Shown here one piece after another: positions 1-64,000 of a stretch of DNA of 64,000 nt. How positions within the stretch are numbered: position 1 is the stretch's first letter; every line of letters begins with the position of its first letter. This stretch comes from a virus. Taxonomy: Duplodnaviria > Caudoviricetes. Made by a program: the position numbers and the translations under genes. The notes below the pieces were generated by a model, which saw only the letters and a list, made by a program, of their open reading frames with translations, was not told the origin of the DNA and searched no databases. Location of the stretch: IMG/VR virus record IMGVR_UViG_3300050119_000088, positions 47,972 to 111,971 of that record. One strand, given 5' to 3'.

Positions 1-1
1 A

Positions 2-1867
2 ACTTGAGGCTTCGAGATATTGATCTCGTGTAATCTCTTCGTAAGGTGCTTGTCGAAATCCATGTTCCGAATGCTGAGAGAAGGAAGCTGTCTTCACCGT
101 GTCTGTGTAATTGGTTCGGAGCCAATCTTGGACAACGGGAATCTCTTCCGGTCCCATATAACACGTCATGGACACGGCATTATCCGCCCAATAAGTCTGA
201 AGGAAGTTCAGATTATCAAGCTGTGACAAGGCTGGATATCCCTTTGCAACAATAGAGCCCTCTCGGGCTTTGCAGGGAAAGTCAATAATCATCGTGTTGA
301 AATCACGGGAGCCGTCAATATTGTACTTCGGCTCCATGTTGTATCCGCGTTCGCGGGCTTGCTCAACGATCGGATCTTCAACAGCAAATGTGATCCTCCG
401 AATGTAATATTCCGAAAACTCAGCATGCACTCCAGGTGAAACGCCAGCCAACAGGGACATTGTACCTGATGGTTTGACGGTTGTCAACTTGATTGATAGA
501 TTACAGTTGTGCTCTCGGGAAGCCTTGCGATCCACATCTTCAAGATGAGCATACACGCCATCGAAAATGTCAGGATCTCGAAGATGCGGGGCTTGCAGGA
601 ATCCGGTGACACCAACACCAATACGATGATTGCGGCTAACAACTTCGTTCGTTTTGGGATGCCAACAAGGCAGACAAGAAATAGCTTTGTTGGCTCGGAA
701 AAGCAGTTCAGCAACCTTGCCGAACTCATGTACATCAACAATATTTGGAAGAAAGATGTCGCTAAGATTGCAAGCTTCGTGTGATTCGAGAATGATCTCT
801 CCGCAAGGATTTGGACCACATACAAGCGGATCTGGACGATAGCCGTAGCCATCAATAAGCCTTCCCATCTGCTTACACAATCCAGAATTGTATAAGCCAT
901 AGGCTTCTCCCTCTCCACGATAGCCACGCCAGAACTGCTCTGGCAAAAGCATTGTGTCCGGACAATCAACAGTGTTGTTGCTCATCTGTCGCCAAGCAGG
1001 AACGGCTCGGCGTGTCCAGTCTTTGGCTCCGAGGAATTCTTGATCTTCCCATGAGCCGACTGCGATCTCAGCAGAACGACGAACATTACCAGCAACAACG
1101 ACGCTGCCAATGATATTCATGATGTCCATGCAATTGGTAGGAGTAAGTTTCCTACCAACTTTAGATTTCAAGATCGCACATATTTGTGCAAGACCCTTTA
1201 CCAGTTCTTCGGGTCCACTTGCTGTTCCTCCGAACCCCTTAATAGGCCGTCCGCGAGCACGAACGCAACGAGTATCGTAGCGGATACTATGGTTGGTATA
1301 AAAGTGAGCATTGAGTGTAAGCTCAAGAAGCTTGACCCAACCTTCGCGGTTGTCGGTGACAATATAGTCACAATCATAGTCATCGACACGTTCAATGCTC
1401 GGAGCGAATTTGACTGTAGGTATTTCATAAACATAATCCGGTGAGACATTGAAGCCAACGCCACCACCGAGCATCAGCTCGTTGAAAGCGAAAGTGAATG
1501 GATCAACAGGATGGTTGACAGCAACGTGCCAACAATTTTGCATCGAATCGCCACCAACACGCCGAACAGTGTCCGTACCAAGCTGCCATGTCGGGCGACC
1601 AGCAAGCGTACCTTTGAGCGAAAACCAATAATAGTAAAGTTGTTGGGCTTCTTCTTGGGTGTAAATACCACCAATATCCAAGATACCATTGACACAACGT
1701 TCAATAGTTTGAAACCATTCCTCAGTGATTCCAGAGGGTCGCATCCGAGCATATGTGCGTTTATACGTCACATATCCCACTGGTCCCCATTGTGGATTGT
1801 GGCCCTCAAAGTTCTCTACGAACGTGGGGTCGAGTTTCTTGGCATACCTCGGAAGCGATAACATCAT
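2..1867 (-). CDS. nrdJ: Class II (B12-dependent, RTPR-type) ribonucleotide reductase, 3' end beyond window edge
   Basis: Not in ORF track because the stop lies off-window. Manual translation of both ends, in the same frame: N-term GPVGYVTYKRTYAR; C-term IKLTTVKPSGTMSLLAGVSPGVH, YYIRR, WADNAVSMT, FRQAPYEEIT. Confidence 0.93.
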   Translation of the reverse strand, partial: MMLSLPRYAKKLDPTFVENFEGHNPQWGPVGYVTYKRTYARMRPSGITEEWFQTIERCVNGILDIGGIYTQEEAQQLYYYWFSLKGTLAGRPTWQLGTDTVRRVGGDSMQNCWHVAVNHPVDPFTFAFNELMLGGGVGFNVSPDYVYEIPTVKFAPSIERVDDYDCDYIVTDNREGWVKLLELTLNAHFYTNHSIRYDTRCVRARGRPIKGFGGTASGPEELVKGLAQICAILKSKVGRKLTPTNCMDIMNIIGSVVVAGNVRRSAEIAVGSWEDQEFLGAKDWTRRAVPAWRQMSNNTVDCPDTMLLPEQFWRGYRGEGEAYGLYNSGLCKQMGRLIDGYGYRPDPLVCGPNPCGEIILESHEACNLSDIFLPNIVDVHEFGKVAELLFRANKAISCLPCWHPKTNEVVSRNHRIGVGVTGFLQAPHLRDPDIFDGVYAHLEDVDRKASREHNCNLSIKLTTVKPSGTMSLLAGVSPGVHAEFSEYYIRRITFAVEDPIVEQARERGYNMEPKYNIDGSRDFNTMIIDFPCKAREGSIVAKGYPALSQLDNLNFLQTYWADNAVSMTCYMGPEEIPVVQDWLRTNYTDTVKTASFSQHSEHGFRQAPYEEITRDQYLEASS

Positions 1868-1878
1868 TATCTTTCGGG

Positions 1879-2292
1879 TCAGGACTTACAATAATCTGTC
1901 GAGATACCATGAAATACGGCATCACGAGCCAAATGATGGGCTCGCTTGTGTATTGGATCGGCCAATCCCGATCCCACCTTCTGGAATCTAATAGTCATTG
2001 TCTTCATATGCTCCTGTAAACGTAACCACAAAATACTTATATCTTTATGGAGCTTAATTGGAGCTAAGACCCCTGTTATTACAAACAGAGAATCTGTAAA
2101 AACAAGTACATTCGATCCAAAGGGAATGGTATCTAGACCTTTAATTATTGCAAGCAGTTCCATTCGATTAGTACCACGATACTCTTCAAATCCGTATCCG
2201 ATATTTTCAATATCATTGTTTTGTACAATGAATGCCCAGCCTCCCCTCCTTGGAACTATTGTCGCTGATGCATCAGCGTATAGATTATACAT
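1879..2292 (-). CDS. rnhA: Ribonuclease HI
   Basis: LYADAS, GGWAF, TNRMELLAII and VFTDS motifs; the last catalytic Asp region reads HKRAHHLAR and is atypical. Confidence 0.85.
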   Translation of the reverse strand: MYNLYADASATIVPRRGGWAFIVQNNDIENIGYGFEEYRGTNRMELLAIIKGLDTIPFGSNVLVFTDSLFVITGVLAPIKLHKDISILWLRLQEHMKTMTIRFQKVGSGLADPIHKRAHHLARDAVFHGISTDYCKS

Positions 2293-2317
2293 TTAAGTCA
2301 TTATTAACCTCCCAGGA

Positions 2318-2770
2318 TTAAATCAATGGTCTGTTCGGATCTCGTCCTTTTAGCATTCTGTTAATAGTTGATTTGTGACACCCCAAACGCCTTGCAATTT
2401 CTGCTTCGCTCAAGCTTTCTGAAAGCTTAATAACTTCTGAAGTGTCAATATCCAACATGGGATGTCTTCCTTTATTACAACAATCAATAGCATTGTGCTC
2501 ATGTGTTCCGAGAAACAGATGTTTTGGATTACAACATGGTGGATTATCGCAATCATGTAGGACAAGTAGCTCACCTGGATCTTTCTTATATTTAATATAG
2601 TAAGATACTCGATGAACCAAATACATCTTTTTGCCAAATCTAATTTGGCCATAACCTTTAACAATTGTACTACCGATCCAAGGCCAACATTCATTCTCTC
2701 CACGTTGAATGATGTTGGACCAGAATTTGATAGTATCATCAATATGTAACATGGGCAATGGAATAAACAT
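2318..2770 (-). CDS. HNH homing endonuclease with C-terminal HTH
   Basis: ECWPWIG, GYGQI, HRVSY, VLHDCDNPPCCNPKHL; C-term SEAEIARRLGCHKSTI. Confidence 0.9.
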   Translation of the reverse strand: MFIPLPMLHIDDTIKFWSNIIQRGENECWPWIGSTIVKGYGQIRFGKKMYLVHRVSYYIKYKKDPGELLVLHDCDNPPCCNPKHLFLGTHEHNAIDCCNKGRHPMLDIDTSEVIKLSESLSEAEIARRLGCHKSTINRMLKGRDPNRPLI

Positions 2771-2773
2771 AAT

Positions 2774-3493
2774 CTACCTCATGACACTCAAATAACGATA
2801 CCAGTTCTGCTCTTCAAATAACTTCGGAGTCTCACTTGCATCTGTCAACACCCAAACGCCAACCCCGTGAGCATTGAACATAGGAAACGTTTGAAGTTGT
2901 GATGGCGTAAATACATAGCCTGTTGGATTCTTGCATTCAATCCAACGTTGGCCATATTGTTTGTGTGTTGCAAAGAGATCGGGAAATCCATACTGGAATA
3001 AGCAACCATACGTTTCCTTGACGTACCAACCTTCACCGGCCAATTTTATTTTGAGAGCTTCTTGTATATCTCGTTCCGGGCCACGTGAAGCAAGCCTAGT
3101 AGACCGCTCATACGGTCTTGAAGGCTTCTTATCTCGTGTCCGTGTAACTGGTTTCATCACATCTAAGTAAGTGTACCAGTTTTGGGGCTTAAAGAGTTTG
3201 TTGTATTCCCAATCGGTATCGGATGTAAGAATCCAAACCCCCGAACCGTTGTTACTAAGTTTCGGGAAGTCTTCCAACTGTGCTTCAGTAAAAACATAAC
3301 CAGTCGCTTGTTTGCACTCAATCCATCGGGCACCAAGAGTAAAATGAGCAGCAAAGACATCAGGAAAGCCAACCTGATATTCATTAGCGTGCGTTGCTTT
3401 CGCCATCCATCCGTTTTGATGGAGCTTCAACATGATTCGCTTTTGCAAATCGGATTCAGGTTTCCTAGCTGGAATAATTCTTTTGGGTTGCAT
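2774..3493 (-). CDS. Tandem (two-domain) VRR-NUC / PD-(D/E)XK nuclease, putative Holliday junction resolvase
   Basis: Two copies of E..Q, GFPD, RWIECK..TGYVFT..Q, GVW.LT. Confidence 0.8.
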   Translation of the reverse strand: MQPKRIIPARKPESDLQKRIMLKLHQNGWMAKATHANEYQVGFPDVFAAHFTLGARWIECKQATGYVFTEAQLEDFPKLSNNGSGVWILTSDTDWEYNKLFKPQNWYTYLDVMKPVTRTRDKKPSRPYERSTRLASRGPERDIQEALKIKLAGEGWYVKETYGCLFQYGFPDLFATHKQYGQRWIECKNPTGYVFTPSQLQTFPMFNAHGVGVWVLTDASETPKLFEEQNWYRYLSVMR

Positions 3494-3544
3494 AGGGCTA
3501 TAATATCCATGATCGCAAACAGCTCGCCTCCATGCGAGCTATTT

Positions 3545-3820
3545 TCACCTTGTCAGTTTGGCCAATGCAAGCAGACTAAGAGCCTTGTTGATACGAAGCA
3601 TATACGCTTCCTTGTTTTTGACGGCATCATCTGGATTGCCGGTGGCCGTTTTAAGGGCGACCCGAGCCTCGGTAATAAACTCGATAGCTCTCAGTTCATA
3701 ATAATCTGCGTCGCCCGTCTCTAATAGGGCAGACATCGGACCTGTCTCACGAGGATCAAAAAGCCCTTCAAGCAGGCTTGTCCTCACTGAGGTCATGGAC
3801 GGCCGTTTGGATCTTGCCAC
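3545..3820 (-). CDS. Hypothetical protein
   Basis: ORF in operon orientation. Confidence 0.6.
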   Translation of the reverse strand: MARSKRPSMTSVRTSLLEGLFDPRETGPMSALLETGDADYYELRAIEFITEARVALKTATGNPDDAVKNKEAYMLRINKALSLLALAKLTR

Positions 3821-4178
3821 GGTTTCTCCAGGCCACTCGAAGCTTCTTCTGTTCGATCTTCAAGAGCTTCTGCTCTCGAAGCTGGTGTTGACCGAACAGA
3901 CCATGAATATTCGCCCACCAGTCTTCTGGTCGAAGATGACGAACATTCAGCAATTGCTGAAAGACACCATCTCGAATAACGCGAAGCATGACGAGATATG
4001 CCTCAAGTTGTTCATTGGTTCGATTGGGAAAATCCCGAACGTCAACATCGTAATGGACGTTCATGACTCCAGCTTCGATGACTTCATTCCTCATGAAATC
4101 ATGAAGCTTCTTGATTTCATCAAGAGTTCTCTCCCGTCCCGTCAGCTCGACGGTTTCTGGCTTCTTCTTGCGAGGCAT
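3768..4178 (-). CDS. Hypothetical protein (start revised to MPRKKK)
   Basis: ORF in operon orientation; ATG at 4178 reduces overlap with the upstream gene. Confidence 0.6.
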   Translation of the reverse strand: MPRKKKPETVELTGRERTLDEIKKLHDFMRNEVIEAGVMNVHYDVDVRDFPNRTNEQLEAYLVMLRVIRDGVFQQLLNVRHLRPEDWWANIHGLFGQHQLREQKLLKIEQKKLRVAWRNRGKIQTAVHDLSEDKPA

Positions 4179-4479
4179 ACTTGGCAATCTCCGATAATAG
4201 TGTGCTCTTGGAAAGCTGATTGTAATAAGCGATTCCGAATCGCTTTCCAACTGCTCGAAGCTGTCGAACGGTCATATTTGAATATTCAACTTCAGCTTGA
4301 ACAGAAATCCATTTTTCCAAACCAAGATGATCATTGTTTGCAATAAGCTGACGAACGGATTCTTGATCTGTACTGTTTTCGTATAAAGACATAAAGGCAG
4401 CAGTATTTACTGTACGATCTATACATCTGAGGTTCAAGAGTTGCTGGTGTACCGCAGACTTCAACGATTCAATTAACAC
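4120..4479 (-). CDS. Protein with Rho N-terminal-like helix-extension-helix nucleic-acid-binding motif
   Basis: YSNMTVRQLRAVGKRFGIAYYNQLSKSTLLSEI matches the Rho_N pattern. Confidence 0.6.
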   Translation of the reverse strand: MLIESLKSAVHQQLLNLRCIDRTVNTAAFMSLYENSTDQESVRQLIANNDHLGLEKWISVQAEVEYSNMTVRQLRAVGKRFGIAYYNQLSKSTLLSEIAKYASQEEARNRRADGTGENS

Positions 4480-4488
4480 AATGTTACC

Positions 4489-6780
4489 TCATTTTTCACT
4501 CCAATTCTTCATAAACGGATTCCATTCCATTTTAATAAGTGGGACTTTGGGCCGGAATGTTTCCACCGCGTCATAAACAATCTTCTCAACTTGATTGACA
4601 TAATCAGGGTCGGTAGGACACATGATTTCGTCATGGATATTCATCGGAATAACACGCCAAGGATGAATACCCGACGGCTGAAGTTCCCAGATTTGTCGTT
4701 GAACTGCTTTGGTAATCTGGGCTCCTGAACTCTGAATAACATGATTAGCCGCTGCACGCATATTGTTGCCTTGCAAGCCGAATGCGGCTCCGAACAAAGC
4801 AGTTTGCGTTGCACCGCCGACAAGCTGTTCTCGATCTCGACGAACCACCTTAGTATTGATCTCTTTCCAATGCTTCGGTGGATGCTCTCCAAGATCAAAG
4901 AGTGCTTTGCAAATCATATTCTCAACAGTAAAGTAACGACGGAAACCCATCAACGACTCAATGTACTCGGCTGGATCGGCCCAAATAACTCGGCTACCGA
5001 TTCCATTGGGTTGAGTCATTGAACAGAAAGCTGTGAAAATCTTCTGTCGAGCCAAACCGACGCCATGATAACGACCAACAAAACGTTGGTATGCTGCTTC
5101 TGCAATCTCAACCGGAATACCGATTCGAGAATGTAGTGTGTTATGGTCGCCACCATAGATCAAAGCGAATACACCCCGCTTCGACATATCGTACATATCG
5201 AGTTCGCGGTCGCCGGCCGATGCTACAATATCTTCGTAAGTTTTTCCGGGAAACAAATATTGACCAAACAAAGCATGAATCTTCTTGCCCGATAGAAGAT
5301 CATTTCGCAAATCAATATCATTGTACGCAGCATCTGCAAGCACTACTTCAAATCCCGCAAAATCTCCTCCAGAGAGTTGCATGCCCGAGAAAGCAAGCGG
5401 AAAGCATCTTCGCACTTCTTTAGTTCGTTTGATACCTTGTGCATTGAGTTGGTCAGTGCCAGACATGCGAGACGATTTCGTTCCAATGATGACGAAACTC
5501 GCATGAAATCTTCCGGCTTGTAAAAGCTTGTCATAAAGTTCAAGTTCTTTGCCCGCACCGCGAGCATCGAGAACATTACGAGCACGTTCGGCGGCTGGAT
5601 GTGGAACACGACCTGTTCCCTTGCAAATTGCACAGGGGTAGCCAACTGGCATATCAATGCAGTCTTCGCAATCTTGTTCAGTGAGTGAAGCCACTTCTTC
5701 AAGAACAACCTTCTTGGTTGATCCCTTCATCGCAAGAATCTCTGTCGGATGCATCTTCTCTGTTACGTATCGCATTGCTGGGCCGGGTGCTGTTGGATAA
5801 GCTTTCTTCTTATCCAAAGCTGATTGACGCAATCGTTTGATGCCTTCAACATCGATTGCGAAACCCTTCCAACGAACTGCACCAACCATGCAAGCAAGTT
5901 CGGAATCATCGTCTCCCAATTCAGGTGAGCCGAAATACCGATACAATTTACGAGTAATGTCAACATCATTAGCCGCATACTTTCGAGCATACGTATTGAA
6001 TCCCCAATGATCAATGTGATGCTCGATAACGTCCGGCCAGGCTCCCTTCCAATTGTGACGAGAACCGATTGCACGAGCAAATGGTGCGTATCCGAGTTCA
6101 ACCGGATGGAACTTGGAATCAATATCAATATCCTGAAAGAACGTAACAAGATCCGGTTGAAGGCCCAAAGCGTCGGCCGCAAGTGTCTTCAACGCTGAAG
6201 ACGGAGCGAATGTTAATACAACATCTTTGAAATCAGGAACGATGTCACCTTCGGCATCTTCGATATCAAAGACATTCCAACGGGGAGCCCACTTGTTTTT
6301 CTTCTTGGCGAAATAAATATCCTTCAGTTGTACACGTCGCTCAAGTTCTTGTGCAAGATGCCATGCAAGAGCGGTTGGCACGCGACGGATTCGTACCTCA
6401 TCCCTCCGCATCATTGATTGATACGGGCCTTTGCGAGCATGGAGCATCAGATCCATCGCTCGAACTGGCTTGAGGCAATCACCATCGCGTGCCAACGGTT
6501 CATACTCAGCAAGCTCTTCGATCTGCTCGTCCGGATAAGAATCCTTATCTGGGAGCATGCTGAGCATAGAATAGATTTTGCAAATCTGGAACCAGTCGAA
6601 CGTCAGGTTGAATCCGACGATTCCGCCCGGATGATTGACGATCTCCTCGATTACCGAAAGTGTAGACGCGACGGTTTCCCGCCAGATTTCGTGAAGAATG
6701 ATCTCCTCATCATCCTTCGCGTACTGTAGGAGTACAGCGGGACCGACGAATCCACACGTTTCAGTATCAAGAAATATCAT
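4489..6780 (-). CDS. polA: Family A DNA polymerase with 3'-5' exonuclease, no 5'-3' exonuclease domain
   Basis: FLDTET and GFNLTFD exo motifs; motif A GGDFAGFE, motif B KRGVFALIYGG, NHVIQSSGA, motif C NIHDEI. Confidence 0.92.
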   Translation of the reverse strand: MIFLDTETCGFVGPAVLLQYAKDDEEIILHEIWRETVASTLSVIEEIVNHPGGIVGFNLTFDWFQICKIYSMLSMLPDKDSYPDEQIEELAEYEPLARDGDCLKPVRAMDLMLHARKGPYQSMMRRDEVRIRRVPTALAWHLAQELERRVQLKDIYFAKKKNKWAPRWNVFDIEDAEGDIVPDFKDVVLTFAPSSALKTLAADALGLQPDLVTFFQDIDIDSKFHPVELGYAPFARAIGSRHNWKGAWPDVIEHHIDHWGFNTYARKYAANDVDITRKLYRYFGSPELGDDDSELACMVGAVRWKGFAIDVEGIKRLRQSALDKKKAYPTAPGPAMRYVTEKMHPTEILAMKGSTKKVVLEEVASLTEQDCEDCIDMPVGYPCAICKGTGRVPHPAAERARNVLDARGAGKELELYDKLLQAGRFHASFVIIGTKSSRMSGTDQLNAQGIKRTKEVRRCFPLAFSGMQLSGGDFAGFEVVLADAAYNDIDLRNDLLSGKKIHALFGQYLFPGKTYEDIVASAGDRELDMYDMSKRGVFALIYGGDHNTLHSRIGIPVEIAEAAYQRFVGRYHGVGLARQKIFTAFCSMTQPNGIGSRVIWADPAEYIESLMGFRRYFTVENMICKALFDLGEHPPKHWKEINTKVVRRDREQLVGGATQTALFGAAFGLQGNNMRAAANHVIQSSGAQITKAVQRQIWELQPSGIHPWRVIPMNIHDEIMCPTDPDYVNQVEKIVYDAVETFRPKVPLIKMEWNPFMKNWSEK

Positions 6781-6971
6781 CCGGTAATCCGAGCCTGTAA
6801 CGGAATAATAATCGTATCCTGAGATTCCTCGTTAGAAACCTCAACATACGTCGGAGGAAGATTACAGGTGTGATTGCAAGAATCACAACGGTAATAGAAA
6901 CCCCGACGGGCCGATTGAACACACATCATCCCGTCAGGACAGCGGGGACAAAGCTTCTTTTGGAACTTCAT
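6777..6971 (-). CDS. Small zinc-ribbon protein
   Basis: CPRC...CDSC; stop overlaps the polA start; start revised to ATG 6971. Confidence 0.55.
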   Translation of the reverse strand: MKFQKKLCPRCPDGMMCVQSARRGFYYRCDSCNHTCNLPPTYVEVSNEESQDTIIIPLQARITG

Positions 6972-7782
6972 AGGGGACGCTCTTCTCCTGGGCGAGTGTC
7001 TTGATATCACCGAAAAGATCCGAATCGGCGATCTCTCCGGCTGCCCACGCAAGACATCGTGTTCCCATGTTGTTGCCGACACTTTCCCGAATGTGATCCA
7101 TCATGAGAAAAATCTCCTGACGATCACGAAGCTTCCGGGTCGAGGCTGGCCGCTTGATCGGTTCCTTGATCTTGATCTTCTCTCCCCGTTCTTTTCCTTC
7201 TTTGATCTTGCGAACAGCCTCGAACTGCTTCTCCTTGTTCCCGAGGGTGTAGAGATCCCGGATCTGCTGTTGAGAAAGCAAACCCCCGGCCGCTTCAACC
7301 TGGATCTCGGTGGGCAGTGTCAGCACGTAATAACGAATCTGAACCCAGCCACGCGACTGGTGCAAATCCGCCGCGACCTGCTCCTGTGTCATACCCGCTA
7401 TATACAGCTTCTCAAGAGCCTTGGCCTCTTGAACGATGTTGAGATCCTTGCGAGCAAGATTCTCGTCCAAGTTCATCAACCGAGCCTGGATATCCGTAAG
7501 GCCCACAACAATGTTACAAGGTGCAACTGGCTTCTCCAAAAGCTGGAGCGCCTTGAACCTTCTGTATCCACTGATGAGTCGGTACTTGAACCCCGTTTTG
7601 GCTTGGGCTGCTTCGTCGTAGGGCTGAATAACGAGAGCGTTCTGCAACTGATTCGCATCAATACTTCGGGCGAGGTCAACGACATCGATTGGAGCGATCA
7701 CTCCGCGACAGTTGAAGTCACTGTCAGCGTGGATCTCACCAAGCGGAATATCCTTCACATCCATAGCATACTCCCAAGCCAA
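6934..7782 (-). CDS. parB: ParB/Spo0J-like protein
   Basis: LARSI, YRLISGYRRFKA, ENLARKDLN, HTH MTQEQVAADLHQSRGWV. Confidence 0.88.
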   Translation of the reverse strand: MAWEYAMDVKDIPLGEIHADSDFNCRGVIAPIDVVDLARSIDANQLQNALVIQPYDEAAQAKTGFKYRLISGYRRFKALQLLEKPVAPCNIVVGLTDIQARLMNLDENLARKDLNIVQEAKALEKLYIAGMTQEQVAADLHQSRGWVQIRYYVLTLPTEIQVEAAGGLLSQQQIRDLYTLGNKEKQFEAVRKIKEGKERGEKIKIKEPIKRPASTRKLRDRQEIFLMMDHIRESVGNNMGTRCLAWAAGEIADSDLFGDIKTLAQEKSVPYEVPKEALSPLS

Positions 7783-7821
7783 TCAATAGGTGAGGTAAAT
7801 TCGCATTTCACCTCATACCTT

Positions 7822-7851
7822 ATACTACGGCAAAAGGTGAAAATTTTGAAG
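7822..7851 (-). promoter_or_regulatory. Conserved phage promoter copy 1 (TTCAAA-17-TAGTAT with TTGCCG)
   Basis: Same motif at 15696, 16057 and 62478; upstream of parB-polA. Confidence 0.75.
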
Positions 7852-7882
7852 CCGACTCTGTTTGTTGATTGGATTGCGGCAA

Positions 7883-8104
7883 TCAGAGCGAGTCTCGCTC
7901 AGATTGTGCAATCGGTTCCAGCATACGGTCAATAGCTGGGCCGAGAACGATCATAATACGGTCGGTGATTGATCTTGCAATCGACGACCGGACCTCGGCA
8001 GCAATCTTTACAACGAGTAACTCGTCCCTAAGTTCTAGTTCCGACGTTGTGATTGTGGTCACAATCGTCCTATCCATAGGTCGATGAAACGATGAAACAT
8101 CCAT
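7883..8104 (-). CDS. Hypothetical protein
   Basis: Short ORF in tightly packed operon. Confidence 0.45.
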   Translation of the reverse strand: MDVSSFHRPMDRTIVTTITTSELELRDELLVVKIAAEVRSSIARSITDRIMIVLGPAIDRMLEPIAQSERDSL

Positions 8105-8263
8105 TTAGTTTCTCGATGGTTCTAATTTAATCATAAGATCCGGTCGTTGTGCTTCAAGACACCGTATCGTATGATAAGCTAATTCCAACTGTCGTTTCTG
8201 TAACTCCACTAATTCTTCAAGTTCTACCTCGCGAGACTTTGTATCGAACAACCAGGCCAACAT
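8105..8263 (-). CDS. Hypothetical 52-aa protein
   Basis: Manually translated MLAWLFDTKS...; exactly fills the gap between neighbours. Confidence 0.55.
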   Translation of the reverse strand: MLAWLFDTKSREVELEELVELQKRQLELAYHTIRCLEAQRPDLMIKLEPSRN

Positions 8264-8481
8264 TATTTTAGTCCGGCAAGTTTGCCCCTTATATCAGCGG
8301 CAAGTTCGGGATAATCAACTTCACATGATTTTGCATATTCCTCAAGTGCATGTCGAGCATGAACATCATGTGTTCCGTCCAAAACAAATAAAAAGCAATT
8401 GCAATGCTTCTTACCTGCAAGGTCCGCACCATCATTCCGAATCACTGTGTACTTTGCGTACAGACCTTTCGGGGTATCCAT
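8263..8481 (-). CDS. Hypothetical phage protein
   Basis: GLYAKYTVIRNDG...FVLD...D.HA..AL..YA......YPELAAD resembles a small conserved phage family. Confidence 0.7.
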   Translation of the reverse strand: MDTPKGLYAKYTVIRNDGADLAGKKHCNCFLFVLDGTHDVHARHALEEYAKSCEVDYPELAADIRGKLAGLK

Positions 8482-8710
8482 TGCGACGCTCTTGTCTTAG
8501 AATTGTAATTGCATTACGCACAGCGGCACGATTAGTCTTGTCATAACCTAAATCGAAACATTTTGTTCCGACATAGATTCGATAAGCACCAAATGAGTAT
8601 TCCTCACTGTAGCAATCTTGTGGACAATCAGAATTCGATCCCACCAATCCGATATTCGGATCAATGGTTGTTTCAATTGTCAACAAAGATCCACAGATCG
8701 GACAGAACAT
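8432..8710 (-). CDS. Hypothetical zinc-finger protein
   Basis: MFCPICG...CPQDC. Confidence 0.55.
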   Translation of the reverse strand: MFCPICGSLLTIETTIDPNIGLVGSNSDCPQDCYSEEYSFGAYRIYVGTKCFDLGYDKTNRAAVRNAITILRQERRNGYPERSVRKVHSDSE

Positions 8711-8712
8711 AT

Positions 8713-9159
8713 TTACTTCCCTTGTCTATTCAATTCAGCCATCTCTAAGCAAATAATTCTTCTGAGTTGTTTTGCACTTTCTGTCAAAGGCATGTTAGAT
8801 GTACTTGTACATTTAGTAAGAAATTCAAGCATCAATTCTGCTTGGGCGTGTTTTATAATAAGATAAGGCAACAGTGCTTCAAGAAACGGTTGTATTTGAT
8901 TAACTTGTAATACCCAAGTATACGCTGTTTTATAATTTTCCTTGTCTCTTAGCTTAGAGCCAATGCTACCTAATCCTGTTTTCTTTTGTAACCAATCTAC
9001 TACCGGCTTATATGTATTCGTTACAGATACATGAAGCCCATAAGTATAGTCGAGGTACTCTTTACCTCGACGCTTCTTATGTTGGTAAACGGAAATTGAG
9101 CCTTCACCGTCAACAATACCAGCGATATATGAAAGCTGGATTGGTGTAAGCAATTTCAA
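8713..9159 (-). CDS. Free-standing LAGLIDADG homing endonuclease (copy 1, divergent)
   Basis: YIAGIVDGEGSI, VTNT, LPYLIIK, PLTE..., EMAELNRQG. Confidence 0.88.
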   Translation of the reverse strand: MKLLTPIQLSYIAGIVDGEGSISVYQHKKRRGKEYLDYTYGLHVSVTNTYKPVVDWLQKKTGLGSIGSKLRDKENYKTAYTWVLQVNQIQPFLEALLPYLIIKHAQAELMLEFLTKCTSTSNMPLTESAKQLRRIICLEMAELNRQGK

Positions 9160-11177
9160 TATTGTCGCTCCGCATGGGCATTAATAATAGACTCTCTGAA
9201 CAAACCGAGACTCATATCTTGCAACTTTCTCTTCTTCTTCAGATTCTCGATAATGAGTGCATCGGACGGAAGATGGACTGCATCGATGATTGTGAGACCT
9301 TTATTAATATCCATGCCAATGCGGTGAGCGCGGTCTTCTGACTGCACACGAGACTCAGCGTTGAAGTCGTTGGAGTAATAATATTCTGTTGGTGATTCTG
9401 TGAGTGTAAGCCCAAGACCCCCTGATGCAGGGTGTGCAACGAAATTGATCTTGGCAATCTGTCGCGTCTTGTCCTGGAAAAGTTCAAGCATCTCCGATCC
9501 GCGTCGTCCATCAAGAATACCTGATCCCTTCCAACCGCGACCATCTACTCGAATGGTTTCCCATCCAAGCTTCTTGGAAGCCGCCACAATACGATCAATA
9601 GAACCTTTGAATCCAGCGAAAGTCACGAACCGACCAACATCTTCATGTTGGTCGAGAAGTTCGAGGAGGAAATCCTCTTTTGGACAAGGAACCTGAATGG
9701 CTTCTCGTTTGTATGCGGTGACAAAGCCATCTCCACCACAATTCGGACAAGTGATCTCCGCATCGGTGAAAACGTCTTCAGTGAGAACATCGGCTTTTGG
9801 CAATCGGAACAGATCACCAATCTCGACGCCGTAGCCTGAATATTGGTCGATATTCTCTGACGTGATCTCAATCTCATCTTCGACAAGCATCTTGTGCGTG
9901 ATGGTCTTGTTGCCATCACAAAGCGGGCATGGCTTGTCACCGACTTCTTCATCAACATATTGAAAACCATCACTCAGCTCCCGCAGGAGTGTCATTGCCG
10001 AGATCGTATTCTTGGCCGATGCCACAATGATCTTGGCAGCGTTCAGTGTGGCTCTGCTTGGTGCAAGCTCAATCTGTTTGTAAATCTTGTCTGGCAGATC
10101 AAGACAATCCTTTTTGAACTTGACTGTGACCAATCCCTTCATACGCTCATACAGATAGGACACTTCATTGATTGAGGGAATCCAACTATGAGCATCTGCA
10201 TGAGTAGAGAGAACTTTTGCCATTGGCCCATGAACATCATCAGACTTGAGCTTACCACAGATACCACACTTCTCGGTATTGTCAAGCCAAGTGACAAGTT
10301 GAGGATACTTGCCACCGGAAACTGCGTCCTTCATAACAATCAGTGCAAGTCGCTTCTTGAACTTCTGAGGAGTGCCCTCTTTGAGAAAGCCAGGCTGTGC
10401 AACCTCACACTGATGCCACCAATCTCCAGGATCTTTCGGTGCTGGCGATCCGCTCATTTCGATTACATAGCCATTGTAACCGTACTCAGCTCGAACGGAA
10501 TCAGCAAGATGCCTTGCAGCAACGGATCTCTGAGCCATTGGATTCTTGATCCGGCTTGATTCGTCGAAGATAACACCTTGTGGTGCCGGTTTCCCAACAG
10601 GCCAGTTCTCGACAATCTTCTTCAAGCCCTCGTAAGTGCAGAATGTCGGCTTGATCCGACAGCCCCACTTCTTCATCTCCAATTGAGCCGCGAAAAGAGC
10701 GCTCTTGGGAGCCACCCAGAACCAATCCGTGATGCCTGAATGCTCCATCACTTCGATTGCGGCAAGCGTCTTTCCGACGCCCATCTCTGCCGCCATGATA
10801 TTGTAGTGATAGGTCAAAGCATCAACAACCAGATCGATCTGGTGCTTGTAAAGCGACCGGGTCGGCTGGTAGTCGGCGATCTTCGGTCTATCGAACCAAG
10901 CGTAAGGGTTCTGTCCGCCCAAGAATGAGAGTTGAAATCGATTCCTATAAGTATCCTTAATCGTCCAAGATTTGTCGTCTGGATTCCAGCGAGCACCTTC
11001 GAAGGATTTGACTTCCTCAATCAGCTTCTTGTTGAAGCCGAATTTGAGTGTGATATTCTTTGTGTCCGAAGTGATTGTGGCGGGATAAAGAAGTGAATTG
11101 GCCATCAATTTGGTTGGGAGCATGAACATGATCAATCCTCGAAAGCTGCAAGCAGCTTGGGTGACTTGCTTTCGCAA
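9156..11177 (-). CDS. SNF2-family helicase/ATPase with zinc-finger insertions
   Basis: EMGVGKT, IFDES, SGSP, GGLGLTL, QSEDRAHRIG; real start may be ~11129. Confidence 0.9.
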   Translation of the reverse strand: MRKQVTQAACSFRGLIMFMLPTKLMANSLLYPATITSDTKNITLKFGFNKKLIEEVKSFEGARWNPDDKSWTIKDTYRNRFQLSFLGGQNPYAWFDRPKIADYQPTRSLYKHQIDLVVDALTYHYNIMAAEMGVGKTLAAIEVMEHSGITDWFWVAPKSALFAAQLEMKKWGCRIKPTFCTYEGLKKIVENWPVGKPAPQGVIFDESSRIKNPMAQRSVAARHLADSVRAEYGYNGYVIEMSGSPAPKDPGDWWHQCEVAQPGFLKEGTPQKFKKRLALIVMKDAVSGGKYPQLVTWLDNTEKCGICGKLKSDDVHGPMAKVLSTHADAHSWIPSINEVSYLYERMKGLVTVKFKKDCLDLPDKIYKQIELAPSRATLNAAKIIVASAKNTISAMTLLRELSDGFQYVDEEVGDKPCPLCDGNKTITHKMLVEDEIEITSENIDQYSGYGVEIGDLFRLPKADVLTEDVFTDAEITCPNCGGDGFVTAYKREAIQVPCPKEDFLLELLDQHEDVGRFVTFAGFKGSIDRIVAASKKLGWETIRVDGRGWKGSGILDGRRGSEMLELFQDKTRQIAKINFVAHPASGGLGLTLTESPTEYYYSNDFNAESRVQSEDRAHRIGMDINKGLTIIDAVHLPSDALIIENLKKKRKLQDMSLGLFRESIINAHAERQY

Positions 11178-11178
11178 G

Positions 11179-11715
11179 TTATATGAATACGAGAGTTCCG
11201 TCTGCTAAGCCTTGCTTCGACCACTTGCTCCAGACATCTTTCAAATGCTGTTCGGTAGCAAGTCTAAAATAAATGAGATTGAAGAAAATTCGTAACTCAT
11301 AAGATGTATGTTCTTGACAAATCTCCACAATAATATTCTTCCACACTCTCAGATTGGCCGTTGCAATAAATACGGTGTCACTGTTGCAATCGATCAATAA
11401 GTCCGTTCCAAGTTTCAAGATTTCAATAAGCAAGGCTGGTTTGACTTCACAAAGAAACGTAAGTGTAATATGCTGTAGGATGTGTTCCGCATGTTGAATC
11501 GCAACGTGTGCATCGCTACCAGGATGTCGAAATGCCGCCAAGGTTGGAATGAGTGATAGTAATGATCCCGCCTTGATTCCTGCATTGTCGCAACCGCGTG
11601 TCGGAGATACACCAGTAATAATGTGTGTATCATTGACGAAATTGTGCCAATCAAACTGCGGCACGCTAATTAATCTAACGTGCATTCCTTTTACGTACTT
11701 TTGTATTTGGCTCAT
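11179..11715 (-). CDS. Degenerate ThyX-like protein
   Basis: VRLIS, HILQHITLTF, TANLRVW, YELR resemble the ThyX scaffold; the RHR signature is missing. Confidence 0.5.
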   Translation of the reverse strand: MSQIQKYVKGMHVRLISVPQFDWHNFVNDTHIITGVSPTRGCDNAGIKAGSLLSLIPTLAAFRHPGSDAHVAIQHAEHILQHITLTFLCEVKPALLIEILKLGTDLLIDCNSDTVFIATANLRVWKNIIVEICQEHTSYELRIFFNLIYFRLATEQHLKDVWSKWSKQGLADGTLVFI

Positions 11716-11929
11716 CTAACGTTGATCCTACAGGATACTCACCGAGCAATATGAGACTATTGAGTCTCGCTTGAGCATCCACATGCTTGAAGCAACTCAT
11801 TTGATTTGGAAAAGCTTTACCTTTGTAATAGACGTAATGCTTTTTGTTTTCAAACCCAAAAAATGCAACGACCGCATCTCGTTCTGGAGATGGAGCCATT
11901 GCATCAATTGATTCATTGAGTGTAACCAT
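11675..11929 (-). CDS. Hypothetical protein
   Basis: ORF in operon orientation. Confidence 0.5.
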   Translation of the reverse strand: MVTLNESIDAMAPSPERDAVVAFFGFENKKHYVYYKGKAFPNQMSCFKHVDAQARLNSLILLGEYPVGSTLDEPNTKVRKRNAR

Positions 11930-11943
11930 ATAATACTTGAGTT

Positions 11944-12105
11944 TCAGTTCCCCGAACCCAAGTTGCCTTGCTTTTGAGAGGTTGATTGGAATAAGACTTT
12001 TGGCTTTGGTTTTAACCTTGGTTTCCTCGGGGCTTCTGTTACCGGAGGATAAGATCCTGGTTGCGACAATCGATAAAGATCAGCTTTGACTTTTGGTTTG
12101 TTCAT
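11944..12105 (-). CDS. Small basic hypothetical protein
   Basis: MNKPKVK... start revised to ATG 12105. Confidence 0.4.
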   Translation of the reverse strand: MNKPKVKADLYRLSQPGSYPPVTEAPRKPRLKPKPKVLFQSTSQKQGNLGSGN

Positions 12106-12443
12106 CTTTGCTCTGGTAGATAAATGATAACCCCGAGCTGGGATAAATCCCCATGTATTGCTTTGTACAAGCAATATCACTGCTCCACTCGGGGGTAACT
12201 TTCCAACGTATACGATTGAAAATTACGCCAGGACAATGGCGTCTTGTTATGAATCGCGGAGACCCAACGTCCGCGTCCATTTCTCAATGTGGATTACTGG
12301 CTTCTGGTTCCAAGCATCCACAATCGAGAGAACAATAGTTGCTCTTGCGAATCAACTATCTTGTATGTGTGTTACTTCGATTACTCGAAGCGCTACACAA
12401 AACAACTTCCGAGTAGCCAGACACTACTCATCCATAACAAGAG

Positions 12444-12511
12444 CCCTACACCTAGGATTCGAACCTAGCCGATTAACGTCGCGAAACATTAATCGTTTCC
12501 TGAAGAGTAGG
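12444..12511 (-). ncRNA. tRNA-like module A (no proper D-arm, 10-bp central stem)
   Basis: CCTAC..GTAGG acceptor, CTAGG-TTCGAAT-CCTAG T-arm, CGATTAATGT/ACGTTAATCG stem. Confidence 0.7.
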
Positions 12512-12587
12512 TAAATCCTGATTGAGTATTTGCTTCTAAGAAGCAAATAACGAACCATCTTACAAGGACGACTCTCCCAACCAGGAG

Positions 12588-12789
12588 CGGGCAGAGATGG
12601 AATCGAACCACCGACCACAGAAACATTGATTGGTAGAATGAAGCGGTGGGATTTGAACCCACGATCAGCGTGAGTTTTGCCAACCAGACTGGCACTCACG
12701 AGCTTTTGTCATGGTTCACCGTTGAGCCGCTACGGCACGCTAATTCTTACAATGATGTTTCTGTTGCTCTACCATTGAGCTATCCACCC
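12588..12789 (-). ncRNA. tRNA-like module B (outer), with a large insertion at the anticodon loop
   Basis: GGGTGGA/TCTGCCC acceptor, GCTC-AATGGTA-GAGC D-arm, ACAGA/TCTGT stem, GGTGG-TTCGATT-CCATC T-arm. Confidence 0.85.
12631..12750 (-). ncRNA. tRNA-like module B (inner), nested in the outer module
   Basis: AGAAT.AGCG/CGCT..ATTCT-ACCA, CCGT/ACGG D-like arm, GTGGG-TTCAAAT-CCCAC T-arm. Confidence 0.72.
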
Positions 12790-13175
12790 AAATATGCCGA
12801 TTGAGCAAGCCGAAGCTTCTTGAAATTTGTACAAGGTGTTCTGCCGAAGCAGTTCAGCAATGTTCAAGATTCCAAGTAATCTCTCAATCAGCCGTTTGAC
12901 CTTGCGACCAAACGTCGCTACCGTCGATTCAACGATAACGATAATCAATTGGCATCCCGCACACCACAATCGGGATTAGTCTTGCACCGGCTTTACATGG
13001 TAACATATATGAGTTACCTCATATACGCTTAGCCGATTCAGATTTCAGTGATCCGATCGTAAGATCGAATACTGGAATCCTATGCCTTCCCAACTGATAT
13101 CAAGTGGTAAGAAGCAACAGCTCATTTATTGAGCCAATCCTCCGAAGAGGGTTCGCCAAAACTACTTCCCACCAT

Positions 13176-13275
13176 CAGGGATCGCTGGAATTGAACCAGT
13201 CTTTCGTCCTTGGAAAATAGATCCTCAGAGAGGCTAATTCCAAGTTCGACGTGCAGCCGTTACACCGCAATCCCA
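13176..13275 (-). ncRNA. tRNA-like module C (UGG loop masked by an insert)
   Basis: GGGATTG/CGATCCC, GTGT-AACGGCT-GCAC D-arm, CTTGGAA/TTCCAAG, CTGG-TTCAATT-CCAG. Confidence 0.78.
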
Positions 13276-13276
13276 A

Positions 13277-13375
13277 AGGCCCAGCCAGGTTACGAGCCTG
13301 ATGTGTCACTAATGATTGTATTGAGTCTACGTCTCGTAAACACAGACTGTGCAATCATTCCGACACCGCTAGGCC
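13277..13375 (-). ncRNA. tRNA-like module D (8/4 geometry, no D-arm, long arm)
   Basis: GGCCTAGC/GCTGGGCC, CAGG-CTCGTAA-CCTG, GTGTC/GACAC, AATGATTG/CAATCATT, AGTCT/AGACT. Confidence 0.62.
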
Positions 13376-13631
13376 ATGTAAGGGCCGGGCATAATAAGAT
13401 TTACCGAATATTCTCGCATCGTAAGATGGGAGACATCCGACAGTGATCTACAAAGTGTTCCGGCCCCGCACACCGTTGAACGTTTCCGTAACGGGTACTA
13501 GTGATTACCGAAGGCCGATTTGGCAATCACCTTCCGACTTCACAACGACTTGGCCCGTTGCTGTCATCGGAATCCACACGCCACCGATCAAGATGACGTG
13601 CAGCCGGTTCGGTCACTAAGACCGTTCCAAA

Positions 13632-13895
13632 TTACGAAGGTGGAACCTGCTTGGACGGTTGAGCCGGATAGCCCATCGGCATTTGCTGGCCGGATGGCAT
13701 CGGAGCTTGTCCGACCGGGCCGGTGTACGAGTACGTCAACGTCTCATACCCACTGCAAGGAGCCATTTGCATCTGACCCTTGCAAGCCTGCTTGGCTGCT
13801 CTCTTGGCGGCTTTCGCAGCCTTGTGGCACTTGCCAGCCTCAGCCGGAAGTGACATCGCAATCAAGGCCACGAAAGCAAGTAGCATCCGAATCAT
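13632..13895 (-). CDS. Small exported protein with signal peptide
   Basis: MIRMLLAFVALIAMSLPAEA/ signal with A-x-A site; start overlaps the upstream stop (TGATG). Confidence 0.7.
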   Translation of the reverse strand: MIRMLLAFVALIAMSLPAEAGKCHKAAKAAKRAAKQACKGQMQMAPCSGYETLTYSYTGPVGQAPMPSGQQMPMGYPAQPSKQVPPS

Positions 13896-14572
13896 CAGCG
13901 AGCCCTCGTACTCCCGGCCGCTTCCGGTGCCTGCTCGACCACCGTCTCGGGCGGAGAGAGAAACGTCTTGGTGACATCTGCAATCTCTCCGAGATCCGGG
14001 ATCTCGAAGGGTGTCGAGCAGTCCTTGCAGACGGGTCCGTGCCACGAGTAGGAGGTGTTCTTGATGAGCTTGACGCTCAGCGAGGCCGCTTTGCCAAGCA
14101 GTGCCTTGACGTTCGGGGCTTCTCGCCGGGCTGTCTTCGAGCCCATCAGGAAGGTCGCGAACTTCTGGACCTTGGGAAGGTAGACGAGGTACTCTGGTCC
14201 GTACATGCACCCCGAATTCGGCTGGTCAGCTCGCTCTTGAAGCTTCTGAAAAGCGGGCGAGTCGGGATTGTGATAAGCGACGACCGGATCGGAGCCCGTA
14301 TCGATCGCCTTCGGACGCCACTGAATCACCAACACGTCCACTTCCGCTCCGAGATCGATCACGTCCTTGTCCTTGACAAGTCCGTAGTGACCCATTGGGA
14401 AGGTTCCCTCCTTCACCGCATCGGAATTGCTTCCGAAAAGCTGAAGTCGAGGAAGGTAGTTGGCAGCGGCGGCAATCTTGGCGAACGCCTTCTCGTCATA
14501 CGGATTCGCCGCGACGGGAATCAGTGCTCCAGGAGCAGCAACCGGCTCGATGTCAGACATCATGTTCCTCAA
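13895..14572 (-). CDS. Putative single-stranded DNA-binding / replication accessory protein
   Basis: YLPRLQL motif typical of a phage SSB-like family; replication context; strong codon bias. Confidence 0.5.
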   Translation of the reverse strand: MRNMMSDIEPVAAPGALIPVAANPYDEKAFAKIAAAANYLPRLQLFGSNSDAVKEGTFPMGHYGLVKDKDVIDLGAEVDVLVIQWRPKAIDTGSDPVVAYHNPDSPAFQKLQERADQPNSGCMYGPEYLVYLPKVQKFATFLMGSKTARREAPNVKALLGKAASLSVKLIKNTSYSWHGPVCKDCSTPFEIPDLGEIADVTKTFLSPPETVVEQAPEAAGSTRAR

Positions 14573-14629
14573 TGAAAATGATCATGAAAAGCGGCTGGCC
14601 CACCATTGAACCAGCCTTCCCCTGTTGGA

Positions 14630-15631
14630 TCAGGCCGTCACGAGATCGGCCTTCGTCTCGGCCGCAGCGTTCGCCTTCGCGGCCTCACGATCCGCCTTAC
14701 GTTGAGCCTTGACCTCTTCATCCTTCTTGCGTCGGTCGGCGTCCTTCTGGCGATCCGCTTCGATGGACATCGAATCCATATGAAGCGTCCAGGCAACGCC
14801 CGTCTTGAACCCTTCGAGAGCCGTTGTCAGTCCGAGTTCGGCGACCAGTCGCGGGCCGACCTCATTCTGCTCGAACTCTGTCTTGATTTCGCCAAGCTTC
14901 CGGCAGTGCGGAACCGGCATGAACTCAGCGGCGTTCGGATTCCGACCTTGACGCTTGGCGTCGCGAAGTTCTTTGACGCGGGTATTGACGGTCGGAACGA
15001 ACTCGTTCGGCTGCATTGTCATCGCACGATCGACGAAGTGTGCTTGCTCATCAGCAGGCAGCTTCGCCAAAGCGTAGGCGTTGGACAAGTTGATCTTGTC
15101 CTCATCCACCAGCTTGGCGATGCGGGCTTCGAGCTTGATTAGCCCAAGCCGTTCAGAGATCCAGGTCGGCGACTTGGCCAACTTGGTCGCCAAAGACGCA
15201 GCGGTCATGGTCGGGTTGCCCGCCAGAATCCGCATGAGCTGCTTGCTGTACTCGACTGGCCGAGTCTCGACCTTGTGGATGTTCGTGATGATCTGGGCTT
15301 CGAGGACTTCGGCGTCGCTTGCCTCAATCACGTTGGCCGGGATCTCAGTCAGTCCAGCGTCGAGCGCTCCGGTGAATCGGTGCAGGCCGTCGATCAAGCC
15401 GTAAGTGATGTTACCATCACTGTCCTTGATCTCACGGACGACGACCGGATTCAGCACGCCCTTGGCCCGGATTGAATCCACCAATCCGAGGTAGTCTTCG
15501 GCCGTCTTGTTGACGTTCCGTAGAGCGGAAGGGTTCTCCCGAATCTGCGAAAGTTGGACAACTTTCGGTCGCGTCTTCGGGGTTGTACTTGCCATACTGG
15601 CCACTCCTAATTTGCTTACCGCAATCCTCAT
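14630..15631 (-). CDS. parB: ParB-like protein (second paralog) with charged C-terminal tail
   Basis: LVDSIRAKGVLNPVVVR, YGLIDGLHRF, HTH LATKLAKSPTWISERLGL; real start probably ~15594. Confidence 0.85.
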   Translation of the reverse strand: MRIAVSKLGVASMASTTPKTRPKVVQLSQIRENPSALRNVNKTAEDYLGLVDSIRAKGVLNPVVVREIKDSDGNITYGLIDGLHRFTGALDAGLTEIPANVIEASDAEVLEAQIITNIHKVETRPVEYSKQLMRILAGNPTMTAASLATKLAKSPTWISERLGLIKLEARIAKLVDEDKINLSNAYALAKLPADEQAHFVDRAMTMQPNEFVPTVNTRVKELRDAKRQGRNPNAAEFMPVPHCRKLGEIKTEFEQNEVGPRLVAELGLTTALEGFKTGVAWTLHMDSMSIEADRQKDADRRKKDEEVKAQRKADREAAKANAAAETKADLVTA

Positions 15632-15695
15632 TGGTTGGCGTTGAAAGGAATACGCAATCCAATCAATCGTCGAGCCCTGCTGACACTTTCACTCT

Positions 15696-15725
15696 ATCTT
15701 ACGGCAAAGGGCCGAAAGTTTGAAG
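15696..15725 (-). promoter_or_regulatory. Conserved phage promoter copy 2 (TTCAAA-17-TAAGAT)
   Basis: Repeated motif; faces parB2-SSB-ncRNA region. Confidence 0.75.
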
Positions 15726-16056
15726 GCCAGTTTTCTCCGAATGCCGGATTAATTATCTTGCCTATTCTACTGACTCAGCCTAGATTACCATTTCGACGTA
15801 ACCCTATACCTGAAAACAACTTACGGCAAATGTCTTACTAGCCGCGTTTCAATTGCTCTATAAGGATGATATAGGGTTTTCCTTTAAAGTCTCCTTATGG
15901 ATGACTTTAAAAAAGTAATCAGAGAATAAGCGTAAGTCTATATCCCACAACACATATCAAATATCACCTACATGATTGTAGTCAGTCAGTAATCAATCAA
16001 CATATACACAGTCACTTATGGTTGTAACTCGTTATCCTATATAGGGTTAAAATTCA

Positions 16057-16086
16057 CTTCAAACTTACCGCATTTTGCCGTAGGAT
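16057..16086 (+). promoter_or_regulatory. Conserved phage promoter copy 3 (TTCAAA-17-TAGGAT)
   Basis: Repeated motif; faces the primase operon. Confidence 0.75.
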
Positions 16087-16136
16087 AGGATAGCCGACCA
16101 TAGTACGACGTTGTACAGAATGATTGGCTTGGATGA

Positions 16137-16505
16137 TTGCGTAAGCCAATCAAGATGGCTTATGTAATCAATTATATAACGGATTGGAAGATCATGTTCG
16201 GTACATACGCTGTCATTATTGGTACACGTACACGCATCACAGACGATCTGACACAAGCAAAGAAGTGGCTTGCACAATCAGGTGAGGCCGGACTTTATCG
16301 TCTGATTTGTAATACAAAAGACCACTATTGGGGCCTCAAGCCGAATGATTGCCCCAATCCAACAGCAATAGGATCATGTTCGTCACGAGCACAATTCAAA
16401 CGCAACTGTCGAGAGTCGAAACTCTCAATGACAGAAGCGTCCGTGATTGAGATCACGGAACCACAATATATTGCACTGCTACACACTCACACTATGATGG
16501 TGTGA
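16137..16505 (+). CDS. Hypothetical protein
   Basis: First ORF after the plus-strand promoter; start uncertain. Confidence 0.5.
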   Translation: MRKPIKMAYVINYITDWKIMFGTYAVIIGTRTRITDDLTQAKKWLAQSGEAGLYRLICNTKDHYWGLKPNDCPNPTAIGSCSSRAQFKRNCRESKLSMTEASVIEITEPQYIALLHTHTMMV

Positions 16506-16538
16506 TATTAGTTCCAAGTATTATATATTATATCCCGA

Positions 16539-19304
16539 ATGCTTGCTTATGCAAGCAGAAAAACAGGATTATTCATGTTGGAAAGAAATCCAACAAAGAC
16601 CGAAGCTATTAAGATATTCCTCACCAAGTCAACACATGAGGATCTTAGTGCTTCTTACAATCATGACATGGAAGTTCAAGTCTGTGTCGAACAAGACGGT
16701 GGTACTCGCATGGAAGGCGAGTACCTAGGCAAGCAGTGGCATGGTTGGACAGATGGATTCCAAACATGGAAAACGTTTCGCATTCCATTGTTTGCCAACT
16801 CAGATCCCGTCTATGAAGACACAACCATGAATTTCGATCTTGCTGCTCATGTGAGCGCGATCGGAATGACAGGTTGGGATTGGAAGAAGCGAGTTTCACG
16901 TTGGGTTGGCTTCGATTTCGACGCGATGACAGGACACGCACAATCACATACAAACAAACTCACAGATCAACAGCTTGCGGAAGTCGAGCGTACAGCCCAA
17001 GAAATCGATTGGGTCACCGTTCGACGTTCCACATCAGGCAATGGTCTGCACTTGTATGTATATCTGGACGAGTTTCCTACAGCGAATCATGATGAGCATG
17101 CGGCCGTAGCTCGCAGCATATTGGGAACGATGTCAGCAATCACTGGCTTTGATTTCCAGGTCAAGGCCGATGCTTGTGGTGGTAATATGTGGGTCTGGCA
17201 TCGTAAGATGTTGGGCACCAATGGTCTCACTTTATTGAAGAAAGGCAGCATCCTTACAGATGTTCCCGTCAATTGGCGGGATCACATCAAAGTGATTTCA
17301 GGAGCACGGAGAAAGAATCTTCCACAGTTTATTGAAGAGAGCAAAGTCACAGGAGCCGATGCACTTTTCGACGAGTTGACTGGTCAGAGAACCATTGTTC
17401 AACTTGATGAGGATCACAAGAAGCTCGTTGAATTTCTTCGCGAGACCAACGCATGTTGGTGGTGGGATAACGACCATCACATGCTCGTTACACACACGAT
17501 TCATTTAAAAGAGGCACACGAGGCGCTCGCGTTACGAGGCAAATTTGAGACGATTGCGACGGGTAGTGAACGAGGCAACGATCAAAACTGTTTCATGTTC
17601 CCGATCCGTAAGGGAGCATGGGCGGTTCGCCGATATTCGGTTGGTGTGGCAGAAGCACCAACGTGGGATCAAGATGGCGGAGGTTGGACTCGATGCTATT
17701 TTAATCGTGATCCTGATCTGTCTTCTGCCTCCCGAGCCAATGAGGGCAACGAGCATCCCTCTGGTGGCTATCACTTTCGGCACGCTGCTGATGCAACCAA
17801 AGCTGCATTGGCTATTGGTGTTGATCTTAAGCTTCCGGTTTGGGCAAGTTCTAAAAAAGCTAAGCTAAGGCAACACAAAGACGGACGTTTGATTGCCGAG
17901 ATCGAACATGATCCTTCTGGAGATTATGCCGCAGAGATGTCTGGCTGGATTGCGGAGGGTAAATATTGGAAAAGAATCTTCAATACGAATCTTACCTCAG
18001 CCGCCGAACCAGAAATCGGAAACTACGACGATTTGGTTCGACATTTGGTTACGGGGACAGGAGAAGACTGCGGCTGGATGTTGAAGTCTGGCGACATTAT
18101 GTGGAGAAGCGAGCCGCTGATCCATGTAAGGACAGCTCTCGAATCAATGGGTATGCAACCGAAAGATACAAAGATGGTGCTTGGAAATAGCATCTTCAAG
18201 TGTTGGACGGTTGTTAATTTGCCTTTTCAGCCGGAGTATCCAGGTGATCGCCAATGGAATCGAGGAGCGGCACAATTCAAATATCTTCCTTCACGAACTG
18301 AAGAAAGGCACTTTCCGCATTGGTCGATGATCCTGAATCATATTGGTCAGGGTCTTAATGAAGCGATTGCGGAAAGCGGTTGGGCTCGAACCAACGGCAT
18401 TCTGACAGGAGCGGATTATCTCAAGGTCTGGATTGCAAGTTTGTTCCAGTCGCCAATGGCACACTTGCCTTATTTGTTCTTGTATTCAGAAGCACAGAAT
18501 ACTGGAAAGTCTATTTTCCATGAGGCTCTTGCACTGTTGATTACGCGAGGCATGGTTCGAGCTGATTCAGCTCTTACAAGCACTGGCAATTTCAACGGTG
18601 AATTGGAGAATGCCGTTCTTTGCGTTGTTGAAGAAACCGATCTTCGACGCAATAAGCTGGCATATGCTCGAATCAAAGATTGGGTGAACTCACAAGAACT
18701 TCCGATCCACAAGAAAAATCTTACACCATACGGTATTCCCAATACAACACATTGGGTGCAGTGTGCGAATGATCACCAGGCATGTCCTGTATTCAGCGGC
18801 GATACACGGATTACTATGATTCAAGTTGAACCTATTAACAAGGCAAACTTGATTCCAAAGCCCCTTATGCTTGCGGCTTTGGTCAAGGAAGCTCCAGACT
18901 TTTTGGCGGAAGTTCTCGCTCTTGAGATTCCGCCAAGCAATGATCGATTGAACGTTCCGGTTATTACAACCGAAGAGAAAGCACAGCTCGAGAAAACGAA
19001 TCAGACGTATTTGCAAATGTTTATTGCAGAGAATTGTCATCCTGTCACGGGCGTTATGATCAAGTTCTCAGAATTTTGCGATAAGTTTCAAGAATGGCTT
19101 GGCCCGGCACAGGCTTCGGAATGGTCCAAGATTCGGATCGCTCGAGAGTTGCCACCACAATTTCCATCGGCTCGTATTCCGACGACGGGATACAAACACA
19201 TTGGAAACATTTCGTGGGAGGCTTATCGAAGTGGCGATCCGATTCTTCCAAAATTGGTCGTTCGAGATGATAAGTTGGTTCCCTCATCTGGGGGAAAGCA
19301 ATGA
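16539..19304 (+). CDS. AEP-type primase fused to a C-terminal P-loop (SF3/DUF5906-like) helicase
   Basis: GFDFD, STSGNGLHLY; LYSEAQNTGKS Walker A, VVEE Walker B, GDTR. Confidence 0.87.
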   Translation: MLAYASRKTGLFMLERNPTKTEAIKIFLTKSTHEDLSASYNHDMEVQVCVEQDGGTRMEGEYLGKQWHGWTDGFQTWKTFRIPLFANSDPVYEDTTMNFDLAAHVSAIGMTGWDWKKRVSRWVGFDFDAMTGHAQSHTNKLTDQQLAEVERTAQEIDWVTVRRSTSGNGLHLYVYLDEFPTANHDEHAAVARSILGTMSAITGFDFQVKADACGGNMWVWHRKMLGTNGLTLLKKGSILTDVPVNWRDHIKVISGARRKNLPQFIEESKVTGADALFDELTGQRTIVQLDEDHKKLVEFLRETNACWWWDNDHHMLVTHTIHLKEAHEALALRGKFETIATGSERGNDQNCFMFPIRKGAWAVRRYSVGVAEAPTWDQDGGGWTRCYFNRDPDLSSASRANEGNEHPSGGYHFRHAADATKAALAIGVDLKLPVWASSKKAKLRQHKDGRLIAEIEHDPSGDYAAEMSGWIAEGKYWKRIFNTNLTSAAEPEIGNYDDLVRHLVTGTGEDCGWMLKSGDIMWRSEPLIHVRTALESMGMQPKDTKMVLGNSIFKCWTVVNLPFQPEYPGDRQWNRGAAQFKYLPSRTEERHFPHWSMILNHIGQGLNEAIAESGWARTNGILTGADYLKVWIASLFQSPMAHLPYLFLYSEAQNTGKSIFHEALALLITRGMVRADSALTSTGNFNGELENAVLCVVEETDLRRNKLAYARIKDWVNSQELPIHKKNLTPYGIPNTTHWVQCANDHQACPVFSGDTRITMIQVEPINKANLIPKPLMLAALVKEAPDFLAEVLALEIPPSNDRLNVPVITTEEKAQLEKTNQTYLQMFIAENCHPVTGVMIKFSEFCDKFQEWLGPAQASEWSKIRIARELPPQFPSARIPTTGYKHIGNISWEAYRSGDPILPKLVVRDDKLVPSSGGKQ

Positions 19305-19552
19305 TTGACGAAATCATTGACCAACTGCCTCCAGCTCAAAGCAAGCAACTTTATATTGCTTTCAATGAGCTAACTGCAACATTCATTGAGTACGAAGCTG
19401 GGAAATTCATTGGTGTACATACGGACAGTATACCTTTCTTACACACTTTGGTCAGGGAAGGTTGCTGGACGTTGGGGCTGATTCATGAAAGCCATTACAA
19501 ACGCACAAGCAACGAGAGTAACTCACTTGCTCTCGGAACGGTTGAAGACTAA
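19301..19552 (+). CDS. Hypothetical protein
   Basis: ATGA overlap with the primase stop. Confidence 0.55.
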   Translation: MIDEIIDQLPPAQSKQLYIAFNELTATFIEYEAGKFIGVHTDSIPFLHTLVREGCWTLGLIHESHYKRTSNESNSLALGTVED

Positions 19553-19709
19553 GTTTGGTAAGTCTTATCTGATCTCGATTGTGAGATCGGAACCTGTCAA
19601 ATTACTCATTCGTGGAAAGGCTACACCGGACGAAATCCGTCAATTTTCCGATATTGCTAATCAGTGCCTTGAAGATGTTTGTTCGGAGGGAACATTACAG
19701 GAGGCATGA
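19485..19709 (+). CDS. Hypothetical protein
   Basis: ORF in operon. Confidence 0.5.
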   Translation: MKAITNAQATRVTHLLSERLKTKFGKSYLISIVRSEPVKLLIRGKATPDEIRQFSDIANQCLEDVCSEGTLQEA

Positions 19710-19906
19710 TGGATCAGGAACGAAGAGATTATTATGGTAGATTGTTGCTTGAGAAATATGGTCCCAATAGTGATAAGATAACATTCTTTAGTATACCTAT
19801 TTCCGAGTATACTAAAGAAGAATTGATTGCTATAATCCACATGCAGTTGATAAAGGACAATAAAGATGCTCAGCCCAATAGAAACTCTTGTCAAAAAATA
19901 CGGTGA
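19706..19906 (+). CDS. Hypothetical protein
   Basis: AGGAGG RBS, ATGA overlap. Confidence 0.55.
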   Translation: MMDQERRDYYGRLLLEKYGPNSDKITFFSIPISEYTKEELIAIIHMQLIKDNKDAQPNRNSCQKIR

Positions 19907-20042
19907 ACAACATCGTCAGTTGATTACCGAATCTGAAGCTTGGTTACGTCAACAGGAACCGAAATGGAATTTAGATGTACCTATAGACCTTCATCAATTC
20001 ATTGAGAGTCTATTAGATAAAATACACCACAAAGAGAAATAA
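19866..20042 (+). CDS. Hypothetical 58-aa protein
   Basis: Manually translated MLSPIETLV...; AAGGA upstream; abuts next gene. Confidence 0.5.
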   Translation: MLSPIETLVKKYGEQHRQLITESEAWLRQQEPKWNLDVPIDLHQFIESLLDKIHHKEK

Positions 20043-20531
20043 ATGCGTTTGATAACTCAACCAAATTCATGGTTGTGTATGCCGTCTGCTTATTGTATGG
20101 CTATGGATATTGATCTCGAAACATTTATGCGGCATTTGCCCCATGATGGATCAGACATACTGATTCCAGATTTACCCGATCCTTTGGGTCGTGCTTGTTT
20201 TATTCCTTCTGAATTAGATTTTGCATGTATTAGTTTGGGATGGGCTCCTGTAACTATTGACGTTGATCCAAGAGATTGTATGGATTACCAAAGACGAAAC
20301 TATCCATCACAAGAAAAGATATTACGCTATGCTTGGCCAAGGCGAGTTGTATTAACAACTGTAAGTGAAAGACTACCAGAGCCATTCTTACATTGTGTTG
20401 CACACGATACAAATACAAGAGTATTTTATGATCCGGCTGCCGGTATACGCCCGTTATATGAACTGCCAAGGTTGAAACACATCACAATTTTCTTTGATTG
20501 TCGTGATCATTATAATGAGCAATATTCATGA
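20043..20531 (+). CDS. C39-like papain-fold cysteine peptidase
   Basis: Q.....C (ITQPNSWLCMP), HCVAHD, FYDP give a Cys-His-Asp arrangement. Confidence 0.62.
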   Translation: MRLITQPNSWLCMPSAYCMAMDIDLETFMRHLPHDGSDILIPDLPDPLGRACFIPSELDFACISLGWAPVTIDVDPRDCMDYQRRNYPSQEKILRYAWPRRVVLTTVSERLPEPFLHCVAHDTNTRVFYDPAAGIRPLYELPRLKHITIFFDCRDHYNEQYS

Positions 20532-20938
20532 CTGCACAACTTAAAGCCGCAGATGTTGCTTTGTTTCCGATTGCCGGAAACAATATTTTGCAACCAACCA
20601 AGCTTGCACACAAATGGACGGAGCTTATCAAGCGATTGAGTTTTCAACAATATGAACCAATGGCTTCAAAGGTGTATTGGTTGTTTGCTTGTGGTGGCAT
20701 TGTATGCCCCGAAGTCTCGATCCAAGATGACTGTTTTCATTTCCAATGGATTGAAGAGAACCGCAAGATTACGGTCTGGATTGATCATCGTCAAAAGTTG
20801 ACATTGTATACCACCGTCTTAGATGGAACTGGTGGTATTCATCCAGTTACACTTGTAGAACTCGAAGACTTGATTCCAACTCTCCATACTTTCGCCTATG
20901 GTGAGAAGGAACTTACACGAAGGAATTATCAAGTATGA
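20528..20938 (+). CDS. Hypothetical protein
   Basis: ATGA overlaps on both sides. Confidence 0.6.
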   Translation: MTAQLKAADVALFPIAGNNILQPTKLAHKWTELIKRLSFQQYEPMASKVYWLFACGGIVCPEVSIQDDCFHFQWIEENRKITVWIDHRQKLTLYTTVLDGTGGIHPVTLVELEDLIPTLHTFAYGEKELTRRNYQV

Positions 20939-21669
20939 GCGGTTTCGAAGCTGCAACCGAGGTATCCCGTCAAACCACTGGAGCCATTAGGTCTACGGAT
21001 CTCAATAGTGAGAGATGGGATCTCGTATCTTGGTCGGCAGTTGAAACACTTGTTCAAGGCATCAATAGATTTCAGAATTGGCAAATGACAATCATGCAAA
21101 TGGTTGGTTGTTCAATTCGATTGACAGGGGATTTCCTTGGAGGAGGATTCAAGCACGGAGATCAACCTGAGTTACTTGGAGATGCTTGGGCTTACCTTGC
21201 AATTGCCGTACAAAAACACGATCACAACGATCCGCACCATGACTACAATGCTTGGAATGATGATCTTTGTAAAAAGATTGCAAACGGTGCCGGAATTCAA
21301 CAGTATGAACTGGCTCCATATCATGCGATCAAACGCACAGCTTCAACTTGTTATGAAGGTGGTATCAAGTATGGTGAATCCAATTGGCTGATGGGATTCC
21401 CGGTTCCGCTTCTTTGTAATCATCTTTTGAGCCATTTAGTGAAATGGTGCAATGGTGATCGTCAAGAAGACCATTTTGGACATGGTTTGTGGGGATTCAT
21501 GGCAGCAGCTCATATGTTCAAGCATCGTCCAGATATGTGTGAGAATATGCTTGGGCCGAAATACACTGTTACGGAACAACAAAAGGAAATCTTGGCTCGG
21601 CATAAGGCTCATAGAGATAGTATTGTTCCAGCAACGATGAATGCCACGTTTAATCGAGAACATAGATGA
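20935..21669 (+). CDS. DUF5664-like dATP/dGTP diphosphohydrolase, internally duplicated
   Basis: TGAIR..., RWDLV; EGGIKYGESNW.MG, H..W..GD..EDH..H. Confidence 0.7.
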   Translation: MSGFEAATEVSRQTTGAIRSTDLNSERWDLVSWSAVETLVQGINRFQNWQMTIMQMVGCSIRLTGDFLGGGFKHGDQPELLGDAWAYLAIAVQKHDHNDPHHDYNAWNDDLCKKIANGAGIQQYELAPYHAIKRTASTCYEGGIKYGESNWLMGFPVPLLCNHLLSHLVKWCNGDRQEDHFGHGLWGFMAAAHMFKHRPDMCENMLGPKYTVTEQQKEILARHKAHRDSIVPATMNATFNREHR

Positions 21670-21920
21670 ATGATTTTCAAATCAATAACCGGGTTCTCAT
21701 ACAGCGAGATACTTTGTCACCTCGACAACGTGACATTCTTGATATAATTCTCAGAAGTAAAGAATCATTTATTTGTCAAAAGGCATTTGAAGTTTCAAAG
21801 ACAAGACACCTTCATGTGATACGAATAGGATTGGATTTATCTATATTTTATCGGGAGACCGATGGTAATATTGATGTCCTAGATATCTTCAACAAGAAGT
21901 ATTTATCCAAAAGGAAATAG
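21666..21920 (+). CDS. Hypothetical protein, possibly RelE/ParE-like fold
   Basis: LHVIRIGLDLSIFYRETDGNIDVLDIF beta pattern. Confidence 0.4.
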   Translation: MNDFQINNRVLIQRDTLSPRQRDILDIILRSKESFICQKAFEVSKTRHLHVIRIGLDLSIFYRETDGNIDVLDIFNKKYLSKRK

Positions 21921-21921
21921 A

Positions 21922-23082
21922 ATGATATTGCTCGATGAACAATTTGATTACTGGAAGAAAGTCAAACGAGGTACACCAACCGAATGTTGGAGATTTCGTG
22001 GCAAAGATTTCATGGGCAAAGTTCCGGCCAATGTTGCTTATGATATTCATCATGGTGTTGATCCGGGACATTTTCGAATCAAACATACTTGTGGACACCA
22101 ATGGTGTGTTAATCCAGCACATCTTGAACTTCCGATTCTGAAAGCAGAACCAGAAACTCTCGTTCAAACTGTTCTTGAAGAGCTTGCAACGGATACTTCG
22201 TTGCTTGGACTCTTTGAAAGTATGGACGATACGCCACAGATTCGTGAGGATTATGTTCGGGTTCCGATTGGCTATCCAGGCTCGAAGAATCGTTCGCTTG
22301 ATAAAATCATGCCGCATCTTCCTTACCGCAACACATATTGCGAACCGTTTGGCGGATCAGCAGCAGTTCTATTCGCAAGGAAGCCAAGCAATCTCGAAGT
22401 ATATAATGATCGGTTTGGTGGCATTACGACTTTTTATCGTTGCCTACGAGATCCTGAAAAGATGAAGCAACTCTTCGAGTTGGTGGATTGGACAATCCAT
22501 TCACGCGAAGAATTCATTCATTTCAAACAGACCTGGGAAAAAGAAGAAGATGATGTTCTTCGTGCGTTCAAATGGTACTACATGCATCAGTCCAGCTTTG
22601 GCAATCAGGGAAGGCACTTTGGAAGAGCAACATCAGGACAGGCTCAGACTGGTGGACGCATTCGCAACAATGCAAGATTCTTCGAGCCAGTCCATCGGCG
22701 TTTGTTGAATGTTCAGATTGAGAATCTTGATTGGCGAGTCATTTTCAGAGACTACGATAATGAGGAAACTGTTTGGTATCTTGATCCACCATATGTTCGT
22801 TACTCCAAAGGCATGTACAAGCATGAGTTCAAAAAGGCAGATCATATTGAACTTTGCGAACGGATTCAAGGTCTCAAAGGTTTTGTTGCCTTGAGCGGAT
22901 ATGGAGATCAAGAAACCTTTGATATCTATAATAAATATGATTGGGATGACCAATTTAGTTGGCAAACTCAATCCAGTATGGAGGGACTCGCCTTCACAGA
23001 CACTAATAATCTTGCTGAATATCACGATACTATTAAGCGGGGTGTTGCTTCTGAAATCCTCTATATTCGAGAAAGTAGATAA
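21922..23082 (+). CDS. Dam-family (D12 class) N6-adenine DNA methyltransferase with N-terminal HNH-like domain
   Basis: YPGSK, YCEPFGGSAAV, VYND, YLDPPY; N-term ECWRF...HTCGHQWCVNPAHL. Confidence 0.9.
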   Translation: MILLDEQFDYWKKVKRGTPTECWRFRGKDFMGKVPANVAYDIHHGVDPGHFRIKHTCGHQWCVNPAHLELPILKAEPETLVQTVLEELATDTSLLGLFESMDDTPQIREDYVRVPIGYPGSKNRSLDKIMPHLPYRNTYCEPFGGSAAVLFARKPSNLEVYNDRFGGITTFYRCLRDPEKMKQLFELVDWTIHSREEFIHFKQTWEKEEDDVLRAFKWYYMHQSSFGNQGRHFGRATSGQAQTGGRIRNNARFFEPVHRRLLNVQIENLDWRVIFRDYDNEETVWYLDPPYVRYSKGMYKHEFKKADHIELCERIQGLKGFVALSGYGDQETFDIYNKYDWDDQFSWQTQSSMEGLAFTDTNNLAEYHDTIKRGVASEILYIRESR

Positions 23083-23468
23083 TGTCACCAGTTGATCCAA
23101 GACGACAAACATGGCTTCCATATTTTCGGTTAATAGCAGATTCGTTTGGGCTCAAGGATTGGGAGTTTCGGATCTCAGATGAGCCGCCAGATAGTCCTTC
23201 AGCTTTCGCCGAGATTCAACCATGCAAGGGTCGCAAACTTGCAACAATATTATTGAGCGGTGTGTTTCTCGGAGCAAAGAGAGAAGAGCAACGGATTACT
23301 GCAATCCATGAACTCTTACATTGTCACTATGATCTTGCAGATCGAATCGTTCTCAATACCTTGACAGGCCCGGAAATCACAGCGTATCGATTGGCATTGG
23401 AACTTGCAGTAGACGGAATTGCAACGGCAATAGCCTCGAAATTTCCTTTACCTAAGGAACCTATCTAA
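23082..23468 (+). CDS. HExxH zinc metallopeptidase-like protein
   Basis: TAIHELLHCH followed by a downstream E. Confidence 0.6.
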   Translation: MSPVDPRRQTWLPYFRLIADSFGLKDWEFRISDEPPDSPSAFAEIQPCKGRKLATILLSGVFLGAKREEQRITAIHELLHCHYDLADRIVLNTLTGPEITAYRLALELAVDGIATAIASKFPLPKEPI

Positions 23469-23887
23469 TGGAAACAGAGAACCGCGTTAAGATCATGTAT
23501 GTGTCGATGGAAAATGTATTAAGTATGTTTTCGATTATTGGCAACAATCATGACAATATGTGCTACTCAATTCCAGTTATTCCGTCACTACCGCTAGGCT
23601 ATAAGATACTGAATTGTTGTTGGGATTATGTCCGCATGACAGTAGGCATTGTTATTTTTCATGATAGCTTTCCTATTATTAGCGTTGGAGAAATGCCTCC
23701 GCGTTGGGATGATGGTCGTTACGACGTATTACAGATTCCGAAAAGCTTAGAGTGGCTTCAAATAGCTCTCAAGCTTTTACGTTCTGATCCACCAAGCTAT
23801 GGGCGAACAAATCGTTGGCTCAATGCTGGTTTCTCACAAATTGATATTGATCGATTATTAGCACTTGAAGCAGCACAAGATCCATGA
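23468..23887 (+). CDS. Hypothetical protein
   Basis: AAGGA RBS, overlapping start and stop. Confidence 0.6.
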   Translation: METENRVKIMYVSMENVLSMFSIIGNNHDNMCYSIPVIPSLPLGYKILNCCWDYVRMTVGIVIFHDSFPIISVGEMPPRWDDGRYDVLQIPKSLEWLQIALKLLRSDPPSYGRTNRWLNAGFSQIDIDRLLALEAAQDP

Positions 23888-24315
23888 ATATTCTTACAGA
23901 TAAACAGATTGCTTATCTTGCGGCAGCTATTGATTTTGAAGGTTCAATCAAATTGAATAGTGTTACAATTCCTAAAGCAACAGGAGTTATGTGTACTTTT
24001 GCTGTTGAAGTTGGTAATACAAGTTTTGCTTTATTAAATCATTTACAACATATCACAGGTCTCGGAATTATTTATCCAAGACCTAAACAAAAAGGTTGGA
24101 AGCAAGCTTTTATTTGGAGTCTTCGTGTTCATGAAATGCGAGACTTTCTTGAAGCAATTCAAAATGATCTTGTAATCAAAAGAACACAATGTGAAATTCT
24201 ATTAGAGTATATGAATCATGCTTGGAGCAATCCGTTAACAGAAGATCAGAACACATTACGTCGTGTAATGTTATCTGAGATGAAGGAACTTAATAAGAGA
24301 GGAACGGACGACTGA
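23884..24315 (+). CDS. Free-standing LAGLIDADG endonuclease (copy 2)
   Basis: YLAAAIDFEGSI, VGNT, TGLG, FLEAI..DLVIK, PLTE, EMKELN. Confidence 0.88.
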   Translation: MNILTDKQIAYLAAAIDFEGSIKLNSVTIPKATGVMCTFAVEVGNTSFALLNHLQHITGLGIIYPRPKQKGWKQAFIWSLRVHEMRDFLEAIQNDLVIKRTQCEILLEYMNHAWSNPLTEDQNTLRRVMLSEMKELNKRGTDD

Positions 24316-24917
24316 TGGGACGATCCATGATTCATTTGAACGGAGATATTTTGTGCAGCATCGATTGCGAGACAACAGGACTAGTAGCAGGTTTTCATGA
24401 TCTGATTCAAATCTGCATACTCCCACTTGATGCGGCAATCAGACCTGTTACGACGATTCCACCTTTCTATACACTCTTGCAAATGAAGCGGCCAGACAAT
24501 GTTGATCCCAAAGCCATGAAAGTCAATGGTCTCAAGACCGGAGACATTCAGCTTAACGGATTAGACCCTTGGCGGGCAGCGGATCTATTGGAAGAATGGA
24601 TTGCCAAACTCGATCTTGATCGTGGCAAGAAGATTTCACCACTTGCCCAGAATTGGGCATTTGACAAAGGCTTCATTACAGACTGGCTTGGTGGTCCGAC
24701 ATTTGATAGCCTAATCAGCTACAAAGGTCGTGACACAATGACTACGAGTCTTTATTTGAATGATCGTGCAGATCACCATGTTGAACCTGTTCCCTTCGCC
24801 AAGAATGGATTGAAGTATCTTTGCTCAACTTTGAAAGTTGAGAATACTCGATCCCATGATGCCTTGCAAGATTGCATCAGTACAGCCGAGGTCTATCGGA
24901 GAATGTTAACTGTATGA
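24315..24917 (+). CDS. DEDDh 3'-5' exonuclease (DnaQ-like)
   Basis: IDCETTG, AQNWAFD, RDT, HDALQD. Confidence 0.88.
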   Translation: MGRSMIHLNGDILCSIDCETTGLVAGFHDLIQICILPLDAAIRPVTTIPPFYTLLQMKRPDNVDPKAMKVNGLKTGDIQLNGLDPWRAADLLEEWIAKLDLDRGKKISPLAQNWAFDKGFITDWLGGPTFDSLISYKGRDTMTTSLYLNDRADHHVEPVPFAKNGLKYLCSTLKVENTRSHDALQDCISTAEVYRRMLTV

Positions 24918-25345
24918 AGTTATTGTCCGTTGCCGACAAACGTGTACTTGCAATGGCAATTGATTGTGAAGGTTGTATTTCAATTACACAGAACCTTAGA
25001 CGTAAAAATATTGAAGGTATGTTGCAAGTTGATCTTGGAAATACCAATATCACGTTTCTTTTATATTTATGTGATTTAACAGGAATAGGTATTATTGATC
25101 CTGGGTACAAATATATTGACAAAAATTGGAAGAAGTCTTATAAGTGGAGATTGCGTAGATATGAAATGTTGAAATTTATTATTGCAATTGAACCTTATCT
25201 TATTATCAAAAGAGATCAAGCTATGATCATGATTGAATATCTTGAAAGACGCTGGTCGAAACCGTTGTCTGAAGAAGATATTAATCTTAGAAGAGTTATG
25301 ATTTCTGAAATGAAAGAACTCAATCAAACAGGAGAAATTATCTAA
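24914..25345 (+). CDS. Free-standing LAGLIDADG endonuclease (copy 3)
   Basis: LAMAIDCEGCI; ATG at 24914 overlaps the exonuclease stop. Confidence 0.88.
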   Translation: MKLLSVADKRVLAMAIDCEGCISITQNLRRKNIEGMLQVDLGNTNITFLLYLCDLTGIGIIDPGYKYIDKNWKKSYKWRLRRYEMLKFIIAIEPYLIIKRDQAMIMIEYLERRWSKPLSEEDINLRRVMISEMKELNQTGEII

Positions 25346-25389
25346 TGTTGGCAACTGCTGAAGTCTATCGGCGTATGTTGTCTATTTAG
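25345..25389 (+). pseudogene. Displaced duplicate of the exonuclease 3' end
   Basis: Encodes ATAEVYRRMLSI* versus STAEVYRRMLTV* at 24879-24917. Confidence 0.85.
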
Positions 25390-25400
25390 CTTAGAAGCTA

Positions 25401-25436
25401 AAAATGCCTCCGACAAGCGGAGGCATTTTCGTTTTC
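25401..25436 (+). terminator. Intrinsic terminator, probably bidirectional
   Basis: AAAATGCCTCCG-ACAAG-CGGAGGCATTTT followed by a T-rich tail, near the convergence of two operons. Confidence 0.85.
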
Positions 25437-25495
25437 AAATTTTAGGAATCTTAAGCATGAATGCATTGAAAGCAATGTGAACAGTCACAGCGGGC

Positions 25496-25687
25496 GTGAT
25501 TCTTGGTGATTCAATATCAGAATATACTCGTGAGTGGCAATTGACATCTGAAGATTTGGAAGGTAAAACTACAGAAGAACAAACACGTATCTTCTGTGAG
25601 AAACGAGATGTTGCAATGGCTTATGCAAGCAACTTGTCTGATCCAACAAAAGTGAATTGGGTCACTTTGGTGTTTGTATGGATCTAA
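25496..25687 (+). CDS. Hypothetical protein
   Basis: Short ORF abutting the convergent tail gene. Confidence 0.45.
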   Translation: MILGDSISEYTREWQLTSEDLEGKTTEEQTRIFCEKRDVAMAYASNLSDPTKVNWVTLVFVWI

Positions 25688-28600
25688 TTAACTTGAAGGA
25701 GTAGTTGTATCGATCCAAACAGGAACCTGCATGTAATATTCAACAGTACCAACAGCATTGACGACAGAAACAATTTCAACAGCTGTACCTGCTGGAATAG
25801 TATCTGTATCATCGATCTGCATTTGGATTGCCTGAATCAATGTTGCAACACCATTGAATCCCTTTTTGTAAATGTTGACATTATATATTTGAGCGGTATC
25901 TGATGTATTGCCATCTCCATCCACAAAGAATCCAACGTAATCAGCAACAATGCCCGGAGTACCGCCACCGCCACCAGCACCACCAGAAACACCATCTGCA
26001 ACACGTTGAATCAAATACTGAAGCGATCGGTTCATCGTATCACTATCACCCTTAGTTGTAGTTGTACCAAGGGCAACTGCATCTATAGGTGTTGTGACTG
26101 GAACAGGTGTTGCATTGACAGATATAACAGGAATCGTGCTAAGAGGCGAGGGTACAGGCGTTGGTCCTGTATAATCAACACCGCTTGGTTTTACTACACC
26201 AAGATCCGTAGTTCCCGTGCCTCCGAAATATAATTGTTGGCCGTTAACAACAGGAGCAGCCGGTTGACCGTTGGCCAGTGCGGCTCGAGTATCAGCAGCA
26301 ATAGTACCGCTTACGTCAATCACTGCATGTGGAATCTGATTGACAACAACAGGAAGTGTTCCAAGTACATTGACTGGAATCTGGTGAACCTGAGAGTGTG
26401 AAGATATGACATCATACTGTGGTGGTATGATGAAATTCTCTGGAAGATCGTAGGGCCATGCTCCAGGATATTGGAACATATCTCCGAATAGAATTGGAAG
26501 CCATAAATCTAAATTGGCTGTTTGTGTTGAAGGATCATATGTGCAGCCTTGTACAACTGCAAGTGTACCATATGGTCCAAGCGTATTGGTAGGATCATTT
26601 GCAACGTATGGATGTGAGAAGTTCAGATAGATTGTGTCGAATGTTTCAAGAGCTAATTTGGTTAAAGGACACTTGATTTTCATAAGCTTGAATGTATTCG
26701 ATTTACGAAACATCCAGAAGCTTGCAGAGATTGCAACCATTTCTTGCAGATTATAAATATAGAAATCATATTGTTGTTCAACAACACCGTATTTGATATA
26801 GTTGTTACGAACAACAACAAGATTATCGCCTTTAGATTCTTCATAACTGTTACGCCATTTGGCGACATACTTAGTGATTAGTTTGGAAGTATCATCACAT
26901 GATACTTCCATGCTTTGAAGCAAAACATCATTTTCAGTAAGAATATCAACAACGGTATCGACGGCTGGTAGAAACTTGATTTTGAAAACATCATTGTCTA
27001 ACCAAACGCTGCAACGAGCTTGATAGGACATTTCATCAAGCATCTGAATAACATTCTTTTTATCCGCAATATAAAAATTCGACGGATACATTGCACAATA
27101 CGAAGCTGCAAGAGCAAAAGAATCCTGATCCCATGTCTTTGTAGTATAGGTATCAATGATCCAAATGATTTGATAAACAGTGTTTGATACAGGTGTTGCA
27201 CCTGATGTCACTGTTGCATATATTTGATCTTCCCAATCTTGCCCACTATAAGAAGATAGTGGATTGTTCATCCGAATAACTGTTGCAGTAATCGAGCCGT
27301 ATGTAACATATACGACTTGATAATAACTTGCTGGAACCTGATACAATGTTTTGACATTGTTCAGATTACGATAAGCAAATACACCATCTACGATAGACGG
27401 ATTTGAATCAACGATCCAGTCAATTGTGGCAAGTGTAGGTTGCTTACCATTACCATACAAAGTAATGCTTGTTCCACCATTAAGAATCAATGCAGAGAGT
27501 TGTTGATTGACAATAGGAATTGTATATTGTGGAATTGCACTTGCACCCAAGAAGATGGGATCGTTAATAGCAGGTTCAACATATGTACTGAAGGGTTCGA
27601 AGCTGAAGTCGATTTGAAATGGAATGTTAGGATTCAAGCTATATAATGGATTGCCACTATCAATGGCAGATCCACCTTTAGCTGCTTCAATAACACTAAG
27701 AATAGTTCCATTCATGTATGGAACTAGGTTGAAAATAGGTTGTTCAAGATCCTGGAAATATGCAATAGCGTCGCCTGTATTGAGATTGATGTTAGTAAAC
27801 ATTACTAACATTTCTCGATTTCCAACAAGACAATCAAGCCAAACATTTGGTTCGAAGTATTCAGCATTAAGAACAAGACTGCCTTCCATAAGGCTGTGGA
27901 CGCGATTGTATAATAGTGTTGTATCTCCACCTGTGGGAACATTGTAGCCTCCAGGTGTGGCAGCAGAATCAACTATTACCAGATCCTGAGAATCTGGACT
28001 CATAATACCGCCGCCGACTAACCACGGTCCTTGTCCATGTGGTGCAACATTAACGGGAATTCCACCAGGATATACTGTACGTAAAAGGAATATTTGGACG
28101 ACACCAATGGCATCACAACTGATTGTAATAACATTAGCATCAGCAACACCGCCAGGATTGTCAGCACTATCTTCTACGTTTCCTAGATTGGCACTACCGG
28201 TTGTCGTACTTCCAGCAAATAAAACTGGTGAATGATTACCATTAGAATCTACTGATACTGTCCAGTAGCCATAGGATGTTGTACCAGGAATACCCTGTTG
28301 TGTTACTGTAGCAGTGGGAGCACCAGTGTATTTGTTTTGTTGTGTAAGATATTGGTTCGAAGCTCGCAAGATCGCGTTGTTTCCTGCGAGAATCTTTGCA
28401 TTAGCCGCTTGTAACTTTTGCTGAAATGCAATTTGATATTTTGCAGATTCGAGATTGGAACCATCGGAGGTTGTATCATCACCAGCAAGACCAGATAGTT
28501 CTGCATTCTCTAGCCAGAATTTGGCATACGCATTTTGTTGGATTGCGTCAAGCAGATCACGGCCAGCATTATAGAAGTCTTGTGATCCTTCATTGCCTGC

Positions 28601-29206
28601 TTGGAAATAAAAGTTACCTACAGGCTGTGCAATTGATGCATTAGGTGTCGGTTGATATGTAAGGCCAGGAACATTGGTTGCTGTGCCGAAAACCAAAGGC
28701 CACGGCTTGCCAATACCAAAATATGGCAAATTGGTGAACAAGCCTTCTTCAGGTGTAAAACCAACTTCATTATCTTGGATTGTAGAAACCACATCAAAGC
28801 TAAAGCTACGATCGCCTTCTTTCCAGACAATTGGAGAAACAATCTCACCTTGAAAGATTAAAAACTTGTCACTGAAAGGAATGCCTTTGAAGAGTTGGTA
28901 AATCTTAGCAGGTACTTTGTGAATATCAATAATGTCAAAGAATGGCTTGATAAGATTTGCAGAATCATCAAGCACAATAGAGATATTGGAACTTGAACCA
29001 ACACCATCGAATTTGGTAACATTTTCAATGTTACCCATTGTAAGAATAATACCGGGAGCTTCAGGCAGCTCTGTATCTGCATAAAAATATTCAATGCCTG
29101 ATGTCCACACAATACCAAGAACCATGATCGGTTCGAGACCTTGTGGGTTGCTCAGAATTGATATTGCAAGCGGAGATAAATTTCGCATAATCAAGGCAGA
29201 CCCCAA
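25688..29206 (-). CDS. Large tail tip / baseplate hub protein
   Basis: 1172 aa downstream of the tape measure; GKPWPLVFG motif common in tail tip proteins. Confidence 0.72.
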   Translation of the reverse strand: MGSALIMRNLSPLAISILSNPQGLEPIMVLGIVWTSGIEYFYADTELPEAPGIILTMGNIENVTKFDGVGSSSNISIVLDDSANLIKPFFDIIDIHKVPAKIYQLFKGIPFSDKFLIFQGEIVSPIVWKEGDRSFSFDVVSTIQDNEVGFTPEEGLFTNLPYFGIGKPWPLVFGTATNVPGLTYQPTPNASIAQPVGNFYFQAGNEGSQDFYNAGRDLLDAIQQNAYAKFWLENAELSGLAGDDTTSDGSNLESAKYQIAFQQKLQAANAKILAGNNAILRASNQYLTQQNKYTGAPTATVTQQGIPGTTSYGYWTVSVDSNGNHSPVLFAGSTTTGSANLGNVEDSADNPGGVADANVITISCDAIGVVQIFLLRTVYPGGIPVNVAPHGQGPWLVGGGIMSPDSQDLVIVDSAATPGGYNVPTGGDTTLLYNRVHSLMEGSLVLNAEYFEPNVWLDCLVGNREMLVMFTNINLNTGDAIAYFQDLEQPIFNLVPYMNGTILSVIEAAKGGSAIDSGNPLYSLNPNIPFQIDFSFEPFSTYVEPAINDPIFLGASAIPQYTIPIVNQQLSALILNGGTSITLYGNGKQPTLATIDWIVDSNPSIVDGVFAYRNLNNVKTLYQVPASYYQVVYVTYGSITATVIRMNNPLSSYSGQDWEDQIYATVTSGATPVSNTVYQIIWIIDTYTTKTWDQDSFALAASYCAMYPSNFYIADKKNVIQMLDEMSYQARCSVWLDNDVFKIKFLPAVDTVVDILTENDVLLQSMEVSCDDTSKLITKYVAKWRNSYEESKGDNLVVVRNNYIKYGVVEQQYDFYIYNLQEMVAISASFWMFRKSNTFKLMKIKCPLTKLALETFDTIYLNFSHPYVANDPTNTLGPYGTLAVVQGCTYDPSTQTANLDLWLPILFGDMFQYPGAWPYDLPENFIIPPQYDVISSHSQVHQIPVNVLGTLPVVVNQIPHAVIDVSGTIAADTRAALANGQPAAPVVNGQQLYFGGTGTTDLGVVKPSGVDYTGPTPVPSPLSTIPVISVNATPVPVTTPIDAVALGTTTTKGDSDTMNRSLQYLIQRVADGVSGGAGGGGGTPGIVADYVGFFVDGDGNTSDTAQIYNVNIYKKGFNGVATLIQAIQMQIDDTDTIPAGTAVEIVSVVNAVGTVEYYMQVPVWIDTTTPSS

Positions 29207-29583
29207 GGAAAGCCCTCAAACTCTAATCCCATTGTAAAGTTTGTAGCACTTTCTTGTGTAACATCGATTGTTGGACTACAAATAAATCCTAACCAAGATC
29301 GATTTTCAAAATCAACATAATAAATGTACGTACCAAAATATAATGTAACAAAGGCGTGCATATAATCGCATTGGCTCTGTGTCAAATATGTGAATTCTAA
29401 TTTAAGTCGCTCAAAGCGCGGCCAAATTGGATCTGCGAATATAATAAGATCATTACCTAATGTGTTCTTTTTCGTTCGTGTAAAGTCTAGTGTATCTGTG
29501 TCACCAAATTCGGGGCTACGAAGAACTGCTGAATTGACAAGAGTAGCACCGTTATATACCAAGAATGCTGCTCCCACAATCAA
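29191..29583 (-). CDS. Distal-tail-like structural protein
   Basis: Position; PEFGDT...LEFEG domain shared with the C-terminus of 48734-50176. Confidence 0.55.
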   Translation of the reverse strand: MIVGAAFLVYNGATLVNSAVLRSPEFGDTDTLDFTRTKKNTLGNDLIIFADPIWPRFERLKLEFTYLTQSQCDYMHAFVTLYFGTYIYYVDFENRSWLGFICSPTIDVTQESATNFTMGLEFEGFPWGLP

Positions 29584-30116
29584 GCTCCCGGAATGAGGAC
29601 ACCTAAAGGTATTCCGTAATAATATGGATCTACTTTATAGCAGATCGCAAAATCCTTCATAGTAAGAGTATCACTAATCGGTTGTGGCCTTGACATATTC
29701 ATGATGATTGCTTCAAGAAAAGCAATCGAATCTTGCCCGATCGGTCCACTTGAATGCCCAACTGTTTCAATAAGCGAGAGCGTCTCCAAGATGTTACGCC
29801 CCAGAACAGTACGAGCACCGTCGAATAGAATAAGATAGTCGTTGAATGCGGCAATAGTGAGTCGGCCAGCATGTTCGTGAAAAATGAGGGTATCATAGAT
29901 TCCTTCAATCTTCTTTCCAAAATGTAGGTGCACTGAATCTGTGAAAGTAATAACAGATGCAGCATGTCCACCTTTTGTATTGCTCTTTTCGATTTCGGCA
30001 AGCAAAAGAGCATCAGTGACGCTTATAATATGTTGGTTGTTTGTCGTAGCGTCACGAAAGGACACTAAGTCATTGACGCTTAATGACGTAATCATACAGT
30101 CTCCAATACTCGGCAT
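29580..30116 (-). CDS. Structural protein made of D-x-L-x-F-x-D/E repeats
   Basis: Repeats such as DLVSFRD, DTLIFHE, DYLILFD, DSIAFLE. Confidence 0.6.
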   Translation of the reverse strand: MPSIGDCMITSLSVNDLVSFRDATTNNQHIISVTDALLLAEIEKSNTKGGHAASVITFTDSVHLHFGKKIEGIYDTLIFHEHAGRLTIAAFNDYLILFDGARTVLGRNILETLSLIETVGHSSGPIGQDSIAFLEAIIMNMSRPQPISDTLTMKDFAICYKVDPYYYGIPLGVLIPGA

Positions 30117-30139
30117 GTATCCCGTTGATACATGCCGAG
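30109..30139 (-). promoter_or_regulatory. 13-bp perfect hairpin covering the start codon of 29580-30116
   Basis: CTCGGCATGTATC / GATACATGCCGAG with 5-nt loop. Confidence 0.7.
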
Positions 30140-30144
30140 CTTAG

Positions 30145-30699
30145 TTAGTCACTAATCGTGTAAGTGATCTTGAGCTGGTCTCCTGTTGTAACAGGAACTG
30201 TCGCACTGAACGAAGCTCCTGACCAGAGCGTACCGGATGTACCACCCTTTGCCGAGCCGGAGGTAACGAAGATTCCGTTCAGTGTACCCGTACCGTTGAT
30301 ATCGAACGTCGCGGGCGAAGCGTTGGTAACGGATTGTGCGGACGAAGTGCTCTGGCCCCACAGAACCCGCGTTGACTGAACGAACGATGTGAATTCGTTC
30401 CATCCAGCATGTGATGCCATCACGTCGCTGCTGTTCAGAGCTGTGAAGCCGGTGTTGTCGATCAGAGAGATGTACCAAGAGCTTGACGCAATCTGCGTCG
30501 CACTATTGAACATCGTATCAAGGATCTGACCACGACCCAGAGCTGTAACAGCATTGTCAATATCGTAAAGAGCGAACAGGTCGCCTTTACGCCAGTGTTC
30601 GATCTTCGGGAAGCGGCCTTTAAAGTTGAGATTATCAACCTTATCAGAGCGACCCTTTGTGAAGAACAAACTTTCTTGCAACGAGATACCTTCAATCAT
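30145..30699 (-). CDS. Tail/baseplate-associated structural protein
   Basis: N.VT..G...ILD..F, W.E, GTLWS...F, GDQLKITYT pattern of phage tail structural proteins. Confidence 0.65.
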   Translation of the reverse strand: MIEGISLQESLFFTKGRSDKVDNLNFKGRFPKIEHWRKGDLFALYDIDNAVTALGRGQILDTMFNSATQIASSSWYISLIDNTGFTALNSSDVMASHAGWNEFTSFVQSTRVLWGQSTSSAQSVTNASPATFDINGTGTLNGIFVTSGSAKGGTSGTLWSGASFSATVPVTTGDQLKITYTISD

Positions 30700-30711
30700 T
30701 TGATTCTCTTT

Positions 30712-33700
30712 CTATGTAAGCCGAAGTGTTCCGCGTTGTATTTCACGTCGAAGTTCAAAACCGATTTGGCGAGCAGTCTCTTTAGAACTTTGAGATCCAC
30801 TCACATTAACAGTAATGTCTCCAACAGTAGTTGTACTTCCACCAGCAGATCGGTATGCCGGATTCTTGTTCATGGCAATCAGTTGTGGAAGGAAGCTTGC
30901 TGTAGCTTCTTTCGTCATAACGAATTCGCCAGGAGTTGCCATGATTGGAACCGTATCAGAACCACGGCTCATCTTACCTTGCATAAAGTCAAGAATACTT
31001 CCACCGCCAGCAAAATAGCCTACCTTGCCGCCGGTTGCTTTTGGTGTAGCAATAACATCATTGATGCTTGCACCAGCATTGAGTTGATCAATTTGTGCCT
31101 GAGAAAATGCACCACGGGCAGCGGGTGCTGGTGCTAATCCGGCTCCAGCACCTGCAAGACCGCTTTTGAAATCATTTACTTGAGCGTTTGCAAGTGTAAG
31201 TTGTTCTTTTAACTGTCCAAGCACCTTGGTTGAATCTGCACCAAAAACTGCAATTGCTGAAGTAGCATTGTTCCATGCAGTTTTCATAAGATCAATTTTA
31301 CCTTGGTACTCTTCAACCAATTTCTGTTGTGCTTTAACTACTTCATTTTGTTCTTCTTCTTTTGCTTTGAGTTCTTGTGTCTTGACAAGTTGTTCAGAAA
31401 CTGTTCGGAGGAAATCTTCGAGAGATGTTCCTTTGGCTGGATCGAAGACTGAAGAAAATATACTTGCACCGCCAAATAAGCCACGTTGTCTGTCGATTCC
31501 CTCAAGCAGTTCTCGAACTTTTGCAAGGGAAGTTTGGGCAGCTTCAATATTTTTCGGATTCAGATTTTCAAGTTGTGCTTGTAGCCCTTGGAACTCTGCA
31601 CGAACTTTTGCAACCTGAGTATCATTAGCTGAAGAACCACCTGAACCAAAGGTTCTTGCAAGGAAGCCTGAGCCTGCGTTATTTGTTAGTCCTTCAAGGA
31701 TTGTTTTGACATCTGCTTTTGCAGAATCTTTAGAGGCATCGAGTTGTGCTCGTAAGCTAACTAAATTTTTCTTAGTTTCATCGATACCTTTATTAAGTCT
31801 AAGAATTGCCTTTTCATATTCGGCTAGGTTTGCTGTGAATCCTTGTGTGACAAGTTGTGCTTCGTTGGTTGTTGCTTGTGTACTTCTTTGAGCATCGAAG
31901 CCTTTACGCAAATCTGCAAGGGCACCTTTGAAATCCTTCAAGATGGCAAGTTTGCCACTGAATGATTCTGTTGTACCAATAAGCTTCAGAGCTTCTTGCT
32001 GCAAGGCTTCAAGATCGGCCGTCGCCTTTTCAGGATCATCAATGTAAGCTTTCTTGATGTTTCCTTGCTTATCAAAAGCAGAGAAACTTGCAATCTTTTT
32101 GAAGATATCTTCAAGCTTACCAAGATCCGCACGCTTCTGCTGCTCTTGTTGTCGAGCAAGTTCTGCTTTTTGTTGTTCTTGCTTTATGATCTGCTGATTA
32201 ACAGCAGCATATTCTTTTTGAACATCATTGATGGCATGTTGAATACCAAGAAACGCTGGTGCCTGGTAATCACGGTCATCTCGGACGTTGTGTTTGGTGA
32301 CTGTCTTGGTAGATAGATTCTCAAGAATCTTTTCAATATCTTGATATTTCTTTTTGACAGTATCAAGATCGCCGGCTTGTGCAGCCAATGAAGCTTCAGA
32401 CTTGAGTTCAGCAATATGCTTCTTGGCAAGATACTCTAATTCGACATTTTGCTCATTGCCTTTGTAGAAATGCCCACCTGCAACATTAGGATTGTATCCT
32501 GTTGCAATTTGAGCTTCGGCTCGAGAATAGTTGAATTTTTCAAGTTTCTCATTGTTCGCTGCAATCTCTTTTTGACCCTTAGCAATAGCAGATTGTAGCT
32601 TTGTCTGATCACTATTCAATGCGGTAATTTCATCACGCAATGCGTGTGTGAAAAGATCCATTGAATTTCTGACAGATTCTCCAGCCGCTTTGGATGCTTC
32701 TTTCTGGCTATCGAGAATTTCAGTGGATGCAGCACGAGCGGCAACTACGAGTTGTTCGTACTGTTGCTTGGCAGCATCAATACCTTCTTTCAAAGTATCT
32801 GTCTGCTTGGCAACTTGAAGTGAATAAAGTCTCGAACTTTCAGCTGTATCTTTAGCTGCATCATCTCTTGCCTTTTCCGCAAAGGCAGACATTGCAGCAT
32901 CGGCTTGAATAGCTTGAATCTTAATGAAAGCAAATGCCGCAGCAACGGCTGCAAGAACAATAGTAACAGGACCGAATGCAAAAGCTGTAGCTGCTCCAGC
33001 ACTAGCGATTGCGGGTGTTGCAGCAGATGCGGCAGCACCAATTCCAAGAAATGCTTGAGCTGCAGCAATAATACCCTCAATAGCAACAGCACCCTTGACA
33101 ATTCCACCAAAGGCAATAATTGGACCACCGACTTGAACAGCAATATTGTATACAGTCTTGATTGTCTGAGCAAGACCACCAAAATAATCAGTGGCCTTTA
33201 GAATATTCTTTAATATAGAAGTTTCCCATGTCACGAGGAAGAAGTTTTTGATCTCTTGCATTTGTTGCAAGAATTTTTGTCCTGGATTAATATCAAATAT
33301 TTTCTTTGCACCTTCGAAAGTACCTTGAGCATCTTTGATTTGCTCTAAGTCACTTGCAAAGTCTTTGCCCTCATTTGCTAATACACCCAAGATACCCTTT
33401 GCACCTCGCAATTCATCAAACAGCTTGGAAATAGCTGCTGCTGATCCGCCTGTCTCTTCTTGTAATTTCTTAAATACACCGGCAAGACTATAAACTGCAA
33501 TAGCTTCTTCACCACTAGTAACGCCAATCTTCTTGAAGAAGTCAGCAAGTTCAGCCGAAGGCTTGGCAAGCTTGTTAAAGACCTGACCAACTTCAGTCAT
33601 GGCAACATCGACAGAGATACCTTGTCTCGTCAATACTGACATGAATGCTGTGAGTTCTTCAACTGTAACGCCTAATGATTTTGCAAGCGGACCAACACGA

Positions 33701-35790
33701 CCAATACTACTTGACAACTCGTTCATAGTAATCTTACCAAGGTCAATACCCTTGAATAAGATTCCTGAAATCTTTTCAGTATCGGAAATATCTTTGCCGA
33801 AAGAATTCATGACGCCGGACACTGCGTCAATAGAATTCTTGAACGAAGAACCTGTGACTTGTGCAAGCCGGCCAACACTCAAACCGAATCGATCAAAATC
33901 AGCAGAAGTTTCAATAACTTGATTGGAAAGAGCATCATATGCTCCTTTGGCAACGTCAGCACTCTCCAGACCCAGAGAGTCACTAACACGAATTACACTA
34001 CTTGCCCATTGATCAAAACTAACGCCAGACTCTTGGCTTAGTGTTTGAATCAAAGCAATTGATCTTGAGAATTTGGCAGCTTCTTCTACAGTGTCTTTAA
34101 ACGAATTCTTGAGTTGTTCAATTTGACGTAAAAGATAAACAACACCTGTAATAGTACCGAGGCTATTAAGCGAGCTGGAAATACTTACACCAGCTTCTTT
34201 TCCACTTTTGCCAGTATCATCAAATGCTGTTTTGAGTTTGTTGAGTTGGGTGGTAGCTTTTTCAACTTCTGGATTTGGTGGATATTTTGGAAAAGGATTC
34301 GGCTGCCTCCCCATTTCAGCTAAGGCTTGCGTGAAACCGAGAACCGACAATTTACCATTGACAATTCGTTGAATTAAAACATTCATCTGTTGATTGAATG
34401 AATTAATCTGAGACGCAGAGGCTCCTGCAAGTTGTGTACTGAATTGTGCTTGCACAGCAGCTTGTGCAGCAACGGCATCTTTGTATCGTTGTGCTGATAA
34501 TGTTGTTTTGGCAAGTTCGTCTTGCTGCTTTTTCAAAGCAGTTGCAGCAGCCGTAGCAGATCGATCAAACGACGCACCAAGAGCATCAAGTTTGACTCTT
34601 GCTGCTTCAATACTTGGAGGAAGAACAATATTGGTAAATGGATTCTTGTTCTTTCCGATTGCGAGAATCGCTTGATTCAAATCGAATAATGTAAGCTTAC
34701 CTCGCTGAACATCCTGCAATAGTGAATTAAGTTTGGTATTGAATTTCTCAATATCTGCTGTAGATGACGAAGATAATGGTGTAGCGAATTTTGCTTGAAT
34801 AGCTGCTTGAGCTGCAACAGCATCACGATAGCGTTGTTGTTTTGCTGTCGTTGCATCAAGAGCATCTTGTAGTTTTTTCTGAGCTGCAACAGCAATATCG
34901 TTGGCTTGTGCTTGTGTCTTGCCTGTAGCTAAAGCGGCTTGTTGTATATTGAAAAGTTGTTGCCGAAGTTTCTCTTGGCTTGCGGTAAGGTTCTTGTTCG
35001 AGAAATCACCTGCATTCAATGCTTTCATTGCAGCATTGAAATCAACAACTTTGACCTTACCTTCTTGGAAGCTACGGACAACAACATTGATGGCTCGGCG
35101 AACAGGTTCGAGTTCCCTTTCTGTAGATTTGCCGTCAACAGGAAATAAAGTTTTCGTTTTCTCACCAACAGCAATACCTCGAATTGCAGCAGAAGCGGCT
35201 CGTGCGGCTTCCTTTGCTGATAATCCCAGATTGGCATAAGCAGTAATAATGGCTTTTACTGCACGAACACCTTCTTGCTCTTGTACCTTGTATTGAGCAT
35301 TGATGTCTGTGGTAAGTCGCTTATTAATATCATTGATCTGTGCAGCAGAATATTTTTGATTCGCAACTAGTTTCGCAGCGTTAGTAATAGCTGTTTGTAG
35401 AGCAGCCTTCTCATCATCTGAACCACGTTTGCCACTTAAAGGATTCGCAGATGTAAGTTGACCTTTAACTGTATTCGCTGAAGCAAGAGCCTGAGCTTTG
35501 GCATAGGCATTCATCTCACGAACGGATTTTCCAATCTCCGACGTGGTAGCCTGAAAGCCTTTTCCTACCTTATCCAAAGAGATATTTACAGTGTTGCCTG
35601 CATCTGTAACGGCAACAAACGAAGCCGTTACTAGCTTATTGGCTCCATTTATTTCGCCACTAACATCTATAACTTTCTTATAGATTGTATTGAGACGAAG
35701 AAACGAAGCTATAAGCTTATCAAGTTCGCTGATACCTTTTGAAGCATCAACAACAAGCTTGCTTGAACTGCCACCAGCAGGAGGAGGCAT
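30712..35790 (-). CDS. Tail tape measure protein (TP901-family core)
   Basis: 1692 aa Ala-rich helical; GKITMNELSSSIGRVGPLA core; C-term GSDTVP.MATPGEFV. Confidence 0.92.
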   Translation of the reverse strand: MPPPAGGSSSKLVVDASKGISELDKLIASFLRLNTIYKKVIDVSGEINGANKLVTASFVAVTDAGNTVNISLDKVGKGFQATTSEIGKSVREMNAYAKAQALASANTVKGQLTSANPLSGKRGSDDEKAALQTAITNAAKLVANQKYSAAQINDINKRLTTDINAQYKVQEQEGVRAVKAIITAYANLGLSAKEAARAASAAIRGIAVGEKTKTLFPVDGKSTERELEPVRRAINVVVRSFQEGKVKVVDFNAAMKALNAGDFSNKNLTASQEKLRQQLFNIQQAALATGKTQAQANDIAVAAQKKLQDALDATTAKQQRYRDAVAAQAAIQAKFATPLSSSSTADIEKFNTKLNSLLQDVQRGKLTLFDLNQAILAIGKNKNPFTNIVLPPSIEAARVKLDALGASFDRSATAAATALKKQQDELAKTTLSAQRYKDAVAAQAAVQAQFSTQLAGASASQINSFNQQMNVLIQRIVNGKLSVLGFTQALAEMGRQPNPFPKYPPNPEVEKATTQLNKLKTAFDDTGKSGKEAGVSISSSLNSLGTITGVVYLLRQIEQLKNSFKDTVEEAAKFSRSIALIQTLSQESGVSFDQWASSVIRVSDSLGLESADVAKGAYDALSNQVIETSADFDRFGLSVGRLAQVTGSSFKNSIDAVSGVMNSFGKDISDTEKISGILFKGIDLGKITMNELSSSIGRVGPLAKSLGVTVEELTAFMSVLTRQGISVDVAMTEVGQVFNKLAKPSAELADFFKKIGVTSGEEAIAVYSLAGVFKKLQEETGGSAAAISKLFDELRGAKGILGVLANEGKDFASDLEQIKDAQGTFEGAKKIFDINPGQKFLQQMQEIKNFFLVTWETSILKNILKATDYFGGLAQTIKTVYNIAVQVGGPIIAFGGIVKGAVAIEGIIAAAQAFLGIGAAASAATPAIASAGAATAFAFGPVTIVLAAVAAAFAFIKIQAIQADAAMSAFAEKARDDAAKDTAESSRLYSLQVAKQTDTLKEGIDAAKQQYEQLVVAARAASTEILDSQKEASKAAGESVRNSMDLFTHALRDEITALNSDQTKLQSAIAKGQKEIAANNEKLEKFNYSRAEAQIATGYNPNVAGGHFYKGNEQNVELEYLAKKHIAELKSEASLAAQAGDLDTVKKKYQDIEKILENLSTKTVTKHNVRDDRDYQAPAFLGIQHAINDVQKEYAAVNQQIIKQEQQKAELARQQEQQKRADLGKLEDIFKKIASFSAFDKQGNIKKAYIDDPEKATADLEALQQEALKLIGTTESFSGKLAILKDFKGALADLRKGFDAQRSTQATTNEAQLVTQGFTANLAEYEKAILRLNKGIDETKKNLVSLRAQLDASKDSAKADVKTILEGLTNNAGSGFLARTFGSGGSSANDTQVAKVRAEFQGLQAQLENLNPKNIEAAQTSLAKVRELLEGIDRQRGLFGGASIFSSVFDPAKGTSLEDFLRTVSEQLVKTQELKAKEEEQNEVVKAQQKLVEEYQGKIDLMKTAWNNATSAIAVFGADSTKVLGQLKEQLTLANAQVNDFKSGLAGAGAGLAPAPAARGAFSQAQIDQLNAGASINDVIATPKATGGKVGYFAGGGSILDFMQGKMSRGSDTVPIMATPGEFVMTKEATASFLPQLIAMNKNPAYRSAGGSTTTVGDITVNVSGSQSSKETARQIGFELRREIQRGTLRLT

Positions 35791-35799
35791 AATGTTCCT

Positions 35800-36300
35800 T
35801 TAGAAGACAGAAGCAGTAACCACAATAAAGTCAGCTATGTTTGGCATTCTTTGTGGCAATACGTCTTCAATATATTTTTCAAAAGCAGCTTGACCTGCAT
35901 CCATTGCGTGCCAAGGCGAGTCATGTGTTAAATGAAAGCCATAAGCATTTGCATTATTTTGATCATTGAATTTGAAGTATGCAAGGAAATTCGTAAACTC
36001 GAAAGTATACGTATTTCCTGCATCATCAAAATCAAAGCCACCTAAAGCATCACCGAATCCGGGACCTTTGTTTTCTCGTTCCACAACAGGGCTGATTGGA
36101 ACAGCAACCCGAAGATATCTTCCGAGTGGTTGGAGAGTGCCTATAGCTGTGCCTGTCCATACAGGAACTTTTGGTATCACAGCTTTAAGCCACTCTCGAG
36201 CGGCATTTCGCATCTGAACTTTCAAAGCCTCATCTCGTGTCTTGAGATATCCTGGCTTATCAAAGTCCAAAAACTGAAGTGTGCCGAACATCGTATACAT
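35800..36300 (-). CDS. Neck / tail completion protein (HK97 gp10-like)
   Basis: VPVWTG motif and position. Confidence 0.55.
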   Translation of the reverse strand: MYTMFGTLQFLDFDKPGYLKTRDEALKVQMRNAAREWLKAVIPKVPVWTGTAIGTLQPLGRYLRVAVPISPVVERENKGPGFGDALGGFDFDDAGNTYTFEFTNFLAYFKFNDQNNANAYGFHLTHDSPWHAMDAGQAAFEKYIEDVLPQRMPNIADFIVVTASVF

Positions 36301-36306
36301 GATACC

Positions 36307-36531
36307 TCAATGCGGCATGCTTGCCGCAAGCATTTCAGCCTCTTCGATTTCTCGAATCTGGTTGAATGCAATCATTTTGGCTTGAGTCCAGAAATCTATT
36401 TCGGACCAGTGGGTTCGGACACCATCTGGCTTTACTCCGAATCTTTCGCAAGCTCGCCAGATGGCGTAATCTGGAGTTCGTCCGCTGGGGAGGACGATTG
36501 ATCTTGTGGTTCCTGCTGCGAAAGTAAAAAA
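36307..36531 (-). CDS. Tail chaperone -1 frameshift extension (GT-like)
   Basis: T TTT TTA at 36531-36525; -1 frame open (…YAIWRACERFGVKP…QAKMIAFNQIRE…) to TGA at 36309-36307. Confidence 0.8.
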   Translation of the reverse strand, partial: FFTFAAGTTRSIVLPSGRTPDYAIWRACERFGVKPDGVRTHWSEIDFWTQAKMIAFNQIREIEEAEMLAASMPH

Positions 36532-36968
36532 GCGTCACGAGCTTCTTCCAATTTCGCTTCGTTCAAGCAGTTGGCTGTCATGACTCCGTTCACAATGCGA
36601 CGCTGCTCAACGTCACTGAATCCAGCTTCAGTCAGCTCTTTTTCAAAGTTGGTCCATGTACTTGGATCAGACAGCTTGATGGTATCGAATTCGAGACCTT
36701 CGGTTGCTGAAAGTGATTTGATGAACATCCATCGGCTTCGATTGGATGCCCATTCATCCATTGCGGCTTTGTAGCCTGGATCTTCAACATCGATAATCTT
36801 CTTGCCACCCTTCATAAGTTTGACTGGTGGCTTCGGTGTAGGACAAAGCTTGTCAAAATCATCGTAGGACAAGACAGCTTCGGCCTTGAGAACGATCATT
36901 TTATCCCCTCGGGGAATATAGATCGTTTCAATATTCGGACCTTGGATAGTTTCGCCGTTGATCTTCAA
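36432..36968 (-). CDS. Tail assembly chaperone (G-like)
   Basis: Between tail tube and tape measure genes; contains a slippery site. Confidence 0.75.
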   Translation of the reverse strand: MKINGETIQGPNIETIYIPRGDKMIVLKAEAVLSYDDFDKLCPTPKPPVKLMKGGKKIIDVEDPGYKAAMDEWASNRSRWMFIKSLSATEGLEFDTIKLSDPSTWTNFEKELTEAGFSDVEQRRIVNGVMTANCLNEAKLEEARDAFLLSQQEPQDQSSSPADELQITPSGELAKDSE

Positions 36969-36998
36969 TGTCAGTCCTTCTAAAAGGAGCCTCGGAAT

Positions 36999-37430
36999 AT
37001 GAAATCACTCTCGTGCTGTCACAAGGTTGCACTTGCTTGGACAATCGATGGCGAAGGTTGTATTGACTTACAACCAAACGTAAAGTGTATTGCAACCTGT
37101 ACGTGTCAATTGCGTGTTGTTGTCTCTAATACAAATATTGAATTTCTTAAACGATTACAATATACAACAGGTCTCGGAAGTATTGAACCTGATGGTTCCA
37201 AGAAAACTGGACAGAAGCAATCATACTTGTGGCGACTTAATTATCCAGAGATGAAAGAATTTCTAGAAGCAATTCAACCATATCTGGAAAATAAATGGCA
37301 TCAATGCTATATTCTTCTTGAATGGCTTAATAGAGGATGGGAAACTCCATTGTCTGAAGCTGATCTTCAATTTAGAAGAACAAGCCTCAGTGCAATCCGA
37401 GAATATAATCAAAAAGGAACCATTGATTGA
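36999..37430 (+). mobile_element. Free-standing LAGLIDADG endonuclease (copy 4), antisense, flanked by a 27-bp direct repeat
   Basis: LAWTIDGEGCI; repeat at 36942-36968 and 37427-37453 with one mismatch; AAGGAG RBS. Confidence 0.9.
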
Positions 37431-37484
37431 ATAGTTTCGCCGTTGATCTTCAAGATCATTCTCCTACTGCAAGGATATTTGGTA

Positions 37485-37967
37485 CTATTGTGCAACACGA
37501 GCGACAAGAGCTTGTGTAGAGTTGCACGTACCTTTACAATCCACAGTACCATCTTTCGCATTGTGTGCGAGTTCGTCATAATGGAACTGTGGAAATACGA
37601 TGACTTCTTCTTCTATTGTGATGCACGGTGGAATAAATACGAGTTCGATATTGACGCAGTATGGAGCATAAGTATCGGTTGAAGCAGATACCCAGCCTGC
37701 GGCGTTGTTACGGCGTTTGAGAGCGTCTTCAACAGTTATGATGCCAGGAAGAGCAGCCGTGATGAATTCCCAAATGAATGCAAAGTTAACATCCATTTGA
37801 ACATCTTCACCTTGCCTGACAGTCGATAACGTGCCACGATCTTTGACAAAGAGAATAGTACGCTTTTCAGTGTACTGTAAATTCCCTTCACCAATCTTCA
37901 CAGTGATGTAGTTACTGCCACCATCACGGATTGTGATGGTGGCATTCTTCAAATTGAAGTATGGCAA
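37485..37967 (-). CDS. Tail tube protein paralog 2
   Basis: Clear paralog of 37969-38685 (RDG, VKIGEG.LQYTEK, WEFI, PYC, CKG.CN). Confidence 0.7.
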   Translation of the reverse strand: MPYFNLKNATITIRDGGSNYITVKIGEGNLQYTEKRTILFVKDRGTLSTVRQGEDVQMDVNFAFIWEFITAALPGIITVEDALKRRNNAAGWVSASTDTYAPYCVNIELVFIPPCITIEEEVIVFPQFHYDELAHNAKDGTVDCKGTCNSTQALVARVAQ

Positions 37968-37968
37968 A

Positions 37969-38685
37969 TCAACCTCGCGTGATGACCGCTTCGTTGATGT
38001 TGCACTGACCTTTGCAAGCGATCTTCGCGTCCTTGGAGTTGTGGTCGAGCGAGTCGTACCGGAACTGCTCGAAAGCGAACGTCTCGTTCGGAATCGCCGG
38101 ACATGGCGGGTTGTAGATCAGGATGATGTCGATGCAGTACGGCTGACACGGATCGGGCGAGGAACTGAGCCAGTTGGCCGCATTGCCGATGTTCTTGAGG
38201 CACTCTTCGGGCAGCGGCGGACTGTCCACGAGGGAACTGATGAATTCCCACGTAAAATCGAACGTGAGATCCATCGTCTCGTCATCATCGGTGATGACAC
38301 CATCCAGGACGCCTTGGTTCCGAATGTATTTGTACTTCTTCTTCTCGGTGTACTGGAGCGTACCTTCGCCGATCTTCACACGAATGAAGTTCGGTCCGAT
38401 TGTGGCGACAGCGGTTCCGCCCGGAATGCCCAGAGCCGTAGAGAGCGGCGGTGTGAAAGTGATTGCCGTGGGTGTCGAACCGCCAGTAACGGCGGTAACA
38501 GTGTACGTGCCGGTTGATCCCACGAAGCTGACTGTCGAACCGATTGGGATAGCGGCACTGAAACCGTTGACTGTGACGTGCGTATCACCATTAGCGGGAG
38601 CGGCTCCCGATTGGTTGATCGCACCAACAACCCGCGTGCCATCACGCATTTGAACGATCGCATACCTCAAATCAAACTGCGGCAT
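37969..38685 (-). CDS. Major tail tube protein paralog 1 with inserted beta domain
   Basis: Position after the tail terminator; strong codon bias; ~80-aa Thr/Gly-rich insertion. Confidence 0.75.
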   Translation of the reverse strand: MPQFDLRYAIVQMRDGTRVVGAINQSGAAPANGDTHVTVNGFSAAIPIGSTVSFVGSTGTYTVTAVTGGSTPTAITFTPPLSTALGIPGGTAVATIGPNFIRVKIGEGTLQYTEKKKYKYIRNQGVLDGVITDDDETMDLTFDFTWEFISSLVDSPPLPEECLKNIGNAANWLSSSPDPCQPYCIDIILIYNPPCPAIPNETFAFEQFRYDSLDHNSKDAKIACKGQCNINEAVITRG

Positions 38686-38695
38686 CTTGTTTCCC

Positions 38696-39166
38696 TTAGA
38701 TTTGAAGGGTCATTCGATATTTCGATTCGACCGTTGATTGCATCATCTGACTGTCGGGTGATATTTTGCCGAAGTTTGAAATTTCTATTAGATCCCTGGC
38801 TGTTGTATATGGTGTCATACATTCCAGATATACTGGATTGCTAAGATCACCATCGCCAAGCTGATAAATAGGAATTTGTGTAAACAATCCGGCTACTTGC
38901 CCGGTTAGACGTTGTTGTAAATATAGATCATTGTCATTAATATAAGTGACGATCAGAATATTGACCTCACTTGTGAGTTCCCAATAACCTTCCGTATACT
39001 CTCGCATATACGGACCATCCATGCGAAATTCTAAATAAGACTGCAACGCTGATGTATTTCGATCTTGCCCTTCAATAAATAAAGGTGTCGGTGCTAATGC
39101 AGTTGTGAAGTACGTTGCTGTGCTGGCAAGTATCCAGCGTGCCCAATCTGGATTTGGTGCACTCAA
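38696..39166 (-). CDS. Putative tail terminator
   Basis: Size and position just upstream of the tail tube. Confidence 0.55.
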   Translation of the reverse strand: MSAPNPDWARWILASTATYFTTALAPTPLFIEGQDRNTSALQSYLEFRMDGPYMREYTEGYWELTSEVNILIVTYINDNDLYLQQRLTGQVAGLFTQIPIYQLGDGDLSNPVYLECMTPYTTARDLIEISNFGKISPDSQMMQSTVESKYRMTLQI

Positions 39167-39723
39167 GTTTCACCTCCTGCAACATCAATGAAATCTAAAG
39201 TTTCAGAGATACCTTGTGTATGGGCAGTTGTGGCCACGTTTGTATCTCGGAAAACAAGAAGATCGTTGATTGCAAGAGTCTGAACCTCACCAGGAGGGGC
39301 TCCAGCGGTTTCTTTGATGACCAGCCAATAGACAAGATCCATTTCGAAGCTATCGATTTCCTTTACCTGATACCTTTGATGGTTGATAACAATATAATCA
39401 GTTAACATCAAAGTAGTAAACTCGCCACTTAGATCCTTACGGTCAATAACAAGATCCCGGAGGGTTTGATCATAATAACCTCCGTAAGTAAAATCTTTGT
39501 TATTGACCAAATAGGCGAGTCGGTATTGGAAATCAGTAGTAGACCTTCCAGGCAGTAAGACTGCTCTTAATAAGCTGAGTTTGCTCTTGGTAACAGTCTT
39601 CTTGCCTGTGACGAGATCGTACCCCTCGGAATCTTGGCGATAGATATCTATCGGTTGACCATAGCTCCTTTTGAGGCGGTACACTGCCCCTCTTTGGAAC
39701 CTAAGGCGATTGCGAGGGGTCAT
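39163..39723 (-). CDS. Putative head closure protein with C-terminal repeat extension
   Basis: G......YD..TG pattern, DYIVIN..RYQV; position. Confidence 0.58.
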   Translation of the reverse strand: MTPRNRLRFQRGAVYRLKRSYGQPIDIYRQDSEGYDLVTGKKTVTKSKLSLLRAVLLPGRSTTDFQYRLAYLVNNKDFTYGGYYDQTLRDLVIDRKDLSGEFTTLMLTDYIVINHQRYQVKEIDSFEMDLVYWLVIKETAGAPPGEVQTLAINDLLVFRDTNVATTAHTQGISETLDFIDVAGGET

Positions 39724-39726
39724 CCG

Positions 39727-40083
39727 TTAGGACCTCGGGTTGTGGCTAGAAATCTCCGCTCTCAGGGTCTTAAATTCCGTTGTCATATCCTTTGACACAC
39801 TAAGATGTTCATCCATGACTTTGCGGAATTGTTCCTGAAAATACTTCTGTTGTTCACTTGATTGTGTAATCATGGCATTGACTTGGGCCGTATGAGCAAG
39901 ACGCATTTCTGTGAAGATTGCGTTGCTCTGAACCTGCAATGCCTTGATGACTTCATCTCGCTTTCCCAATTCCTTGAGAAAGATAATGATTGAGGCAAAC
40001 AGCACCACAACGCTGCCGCCCGCAGAAACCATTTTGAGAATCTCAGTCTCCATTATGCGAGCCTCCGTTTCTGGAGAGTACAT
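39727..40083 (-). CDS. Single-TM coiled-coil membrane protein (possible holin-like)
   Basis: GGSVVVLFASIIIFL followed by a coiled coil. Confidence 0.5.
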   Translation of the reverse strand: MYSPETEARIMETEILKMVSAGGSVVVLFASIIIFLKELGKRDEVIKALQVQSNAIFTEMRLAHTAQVNAMITQSSEQQKYFQEQFRKVMDEHLSVSKDMTTEFKTLRAEISSHNPRS

Positions 40084-40588
40084 CTCGCATTTCGGCGACT
40101 GTCTCTTTTGCTGTTGGCGATCCGACTTGATGCAATCTATCTAGAACATTCTCAACTTGAAACAGCTTTGAACGCATGGCTGCATTCTCAATCTTCAATC
40201 TCGTCTCGGAATCTTGAGCAACTGTCTTGGCAGATTTTTCGTGATGAAGATCAGTGATCAATGTTTCACGAGAAGTCATGTCCAAGATTCGAAGAATCAG
40301 TTGTGGAAGATGCAAGAACAAGATCAATAACATGAATGCAGTGAGCATATCAACGGCTGTGCAGAATCGAGGATATTCGTACCACTTCTGAAAGAACACG
40401 ATTGTAATCTTCTTCACTCCGAGGAGTGTGATTGTACCAATCAGTAGTCTCAGAACCGGGTCAGAAACACCACGTTCTTTCTTGTGGAGAAAATAGATCA
40501 GCATCGCCGGAATCAGGACCAATAGCAGCCCTGAGAGCATGTTGGAGATATGAAATCCCAACATCCAAAATGTATCAGTCACCCGCAA
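40043..40588 (-). CDS. 3-TM membrane protein resembling an ethylene-receptor sensor domain, plus coiled coil
   Basis: HISN...IPAMLIYFLHKK...LTA...SRETL pattern. Confidence 0.55.
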   Translation of the reverse strand: MRVTDTFWMLGFHISNMLSGLLLVLIPAMLIYFLHKKERGVSDPVLRLLIGTITLLGVKKITIVFFQKWYEYPRFCTAVDMLTAFMLLILFLHLPQLILRILDMTSRETLITDLHHEKSAKTVAQDSETRLKIENAAMRSKLFQVENVLDRLHQVGSPTAKETVAEMRDVLSRNGGSHNGD

Positions 40589-40634
40589 CTCCGATTACCG
40601 GGAGCCAATTCTCCCGGCCCACACCATTGTGAAT

Positions 40635-40658
40635 GTTTGGAACGACATTGTTCCAAAC
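40635..40658 (-). terminator. Hairpin directly after the capsid gene
   Basis: GTTTGGAAC-gacatt-GTTCCAAAC; weak U-tract. Confidence 0.45.
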
Positions 40659-40664
40659 TCGGAA

Positions 40665-42065
40665 TCAACCATACATGACAGCTCCGAGGAGCTGATCGAG
40701 AACCTTGACACCCATCAGGGTATCCAGGGTCACGAGTGTGCCCTGCATGTTACCGTCATACGTGAAGGTAACACGCATGCTCATGTTGTTGAAGTTGGCC
40801 ACGCCGGAACGGGCACCAGTTCCAGTCATCGGCAACGCCAAGGGGCGATTGACGAGAGCGATAGCGTTCTTGTGGAAGGCCAGATTGTACGATCCAGCCG
40901 GGCCGATGTTGACCGCTTCGCCGGAAGTGACGGTCTCTTCGAGCGGACGATCGAGCAGCATTCCGCCCTGAGTGGGATCATAGTCGATCACACCGTAGAT
41001 GCTTCCGGCACCGGCGACGGTTCCGAAAGTCACCGGAGCACCGATCGGGACAGCGACCGTGGTCGAAATGTACTTCGCCCATCCGAGAGCGTAGGCCGCT
41101 GTCGTCGTGGTCGGAGAGTAGACCGTGATGACAGCATTATCGGCGACCGGATTGGTGAGCCCACGATTGGCCACCATGCCAACAGGAGTAGCTCCGCCAC
41201 TGCTTGAGACAAGCCGAAGCGGAGTACCGTCGCCAGCGATAGTGAACCAGGAATTGCTCGAAAGAGCAGCGGAGAGTCCGTCAACGACCAGCGAATTGGC
41301 ACCGGCCGCATATCCGTCAGTCAGGTTGACGGTTCCAGTGACGGTGGGCGACGCGAGGCCGGGAACATAGGGTGTGTTCTGAGCCATGAAGATATCGAAG
41401 CCGTATTTACGGCCGAGCGATGCTTCGCGGAGAGCAGTACCATCGTCACCGACGCTGTACGCCTGGATGAACTTGGAGTCACGAAGCAGCTCGGTTTCGC
41501 TTCGTGTTCCGAGGATGAGACGACGATTCGTCTCATACGCCTTGTTGATGTTCATCGTCTGGCGAGTGTCCAGCAGATAATCATCGGCGTTCATGCCGGT
41601 GAGCATTCCGAGCTGTCCACCGCTGTTCGGAAGGAACTGGTGAACCTGAGCGAGGAGGATCTGATCGATTGTGCGAGCAACCGACAACATACCAGGCCAG
41701 AGGTACTCAGTAATCAGATCCTTGAAACTCTTGGACTGGTCGGCATCCTTGATCATGAACGACGTGTGGATGTGCTGATTCAGCACAACCGGGATGTTCG
41801 TCGCTGTGGTGGCCTGAACGGTGACGGAATCGGCCGATGTCTTACGCATCGCCTTGAATTCGCCCGGCTTACGGGTGTTCACGGTATCGCCGTAAGACGC
41901 GATGACGGTCGAGAAGTCTCGGTGAACCAAGTTCCCGATAACCATATTCTCTTCGAGGATGGCGATTGACTCATTCGCCCAGAGTTCCGGGATGTAGGCA
42001 TCCGGGAAATCGTCATAAAAGCTATTGGACGCAACCGCAGCAATCAGACGCAGCGTGGGGAACAT
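40665..42065 (-). CDS. Major capsid protein (P22 coat-like) with inserted domain
   Basis: IPELWA, LVHRDF, YGDTVN, LGRKYGFDI, NLAFHKNAIALV.RPL, D.LMGVK.L. Confidence 0.92.
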   Translation of the reverse strand: MFPTLRLIAAVASNSFYDDFPDAYIPELWANESIAILEENMVIGNLVHRDFSTVIASYGDTVNTRKPGEFKAMRKTSADSVTVQATTATNIPVVLNQHIHTSFMIKDADQSKSFKDLITEYLWPGMLSVARTIDQILLAQVHQFLPNSGGQLGMLTGMNADDYLLDTRQTMNINKAYETNRRLILGTRSETELLRDSKFIQAYSVGDDGTALREASLGRKYGFDIFMAQNTPYVPGLASPTVTGTVNLTDGYAAGANSLVVDGLSAALSSNSWFTIAGDGTPLRLVSSSGGATPVGMVANRGLTNPVADNAVITVYSPTTTTAAYALGWAKYISTTVAVPIGAPVTFGTVAGAGSIYGVIDYDPTQGGMLLDRPLEETVTSGEAVNIGPAGSYNLAFHKNAIALVNRPLALPMTGTGARSGVANFNNMSMRVTFTYDGNMQGTLVTLDTLMGVKVLDQLLGAVMYG

Positions 42066-42147
42066 TATTATCTAACTCGGTAGGGGTTGATTTTGACAAG
42101 CGTCACACAAACCCCTGCATTTTAAAGCCAGCAGGTTAGCTTATCGC

Positions 42148-43026
42148 TCAGTTGGACTTGGCGGCTGTCTTTTCTTTCTTCTTCTGTTCAGACCGCCACT
42201 TCATGTAGGCATCGGTATCGGTGGGAGGAGCACCATTGCCAGATGTCTTTGAAGTACGGCTGCCAGAACCGCCCAATCCACCAGAAGCACCCGAGAAAAA
42301 CAGAGGAGCATGCTCTTCCATCTCGGTCATCTGTTTCACGGCCTCGGTCACCGAGAATTCCAGAAGCACGAGTTTGCCATCCTTGTCGGGAACTGAAAGC
42401 TTGACCTTAGGAATCAGCCTTCCTGTTGGTGTCGTTCCATCTTCACCAACTTCGTCAACGAGTCTTGTGTCAGGTGCCAAGATCCGCAGAATGTGAAGGG
42501 GATTATAAGCCTTGTGAATGTTCGCGGCTTTGACAATCTCACCTTCGATTTTCTCGCTCTTGTATGTATCCTGCCACTTCTTTGCATCGGCCTCAGCAAG
42601 ATCAGCCCGCTTCTCAGCAGCGGTCTGTTTCTTCTTGGATTCTTTTTGTGTCAGTTCGTCCTTGGTTGCGTAGTCGTTCTTCAGGGTCTCGATTCGATCT
42701 TCAAGAGCAGCCTTCTCAGCGACAGTGGTTCCAACCCGAGTCTTTTGAGTCTCGAGCTGGAGAATAAGATCGTCATTCTTGGCTTTACCCTTGCGTCGCT
42801 CCTCAGCAAGAACAGTATTCATGTGTTCTTGCTGCTCTTTTGTGAAGGTCGGAGCAGTCTTCTTGTTTGCAGCGGCAGCCGCAGCGGCAGCAGCGGCAGC
42901 TTCAGGGTCAGCTTTGGCAGCTTCAGCAGCGGCAGCCGCAGCAGTAGCGGCAGCAGCTTCAGCTTCCGAAGCCTCATCGTAGAAGCTCAGAGAAGCAATA
43001 GCCTTGATCATCGAGAAGCGATACAT
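42148..43026 (-). CDS. Capsid scaffolding protein
   Basis: Directly upstream of the capsid gene; Ala-rich then coiled coil, FTKEQ, LF..GASGG.G; start revised by AAGGA RBS. Confidence 0.8.
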   Translation of the reverse strand: MYRFSMIKAIASLSFYDEASEAEAAAATAAAAAAEAAKADPEAAAAAAAAAAANKKTAPTFTKEQQEHMNTVLAEERRKGKAKNDDLILQLETQKTRVGTTVAEKAALEDRIETLKNDYATKDELTQKESKKKQTAAEKRADLAEADAKKWQDTYKSEKIEGEIVKAANIHKAYNPLHILRILAPDTRLVDEVGEDGTTPTGRLIPKVKLSVPDKDGKLVLLEFSVTEAVKQMTEMEEHAPLFFSGASGGLGGSGSRTSKTSGNGAPPTDTDAYMKWRSEQKKKEKTAAKSN

Positions 43027-43092
43027 AGAAGTTTCCTTTGCCCCTAAGAAATCCCGCTTAGGTTCGGTGCTTGATTTTACCAAGCAATAGGA

Positions 43093-43890
43093 TCAACAAC
43101 GCACTAACTGAATTGCATACGGGTCAGCTAAGTAAGGCAACAGATACGTCCATGCGATTGCCGAAGCAATACCTGCCCGCGTGTGGTCATTATTGACAAG
43201 AGCTGAATAACCGGTTCTTAAGGTCGAATACTTGTCATCCGAGACTCGAAGTCCAGGAATCTCGAATTCAAGATCAAGACCGTCAAGTAATGTAAGAGCA
43301 ATTTCGCAACATGCAATTTTGATATTGTTTGGGATGTTAACAAGATTCGCCGGCAGTTGTCGATCCCAATAAGTGATGTAGCGAGGAAATTCGTTTGCTT
43401 GTGACCATACAACTTTAGTGCCTAGGAAAGCTAAATTATCAATTGATCGAGAAGCTGTAATAAGAGCCTTTGTCTGATCTGTAGGCGTAGCTAGATCCCA
43501 AGCTTGAGTATTTAGCCGAGTATCGAAATATGTTTGGGCACCAGCAAGAGTGACATATGATCCTGAAATCAGAACAATATCATAAGTCTGAATCTGGCCT
43601 TGAATCTCGGCAGTAACGAGCTGAAGTTCGGTTTGAATCTCTGTATCAAGATCCGCTGTGAAGTCTTCAACTGCAAGAATGATTCCATTAGCATCCCATT
43701 TGATTACACCGGACCACGAATCGTCCCAAGGTGTAACTGAAACGGAATAAATTGCAGATGTACCTTCTTCAGCGATTCCTAAAACTGTATGCCCAACAAG
43801 AGTATTGCCTGTAGAATCCAGGATCAAAAATCCTAGTGTTCCAGTTAGGCCAGTTTGTAGGAGATTCGTCACGAAGATACGTGTTGACAT
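43093..43890 (-). CDS. Head-tail adaptor (DnaT-like family) with extra N-terminal domain
   Basis: SYVTLAGAQTYFDTR, ALITASRSID, F.G, EFPR, IP..IK.A.CE.A. Confidence 0.78.
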   Translation of the reverse strand: MSTRIFVTNLLQTGLTGTLGFLILDSTGNTLVGHTVLGIAEEGTSAIYSVSVTPWDDSWSGVIKWDANGIILAVEDFTADLDTEIQTELQLVTAEIQGQIQTYDIVLISGSYVTLAGAQTYFDTRLNTQAWDLATPTDQTKALITASRSIDNLAFLGTKVVWSQANEFPRYITYWDRQLPANLVNIPNNIKIACCEIALTLLDGLDLEFEIPGLRVSDDKYSTLRTGYSALVNNDHTRAGIASAIAWTYLLPYLADPYAIQLVRC

Positions 43891-43899
43891 TGTGTTCTC

Positions 43900-44235
43900 T
43901 TAGGTAGCAAGCTGATCACCGGCAACGTTGATTCCGAGAGCTGTTGCAACTGTTGGATTCTGTTGTAATAAATATGCGATCGCAAGACACATGAGTTTTT
44001 GTTGTTGTGCTGTTGTCAAGGCTTGAATATCTGTGTAGATTGCAGCAATCGGTCTTTGTGCTCTTGGTGCATCAATATAAGCTTTGGCAAGAGCATTTGC
44101 TTGTGTTTGTTGTAGTGGTGTTGATCCTGCAACCAAAGTAATGGCAAATGTACCATCACCATTGTCCGAAACACATTGGACAGGTATACCTGCTGCAACA
44201 AGTTGTGCTGTAAGTCCTTGAACTGGATAACTCAA
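43900..44235 (-). CDS. Hypothetical fibre-associated protein
   Basis: Small gene coupled to a fibre gene. Confidence 0.55.
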   Translation of the reverse strand: MSYPVQGLTAQLVAAGIPVQCVSDNGDGTFAITLVAGSTPLQQTQANALAKAYIDAPRAQRPIAAIYTDIQALTTAQQQKLMCLAIAYLLQQNPTVATALGINVAGDQLAT

Positions 44236-46145
44236 GCGAACATAGCTCCTATTATAGCAGGACGAAAATATGAATTTGTACCTACACCCGGAATAAAAGT
44301 CACGGTTCCATTTTCAGCGTATTCAAGAGCTGTAACTAGACTTACTCCAAGTGCAGGCATAAGCATTCTACGAGCAAATGCACCTACTTGAAGAATGGAA
44401 CTATTTCCACCAAACCGTATACCTTGGTCAATTGTTGCTGTTGTGGTCGGAGAACTTGCTGAAATATTCATGCCTGTACCGAAATATGTGTTAGCTGGAA
44501 GTTGTGCATAGTTTGTTATTGTTAAATCAACATATTCAATTTGTAATCCAACAACATAGAATAAATAGCAAGTTGTTGAAGAATTACGACAATATTGCCA
44601 TGTACCAGTTGTTGCTGTAAGGGTATATGTTGCTGAACTTGGATCACTATAAGCAAGTTTTCGATAAATTCGATTATAGTTATTCCAAAGCCAACGATTT
44701 TGTTGTGTGTCGTTTGTTAGACCAGTATAAACATACACGCTACCAAGATATCGAGAGTTTGGTACACTATTTTGTACTAATACACCATTTAAATACACTG
44801 GAGCATATGTAGCATTTCGTGTTGTCGTGTTTGTCCAAGCTGTTGCTGTTAATGTGAAACTACCAACATTACTGTTGGTTGCCCAAATATCATACATATT
44901 GCTTCCGAGAGCGGAAACATTTATAGATAATTCTGTAAAACGTAGAATTTCCCAATAAGATGTTGCACTATTATAAAGGGGAATTGTATCCCCAACATAA
45001 GGAGTATAATAAATTGTAGAAACAGAAACTACATCAAGCGGAGTACAAGGTGTACCTGAAGTAAGTGTCAATCTTCCACAAACTTGTTCACCAGCGATTG
45101 CACCAATCGCCCAAATTTGATCGCCACGAAGGAAGCTTCCATTGTTTGCTGTACCCAATCCGTAGCGAGCAGTTGGAATTGTACCTGATGCAAGATTCGA
45201 TGCATTTAGAAGAAGAATCTGACTACCATCAGCAATTTGAGCTTGACCTTGAACAATTAAATCAGCAGTAGTATTGCGTGCTGGAACAGTAAAACTACTA
45301 AGTGTATTTGAAACATCATTGATTGTAGCAGCTGTAATTACAAGTGAGTTATATGTTCCTGCACTACAAAGATAGCTTCCGGTTCCAGTTGGAGCAACAT
45401 TTGTTGTAGTTCTTAGAATGTATGTTACAGATGTTCCAGCTCCCGGAATAAATGGAACAACTACATAATTACTTCCTGAAAGTGTTGCATTTGCTGTTGT
45501 TGCAGAAGTTAAGAATACTGGTAATGTTCGATTTCCAATTCGATCCTGACCTGCGGCCCAATAGTAGTAAACTGTTGTTCCCTGTGTTCCACCATAACCA
45601 ACTGCACCATTGCTTGCGGGAAGCAAAGCAGTAATAGAAAGACCACCACCAATAATTTGCAATCCATATGAGCCAGAAGTAGCTACACTATTGCCAAGAA
45701 TTAAATTCGCATTTACATCCCAATAAGCAATTTGTTTAGCAGTTCCAGAGTCTCGAAAAATAAATAAAGGTTGTGTGTTTCCAGAAGTTCTTACAAGAAC
45801 AATAGTTGGCTCTGTGTTACTTGAATTATTTCCAATATTCAAAACACCAAGTTGTGTACTCGTGCCAATCTGCATATACGGAGTATTGATTGTAAGAAGC
45901 GTACCACCAATAGTTGTGTAACCATTTGTAACATCTAAATTGACAGTTGATCCATCAGCACTAAAAACACGAAGACCGGCAGATCCATCATTGGGTGTAG
46001 TAATTTGAACCGTGGTACGCCCACTTGTAGCATTAATATGAAGTTGAGCTGTAGGCGAACCTTGATTGAGGCCCAACAACCCTGTCGGTTTGACAGTAAT
46101 TGTTTGATTAGAACCAGGAACTATGAATCCGTTTGCTAATTTCAT
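44232..46145 (-). CDS. Virion fibre / receptor-binding protein
   Basis: Thr/Gly/Ser-rich; ASNLASGTIPTAR.G, FLRGD..W, GRLTLTSGTP fibre motifs. Confidence 0.72.
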   Translation of the reverse strand: MKLANGFIVPGSNQTITVKPTGLLGLNQGSPTAQLHINATSGRTTVQITTPNDGSAGLRVFSADGSTVNLDVTNGYTTIGGTLLTINTPYMQIGTSTQLGVLNIGNNSSNTEPTIVLVRTSGNTQPLFIFRDSGTAKQIAYWDVNANLILGNSVATSGSYGLQIIGGGLSITALLPASNGAVGYGGTQGTTVYYYWAAGQDRIGNRTLPVFLTSATTANATLSGSNYVVVPFIPGAGTSVTYILRTTTNVAPTGTGSYLCSAGTYNSLVITAATINDVSNTLSSFTVPARNTTADLIVQGQAQIADGSQILLLNASNLASGTIPTARYGLGTANNGSFLRGDQIWAIGAIAGEQVCGRLTLTSGTPCTPLDVVSVSTIYYTPYVGDTIPLYNSATSYWEILRFTELSINVSALGSNMYDIWATNSNVGSFTLTATAWTNTTTRNATYAPVYLNGVLVQNSVPNSRYLGSVYVYTGLTNDTQQNRWLWNNYNRIYRKLAYSDPSSATYTLTATTGTWQYCRNSSTTCYLFYVVGLQIEYVDLTITNYAQLPANTYFGTGMNISASSPTTTATIDQGIRFGGNSSILQVGAFARRMLMPALGVSLVTALEYAENGTVTFIPGVGTNSYFRPAIIGAMFA

Positions 46146-47869
46146 TTGCCGATAATTACGAACTTGTAGTTTGTGAGTGTTTGCGTTGTGGCAAACGTAT
46201 AAGTAATATCGCCTGTGGACGTATTGATTGAAATATCTGCAAATACGACAATAGCAGGATTGGCAGAAATATCATAACATAAAGCCTGAACATCACAATA
46301 ATTAGCACCAGCGGAACCAAGACCATGTGTTACTTGTGTAATTACAAACGTAGCAGCAGAGCCACTTCCTGTGGCTGAATAGATGCCTGTTGCACCAAGT
46401 GAACCTCTTGCACCAGTAGCAAATGAAAGAACCGGATTACCAAGATTTCCTGCACCACCAGTTACAGTAATTTGATTTGTTGTACCAGTAATTGCAACAC
46501 TAGTATACGAACCAAGTCCTGTCTGAATAATAAAACCGTTTGTTGTGCTTAATGGTGCACCTGTCGTAACTCTTCCGTAAGTATCTACAGTAACGCTTTG
46601 ATACGTGCCTGGCGTAATAATCCCGCTTGCAAGATCCAGATTTCCAGCAGTATTAACGACTCGTGCTGACAAACCAACAGCAATAACACCACTGGCGAAT
46701 GTAATAGGAGCCGTCGCTGTGATATTCGTTCCGGCTGTTACACGCCCATAAGTGTCCACTGTAACACTTTGATATGTTCCGGCTGTAGCAACACCGCTTG
46801 CAAGATCCAGATTACCAGCATTGTTAATGAGGCGAGCATTGAATCCAAGTGTAATATTATTGGCTGAAAGATACAACGGTGTGGAAACCGTCATCTCCGT
46901 TGCATTTGCAAATTGCGTAAATACAATCGATGTTGTACCAAGAGTACCGCCAGGATCAGAAGTACAAACCCAAGCAGTATCAGCGTTGACAGTGCCTTCT
47001 TCAATCCATAAATAAGCAGAAGGAATCTCAACCCAAGTGCTAACATCTGTAGCACGAACCAAAGCAGAACCAGCCGAAACAAATACGTAAATACCATTTT
47101 GAGATGGAGCTGCTTGATCCTTTAAAAGAATCCGATTTCCAGAAGCAAGAGTAATACCATCAAGTGTCGCTGGTGCAGACGTAAGAGAGACATTGGTGCC
47201 TGTTGATGCTGCAATTGCAGGTGCTTTGGGCGAAAGACCTTGAACAGAACTATCAACATAGCCTTTAGTTGCAGCATCGGTGGATGAAACAGGTGTTGCA
47301 ACACTGCTCAATAGTTGGCTATTGAAGTTGACTGCTGCAATTGGTGCAGCTAGCTTGCTATAAGCAATAGCAGCACTAGCCGAAATGTCTGTGTTAATAA
47401 TGGATGCACCAAGATTCAACTTTGAATAAGCAATCGCCGCACCAGTAGCAATATCTGCATTGATCACTGAACCTGTGAGATTCAGCTTGGCATAAGCAAT
47501 AGCTGCACCAACAGCAATATCTGTATTGACAATCGTGCCGGTTAATGCCAGCTTGGAGTAAGCAATTCCCGCACCAGCATTAATTTGTGTATTGGTAATA
47601 CCGCCTGTTGCTACCACGATGGTAGGTGTAGAAGATGTACCACCAATGGTGATTGTAGAATCACCTGCTGTAACGCTTGTTACAGTTCCTGCACCAGAGC
47701 TGAATGTGATCCAAGATACACCATTCCAGAACTTAAGAACAGGAGTACCGCTTGTATCGGTATAAATTTGACCAATGCCAGGAGTGCCCGGAGCGGTGCC
47801 AAGATTCTGAATTACAGAATTCTGTAATTCATTTTTATTCATGTCTATAGAAGAAAGAAACTTGGGCAT
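46142..47869 (-). CDS. Virion fibre protein with internal repeats
   Basis: Four IAYSKL-type repeats, DAATKGYVD, RILLKDQ..PSQNGIY, two GTYQSVTVDTYGRVT repeats. Confidence 0.8.
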   Translation of the reverse strand: MPKFLSSIDMNKNELQNSVIQNLGTAPGTPGIGQIYTDTSGTPVLKFWNGVSWITFSSGAGTVTSVTAGDSTITIGGTSSTPTIVVATGGITNTQINAGAGIAYSKLALTGTIVNTDIAVGAAIAYAKLNLTGSVINADIATGAAIAYSKLNLGASIINTDISASAAIAYSKLAAPIAAVNFNSQLLSSVATPVSSTDAATKGYVDSSVQGLSPKAPAIAASTGTNVSLTSAPATLDGITLASGNRILLKDQAAPSQNGIYVFVSAGSALVRATDVSTWVEIPSAYLWIEEGTVNADTAWVCTSDPGGTLGTTSIVFTQFANATEMTVSTPLYLSANNITLGFNARLINNAGNLDLASGVATAGTYQSVTVDTYGRVTAGTNITATAPITFASGVIAVGLSARVVNTAGNLDLASGIITPGTYQSVTVDTYGRVTTGAPLSTTNGFIIQTGLGSYTSVAITGTTNQITVTGGAGNLGNPVLSFATGARGSLGATGIYSATGSGSAATFVITQVTHGLGSAGANYCDVQALCYDISANPAIVVFADISINTSTGDITYTFATTQTLTNYKFVIIGK

Positions 47870-47876
47870 TATTGTC

Positions 47877-48731
47877 TCAGTTCATTGAGGCAGAACCAGT
47901 AAATGATGCTGTGAAATTAATAACTAGATTGTTAGAATCAATGTATGAAATATCACCAATTACTTCGCTTTTTGCACTATCAATAACTGTAACAGAAGGA
48001 TATTTTCCAAGATTATGTGCAATATTCCAACTCGATGCTGCTACCGCTTGTACGTAAAGATAATTTTTATCTGGCCCTACTGGCCCTGTTGCACCAGTTA
48101 ATCCAGTGTCACCTTTAGGACCAGTTGCACCTGTTGGTCCGGCAACACCTGTATCTCCCTTTGGTCCGGTAGCACCAACCGGGCCAGTAGCTCCGGGAAT
48201 ACCCTGTATGCCTTGATTACCGGGTACGCCTTGGGCTCCTGTTGCACCCGTCGCACCTGTTGCTCCTGTAGCACCTGTACTACCCGTTGCACCAGTCGAT
48301 CCAGTAGCACCTTGAAGACCTTGTACACCTTGGGCACCTGTGCTTCCTGTATCACCTTTTGATCCTTGCAATCCAGGTGAACCTTGAGCACCTGTTGCAC
48401 CTGTGGCTCCAGTAGCACCTTGAATACCTTGGATACCTTGTTCACCGATTGGGCCGGGCACGCCACGGGCACCTTGTATACCAACATCTCCCGTTATGCC
48501 CGTTGCACCTGTATCACCTTTCGGTCCCGGCGGACCAGTGTCACCAGGATCGCCTTTATCGCCCTTTGCTCCCTGCAATCCATTAGGTAGATTCGTTAGT
48601 TGTGAACCATCACCGTTCGGAGCCAAAACATCAATGCCAATTACCAAACCAAGCGTCACCCGAGCAGCAATAGCGGCTGCTTCATCGGGAACCAAAAAGT
48701 CTATGTTCTTAGGACGTTCAGTTGATGCCAT
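47877..48731 (-). CDS. Collagen-like (Gly-X-Y) fibre protein
   Basis: About 165 aa of G-X-Y; C-term [13 protein letters not shown] domain. Confidence 0.88.
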
Positions 48732-48733
48732 GT

Positions 48734-50176
48734 TTATCCCGAAACCTTGACACCCTCGAATTCAAGCGTAATAGTTGATCGACCATAATCTGTTGTTGTA
48801 TACGATTTATTGCTAATGGCAAATGGATTGTTAGTCAGTTTGACAACCCAAACTGAACCCTTCCAATTTGTCATTATAATATAGTTGTTATAATTGTTCT
48901 GAATAAAAGTCCGAAGCTCAAGTACTTTCAATCGGGTAAGTTCAAATGGATATTTGAGTTGAAACCGATTGCTTGTGTGTTTGTATGTAAACACATTCCC
49001 TGTCATTGACCGCAATAGATTGAGTTTGTTGACACCTGTTTGTGTATCACCAAACTCTGGCCTCGGTAAAGTGATTACCGAAACAACACCTTGTAGAATA
49101 ACAATCGGGGAAACTTTGGTTACTGTCACTACAGGGAAAGTAAATATTTGACCTGTAGAATCAACGCCGTAACCAAGCTTAACTGGAATTTTGATAAAAT
49201 CATTTTCAAATGCAACACTATCATAAATTGAGCGATGTAGTGTTGTTTTCCTTGTAGTTGTATCATCTAATAATAAATGATCCGCTTGTGTTAAATAGAT
49301 TTTACGAAGCCGAGATACAGCAACACCATCTGTGAATGCAAGTGTCTGATGAAGTGTCTTGATTTTGGTAAACGCGATTGTCTCACTAAATGTTAAAGTA
49401 TTAGCTCCAACTAGCACTCCGTGTTTGTTAACAACTACAGCATCAATAAAAGCAAGAGTATGTTGCACTGCCCGTAATGGACGACCATAACGGACTGCTG
49501 AATCTGTTATCGCAAGTGTATCGTTTAAAGAGCGTTTTAATATTTTCTTAGGGGCGTATATTTCCGTAAGTGTAAGTACATCATAAAATGCTTTTGACTT
49601 AGTTTCCAGCGGAAAGTCAGAGAAACTAAGAGCATCTGTCAATGAACGAACATAAATCGGTTGTGGATGAATAGTTTCAACAAGAGCAAATACATCTTCG
49701 TGTATTGTGAAATGCTTTGTACCGCCAGCATTATTCGTATCAGTAAAATTGAGACTTTGATTTACAGTACGATTAAAATGCTTCTGGACAGCAATCGCTT
49801 CAGTAAATGTAAGATGTTCACTTGCACCTTTACCCTTTAGATATAAAATAATTTCACTGAACGTAATATGGTCGCCAACAATACTACGAGGAAATATATG
49901 TCGTACACTTGCTGCATCCGTAATAGTAATTGTATCAGCTTGTGCAAGCTTCCGAATATGTTGCTTAGTAATCGTTTCAATAAAAGTCAGAGTATCTAAT
50001 CCACCACTTAAACGAATATGAGATAATACTACTGTTTCAGTGAACGTTAATATGTCATGTGTTGCTCCAGCTTTACCTGTCTTTCCAACAAACGGATAGC
50101 GTCGTTTGCGTGGATATGCTTGCCGTCGTTTTGTACGAGGATATGATTGGCCAAGCCGATAATATCCAAGTGACAT
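48734..50176 (-). CDS. Structural repeat protein with C-terminal distal-tail-like domain
   Basis: About 15 D/H-x-L-x-F-x-E/D repeats plus PEFGDT...LEFEG. Confidence 0.65.
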
Positions 50177-50219
50177 GATCTTGACAATCTGTTAGAGGTG
50201 CTTCATAACAAAATAGAAA

Positions 50220-50678
50220 TCAACCGATCTCACGATAAGTAATCGTCACCATACAGGTGAACGCGATTGATGGTGTATATAGAAGACGCAACCCGATGCT
50301 AGCACTTGGAGAAACTATCGGACGCTCTTCAGGAATCGGATCATAGTGGCATCCGACAAGATTCGATTGGCCTTGTTTATAGATTGGCGGTGTTGCGTAT
50401 GTTGTCGGCTCTGTTGTCAGATTTCCTGTGATAGTTGCGGCGGTTGTTGAACTTCCATCTTCCGCTTTGGCAACATTCGCAGCGGTGCCAACGGGTGAAC
50501 CCAATGTGGTTATCTTTTGCAAACTGATTGTCATCTGTTCGCTTGTCGGATTCGTTTCGTTTGTTACCGCACAAGCCAATATCTCAATAACAGCCGATGT
50601 GGGTGCTGTCAAAAGCAATAGCGTTTTCGCTGCTGCAAGTGCGGTGATCTCAATTGATGCAGTATAAACACCCTTCAT
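50220..50678 (-). CDS. Putative structural protein
   Basis: Thr/Ala-rich, in the morphogenesis operon. Confidence 0.55.
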   Translation of the reverse strand: MKGVYTASIEITALAAAKTLLLLTAPTSAVIEILACAVTNETNPTSEQMTISLQKITTLGSPVGTAANVAKAEDGSSTTAATITGNLTTEPTTYATPPIYKQGQSNLVGCHYDPIPEERPIVSPSASIGLRLLYTPSIAFTCMVTITYREIG

Positions 50679-50679
50679 A

Positions 50680-53229
50680 TTACATTACCTTCTTGTTTTG
50701 ATGAAGAACAACAGCTTTCGGAGGCGGAGCACCATACATAATTTGAGGTTGACCGTTCTGCCAGATTTCAAAACCCATCGTACTGATAGGTTGAATATTG
50801 ATATTGAAATCATCAATATTTACCCAACCTGTTGTACCATCACAATCCACATAGAATGTATAAATTCCATCATCAAATGGTGCAGGACACGTACCTTGTA
50901 ATAGTTCCCATGTACCAGCAGTGGCACTGCTTGTTGCAATCACAATATTGCTGTTTTGTCCCATAGGGACATTTTTAGCAAGAATCAACCGTGGCGGATT
51001 ACCATTATATGCTGCACCATCACCACTCACAGAACGTCGAATATATATAGAAGCAATAGCTACAGTACCATTTGCAACTGCTACGCGAAATGCACCACAA
51101 CAAAGTTTGTACGCTGCACTAATTGGTGTGATTCTTGACGATTGACTTGGAGTATGATAGATTGTACTATCTGTGTTAATACTACCATATTGGAACCAAG
51201 CTTTGAAGTTATTACCATTGTATACACTGAAACCAATGAAGCCAGGATCGATAAGACTTGATAATGGCGAAACTGGAACAGTTGAAAGCAATGAAACATT
51301 GTTTCCAACAATAGGTACAGTGGTCGTTCCATTAATATGAATATCGGCAACTGTATGACTATGATATTGACCAAAAACCATAGTATCAAGATCAATACCA
51401 AAACAACCACCACCGTATTGAAACCCCCACGGTGAAACTGTACCGATACCTGCATCAACGTTGAATCCGCGAATTAAGATATTACCATCTGTAGGAACAT
51501 CGATTGCAATAGCACCTGTTGTCATACTATAAAAGAAGCCTGAATCCAACACAAAAATAAAGTTCTGATTAGTGCTGCTATTCGCAATCCGGAATCCGTG
51601 GGTACAGCACCATGCTGTTGTGTTTGATACAATACCCGAGCCCATAACAAAGTTGTTGTAAAATATGAATCCTGGCCCACCACAAGAATGCATTGTGGTT
51701 AAGTTCCAGGTTCCAAAGTTGTATTGATTGGCAATACCAATACCACCAGATGATCCGCCAATCAAATAATTGGACGTCAATGTGCAACCGCAACCTGTTA
51801 CATTTAGCAAATATCCTGAACAAACCATCATAACATTGTGTTGTAATGTCGTCGTTCCAAGCGTTGTGTTTGCATAAATATTAACTGCATGCGAAGCCAT
51901 ATTGTAAACGACATTATACTGAAATGTAACATTTCCACTATTTGTATAGGAATTGTTACCAATATTGATAGAACCATTCCAATTATGAAATGAGCAATAT
52001 TCAATTACAACTGTTGTATTGCTCGATGTAGTATCATAGTTGGTGCCATTTGATCCGAAATAAGCCATCTCAACATAAAATAGATTCAATACTGTTGATT
52101 GTTTATTTCCCCAATAACAACCATACAATGTATTGACTGGAGTAATCACAATATTGCGTGATAGATTGATCCATTCAGCCACATATGCAGGCGGACCTGT
52201 TGAACATAAATGAGCATATGTAAAATTGGCACTCATTGTCAGTGAAGTACCACTGATTGTGCCAATCTGCCGCAACTCGCAATGTGATGGTGTTGTGTCT
52301 GTGGAAGCAACTACAACAAAATCACCAACTACAAGACCTGTTGAAACATCTATGTTAACTGAAGGTTGTGACGCTGCAACAGCAGATGTAATGAATCCTG
52401 ACACCGTTTTGGTTGCACCATACATTGTAATGGTAGAACCATCATACGCATTCAGGCCAAACTGATTGGCAGAAGTACAATTGAATGCAACTGTAGCAAC
52501 AGTTGTTGCCGGCATCGGAGATACAACAGTACCAATAGTGAGAAAACCATTGACCCAAATATTCAAATTACCACCAACATTTAAATAATATGCTGATGAT
52601 CCGAAATTGGACCAAGATAATGTGCCCTTGTCTGAAATATCAATTTGAGCACAGAATTGTGTGGTTGCTGTATTGTCCATAGTAACAGAAACATTATTAA
52701 ATGTTGCTGCACCTGTTCGCTCACAGAGAATAATGAGATTGTCTGTAGAAGCTGGTGCTCCTGTTGTCGTTGTTCTTAAAAATCTAAGAAAGTCAGTGTT
52801 CGATGTACCACAAATAAGGGTAAGACTAAGGCCGGCTGAAACTTTGATCTGGATTGTATAAGCCGTTGCAGTAACAAGAGTAACAGGACTAGCGAATTTA
52901 AAGAATATCCAATTGTACCCTGTCTGTCCTGGACCTAAGATTGTCAAATCTGATTTGTTGATTGTTACGAGCGTACCTGTAACTAAAGTGCCGCTTGCAG
53001 CAAGCTGAACATTAATGGTTCCTACAGTATCGGCAGCAGAATTAATTCTAAGACCAATACCATCTATTGTAATTGCACCTGGCGTAAATGCAACACTTGT
53101 AATAAATGTTGTTCCAACAACAGCAGTATTTGACGCCGTACCATTACTCAAAGAAGTTGTATCCGTCGTCGCCCATGTGGACGATGATTGAATACTTCCA
53201 CCAGGAGAAATTGATACCTTAACAGCCAT
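50680..53229 (-). CDS. Large beta-helix virion protein, paralog 2
   Basis: NLSRNIV, Asn/Cys ladder; shares WIFFKF..P.TL, VDC...GW.N.DDF with neighbour. Confidence 0.72.
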   Translation of the reverse strand: MAVKVSISPGGSIQSSSTWATTDTTSLSNGTASNTAVVGTTFITSVAFTPGAITIDGIGLRINSAADTVGTINVQLAASGTLVTGTLVTINKSDLTILGPGQTGYNWIFFKFASPVTLVTATAYTIQIKVSAGLSLTLICGTSNTDFLRFLRTTTTGAPASTDNLIILCERTGAATFNNVSVTMDNTATTQFCAQIDISDKGTLSWSNFGSSAYYLNVGGNLNIWVNGFLTIGTVVSPMPATTVATVAFNCTSANQFGLNAYDGSTITMYGATKTVSGFITSAVAASQPSVNIDVSTGLVVGDFVVVASTDTTPSHCELRQIGTISGTSLTMSANFTYAHLCSTGPPAYVAEWINLSRNIVITPVNTLYGCYWGNKQSTVLNLFYVEMAYFGSNGTNYDTTSSNTTVVIEYCSFHNWNGSINIGNNSYTNSGNVTFQYNVVYNMASHAVNIYANTTLGTTTLQHNVMMVCSGYLLNVTGCGCTLTSNYLIGGSSGGIGIANQYNFGTWNLTTMHSCGGPGFIFYNNFVMGSGIVSNTTAWCCTHGFRIANSSTNQNFIFVLDSGFFYSMTTGAIAIDVPTDGNILIRGFNVDAGIGTVSPWGFQYGGGCFGIDLDTMVFGQYHSHTVADIHINGTTTVPIVGNNVSLLSTVPVSPLSSLIDPGFIGFSVYNGNNFKAWFQYGSINTDSTIYHTPSQSSRITPISAAYKLCCGAFRVAVANGTVAIASIYIRRSVSGDGAAYNGNPPRLILAKNVPMGQNSNIVIATSSATAGTWELLQGTCPAPFDDGIYTFYVDCDGTTGWVNIDDFNINIQPISTMGFEIWQNGQPQIMYGAPPPKAVVLHQNKKVM

Positions 53230-55805
53230 TACATTCCTTTACGTTGCCGCGTTGGTACATATTGTGGTAATGAAACATTTCCCAAGAGAGTAGTTGGTTG
53301 TGCTCCATTGAAATAATTCAGATTGGTTGTATCACGACTCGGATTTGATACACCAAAATCATCAACATTAGCCCAACCGGCCGTAGCACCACAATCAACA
53401 GCAAATACAAGAACACTGTTTTGTGGGATAGGCGTCATCGTATATGAAAGCTGTTCCCATGTTCCATTTGCTGCAACAGATACAGCAAGAATCGTTTCAT
53501 TTGCATAATTATTCGTAGGATCTTTGAGAATCACTAAACGCGGAGCAGTGCCAGCGTATGCAATTCCACCGGCGTCAGTAACAACACTTTTTCTAACCCA
53601 CACTGAAATTGTTGGTGTATCGCCGCTTAGGCAAGCAACCAAGAAAGAAAAGATTGTTGTTTGGTACTGAAGTTGATTCGGAGTCATACGCAAACTTTTA
53701 GTGCCTGCGTGTTTGATTACAGTATCCGTAGAATATGTTCCCGAATTTGTAACCGCTTTATGTACGCCATTTACTTGGCCAAATCGCATAAATGACAAGC
53801 CACCAAGCATATTTTGTGGATTGTGAATAAGATTGGTTGAACTAAAGATGCAGTTGTTGAAACTAATATTTGTTGTGTTAACTGAATTATAATAAATATC
53901 AGCACTTGTATGATTCAGAAAAGTGCAATTTTCAAAAGCGACGGAACGAAGAGCTTGATTTTGTAGAAAGATGCCAGATGCAGCTTGTCCGCTACCTGAT
54001 CCACCATTGATGATGCAATTTCGGATTATGAAAGGATAATTGATTCCGCCACTAAATTGTATTTGTCCTGTTTGATTGGCATATAGATTCCATGTGTCGA
54101 GAATCATATAGTTTGAATTATTAGCGAAATATGCTGAATAAATTGTGAGACCTGTTGTTCTCCACATAGTGACATTACTAAGCAGACCCATATTGTTTGA
54201 AATATATACGCCGTTTCCACCGCAACTATGTGCTGTCAGATTGCCAAATGTACCAGTAGCAGGAGCATTGCCTGTATTTTGTCCAAATTGAAAAGCATTG
54301 CTTTGGCAAGACGAAATAGTGCAATTCGTCATTGTGAAATCAAGAGTTTGAACAGCAATACCGTTTGCACCTGAACCTGTCAATATCATATAAACATAAT
54401 TGATCACTAAGCCAGCTGTTGTACTCTTTGATGACGTAAAGCCTTGTGAAACATTATAAATAACACAATGTTGGAAATTGATTCCTGTACAAGGATAACC
54501 ATCAAACTGTCCAAAGCCAAGTTGAATGCTGGAAGAGCTTCCAAAATCATGGAAACTGCAATTTGTAAAGTTTGAATGGGTTCCAGTTATACCGCCGTAT
54601 ACTTGCAAACCACCACCAGCATTGCTCCCAAAAATATTCCATTCGGTGTATGTATAATCACCCGTTGTGCCATAGTTAGTACGAAAATTACTCGATGATG
54701 TATTGCTTTTGAAGACAACATTTCGTGTAAGATTCAATACTTCGCAAATATATGGTGCTGTTCCTGTATGTGCTTTCGTCAAAGCAGCACAAGTGATTGT
54801 AAGACCAGAAATACCAGTTATGACTTTCGTTTCATAGTCAGACCAATTGACAGTGCTCGAAGATAAAACTACTGTATCACCAACAAGCCATCCTGTTGTA
54901 TCAGTGACAGAGAATGTTGTTGCAGTAGCAGCAACATCAGCACTAAGATAGGTAGCACCTGTCTTAATCGAACCATATGTTTGGACTGTTACCAAATCAT
55001 CAAGTAATATTTGATTGCCCGATCCAGTGCTTATGTCAAGCGTCACACTCGAAGTCGAAGGCATCGGAGCAACTGATGTTCCAAGAGTCATATTACTACG
55101 CAAATGGAACCAAATAGTACCATTTACTTTGAAATAATAGGCTGTTGAGGTTACAATGTAGGTTGAAAATGTGCAACCATCCATTATATCCAAAGAAGCA
55201 ACGGTATTTGTAGCCGAAGTCGTATCAATTGATACGGTAAATGTATTATTGACACCAACTCCAGTACGCTCACCTGTAATGATTAACGTATCACCAGATG
55301 TTGCGGGAGCTTGTGCTGTTGTGGTTCGTAAATATCGGCAAATATTTGTGCTTGAACCGCTTGCACAAACAAAACTCAAACTACCTGTTCCAGTTCCACC
55401 ACCAACTACTTGAACAGCATAAACTGTGCTTGCCAAAAGCGTAATTGGTACAGGAAACTTGAAGAATATCCAACCTATTTGAGAATTTGTTGTACTGTTA
55501 TTGTTTGGAAAATCACTGAAACCAAGACTAATAACTGTTCCAGTGACAATAGCAGAACCAGATACATTATACAAGCGTGCTGTTAATGTACCTGTTCCAC
55601 TAAATGCAATATTGGCATACAAACCGATTCCGTCAACAGTAATTGCACCCGGTGTAAAGGATGCTCCTTGTACGGAAGCCGTTCCAGAAAGAAAATTTAC
55701 ATTTCCTGTCTGGGATACTTGTGTCTGAAACGATGTCGTATCCGCAACGGACCATGTGGTCGAAGATGATACGGCACCATTAGCTTTTGCAAGGAGTACC
55801 GACAT
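53229..55805 (-). CDS. Large beta-helix virion protein, paralog 1
   Basis: TGWLVGDTVVLSS, EVLNLTRNV, F.NC.F repeats. Confidence 0.72.
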   Translation of the reverse strand: MSVLLAKANGAVSSSTTWSVADTTSFQTQVSQTGNVNFLSGTASVQGASFTPGAITVDGIGLYANIAFSGTGTLTARLYNVSGSAIVTGTVISLGFSDFPNNNSTTNSQIGWIFFKFPVPITLLASTVYAVQVVGGGTGTGSLSFVCASGSSTNICRYLRTTTAQAPATSGDTLIITGERTGVGVNNTFTVSIDTTSATNTVASLDIMDGCTFSTYIVTSTAYYFKVNGTIWFHLRSNMTLGTSVAPMPSTSSVTLDISTGSGNQILLDDLVTVQTYGSIKTGATYLSADVAATATTFSVTDTTGWLVGDTVVLSSSTVNWSDYETKVITGISGLTITCAALTKAHTGTAPYICEVLNLTRNVVFKSNTSSSNFRTNYGTTGDYTYTEWNIFGSNAGGGLQVYGGITGTHSNFTNCSFHDFGSSSSIQLGFGQFDGYPCTGINFQHCVIYNVSQGFTSSKSTTAGLVINYVYMILTGSGANGIAVQTLDFTMTNCTISSCQSNAFQFGQNTGNAPATGTFGNLTAHSCGGNGVYISNNMGLLSNVTMWRTTGLTIYSAYFANNSNYMILDTWNLYANQTGQIQFSGGINYPFIIRNCIINGGSGSGQAASGIFLQNQALRSVAFENCTFLNHTSADIYYNSVNTTNISFNNCIFSSTNLIHNPQNMLGGLSFMRFGQVNGVHKAVTNSGTYSTDTVIKHAGTKSLRMTPNQLQYQTTIFSFLVACLSGDTPTISVWVRKSVVTDAGGIAYAGTAPRLVILKDPTNNYANETILAVSVAANGTWEQLSYTMTPIPQNSVLVFAVDCGATAGWANVDDFGVSNPSRDTTNLNYFNGAQPTTLLGNVSLPQYVPTRQRKGM

Positions 55806-55826
55806 TCTTACTCCGGGGAGTCGATC

Positions 55827-56252
55827 ATGAAATCATTATCTGAAAAAGAGAAAGCTGTTCTTGCAATGGCAATTGATTGCGAAGGACATATTTCTTTGTC
55901 ACTACATGAAAAGACTAAAAGAAATAGTTTTACTTGTAGTGTTGTTGTTAGAATCATGAATACAAATATTGATTTACTACACCACATACAATCAATGACA
56001 AGAATAGGTGTCGTTGATCCACAAACAAAGATTCCAAAACGAAAATTACAATACATTTGGAGACTTCGTACACACGAAATGGAAGATTTTCTTGAAGCAA
56101 TTAAAAATGATCTTGTAATCAAAAGAGATCAATGTGTAATTGCTCTTGAATATCTGACACGTGATTGGCAAAATCCGTTATCAGAAGATGATCTTCAGTT
56201 TCGTCGTGTTGCATTTTCTGAGATGCAAGAACTCAATCAGAAAGGAGATTAA
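55827..56252 (+). CDS. Free-standing LAGLIDADG endonuclease (copy 5), antisense
   Basis: LAMAIDCEGHI; GGGGAG RBS; stop overlaps the portal stop (TTAA). Confidence 0.88.
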   Translation: MKSLSEKEKAVLAMAIDCEGHISLSLHEKTKRNSFTCSVVVRIMNTNIDLLHHIQSMTRIGVVDPQTKIPKRKLQYIWRLRTHEMEDFLEAIKNDLVIKRDQCVIALEYLTRDWQNPLSEDDLQFRRVAFSEMQELNQKGD

Positions 56253-58105
56253 GGTGCAGCCTTCCCACGCTGCTTGTTGGTTACGGTGTCGTCGGTCGTA
56301 GTATCCGTTGAAGTCTTTTTCTCAGTTGAACCAGACTTGTTGTCTGCTCCCAAGTCTGGTACGCCTCTAGCTTGGGCTGTGTCTCCGGCGGCTGCTCCGA
56401 ATCCTTTGCCCACGGCTTGTGATGTTGCGATTCGAGCCAAGCGGTCAGCGTGATCAACCTTGGCTTTCTCGACTTCGCCCGGAGGATAGCCTCTCGCAGC
56501 GGAGGCTGTTTCGAGAGAAACGAGTCCTTCTTCGATATCGGAAGCAATGACAACTGGATCACCCATCACGACAGGAGCGGCGTCGATTTCTTTAAGTACC
56601 GTGAGAAGCTTCGGCGTCGGAACTTTCCCACGGAGCATGATTGTGGCAATCTGTTTTGCCATTTCACGCTGGTACGTCAGCGAAGGCATATTCGGCATGA
56701 GTTCCTGGAAGTCTTTGGCTGATTGGTGACGATCTTTATCGCTTGTGAGAGCATAATTTTCAGGATAAGCCACTGTAGCATTGGCTTTTCCTTCATAAAG
56801 TGCCCAATATTCCGCGATTTTACGTTCACCATGCTCCAAAGCCATCCCAATATATGACAAACCGCTCTCCAAAGTGGGATCTGGCACATCAATACCACCG
56901 CCAGATGTCTTCGGTTGGAGATTTTCAATAGTCAAATTAATAAGCTGACGAATTTCAGCCTTCAATTGTTGCTGCTTCGCCATTGAAGCAGTCATCGGCT
57001 CGGATGACGGATGTATAAACGCAGGACGTTCAACACCTATGGGATATTGACGACCACCCGTCGCTCCGACCTTAACTTCACGAACTTTTTCCTGGTACGA
57101 TGTTTCAGTTGAGAAAACATTACCAAAAGCATCAGGCGGAGTCTGTGTAGACGTTGCGGAACGCTCACCTTTGAGGTAAGGACTCTCAGAACGATTGTCA
57201 AATTGCTCTGTGTAAAATGGAAAATTGGCTTTTAGTGCATAATTCATGTCACTTGAGGCCAAATTCAACAATGCAATTTGATAATCTGCAACATCTGTGA
57301 GCAAGGAATCACTAATTTCAAAGAGAACAAATGGAATTCGTTTGATCGGTAGGACGATTTCATAATCATCCGTCTGATCACCAGTGATTGGGTCAATCGC
57401 ATTTCCATCAGTATCATAAAACAAACAGTGTACAAGATCGTCATCACCAATGAAAACATGACGGTAACGTGTGATTGTGCCAATCGGAAGTCCAGTCTCA
57501 ATATCCAGCTCATAATCTTCGTCTTGAAGTACAATTGATGTAAATTCATTGCTCAAAGCTGTGTTATCATACGTCCAAGAGCGAATAGATTCAGTACGAT
57601 AGAGATAAATATAGGGCTTTTTGTCGCCTTTGTGAGCGATTGTGGGACCACTGAGCGGTGGCATATCGACATAGACGCCGACACGAGACATGCTCAATAA
57701 TTCCGGAATAATATAACGCCCAATGAAACTGTTCATTGAGCTGCCCAACATATCAACACCACCATCAAGACCCTTGACGGCTCGTTGATATGTTGGGTCG
57801 CCACCCTCTCGGGTGACATCTACCATTCGCTGAAAAATACTGTTGCGAATATCGTTCAGTGCTGCTTTTGCGAATGCAGGACAATAAGTAATCTCTTTGC
57901 GGAGCTTGAAATCAACGTCATCTTCGCGTTTGGAGAGCTTTTTCAAATAAACTGCAGTAAAAGCTTCTCCGCCGATGTAGGTTAGACGCCATTTCCGCCA
58001 GAAATATTCTTGTCCAGTGTAGTAAGGATGCTTGAATTCACTCAATTTGAGTGTCGTCGAGCTACTTCCTCCACTAATCGGAACAGCACCATTGACAAAG
58101 GACAT
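56249..58105 (-). CDS. Portal protein
   Basis: Follows TerL; HPYY, YL....RE...DF..R, GVYVDMP, PYIY.Y..E.I..W, IPFV; start revised by AGGAAAG RBS. Confidence 0.85.
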   Translation of the reverse strand: MSFVNGAVPISGGSSSTTLKLSEFKHPYYTGQEYFWRKWRLTYIGGEAFTAVYLKKLSKREDDVDFKLRKEITYCPAFAKAALNDIRNSIFQRMVDVTREGGDPTYQRAVKGLDGGVDMLGSSMNSFIGRYIIPELLSMSRVGVYVDMPPLSGPTIAHKGDKKPYIYLYRTESIRSWTYDNTALSNEFTSIVLQDEDYELDIETGLPIGTITRYRHVFIGDDDLVHCLFYDTDGNAIDPITGDQTDDYEIVLPIKRIPFVLFEISDSLLTDVADYQIALLNLASSDMNYALKANFPFYTEQFDNRSESPYLKGERSATSTQTPPDAFGNVFSTETSYQEKVREVKVGATGGRQYPIGVERPAFIHPSSEPMTASMAKQQQLKAEIRQLINLTIENLQPKTSGGGIDVPDPTLESGLSYIGMALEHGERKIAEYWALYEGKANATVAYPENYALTSDKDRHQSAKDFQELMPNMPSLTYQREMAKQIATIMLRGKVPTPKLLTVLKEIDAAPVVMGDPVVIASDIEEGLVSLETASAARGYPPGEVEKAKVDHADRLARIATSQAVGKGFGAAAGDTAQARGVPDLGADNKSGSTEKKTSTDTTTDDTVTNKQRGKAAP

Positions 58106-58351
58106 ATTTGCTTTCCTAATCAATACTGAGAACCACCCAAAGCCCATTTGTCTGACATTGGGCGGATTTGGGTTGATCAAAGAGTTTAAGCCATTCTTCG
58201 GCTGTCCACGTCTTGATCCTGGCTGGAAACCCGTTAACCAGCCATTTGGTTTCGTTGTCTTGCGGCTCCATCGCCGGTTTCTCTTCACCGTACACTAGAG
58301 ACAACATCGTCTCGTCCTGATTGTGCTAATCCGTGATCTCTGACGCGAATA

Positions 58352-60025
58352 TTACATAATATTGTTGGGCATATCCCGAGACTTACCAAGAGCTACTGCG
58401 AGCGGCATTGCGATTTCTGAATAATTACGTGCATGAGCATAGTGGTCATCGATTGCAGGAGCCTTCACATACCGCCCGATCGGGTTTCCTTCTTTGTCTT
58501 TTTCGTAAACACGCACAAGCGCTTTAAGATGGCCACGGTACTCAAGATCAATATCCAGAGGTAGAGAAATGGATCTTCGAGGCCCATGATATCTACCAAG
58601 AGACAGATCGAGCCAGCTTGTGCGATCAACATCGACCGCAGGCTCCGTATCATCTTTAAGCTTGATTTGTTTGCCTGTAACACCTTGTGCGTAAAAACAT
58701 AGGCGAACTTTACCCCAAAACCGACAAGCAAATTCATAAGCTTTGCGTCGCTCAGGATTTGCATCAATAACGCAGAAGTTGATGCCCCACTGTGTCATCA
58801 AGAGATCGAGTTCATCAAAATTACGCACCTTACCGAATTTGACTGTACGACAACGAGATAGGACACTAATATCTGCACCTGATACGTTACTTGGGAGGAA
58901 CCATTCATCAATGTGGTAGTGAAGCCATGTTCCGACATCAACACCCATTGTAGTTACATTTGGCGTGATAACATCACCATTCTTATGGCTACCACGACAT
59001 GCATCGAGATCGGCATCTGTAATCCGGGCACCTTCAACTGCATGTGGCAATCCGAGTTTCGAGTTATAGAATTCTTGCTCGGCTGCCTTGTCACTTAAAG
59101 ATTCAAGATACAACTTTGCGATTTCACCAGGTGATACTGTGCAACTATAGAGCTGATTAATGTACCAGCCTTCAGTATCTCGCCCGGTGTGGCCAGGTTG
59201 CCAAATTCCTTTGGCAAGAAAGTCAGTCTTAGCAGCATGTTCAAGAATATGCTGGCAATTCGGACAAATCAGATGCGACTGGTGTATCTGTTGATTGTTA
59301 GGATCATCGCCAACTATGACTAATGATTTCGGAAACGTGAGTTCAACATGGCGGCTGCAATGAGGACAAGGAAAGAAAAAATGATTTTGAGTAGAAGCGT
59401 TGAATTCTTTGTTAATGCCATAGTTTTCAATCGTTGCTGTGGAAATCATCCAAAGAGCTTTTTCGACTTGTCCTGAAGAACGTTCCTTGACTAGAGGAAT
59501 ATTCTCCTGTGTCATTTCATCTAGCTCATCTAGAATGATGAGTCCAACCGGAACGGACTTCAAACCAGAACGGGAGCGTGAACCGCGTATGAAGAGATTG
59601 TTTGTACCGGCTCTTTTGTGACCAATGTTTTTCACTTCGGAAAACATATTCGACAAATGCGGCGATAGTTCCAAGGCTGGATCGAATCGTGAAGCAGAGA
59701 AATCCGAAGCATCAGGCGTTTTTGCTGGAAGAATATAAAGACAGTCAACGCCCTTTTGATCAATATTGTAGAATGTAACATTCAAGACGGTTTCAGTGTA
59801 TCCCATCTGAGCAGACTTCTGGCCTACATTAACCTCGGCTTCAGAATCATGCATAGCACGAAGCCAAGGATGATGCTTAAAGGTCCAGGCACCCGGATAA
59901 GGTTTTCCCATGACTCGGCAAGCACAAGCCCAACGTGAGCATTTACTCAGGGATTTACGTTTAAGTCCCTCATTAATGCGTTGGGCCATCAAAATGGCTA
60001 AGTCATGCATAGATTGGCCAATCAA
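58352..60025 (-). CDS. terL: Terminase large subunit (lambda GpA-like)
   Basis: KSAQMGYTE, ILDELD, IST, CPHC/CPNC, LGLP, MGVDVG, DHYAHA. Confidence 0.92.
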   Translation of the reverse strand: MIGQSMHDLAILMAQRINEGLKRKSLSKCSRWACACRVMGKPYPGAWTFKHHPWLRAMHDSEAEVNVGQKSAQMGYTETVLNVTFYNIDQKGVDCLYILPAKTPDASDFSASRFDPALELSPHLSNMFSEVKNIGHKRAGTNNLFIRGSRSRSGLKSVPVGLIILDELDEMTQENIPLVKERSSGQVEKALWMISTATIENYGINKEFNASTQNHFFFPCPHCSRHVELTFPKSLVIVGDDPNNQQIHQSHLICPNCQHILEHAAKTDFLAKGIWQPGHTGRDTEGWYINQLYSCTVSPGEIAKLYLESLSDKAAEQEFYNSKLGLPHAVEGARITDADLDACRGSHKNGDVITPNVTTMGVDVGTWLHYHIDEWFLPSNVSGADISVLSRCRTVKFGKVRNFDELDLLMTQWGINFCVIDANPERRKAYEFACRFWGKVRLCFYAQGVTGKQIKLKDDTEPAVDVDRTSWLDLSLGRYHGPRRSISLPLDIDLEYRGHLKALVRVYEKDKEGNPIGRYVKAPAIDDHYAHARNYSEIAMPLAVALGKSRDMPNNIM

Positions 60026-60033
60026 ATAAAGTG

Positions 60034-60098
60034 CTCTCCGCCCAACGCGTTGGGCGAAGAGCCCAAGTACGGCGAACTTTGGGGTAATCCAAAGTTCG
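60034..60098 (-). promoter_or_regulatory. Two hairpins immediately upstream of terL
   Basis: CGCCCAACGCGTTGGGCG palindrome and CGAACTTTGG/CCAAAGTTCG. Confidence 0.55.
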
Positions 60099-60099
60099 A

Positions 60100-60327
60100 T
60101 TATCGAATACTACCCTTGACCCGAGGCTGATCGATGGAAGGCGTAATGTTGTTGCCATACACATCGACATTGCTCACAGGAGGAATGTACAGCATCGGTT
60201 GGCTCATCGGCTGCTTTTTGAGATCATTTGTCTCTTTAGCAGTGTTGTTTGAGCCATTCGGCTGGATAACGGTGACGCCTTGGACGCCAATGTTTCCGCC
60301 TTCGAGCCCTTCACCATGTGAGTTCAT
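60100..60327 (-). CDS. Hypothetical protein
   Basis: ORF in operon. Confidence 0.5.
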   Translation of the reverse strand: MNSHGEGLEGGNIGVQGVTVIQPNGSNNTAKETNDLKKQPMSQPMLYIPPVSNVDVYGNNITPSIDQPRVKGSIR

Positions 60328-60352
60328 GTTACCTTGATTGCTCCGTTAAAGG

Positions 60353-60541
60353 TCAGCCGCCCTTGCCGGGTGCGGTGTTCGGGGTGGTGGACGACGAGTT
60401 GTTCGGATTTCCGTTGGCTGGAATGTTGGCCACACTGACCACACCCGGAACATAGCCACTGTTGGGCTGATCCGCCGTGCCGCCAGTCTTGGCAGGTTGA
60501 ACGACGTTCTGAGCAACACCTTCACCGATCTGTTGAGTCAT
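60353..60541 (-). CDS. Hypothetical low-complexity protein
   Basis: GAGGAG RBS before MTQQ. Confidence 0.55.
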   Translation of the reverse strand: MTQQIGEGVAQNVVQPAKTGGTADQPNSGYVPGVVSVANIPANGNPNNSSSTTPNTAPGKGG

Positions 60542-60569
60542 GATTCTCTCCTCCTCTAAGGGCCTTAAG

Positions 60570-60989
60570 ATGCTCCATCTTACTGAATGCAAGCGAGAAG
60601 TCTTGGCAATGGCTATTGATTGCGAAGGCTGGATTGCCTTTGCATGTAATAAGAAGCAAAACTACAATATAGTTGCATTAGTTGGAATTTCAAATACAAA
60701 GATCAAACTCTTGAGGCATATTCAAGACATGACAGGAATTGGATCTATTGGTCCCAAACCTAAGCCCAAAGGAAAACGGGCTCAAGGATACCAATGGAAT
60801 TTACGTTCATACGAAATGAGAGCATTTCTTGAAGCAATTCAGCCGTATTTGATTATCAAATCAGAACAGTGTGAACTTGCTTTGAAATTTCTAAAATACG
60901 GATGGAGCAGACCGTTGAATACTGAAGATATTAATCTTCGAGAGGAATGGGCTGAAAAGATGATTGCACTCAATGAGCGTGGAGCTTAA
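60570..60989 (+). CDS. Free-standing LAGLIDADG endonuclease (copy 6), antisense
   Basis: LAMAIDCEGWI; stop overlaps the convergent stop (TTAA). Confidence 0.88.
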   Translation: MLHLTECKREVLAMAIDCEGWIAFACNKKQNYNIVALVGISNTKIKLLRHIQDMTGIGSIGPKPKPKGKRAQGYQWNLRSYEMRAFLEAIQPYLIIKSEQCELALKFLKYGWSRPLNTEDINLREEWAEKMIALNERGA

Positions 60990-61525
60990 TCAAGCTCAGG
61001 CTTCAAATTGAGGATTGCTCTTGCAATCTTGTTGCTGATCGCATCAATGGCGTTTTCGTCCTTGACTTCCTCGCTAATGATTGCGACGATCTGTGTAGCG
61101 AGACTCAAGGCACTGCTCTTATCAAGTAACATGCCCAGATTTGATTCGAGTTTGTTACACGAGGTAACAAGTTTCTCGATTTTCATAAGCATGTCAGAGA
61201 TTTTGCCGCTATATAAGAGTAATTCACCTTGCGACTTACAAGAGGTGATTACATTCTCTAAAACGACACGAGCAATTCCGATTTCTTCACGTAGCGACTT
61301 AACGCCATCATGATCAGTGAATTCGTTAGCTCGAGTTTGCCATTGTGCAAGATGATAGCCGCGAATGATTTTCTTTTGGGCTACTTCTTGGGCTCGATTA
61401 CCGCCATGCATAGGGCAATATGAAGAACCTTCAGCCGCTTTGTAGGGACACTGACCATTCGTGTATGATGACTGACAGCGGCGAGGATCACTTTCTTCTA
61501 CTCGCTCAAATTTGGATTCTATCAT
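60986..61525 (-). CDS. Putative terminase small subunit
   Basis: RC......QC........CPMHGG zinc motif, SLREEIGIAR; upstream of terL. Confidence 0.62.
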   Translation of the reverse strand: MIESKFERVEESDPRRCQSSYTNGQCPYKAAEGSSYCPMHGGNRAQEVAQKKIIRGYHLAQWQTRANEFTDHDGVKSLREEIGIARVVLENVITSCKSQGELLLYSGKISDMLMKIEKLVTSCNKLESNLGMLLDKSSALSLATQIVAIISEEVKDENAIDAISNKIARAILNLKPELD

Positions 61526-61619
61526 TTGTGGGTCTGCTTATAAGTTAACCAGACTGGAACACCAAGGTAATGTTCCAGTCTGGGAGATAGCATCAGAGGA
61601 GATGATGCTACCGTCGATC

Positions 61620-62414
61620 TCAGATATTTTCAGCAAGCAGTGTGAGTGCCCACTTAACGAGAGCGAGCCAGGGAACCGGAGCCAGCTTGGCGAAGCCCGC
61701 AGCGTTGCGGTCACTGACGATAGTATTGAGATGTGAGAGAGCTTGCTCATCATCAAGAGCAGCCATTGGCTGGGGAATAACTTGACCAGCCTCGTCGAGT
61801 TGGCCGCCAGGCTGATTGCTGTTCGGACGCCGAGGATCGATTGGAAGATTCGGTGCGTCGGGATCGAGTCCAGGAGCATGGGCAGGAGCCAACGGTGCAG
61901 CCATTGGATTGTCGGGATTGGCGACGGGGAGTTCTGGATTGTGATGAACAGGATGCTGTTCACCTTCAGTGTGCTCGCCTTCAGCGTGCTCGCCTTCAGC
62001 GTGCTCGCCTTCAGGCTTGTGCTCGCCTTCAGGCTTGTGCTCGCCTTCAGGCTTGTGCTCTTCGGTGCCGACGTTCCGAGCAAGATGGTCAGACTGAATG
62101 TGCCCACCCTCCTCATTGCCGGAAGGAGCTTTGTCTTGAGCAAGTGTCGAGACTTGTGGCTCGTTGCCTGTAGTAACCGGTTTGACCAAAGTGTCCGGAG
62201 CGCGAACATCCTTTGGTGTACCTGCCGGACGCTTGGAATCCACCGCCGGCAAAGCAGGAAGGCTTTCGCCAAGCGATGACTTGAGCCCGTATCCCACGAT
62301 GTTCCACAGTGACTCGGCTGTGGCGGGCAAAGATGTTTTGAGATTGCCTGCTTTGATTGCCGCAATCACTGTCACTACTGAATCAGTAGGTAGTTCCGCA
62401 GGATACCTAACCAT
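61620..62414 (-). CDS. Hypothetical protein with HKPEGE/HAEGE repeats and amphipathic C-terminus
   Basis: 18-bp and 15-bp tandem repeats at ~61960-62062; first gene after promoter copy 4. Confidence 0.7.
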   Translation of the reverse strand: MVRYPAELPTDSVVTVIAAIKAGNLKTSLPATAESLWNIVGYGLKSSLGESLPALPAVDSKRPAGTPKDVRAPDTLVKPVTTGNEPQVSTLAQDKAPSGNEEGGHIQSDHLARNVGTEEHKPEGEHKPEGEHKPEGEHAEGEHAEGEHTEGEQHPVHHNPELPVANPDNPMAAPLAPAHAPGLDPDAPNLPIDPRRPNSNQPGGQLDEAGQVIPQPMAALDDEQALSHLNTIVSDRNAAGFAKLAPVPWLALVKWALTLLAENI

Positions 62415-62477
62415 CGTGGTTGGCTCGTTTTTGGACCAAAGTTATGCCAACGTCAACGCCCTAGATGACGACAAGGC

Positions 62478-62507
62478 ATATTACGGCAATGAGGCAGGAT
62501 TTTGAAG
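62478..62507 (-). promoter_or_regulatory. Conserved phage promoter copy 4 (TTCAAA-17-TAATAT)
   Basis: Repeated motif; heads the morphogenesis operon. Confidence 0.75.
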
Positions 62508-62620
62508 TATACTTTTTTTTGGACCGAAAAGCGGCCCACTACTCTTAGAATCAAGTATTATTTGATTTTAAGAATCAGTTCTGCAAGCCAAGCTGTGTTG
62601 AATAAAATAAAATATTTTGC

Positions 62621-62649
62621 TTGACATTCATGATTGTTTATGTTACAAT
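62621..62649 (+). promoter_or_regulatory. Near-consensus sigma70 promoter
   Basis: TTGACA-17-TACAAT with extended TG and AT-rich upstream element. Confidence 0.8.
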
Positions 62650-62694
62650 GGAAGTAGGACCGAATTCTTTATTGATTGGATTGGAGCTTTGATT

Positions 62695-63219
62695 ATGCAA
62701 TCACTCACCTGCTGCCAGAAGACCACACTTGCAATGGCTGTTGATTGTGAAGGTTGCTTGTCTCTTTGTTATGTGGGAAGAAAAGCACAAACATATACGT
62801 GTACTGTTAGTGTTGGTATTTCAAATTCAAATTTGGAGTTTCTTGAATATTTGCAAGATATGGTTGGCTATGGTACAATTAGTCCTTTTGGAAAAGTTGA
62901 TGGTTGGAAACAAGTCTACAATTGGAGAATTGGATTGGACAATCAAATTATGTTTCTTGAGGCAATTGAAAAGAACCTCATTATCAAATGGGAACAATGT
63001 CGTATTCTCTTGGAGTATTTGAAACGTGATTGGGAAGATCCCTTGTCACATGACGATATTCGCCAGAAAATGTATTGGGTGAAGAAAATTTGCGAGGTGA
63101 AAAAATTTAAAAAAAAAATTGAAAAGTCGATTTCAGATTTTGAAAATCCGAAAATCGATTTTGAGAATCTTTGTGAAATTGCCACAAAATATTTCGGATT
63201 GAAAATCCCGGAGTTCTGA
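62695..63219 (+). CDS. Free-standing LAGLIDADG endonuclease (copy 7) with aberrant C-terminal extension
   Basis: LAMAVDCEGCL, ISNSN, FLEAI, W..PLS; GGAG RBS. Confidence 0.85.
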   Translation: MQSLTCCQKTTLAMAVDCEGCLSLCYVGRKAQTYTCTVSVGISNSNLEFLEYLQDMVGYGTISPFGKVDGWKQVYNWRIGLDNQIMFLEAIEKNLIIKWEQCRILLEYLKRDWEDPLSHDDIRQKMYWVKKICEVKKFKKKIEKSISDFENPKIDFENLCEIATKYFGLKIPEF

Positions 63220-63253
63220 GCCGGGTAGGGGCACCCACACATAAAGAATTGAT

Positions 63254-64000
63254 CATATGTAGGGCCTTTCATATCTGACCCTGCACATATGTCGAAAACA
63301 CACATATGTTGCGTGTTACATATGTTAGGCCGCACATATGTTGTGAACTACATATGTGTCGGGGTTCATATGTGCCTCGATACATATGTGCCTCGCCACA
63401 TATGTATCACCGCACATATGTGGTGTACTACATATGTACCTCGATACATATGTGTAGCCGCACATATGTGATGTACTACATATGTACGACGACACATATG
63501 TAGTGTGTTACATATGTGGCGAGCTACATATGATCGTGCAATCATATGATCGCGGCCACATATGTGGGCAAGTACATATGTACCATGACACATATGTGCA
63601 GCGGCACATATGTAATGTACTACATATGTGTGCTGCTACATATGTGGTAGACTACATATAAGTGAGAGTACATATGTGTGCTGCTACATATGATTTTAAA
63701 ATCATATGTGGTAGCGTACATATGTGGTGTACTACATATGTGGTGTACTACATATGTGGTGTACTACATATGTGTGGCGATACATATGATTGCACAATCA
63801 TATCGCCGCCCGCACATATGTGTCGTCGTACATATGTAGTTGATTACATATGTAGTACCATACATATGTGCTGTGCTACATATGTGCTGTGCTACATATG
63901 TAGTACATATCATATGTAGTATACTACATATATAATATAATACATATGTAGCATGCTACATATGTATTATATTATATATGTATTATACTACATATGATAT
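63254..64000. repeat. Array of ACATATGT palindromes with variable ~8-bp spacers, ~16-bp period, continuing off-window
   Basis: About 42 perfect CATATG plus ~5 variants by manual count in ~750 bp. Confidence 0.97.

Follow-up and report, generated by a model that had tools for sequence, protein, structure and literature searches.

Ten free-standing LAGLIDADG genes, probably encoding single-domain I-CreI-like homing endonucleases, in one uncultured peat phage

The genome of an uncultured peat phage (virus record of 111,971 bp, ~112 kb) carries ten intact, paralogous LAGLIDADG genes, c1–c10, which, with a probability of roughly 0.7, are free-standing homing endonuclease genes of the single-domain, homodimeric I-CreI type, as judged by sequence comparison and structure models. 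Seven copies lie in the window—the 64,000 nucleotides analyzed, positions 47,972 to 111,971 of the record—and are listed with their neighbors in Table 1. Three further copies, all open, lie left of the window on the minus strand (G000 10938-11345, 13260-13691, and 16757-17182). The reading frame is open in all ten copies, with no frameshift and no internal stop; the lengths range from 135 to 174 aa with a single profile match each. When the genome is searched in six frames with the family profile, each copy gives an E value of 3e-51 to 1e-65, so that the resemblance among the copies is not due to chance. An earlier note on this DNA had described seven copies: the seven ORFs are found where it placed them and can be aligned end to end, and its count is right for the window, the genome total being ten.

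Table 1. Features of the window and their positions
Feature	Position	Strand	Remark
c1, LAGLIDADG gene, 148 aa, TTG start	8713..9159	-	Pfam LAGLIDADG_1 27.2 bits
Helicase-like gene	9156-11177		stop overlapped by c1 TTG start (TTGA)
c2, LAGLIDADG gene, 143 aa	23884..24315	+	ATGA overlap upstream, TGATG overlap with exonuclease start
DnaQ-like exonuclease gene, between c2 and c3	24315..24917	+	RNase_T 1.6e-13
c3 flank repeat, left copy	24882..24907	+	codes TAEVYRRML in live exonuclease gene
c3, LAGLIDADG gene, 143 aa	24914..25345	+	ATGA overlap with exonuclease stop
Displaced remnant of exonuclease 3' end	25345..25389	+	MLATAEVYRRMLSI*
c3 flank repeat, right copy	25354-25379	+	inside displaced exonuclease remnant
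Hairpin and T-run	~25404-25436		after exonuclease remnant
Live 178-aa gene beside c4	36432-36968	-	
c4 flank repeat, left copy, 47 bp	36942..36988		
c4, LAGLIDADG gene, 143 aa	36999..37430	+	antisense, one minus-strand gene on either side
c4 flank repeat, right copy	37427..37475		adjoins c4 stop codon
c5, LAGLIDADG gene, 141 aa	55827..56252	+	antisense; TTAA stop-stop overlap with portal gene
Portal gene beside c5	56249-58147	-	
Large terminase gene	58352-60025		one side of c6 junction
c6, LAGLIDADG gene, 139 aa	60570..60989	+	antisense; TTAA stop-stop overlap with 179-aa gene
179-aa gene (g179)	60986-61525		other side of c6 junction
Promoter-like site	62621..62649	+	45 nt 5' of c7 start; consensus match only
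c7, LAGLIDADG gene, 174 aa	62695..63219	+	antisense; C-terminus extended, diverged

By sequence and model, the ten proteins are of the single-domain I-CreI-like LAGLIDADG type. A full-length match to I-CreI (positions 10-139 to 10-137) is obtained with the profile of the ten copies at an E value of 2.7e-8. The AlphaFold2 model (pLDDT 91.1, pTM 0.83) features the LAGLIDADG alpha-beta-beta-alpha-beta-beta-alpha core fold with the elements H6-19, E20-28, E35-45, H48-58, E62-65, E76-79, and H82-95. The best Foldseek match in the PDB is I-CreI (1bp7, TMq 0.80), followed by I-MsoI and I-CvuI—all three homodimeric single-motif LAGLIDADG enzymes of algal chloroplast rRNA group I introns. In total, 120 PDB chains are matched at E 1e-3 or better; the structural alignments with I-CreI-type enzymes show only 14–18% sequence identity. 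The earlier assignment to the single-motif LAGLIDADG type is thus borne out, and the motifs named with it are present: the LAMAIDCEG-type helix, NTN, TG.G, W.L, EM..FLEAI, PLS, and the C-terminal EM.ELN..G. The pattern (L/I/V)A..(I/V/F)D.EG occurs in every copy, and 13 columns are invariant across the ten, including D17, E19, G20, N45, K99, and Q102. In the profile alignment, the motif glutamate E19 falls on the second D of the I-CreI DGDG and the invariant lysine on the K of LKLKQKQ. I-CreI-like LAGLIDADG enzymes cleave a site of ~20 bp in a metal-dependent manner and leave 4-nt 3' overhangs.

It is very unlikely that the copies are nuclease-dead relics, or DNA-binding regulators of LAGLIDADG origin devoid of cutting activity. 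Most copies do fall below the Pfam cut-off for LAGLIDADG_1 (PF00961, 23.1 bits), which is passed by only one of the seven window copies, c1, at 27.2 bits; four others score 13.9–18.8 bits and two have no match. In addition, one I-CreI active-site position—the third, which we take to be Q47—is aligned with a variable column of the copies' sequence alignment and is hence not conserved. A precedent for such relics is given in a section of a review (PMC3384342) that reports inactive, host-adopted LAGLIDADG derivatives. Against this reading, none of the ten copies departs from the acidic motif residue or from the lysine that corresponds to the active-site lysine of I-CreI in the alignment, no reading frame is broken, and in the dimer model described below the E19 residues of the two chains lie opposite each other. 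Catalytically dead copies were among the counter-findings named by the earlier note; the catalytic-type motif residues are kept in every copy.

With one domain per chain, the proteins are predicted to form homodimers via the LAGLIDADG helix. The homodimer model scores 0.73, compared with 0.01 for the best of three controls, and the runs show a contact agreement of at least 84% and a partner pLDDT of at least 88. Among proteins of solved structure, 20 of 30 one-chain pairs and 1 of 23 single chains reached the dimer mark used; since I-CreI dimers are already solved, the pass may reflect mere likeness. The modeled interface consists of residues 6-19, 45-53, and 97-98. Strands and loops predicted to face the DNA have a mean pairwise identity of 28% between copies versus 45% elsewhere (Mann–Whitney p 5e-4). 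Together with ten open frames at 26–55% identity, this suggests that function has been maintained and DNA binding diversified.

It is conceivable, if rather doubtful, that the ten paralogs act as a combinatorial nuclease set, in which copies made in the same infected cell would cross-pair. Ten monomers would then give up to 55 dimers, which would cut asymmetric sites unseen by any homodimer, and the lineage could jump to new junctions. The helix LAMAIDCEG is identical in c3, c5, and c6 and reads LAMAVDCEG in c7, at an overall identity of only 39–49%. Two-domain fusions account for 82 of the best 142 non-own database relatives, and the halves of the six fusions examined are 36–43% identical, which implies that diverged domain pairs of the LAGLIDADG family do work together.

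Each copy is bounded by a start and a stop codon of its own and is sited between host genes, and none is embedded in an intein. [quoted passage not shown] The sense overlaps reported before are present as well, namely TTGA at the helicase stop, ATGA at the starts of c2 and c3, and TGATG between the c2 stop and the exonuclease start. Of the antisense copies, four rather than three are found in the window (c4, c5, c6, and c7); the TTAA overlap holds for two of them, as claimed. Because the copies sit in start/stop overlaps or antisense gaps, their cost to the phage would be little. No symmetric candidate target site stands out at the copy junctions.

The copies look inserted, as judged by base composition, flank duplications, and empty junctions in relatives. 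The GC content is 31–39% in all ten copies and 41–48% in the 2-kb flanks, each copy being 7–11 points lower, which suggests incomplete adaptation to the phage genome. Duplicated ends of a neighboring gene flank c3 and c4; such duplications are confined to these two of the ten copies, with a tRNA-like repeat at c8 in addition. The c3 flank repeat scores 27 against a shuffle maximum of 25. By reading of the sequence, its two copies agree in nine of nine residues and differ in six bases, all synonymous. The present C-terminus of the exonuclease (...STAEVYRRMLTV) is the copy of the duplicated end proximal to the endonuclease gene; the exonucleases of relatives terminate in ...AEVYRRM plus a few residues. 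At c4, the 47-bp flank repeat scores 51 against a shuffle maximum of 23. Its left copy comprises, on the minus strand, the ribosome-binding region and first nine codons (MKINGETIQ) of the live 178-aa gene, and its right copy an orphaned ribosome-binding region with the same nine codons. The genes that flank c4 are 15–90 nt apart in five of six fetched relatives versus 516 nt here, and the c6 junction measures 29–354 nt in three of five relatives versus 960 nt here. The search for empty sites proposed by the earlier note thus succeeded at c4 and gave short junctions at c6, in relatives that are distant—their portals are 41–52% identical—so that absence there is evidence of a gain somewhere on the lineage of this phage and not of present-day mobility. 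A family member occurs in one of 30 related IMG/VR records and in none of the five that are at least 90% complete. Likewise, none of 80 portal-centered metagenome loci (725,619 bases) contains one, the own-genome control recovering ten of ten.

Intronless homing, which is known for the Seg and Mob genes of T4, would be the likeliest mechanism. Each protein would pair via its LAGLIDADG helix, and the dimer would cut a long, roughly symmetric site in related co-infecting phage genomes that lack the respective gene. Repair of the break from the gene-carrying genome would then transfer the gene together with its flanks. One-ended repair was probably the route to new sites: 5' of the endonuclease gene it would rely on homology, and just behind the stop codon of that gene it would form an illegitimate joint—leaving behind a short second copy of the neighboring gene's end, as seen at c3 and c4. 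The two scars, which are indirect evidence for a cut close to the insertion point in the gene-lacking allele, would predict the places of cutting, namely the exonuclease gene at its 3' end and the 178-aa gene at its 5' end. They bear on how a free-standing endonuclease gene gains a new site without killing its neighbor, and the set as a whole bears on the drift of DNA specificity among paralogs.

Genes retained because they benefit the phage itself could likewise show the tight operon fit and the deep divergence seen here. One alternative is that of domesticated competition nucleases, which once homed, no longer move, and are kept by selection on the phage, cutting related co-infecting phage genomes (marker exclusion) or host or satellite DNA. 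We consider this unlikely, yet it has several features on its side: ten intact copies at 26–55% identity are unexpected for a purely selfish element once fixed, ATGA or TTGA overlaps couple the translation of six copies to that of host genes, and no allele lacking a copy was found in the two runs in which the phage occurs (contigs only, weak). However, c3 and c4 carry scars and the distribution among relatives is patchy, both of which show real insertions, and the low GC content of every copy suggests that adaptation to the genome is not full. A cut in a gene-lacking genome would proceed by the same mechanism as homing, which makes the two readings inseparable by sequence.

The relationship of the copies was assessed in a tree of 233 rows. 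Nine copies fall into one clade of 12 rows, supported at 99 by FastTree and 96 by IQ-TREE quick, and none of 500 label shuffles is as clustered. The monophyly anticipated earlier therefore applies to nine of the ten copies: three foreign sequences lie inside their clade, and c1 stands outside it across a branch with an SH-aLRT of 98. Given these placements and a family of 23,832 representatives at E 1e-3 or better, ten independent environmental captures of unrelated LAGLIDADG genes might be considered in place of one spread. The nine-copy clade and the shuffles argue against such captures, as does a strict clade of all ten that is not rejected (AU p 0.065), which makes them extremely improbable. 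The pairwise identity among the copies of 26–55% indicates that the expansion is old. The earlier statement that the lineage spread within one genome goes too far in view of the foreign sequences, the position of c1, and this low identity; an old duplication in an ancestor would fit, as would repeated import from phages related to this one, and the origin may be either.

Compared with I-CreI, I-MsoI, and I-CvuI, the phage proteins share fold, length, and full-length profile match, and their motif acidic residue and lysine align to active-site positions. They differ in having no surrounding intron, in being phage-borne, in occurring as ten diverged copies in one genome, and in the motif (L/I)A.A(I/V)D.EG, in which E replaces the second D. 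Engineered meganucleases are classically built on the scaffold of homodimeric I-CreI-type enzymes, and ten natural, intact, diverged variants of this type are available here in one genome. Parts of a 2026 study (PMC13619312) describe the family from fungal mitochondria, algal chloroplasts, and archaea.

As with the Seg (GIY-YIG) and Mob (HNH) genes of T4-like phages, one phage carries many free-standing genes that adjoin essential genes or lie between them and that are patchy among relatives. The nuclease family is another one, though, and all ten copies come from it. One compact domain would both bind and cut, whereas T4-like free-standing endonucleases, in the portion of PMC10448857 that treats them, combine a nuclease domain with a separate DNA-binding domain. 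To the nuclease genes beside essential phage genes described there, a LAGLIDADG case is added. The copy c8 lies directly 3' of a tRNA gene, resembling T4 segB, whose location in the tRNA cluster is given in a passage of PMC2330249. In fungal mitochondria, free-standing LAGLIDADG or GIY-YIG ORFs lie beside partial C-terminal duplications of cob and atp6, according to excerpts of PMC6279837. There, too, a short duplicate of the neighbor's end flanks the endonuclease gene; those ORFs are organellar and often degenerate, in contrast to the intact phage ORFs, and the c4 duplicate differs in comprising the 5' end of a gene with its ribosome-binding region.

The rarity of such genes in phages was overstated in the earlier note. 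A tblastn search with c1 finds similar single-domain LAGLIDADG-like genes in 62 GenBank phage records (41 covering at least 80% of c1), so this kind of element is already known. The 65 places in these 62 records correspond to one or two per genome versus ten here—an unusually large set for the LAGLIDADG family in a phage. All matches are below 60% identity, with 26–38% among those listed. The genes are ~120–150 aa long, lie under no larger annotated gene, and in many cases are annotated as LAGLIDADG endonuclease. Isolated phages with genes annotated as LAGLIDADG or HNH endonuclease include those of Gordonia and Streptomyces, phiCbK-like phages of Caulobacter, Pseudomonas KIL phages, and Sphingobium phage Lacusarx. 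From the nine-copy clade, c5 matches none of these isolated-phage genes at E 1e-3; all seven window copies match PHROG family 5046 (phrog_5046, E 2e-29 to 2e-10). The promoter-like site that precedes c7 agrees with the consensus in 11 of 12 positions and has a TG ahead of the -10 hexamer.

The phage record (G000; an IMG/VR virus record of 111,971 bp, rated complete by CheckV), of which the window forms the right-hand 64 kb (G000 47972–111971), carries ten genes that, based on profile matches, fold comparison, a dimer model and the lack of intron context, are free-standing, single-domain LAGLIDADG genes of the I-CreI-like type. Seven of these, c1 to c7, are located in the window where the earlier note had placed them and have stop-free translations. 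They align end to end, share the motifs listed there, and are 26–36% identical to c1. The count of seven was too low: searched with a profile, the full record yields three more copies, to the left of the window. In a six-frame control search of the genome, the ten-copy profile recovers 10 of 10 genes with E values of 3e-51 to 1e-65. Calculated from their coordinates, the genes together occupy approximately 4.4 kb, which is 3.9% of the genome length. DNA of this phage is present in two peat-metagenome runs, both of which may be its source; no RNA run is listed as containing it.

Coordinates of additional gene copies, repeats and associated features (G000, whole record; L-numbers, loci cut from records of related viruses or of G000)
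Feature	Position	Strand	Remark
Extra copy	G000 10938-11345	minus	open; left of window
Extra copy	G000 13260-13691	minus	open; left of window
Extra copy (c8)	G000 16757-17182	minus	open; left of window
tRNA-Thr + c8 region	G000 16737-17289 (L008 about 1460-2030)	minus	outside window
Direct repeat at c4, 47 bp	window 36942-36988 and 37427-37475		score 51 vs shuffle maximum 23
Highly similar stretch of c5 and c2, 87 nt	window 56055-56141 (c5) and 24112-24198 (c2)		about 90% identical
Other cargo at g179-terminase junction	L180 (G001) about 13890-20000; L204 (G004) about 1850-5920		includes thioredoxin
Copy in G013	L178, G013 9427-9849	minus	directly upstream of helicase gene
HNH/methyltransferase gene	window 21922-23082	plus	three genes upstream of c2

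In Pfam, c1 alone exceeds the cut-off of LAGLIDADG_1 (27.2 bits versus 23.1), four other window copies reach 13.9–18.8 bits, and c6 and c7 have no match. PHROG 5046, which carries the label "HNH endonuclease," is matched by 7 of 7 window copies with E values of 2e-29 to 2e-10. A profile of all ten copies (alignment A2) aligns with I-CreI chains along the entire domain (10–139 to 10–137, E 2.7e-8), and it also matches I-CvuI, I-MsoI and I-OnuI-type enzymes. In this alignment, the invariant Glu of the motif falls on the second Asp of the I-CreI DGDG and an invariant Lys on the Lys of LKLKQKQ, positions that we take to be D20 and K98. The third active-site residue of I-CreI, presumably Q47, falls on a variable column, and the invariant Asn of "NTN" lies two positions further. 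The AlphaFold2 model of c5 calculated with A2 has a pLDDT of 91.1 and a pTM of 0.83, and Foldseek returns I-CreI on top (1bp7, TMq 0.80), ahead of I-MsoI, I-CvuI and I-Vdi141I. A two-copy complex model passed with a score of 0.73 versus 0.01 for the best of three controls. The mark for passing is attained by 20 of 30 proteins whose solved structure is a pair of one chain and by 1 of 23 whose solved structure is a single chain. Contact agreement between runs is at least 84%, partner pLDDT is at least 88, and the modelled interface comprises residues 6–19, 45–53 and 97–98. Because I-CreI dimers have already been solved, the pass shows likeness of the predicted dimer and not independent proof. 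The interface helix reads LAMAIDCEG identically in c3, c5 and c6 and LAMAVDCEG in c7. Together with the frequent occurrence of fused two-domain relatives, this makes mixed dimers between paralogs a candidate idea.

The junctions are as tight as had been claimed: a TTGA overlap at the start of c1, ATGA overlaps at the starts of c2 and c3, a TGATG overlap between c2 and the next gene, and TTAA stop–stop overlaps of c5 with the portal gene and of c6 with a 179-aa gene (g179). The antisense copies in the window are four (c4–c7), one more than stated in the earlier note. Its view that intron context is missing agrees with Rfam, which at gathering thresholds finds none in the window and the three outside loci, and one tRNA only. 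The GC content of every copy is 31–39% and is lower in each case than that of its own 2-kb flanks, 41–48%. PHROG scans of ten small ORFs near the copies matched no PHROG family.

Flank repeats were searched by local alignment of 250 bp per side with 100 shuffles per copy; they exceed all 100 shuffles at three of the ten copies—c3, c4 and c8—and 7 of 10 copies have no repeat above the shuffle maximum over this distance. Both repeats at c4, read on the minus strand, contain a ribosome-binding region together with the nine opening codons (MKINGETIQ) of the adjacent 178-aa gene (36432–36968). The left repeat is continuous with the body of this gene, and the right one is orphaned and touches the c4 stop codon. 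The gene start is confirmed by relatives, which begin with MKIQG, MKIAGKKIEG or MKLNGKKIEGPN. At c3, the DnaQ-like exonuclease gene presently ends in STAEVYRRMLTV and a stop codon overlapping the c3 start; immediately 3' of the c3 stop follows MLATAEVYRRMLSI with a stop codon, then a GC-rich hairpin and a T-run. Read from the sequence, this duplicate shares nine residues and has six base differences, all of them synonymous, and the exonucleases of relatives finish with AEVYRRM plus 3–15 residues. In both clear scars, the orphan copy adjoins the 3' terminus of the endonuclease gene, and the 5' side of that gene has the live copy. This arrangement fits one-sided homologous repair with an illegitimate joint. 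The recipient would be broken inside the end of the neighbouring gene, repair by homology on one side would copy the gene end of the donor together with the endonuclease gene, and the other side would be closed by an illegitimate joint. A comparable pattern is reported for the mitochondrial genome of a fungus, in which cob and atp6 have partial C-terminal duplications adjoining free-standing LAGLIDADG and GIY-YIG ORFs (PMC6279837). A search for 22-bp pseudo-palindromes found none above background frequency near any junction. A 15-bp palindrome in the right c4 repeat was dropped, as it reaches only 7 of 11 on the pseudo-palindrome measure.

At c8, a tRNA-Thr(TGT) gene ends 3 nt before the start of the copy, and 22-bp repeats resembling 5' parts of tRNA flank the unit of both genes. 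Even with the threshold relaxed to E 5, Rfam does not classify the two tRNA-like fragments as tRNA; only a T-loop-like 11-mer is found, with a T-loop-like GGTTCGATTCC in one fragment. From its sequence, the region looks like a decayed tRNA cluster interrupted by an insertion. The N-terminal stretch of P0021, the nearest foreign protein, resembles a read-through translation of tRNA, as does that of the long-form c8 ORF, so that a tRNA probably precedes the P0021 gene as well. IMG/VR scans with P0021 and P0019 (a further foreign relative) gave matches to the tRNA-like N terminus only, or none.

Relatives of the phage were collected by their portal proteins, of which at least 120 among the matches listed are 46–68% identical. 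An alignment of 20 portals led to 80 metagenome loci and 80 IMG/VR loci, two sets that overlap in some contigs and are not independent. The LAGLIDADG family is absent from the 80 portal-centred metagenome loci (725,619 bases). In whole-record searches of 30 IMG/VR relatives, one record contains it (G013, two copies); none of the five records with a completeness of 90% or more does. The G013 copies are 30–39% identical to the ten copies here and have their best matches in other database sequences. One of them is directly upstream of the helicase gene; in G000, the helicase gene is followed directly by c1. The protein of this G013 copy is only 36% identical to c1. An IMG/VR scan with alignment A1 yielded only four loci, all distant, and one with the portal alone found nothing. 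Among GenBank phages, there was no match for window 20000–40000 (megablast), c5 or the portal (both tblastn).

The comparison with related phages proposed in the earlier note finds empty sites in distant relatives. With distances taken from tblastn coordinates, five of the six relatives compared have the two c4-flanking genes 15–90 nt apart, versus 516 nt here. In the sixth, G001, the distance is about 830 nt and includes an unrelated ORF (G001 29372–30202). The gap between g179 and the terminase gene measures 960 nt here and contains c6 and two small ORFs; it is 29, 67 and 354 nt in three relatives. In two others it is filled with different cargo (4.1 and 6.1 kb), and the G013 sequence ends before it. 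Ten ORFs of the two inserts (G001 and G004) contain no endonuclease by Pfam, but thioredoxin and a weak beta-helix only. With unrelated cargo in some relatives, the c4 and c6 junctions are general insertion hot spots. Empty sites in relatives this distant show gain on this lineage and not present-day mobility. In the two phage-holding runs, one contig of about 110 kb per run spans c5 and c6 and a second contig spans c7. No contig joint skips a copy in window 44001–64000; contigs drop rare variants, and empty alleles could still occur.

The family is large. Out of 1.84 billion representatives, the profile matches 23,832 with an E value of 1e-3 or lower; the number falls to 7,256 at 1e-10 and to 47 at 1e-30. 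The best 142 non-own matches consist of 60 one-domain and 82 two-domain proteins, and in six of the latter the halves are 36–43% identical. A FastTree phylogeny of 233 domain rows, excluding rows that cover fewer than 90 profile positions, groups nine copies with three foreign proteins, P0019, P0021 and P0024, in a clade of 12 rows (support 99), and c1 is found elsewhere. The same clade has a support of 96 in a quick IQ-TREE tree of 55 rows, in which c1 lies across a branch with a support of 98. Nine copies thus form one clade, with foreign members inside it. Constraining all ten to a strict clade lowers the log-likelihood by 54 and is not rejected by the AU test (p 0.065), so that the separate position of c1 is a matter of branch support only. 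P0019, P0021 and P0024 are 40–56% identical to the nearest copy. The longest contig listed for P0019 is 25,522 bp, as it is for P0024, and at least two copies are therefore probably present in one related phage. P0057, which branches on the c1 side, has its longest contig, of 110,247 bp, in common with a portal relative.

Pairwise identity among the ten copies is 26–55% with a mean of 40%, and the expansion is accordingly old. The evidence fits either expansion within a single genome or exchange between related phages. A highly similar stretch in c5 and c2, with a DNA identity of 88% in the best 20-codon window versus 63% for the genes overall, may reflect gene conversion between paralogs. The predicted DNA-facing strands and loops have a mean pairwise identity of 28% versus 45% elsewhere (p 5e-4), a weak sign of shifting specificity because surface loops vary more in most proteins.

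The many free-standing homing endonuclease genes of T4 other than segB are GIY-YIG or HNH. segB is itself a free-standing GIY-YIG gene (PMC2330249). Pectobacterium phage CB7 has 23 homing endonuclease genes, of which the free-standing ones are HNH and the LAGLIDADG genes lie inside inteins (PMC7344957). A survey of phage nuclease genes contains 20 LAGLIDADG genes, at least eight of them in inteins (PMC10448857). Using c1 in tblastn, single-domain relatives were found in 62 GenBank phage records (65 places), including Gordonia, Streptomyces, Caulobacter and Pseudomonas phages, and are often annotated "LAGLIDADG endonuclease"; together with the published cases, this means that the kind of element is already known. 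A full-text literature search, read at the level of titles and abstract openings, found no phage with a multi-copy free-standing LAGLIDADG family. What is new is how many copies there are, that nine of them share a common descent, and that two scars predict target sites.

Further features of the genome concern other genes and the record end. The HNH/methyltransferase gene encodes a 386-aa protein with an HNH-endonuclease-like N terminus (residues 10–74) and a DNA methyltransferase (phrog_56, E 2e-54). The 3' end of c7 (window 63096–63206) encodes an extended C terminus with a short periodic repeat, including DFEN twice; it contains promoter-like matches every 21 nt, and 63096–63126 was skipped as a repeat in contig mapping. 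Over the last 250 bases of the record (window 63745–63968), several short alternative contigs map to both strands in both runs, and the long contigs end at window 62030 and 63746; the record may terminate in a repeat or in a variable end. At window positions of about 48090–48450, within a minus-strand gene (47877–48731), numerous short contigs that belong to other organisms or strains of the same metagenomes coincide with joints, loose ends and GC-rich triplet-like sequence, which suggests a repetitive, possibly collagen-like segment in the encoded 284-aa protein.

What the first reader, a model, noticed from the sequence alone, without database searches (positions are those of the whole stretch)
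12588..12789. Nested tRNA-like element: one module inside the anticodon position of another
Seen: the outer element has a 7-bp acceptor stem, canonical D-arm, perfect anticodon stem ACAGA/TCTGT and canonical T-arm. The anticodon stem extends (AACAT/ATGTT) into an insert of roughly 130 nt. That insert folds as a second tRNA-like element with its own T-arm (GTGGG-TTCAAAT-CCCAC), D-like arm, long variable-type arm and an extended acceptor ending in an encoded ACCA (12634-12631). Outer positions 34-36 read CAT, but 32-33 are AA rather than the usual YU. Inference: either a rigid double-elbow RNA, or a precursor from which the inner RNA is excised, splitting or splicing the outer one. I do not know of this architecture in phages.
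Basis: partly seen in the sequence, partly recalled or inferred. Interest (0 to 1): 0.88.

Follow-up and report, generated by a model that had tools for sequence, protein, structure and literature searches.

The report
tRNA-like module nested inside phage tRNA
A phage from peat carries a tRNA gene whose anticodon loop is replaced by a second, serine-tRNA-like module on a long stem, so it cannot read codons; this resembles the unexplained "tRNA inside a tRNA intron" seen in gut megaphages.

Summary
On the minus strand of 12588-12789 lies a complete tRNA body. A 138-nt insert sits between the two strands of its anticodon stem. The insert prolongs that stem into a rod of about 23 bp and ends in a second tRNA-type module with D-arm, T-arm and a long hairpin. 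An encoded ACCA lies at 12631-12634. Chance is excluded by shuffles of three kinds. A second assembler gives the same sequence. None of 90 splice registers restores a loop with U33, so it is not a decoding tRNA in any spliced form I could model. The inner module is most like tRNA-Ser. No homologue turned up in 160 related phage loci or in INPHARED, so covariation cannot be tested. No RNA evidence covers the element. The phage holds at least three more aberrant tRNA bodies. The closest precedent is the introns in Lak megaphage tRNAs, one predicted to encode a tRNA (PMC6784885). Best reading, at confidence 0.4: a stable, non-decoding, double-elbow tRNA mimic matured by tRNA enzymes. Rivals are an inert recent insertion, a precursor of an excised inner RNA, or a true intron.

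The parts
12588..12789 (-). Whole composite element: outer tRNA body plus nested insert (discriminator G at 12588)
   Evidence: ARAGORN -i0,300 calls c[12587,12789] with a 129-nt 'intron'. Fold z = -3.74.
12783..12789 (-). Outer acceptor stem, 5' strand (GGGTGGA)
   Evidence: Pairs 7/7 with 12589-12595, two pairs G-U. Pair probability 0.97.
12766..12780 (-). Outer D-arm (GCTC-AATGGTA-GAGC)
   Evidence: Pair probability 0.92.
12755..12764 (-). Outer anticodon stem 5' strand ACAGA plus its 5-bp extension AACAT
   Evidence: Pairs with 12617-12626. Pair probabilities 0.98 and 0.97.
12738..12753 (-). 5' strand of the rod: ATTG, TA, AGAAT, T, AGCG. The last nine paired bases double as the extended inner acceptor.
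   Evidence: Helix probabilities 0.94-0.96. MFE fold.
12719..12737 (-). Inner TG spacer and D-type arm (CCG-TAGCGGCTCAA-CGG) with A14, G18-G19 and A21 equivalents
   Evidence: Read from the sequence. CM alignments to tRNA-Ser D-arms. Pair probability only 0.10.
12701..12717 (-). 17-nt segment where an anticodon arm would lie. It cannot form a stem. AACCATGAC within it is complementary to the loop of the long hairpin.
   Evidence: Read from the sequence. Position inferred from the alignment to tRNA-Ser. The pseudoknot is my inference and is untested.
12669..12700 (-). Long hairpin (7 + 4 bp with an AAA bulge, 7-nt loop GTCTGGT). It is either a class-II variable arm or an extended anticodon-type arm.
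   Evidence: Pair probabilities 0.82 and 0.98. ARAGORN -ps95 reads the loop as anticodon CTG.
12646..12662 (-). Inner T-arm (GTGGG-TTCAAAT-CCCAC)
   Evidence: Strict T-arm motif hit. Local Rfam tmRNA T-arm match, 15.8 bits. Pair probability 0.10 because of a competing pairing with GAACC.
12627..12645 (-). 3' strand of the rod (CGCT, TC, ATTCT, AC, CAAT, CA), with the encoded ACCA at 12631-12634
12617..12626 (-). ATGTT extension plus outer anticodon stem 3' strand TCTGT
12589..12616 (-). Outer variable loop GGTC, T-arm GGTGG-TTCGATT-CCATC and acceptor 3' strand TCTGCCC
   Evidence: T-stem probability 0.83.
12443..12591 (-). Neighbouring third tRNA-like piece (T-arm 12452-12468, weak acceptor). 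It shares an 18-nt direct repeat with the composite at the 5' edge of the insert.
   Evidence: ARAGORN -i. Repeat D2, 78% identity. Fold z = -3.76.
13177..13274 (-). Neighbouring tRNA body with a 29-nt insert that masks a canonical-looking loop CTTGGAA
   Evidence: Rfam tRNA 24 bits, gathering score 29. Fold z = -2.98.

Best explanation
SHOWN.
- This is a gene for a composite tRNA-like RNA in the variable tRNA locus that this phage lineage keeps upstream of its SNF2-type helicase.
- A complete class-I tRNA body has its anticodon loop replaced by a 138-nt insert.
- The insert prolongs the anticodon stem into a rod of 10 + 4 + 5 + 4 bp with three small internal loops.
- The rod ends in a second module derived from a tRNA-Ser-like gene, with a D-arm, a T-arm and a long hairpin.
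- No excision of a single segment restores a standard anticodon loop, so the product does not decode.

INFERRED.
- The locus is read through from the upstream minus-strand genes.
- Host RNase P, 3' trimming and the CCA-adding enzyme mature the outer ends, as they do for an engineered 'tRNA scaffold'.
- The insert stays in place. The result is a stable RNA of about 205 nt with two tRNA elbows held apart by the rod, with an anticodon-like loop (or a pseudoknot that masks it) at the far tip.

MOST SPECULATIVE.
- The RNA acts as a mimic or decoy for a host factor that recognises the tRNA body rather than the anticodon. Candidates are a tRNA-directed defence enzyme, a processing or modification enzyme, or SerRS through the long arm.
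- The other anticodon-less tRNA bodies in the same genome may do the same.
For: - Outer cloverleaf and rod: ARAGORN call at default threshold; pair probabilities 0.83-0.98; z = -3.74.
- Shuffle controls.
- 14 bp of complementarity beyond the stems a tRNA needs. Decay would not produce this.
- Elbow nucleotides are intact in both modules.
- 0 of 90 registers give U33.
- Inner module resembles tRNA-Ser. Six of the seven best CM hits in 100 tRNA-rich loci overlap tRNA-Ser genes. Ser is 75 of 918 tRNAs in the set.
- The same genome holds other non-decoding tRNA bodies: 13177-13274 and 12443-12591, and one with a 4-nt 'anticodon' loop at G000:C1:23174-23243.
- In 1.59 Mb of this genome plus 160 related loci, 7 of 28 strict tRNA bodies are non-canonical, against 0 in one shuffle.
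- No splicing or ligation enzymes are found in the phage.
- The same sequence appears in a 110,088-bp contig from an independent assembler at depth 55.6.
Against: - Only one instance is known. No homologue turned up in INPHARED, in 80 + 80 helicase-linked loci by blastn, or by covariance model. Structure and function therefore have no comparative support.
- Inner D and T stems have pair probability 0.10. The double cloverleaf is 6.9 kcal/mol less stable than the MFE fold.
- Rfam's tRNA model does not report either module.
- No promoter-like site lies in 11900-13700.
- No binding partner is identified.
- The precedent in Lak phages is described as an intron in tRNAs that are otherwise typable. 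That favours a mobile insert over a designed scaffold.
Confidence: 0.4

Rival explanations
1. Inert insertion. A tRNA-derived, possibly mobile element landed in the anticodon loop of a phage tRNA gene and killed it. The composite is a young pseudogene in a fast-turning tRNA locus and has no role of its own.
For: - The locus is highly variable among relatives: ordinary tRNAs, tmRNA, suppressor-type tRNAs, or nothing.
- The element is unique to this genome.
- The ends of the insert form imperfect inverted repeats, as in small mobile elements.
- Homing-endonuclease genes lie nearby (LAGLIDADG 8713-9159, HNH 2318-2770).
- Lak phage tRNA introns are present or absent between strains and identical where present.
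Against: - No second copy of the insert exists in the genome.
- No target-site duplication is visible.
- No remnant of a canonical loop is left on either side.
- All stems and elbow nucleotides of both modules are intact.
- Four aberrant tRNA bodies in one 112-kb phage is a lot for junk.
Confidence: 0.25
2. Precursor. RNase P cuts 5' of the inner acceptor, and 3' processing stops at the encoded ACCA. This releases an RNA of about 115 nt resembling tRNA-Ser. The outer halves stay paired or are degraded.
For: - The encoded ACCA directly follows the inner acceptor helix (12631-12634).
- The inner module keeps the acceptor/T minihelix and the elbow that RNase P recognises (established knowledge of RNase P).
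- M. smegmatis YrlA, another tRNA mimic, is cut by RNase P and receives CCA (PMC4201824; passages read).
Against: - The acceptor/T stack is 14 bp with a 1x2 internal loop instead of 12 bp.
- The second C and the A of ACCA are paired in the rod, whose helix probability is 0.94.
- The CCA may be a relic of the tRNA-Ser ancestor.
- The inner alone falls below ARAGORN's default threshold. At -ps95 ARAGORN picks a different acceptor with two mismatches.
Confidence: 0.15
3. True intron. The insert is removed by an unknown pathway, as is presumed for Lak-type phage tRNA introns. That would give a tRNA of about 74 nt with an unusual loop (anticodon CAT or AAT).
For: - Precedent of phage tRNA introns, one predicted to encode a tRNA.
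- IMG/VR tRNAs with inserts that bear a T-arm still regenerate canonical loops, e.g. L045 Gly tcc, L069 Ser gct, L109 His gtg.
- The 3' end of the insert pairs with the loop positions, as introns do in other pre-tRNAs.
Against: - 0 of 90 registers give U33.
- Too short for group I, and no Rfam match.
- The 4-bp helix is flanked by 1x2 and 2x2 internal loops, not by the two 3-nt bulges of a bulge-helix-bulge motif.
- No endonuclease or ligase gene is found in the phage.
- Relatives carry tmRNA, which points to bacterial hosts.
Confidence: 0.1
4. Derived tmRNA-like rescue RNA. The outer body would be the tRNA-like domain and the insert the mRNA-like domain (15-codon frame ATG...TGA at 12712-12665).
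For: - Relatives carry tmRNA at the same locus (L145, L234).
- The rod resembles helix P2.
- A pseudoknot and a short frame are possible.
Against: - Position 3:70 is G-C, not G-U.
- A full D-arm is present.
- ARAGORN -m finds no tmRNA.
- Rfam tmRNA matches only the T-arm, 15.8 bits against a gathering score of 47.
- The frame does not end in an Ala-rich tag.
Confidence: 0.02
5. Assembly chimera.
For: The record is a metagenome assembly. The only contig that bridges both junctions comes from a run that may be the source sample.
Against: - An independent assembler (Logan) gives a 110,088-bp contig identical over 12300-13400 at depth 55.6.
- The two halves of the outer tRNA are mutually complementary over 7 + 10 bp, which a chimera would not produce.
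Confidence: 0.02

Closest known systems
'Enigmatic' introns in tRNA genes of Lak megaphages, one (tRNA-Thr TGT) predicted to encode a tRNA itself (Devoto et al. 2019, PMC6784885 and its preprint 10.1101/356790; passages read, supplements not seen)
   Same: A phage tRNA gene is interrupted in the anticodon region by an insert that looks like a tRNA. No known splicing mechanism applies. It is not classifiable by Rfam.
   Different: - The Lak tRNAs could be typed (Phe, Gly, Thr, Tyr) once the intron was removed. Here no canonical loop can be restored.
- Lak phages are about 540-kb gut phages with an alternative genetic code. This is a 112-kb peat phage that reads well in the standard code.
- Here the insert continues the anticodon stem as a rod of about 23 bp.
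Engineered tRNA scaffold for recombinant RNA (recalled: Ponchon and Dardel; from no call)
   Same: A tRNA body with a foreign structured RNA grafted onto an extended anticodon stem. It relies on tRNA processing and stability.
   Different: That one is man-made. Here the graft is itself a tRNA-derived module, and processing is not shown.
tmRNA
   Same: A tRNA-like domain joined by a long helix to a further structured domain. It is encoded at the same locus in relatives (L145, L234).
   Different: No G3:U70, a full D-arm, no tag frame with a resume codon, and no detection by ARAGORN -m or Rfam.
YrlA / bacterial Y RNAs (PMC4201824; passages read)
   Same: A non-decoding tRNA mimic with D- and T-arms on the end of a long stem. 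It also occurs in phages. One member is cut by RNase P and receives CCA.
   Different: In YrlA the T-arm precedes the D-arm and the acceptor is a closed stem-loop. YrlA lies next to Ro60. Here the order is D then T, no TROVE gene is present, and there is no Rfam hit.
Group I introns in bacterial tRNA anticodon loops, and bulge-helix-bulge introns of archaea and eukaryotes
   Same: Position in the anticodon region. The insert pairs with loop nucleotides.
   Different: The insert is 138 nt with no group I core. There is no canonical bulge-helix-bulge, no endonuclease, and no functional loop after removal.

Membership tests
Decoding (elongator or initiator) tRNA | 7-bp acceptor, D-arm and T-arm with conserved elbow nucleotides | tested here: met
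   Outer body.
Decoding (elongator or initiator) tRNA | 5-bp anticodon stem closing a 7-nt loop with U33 and a purine at 37, directly or after removal of one intron | tested here: not met
   90 registers tried. 21 give a 5/5 stem and 0 of those have U33.
Decoding (elongator or initiator) tRNA | Recognised by standard detectors (ARAGORN default, Rfam RF00005 at gathering score) | tested here: not met
   0 genes. 0 matches. No tRNA hit on 12588-12789 even at E up to 10.
Lak-type phage tRNA intron (Devoto et al. 2019) | Insert in the anticodon region of a phage tRNA gene, not classifiable by Rfam, in one case itself tRNA-like | tested here: met
   Description from passages read.
Lak-type phage tRNA intron (Devoto et al. 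2019) | Host tRNA can be typed, with a normal anticodon loop, once the insert is removed | tested here: not met
Lak-type phage tRNA intron (Devoto et al. 2019) | Sequence or structure homology to the published introns | not testable with these tools
Group I intron | Conserved catalytic core (P3-P9, G-binding site), usually 200 nt or more | tested here: not met
   Insert of 138 nt. No Intron_gpI match at E up to 10.
Bulge-helix-bulge (archaeal/eukaryal) tRNA intron | Two 3-nt bulges on opposite strands separated by a 4-bp helix | tested here: not met
   A 4-bp helix (ATTG/CAAT) is flanked by 1x2 and 2x2 internal loops.
Bulge-helix-bulge (archaeal/eukaryal) tRNA intron | A splicing endonuclease and ligase are available | tested here: not met
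   No PF01974, PF01139 or PF09414 in the phage genome. The host genome is unknown.
tmRNA | G3:U70 alanine identity, reduced D-arm, tag reading frame, pseudoknots | tested here: not met
   3:70 is G-C and the D-arm is complete. ARAGORN -m finds 0. Rfam gives 15.8 bits against a gathering score of 47, on the T-arm only.
YrlA / Y RNA | Permuted tRNA-like domain (T-arm before D-arm) on a Ro-binding stem, next to a Ro60 (TROVE) gene | tested here: not met
   The order is D then T. No PF05731 in the genome. No Rfam hit.
Class-II tRNA-Ser (ancestry of the inner module only) | 3-bp D stem with long D loop, long variable arm, T-arm; best model matches fall on tRNA-Ser | tested here: met
   Six of the seven best CM hits overlap tRNA-Ser genes. 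The background is 75 Ser of 918 tRNAs.
Class-II tRNA-Ser (ancestry of the inner module only) | Paired anticodon stem and a 7-bp acceptor with free ends | tested here: not met
   The 17-nt segment 12701-12717 cannot pair. The acceptor is 4 + 5 bp with an internal loop and runs on into the rod.

The most novel reading that the evidence does not exclude
The insert is a self-contained tRNA-like intron. It carries its own acceptor/T minihelix and CCA, so that the cell's ordinary tRNA-end enzymes (RNase P, 3' processing) cut it out. The halves would then be rejoined or kept together by the long stem. That would be a third, protein-enzyme-borrowing route of tRNA splicing in bacteria and phages. It would explain the 'enigmatic' Lak megaphage introns and the T-arm-bearing inserts I saw in IMG/VR tRNA arrays (L045, L069, L103, L109). 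It would also yield a free tRNA-Ser-like RNA as a by-product.
Probability: 0.1. Interest if true: 0.9.

Novelty: new variant of a known kind. Interest (0 to 1): 0.5.

Why it matters
Phage tRNA genes are now read largely as counter-measures to host enzymes that cut or modify tRNAs. This phage has one ordinary tRNA and at least four tRNA bodies that cannot decode, one of which holds a second tRNA module. That points to tRNA shape, not decoding, as the useful property.

If the composite is stable in cells, it would be a natural tRNA scaffold and a candidate decoy. If it is cut or spliced, it would expose a processing route unknown in bacteria, and it would explain the introns reported in megaphage tRNAs. 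Either way it shows that standard tRNA finders miss such genes.

Tried and rejected
Homologue searches, all empty:
- blastn (distant mode) of 12380-13300 against 50,697 phage records: no match.
- An exact 24-mer in IMG/VR: 0 hits.
- The helicase alone in IMG/VR: 1 relative at 38% identity, with no tRNA.
- Helicase alignment A1 in IMG/VR: 80 of 280 relatives kept. In JGI metagenomes: 80 of 485 kept.
- No nucleotide similarity beyond generic T-arms: best E 0.098 and 0.64.
- The closest helicase among 5.8 billion proteins is 55% identical, or 58% over half its length. Close relatives do not seem to be sequenced.

Covariance model R1 (inner module plus rod, built from this one sequence):
- It gave no credible hit in the 160 helicase loci.
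- The best hit, L172 7023-7152 (27 bits), lies inside a ParB-like ORF.
- A 28-residue BLASTP match (E = 9e-4) links the ORF over the element with this phage's ParB-like protein. It had no counterpart in L172, so I took it as chance.
- Only L003-L102 of the T-loop loci L003-L121 were searched with R1.

Other negative or dropped leads:
- ARAGORN with introns on tRNA arrays gave 168 'intron' calls in L003-L121. By my reading of the listing, most join halves of neighbouring genes. Such calls therefore need checking by hand.
- D-arm comparison did not single out an isotype: Ser was 4 of the top 40. The isotype of the outer body is unresolved.
- The apparent shared edge motifs of elements 2 and 3 (TTGTAAGA, CAATCA) pair differently in the two folds. 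I dropped them as splice signals. Only the 18-nt repeat remains.
- Sequencing runs: RNA-library contigs X5 and X6 cover only 12300-12429 and 12300-12406. There is no cover over the element, which shows nothing either way. X3's 151-nt contig (12486-12636) reaches only about 11 nt into the insert, so it does not count as bridging.
- No sigma-70-like promoter in 11900-13700.
- Papers: five of the searches found no report of a nested tRNA in a phage. The search led to the Lak paper. Supplementary Table 6 of that paper could not be seen.

Full report
WHAT IS THERE

The window is the right-hand 64 kb of a 111,971-bp IMG/VR virus record that CheckV rates complete. It encodes family A DNA polymerase, an SNF2-type helicase, a primase, two ParB-like proteins and a P22-type coat protein. 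It is therefore a tailed phage. Runs that hold its DNA are labelled peat metagenomes.

The finding lies on the minus strand. From 12789 down to 12588 one reads:
- a 7-bp acceptor stem with two G-U pairs;
- T8, and a D-arm GCTC-AATGGTA-GAGC;
- the stem ACAGA;
- 138 nt of insert;
- TCTGT, a 4-nt variable loop, the T-arm GGTGG-TTCGATT-CCATC, the acceptor 3' strand and a discriminator G.

The first and last five bases of the insert (AACAT/ATGTT) prolong the anticodon stem. Three further helices follow: ATTG/CAAT, AGAAT/ATTCT and AGCG/CGCT. They are separated by 1x2, 2x2 and 1x2 internal loops, which gives a rod of about 23 bp.

At its end sit four pieces:
- a D-type hairpin with the A14, G18-G19 and A21 equivalents;
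- a 17-nt unpaired segment;
- a 32-nt hairpin with a 7-nt loop;
- a textbook T-arm, GTGGG-TTCAAAT-CCCAC.

ACCA follows the inner acceptor at 12634-12631.

IS IT MORE THAN CHANCE, AND IS IT REAL DNA?

- ARAGORN finds nothing in the window with default settings. Rfam finds nothing at gathering scores.
- With introns allowed, ARAGORN calls two adjacent genes at its normal threshold: c[12587,12789] and c[12443,12591].
- The same run on 100 dinucleotide shuffles of the whole genome gave 3 calls in all, one with an intron.
- A strict T-arm pattern occurs 9 times in the genome against 0.72 on average in shuffles (maximum 3). Three of the nine lie within 210 nt here.
- The 208-nt stretch folds 3.7 standard deviations better than its shuffles, and 0 of 200 shuffles fold as well.
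- A contig of 110,088 bp made by another assembler from a public run is identical over 12300-13400 at depth 55.6. That run may be the source sample. A second study holds identical short contigs that reach the 3' edge of the insert but do not bridge it.
- I rate an assembly chimera at about 2%.

HOW FAR DOES THE STRUCTURE HOLD?

In the nearest-neighbour ensemble the outer acceptor, D, anticodon and T stems and all four rod helices have pair probabilities of 0.83-0.98. The long hairpin has 0.82-0.98.

The inner D and T stems reach only 0.10. The segment GAACC can pair with the GGTTC of the inner T-arm. The double cloverleaf as drawn costs 6.9 kcal/mol more than the minimum-energy fold. Many real tRNAs also fail such predictions, so this is a lack of support rather than a refutation. 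The inner cloverleaf rests on sequence motifs alone.

IT DOES NOT DECODE

I tried every way of deleting one segment so as to leave 5 bp + 7 nt + 5 bp between the D-arm and the T-arm. That made 90 registers. 21 give a perfect stem, and none has U33.

- The insert is too short for a group I intron and matches no Rfam family even at E up to 10.
- Its base has a 4-bp helix between internal loops, not a bulge-helix-bulge.
- The phage encodes no RtcB, tRNA-intron endonuclease, Rnl-type ligase, CCA-adding enzyme or Ro60.
- The outer body lacks G3:U70. ARAGORN's tmRNA search is negative.

WHAT THE INNER MODULE IS

A covariance model of the insert, built from this one sequence and my structure, was run over 100 tRNA-rich phage loci. 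Six of its seven best matches fall on tRNA-Ser genes and the seventh on tRNA-Cys. Ser makes up 75 of 918 tRNAs in my collected loci.

The alignments match several features:
- the TG spacer;
- the 3-bp D stem with its long loop;
- the T-arm;
- the start of the acceptor 3' strand.

The 17-nt segment sits where the anticodon arm would be, and the long hairpin where the class-II variable arm would be.

Alternatively, ARAGORN at a slightly relaxed threshold reads the tip of that hairpin as an anticodon arm with loop GTCTGGT (U33, G37, anticodon CTG). That reading uses a poorer acceptor.

Nine bases of the 17-nt segment are complementary to this loop, so a pseudoknot that masks it is possible. This is my inference and is untested.

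The ACCA may be a relic of a tRNA-Ser gene with an encoded CCA.

CONTEXT

The element lies in about 1.6 kb without convincing ORFs, upstream of the helicase on the same strand.

I took 160 loci around helicase relatives of 38-53% identity from IMG/VR and JGI metagenomes. The same position often holds:
- one or a few ordinary tRNAs;
- sometimes a tmRNA (L145, L234);
- sometimes suppressor-type tRNAs (L182, L198);
- in L181, three tRNA bodies with inserts.

None resembles this element in sequence or by the covariance model. The nearest helicase in 5.8 billion proteins is only 55% identical. Covariation, the test that would settle the structure, cannot be done now.

The phage itself has one normal tRNA (Thr TGT). 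Besides the composite, it has at least three further aberrant tRNA bodies:
- 13177-13274, where a canonical-looking CTTGGAA loop is masked by a 29-nt insert;
- 12443-12591;
- one outside the window whose 'anticodon' arm ends in four bases.

A strict scan of 1.59 Mb found 21 canonical and 7 non-canonical tRNA bodies in this lineage, and none in a shuffle.

EXPRESSION

There is no evidence either way. Contigs from two RNA libraries stop at 12429 and 12406 and do not cover the element.

PRECEDENT

Most are neighbouring or truncated genes.

Some are tRNAs with 44-99-nt inserts that carry a T-arm-like hairpin and still regenerate canonical loops: L045, L069, L103, L109.

Devoto et al. 2019 reported 'enigmatic' introns in Lak megaphage tRNAs (Phe, Gly, Thr, Tyr). 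They state that the Thr(TGT) intron 'itself may encode a tRNA' (PMC6784885 and preprint; passages read; supplement not seen). The nesting as such therefore has a published precedent, with no mechanism.

The present case differs in three ways:
- it cannot yield a normal tRNA;
- its insert is fused to the host stem as one long helix;
- it sits in a much smaller, standard-code phage.

VERDICT

What it is: a tRNA gene carrying a tRNA-Ser-derived module in place of its anticodon loop. It is real and non-random (confidence about 0.9).

How it works is inferred.
- I favour, at 0.4, a stable double-elbow tRNA mimic. It would be matured at the outer ends by host tRNA enzymes and act through tRNA shape.
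  - The 14 extra base pairs of the rod, the intact elbows and the company of other anticodon-less tRNA bodies speak for selection on structure.
  - Nothing speaks for splicing.
- An inert recent insertion: 0.25.
- A precursor of an excised inner RNA: 0.15.
- A true intron: 0.1.

The finding is a new variant of a known but unexplained kind. Interest is 0.5.

Noticed in passing
window 13177-13274 (-): A tRNA body (Rfam tRNA 24 bits, below the gathering score of 29). A canonical-looking loop CTTGGAA is followed by a 29-nt insert whose end pairs with all seven loop bases. The anticodon stem has only 3 good pairs.
   Followed up: partly
window 12443-12591 (-): A third tRNA-like piece with a perfect T-arm (12452-12468), a 10-bp hairpin before it and a weak acceptor. 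It overlaps the composite by 5 bases and shares an 18-nt direct repeat with it (12558-12575 and 12745-12762).
   Followed up: partly
G000:C1:23174-23243 (-), outside the window: A tRNA body with good acceptor, D and T arms whose 'anticodon' arm closes on a 4-nt loop. ARAGORN reports a two-base anticodon.
   Followed up: no
L145 4166-4495; L234 3203-3572; L138/L139 about 4558-4660: Relatives of this phage carry a tmRNA gene next to the helicase gene: upstream of it in L145, L138 and L139, just downstream of it in L234. The predicted tags are ATPVRLAA and VDDYAMAA.
   Followed up: no
L181 527-657, 727-850, 1406-1499: A relative (helicase 48% identical) has three tRNA bodies with 20-64-nt expansions of the anticodon arm, beside five ordinary tRNAs.
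   Followed up: partly
L045 3871-4021 and 2224-2380; L069 (Gly tcc, Ser gct); L109 7048-7164 (-); L103, L067, L104 (Thr tgt): tRNAs in large IMG/VR phage contigs with 44-99-nt inserts that contain a T-arm-like hairpin and still leave canonical anticodon loops. In the L045 and L069 tRNAs (Gly and Ser) the inserts begin TGTATA or GTATAC and hold a small hairpin with an AGTAAA-type loop. These are probably the kind of intron reported for Lak megaphages.
   Followed up: partly
L182 3539-3612; L198 4343-4414: Relatives carry tRNAs with anticodons CTA and TTA (stop-codon readers) at the same locus.
   Followed up: no
window 8713-9159 (-) and 2318-2770 (-): Free-standing homing-endonuclease genes: LAGLIDADG just downstream of the helicase, and HNH further on.
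   Followed up: no
window 6934-7782 (-) and 14630-15631 (-): Two ParB-like genes flank the replication and tRNA region. The 5' end of the first, and of its counterpart in L172, gave weak spurious matches to the inner module.
   Followed up: yes
window 12406-12429: Contigs from two RNA libraries of different studies end here, just downstream of the tRNA-like cluster on the minus strand, while DNA contigs run on. This is a weak hint of an RNA end, or of failure to assemble structured RNA.
   Followed up: no
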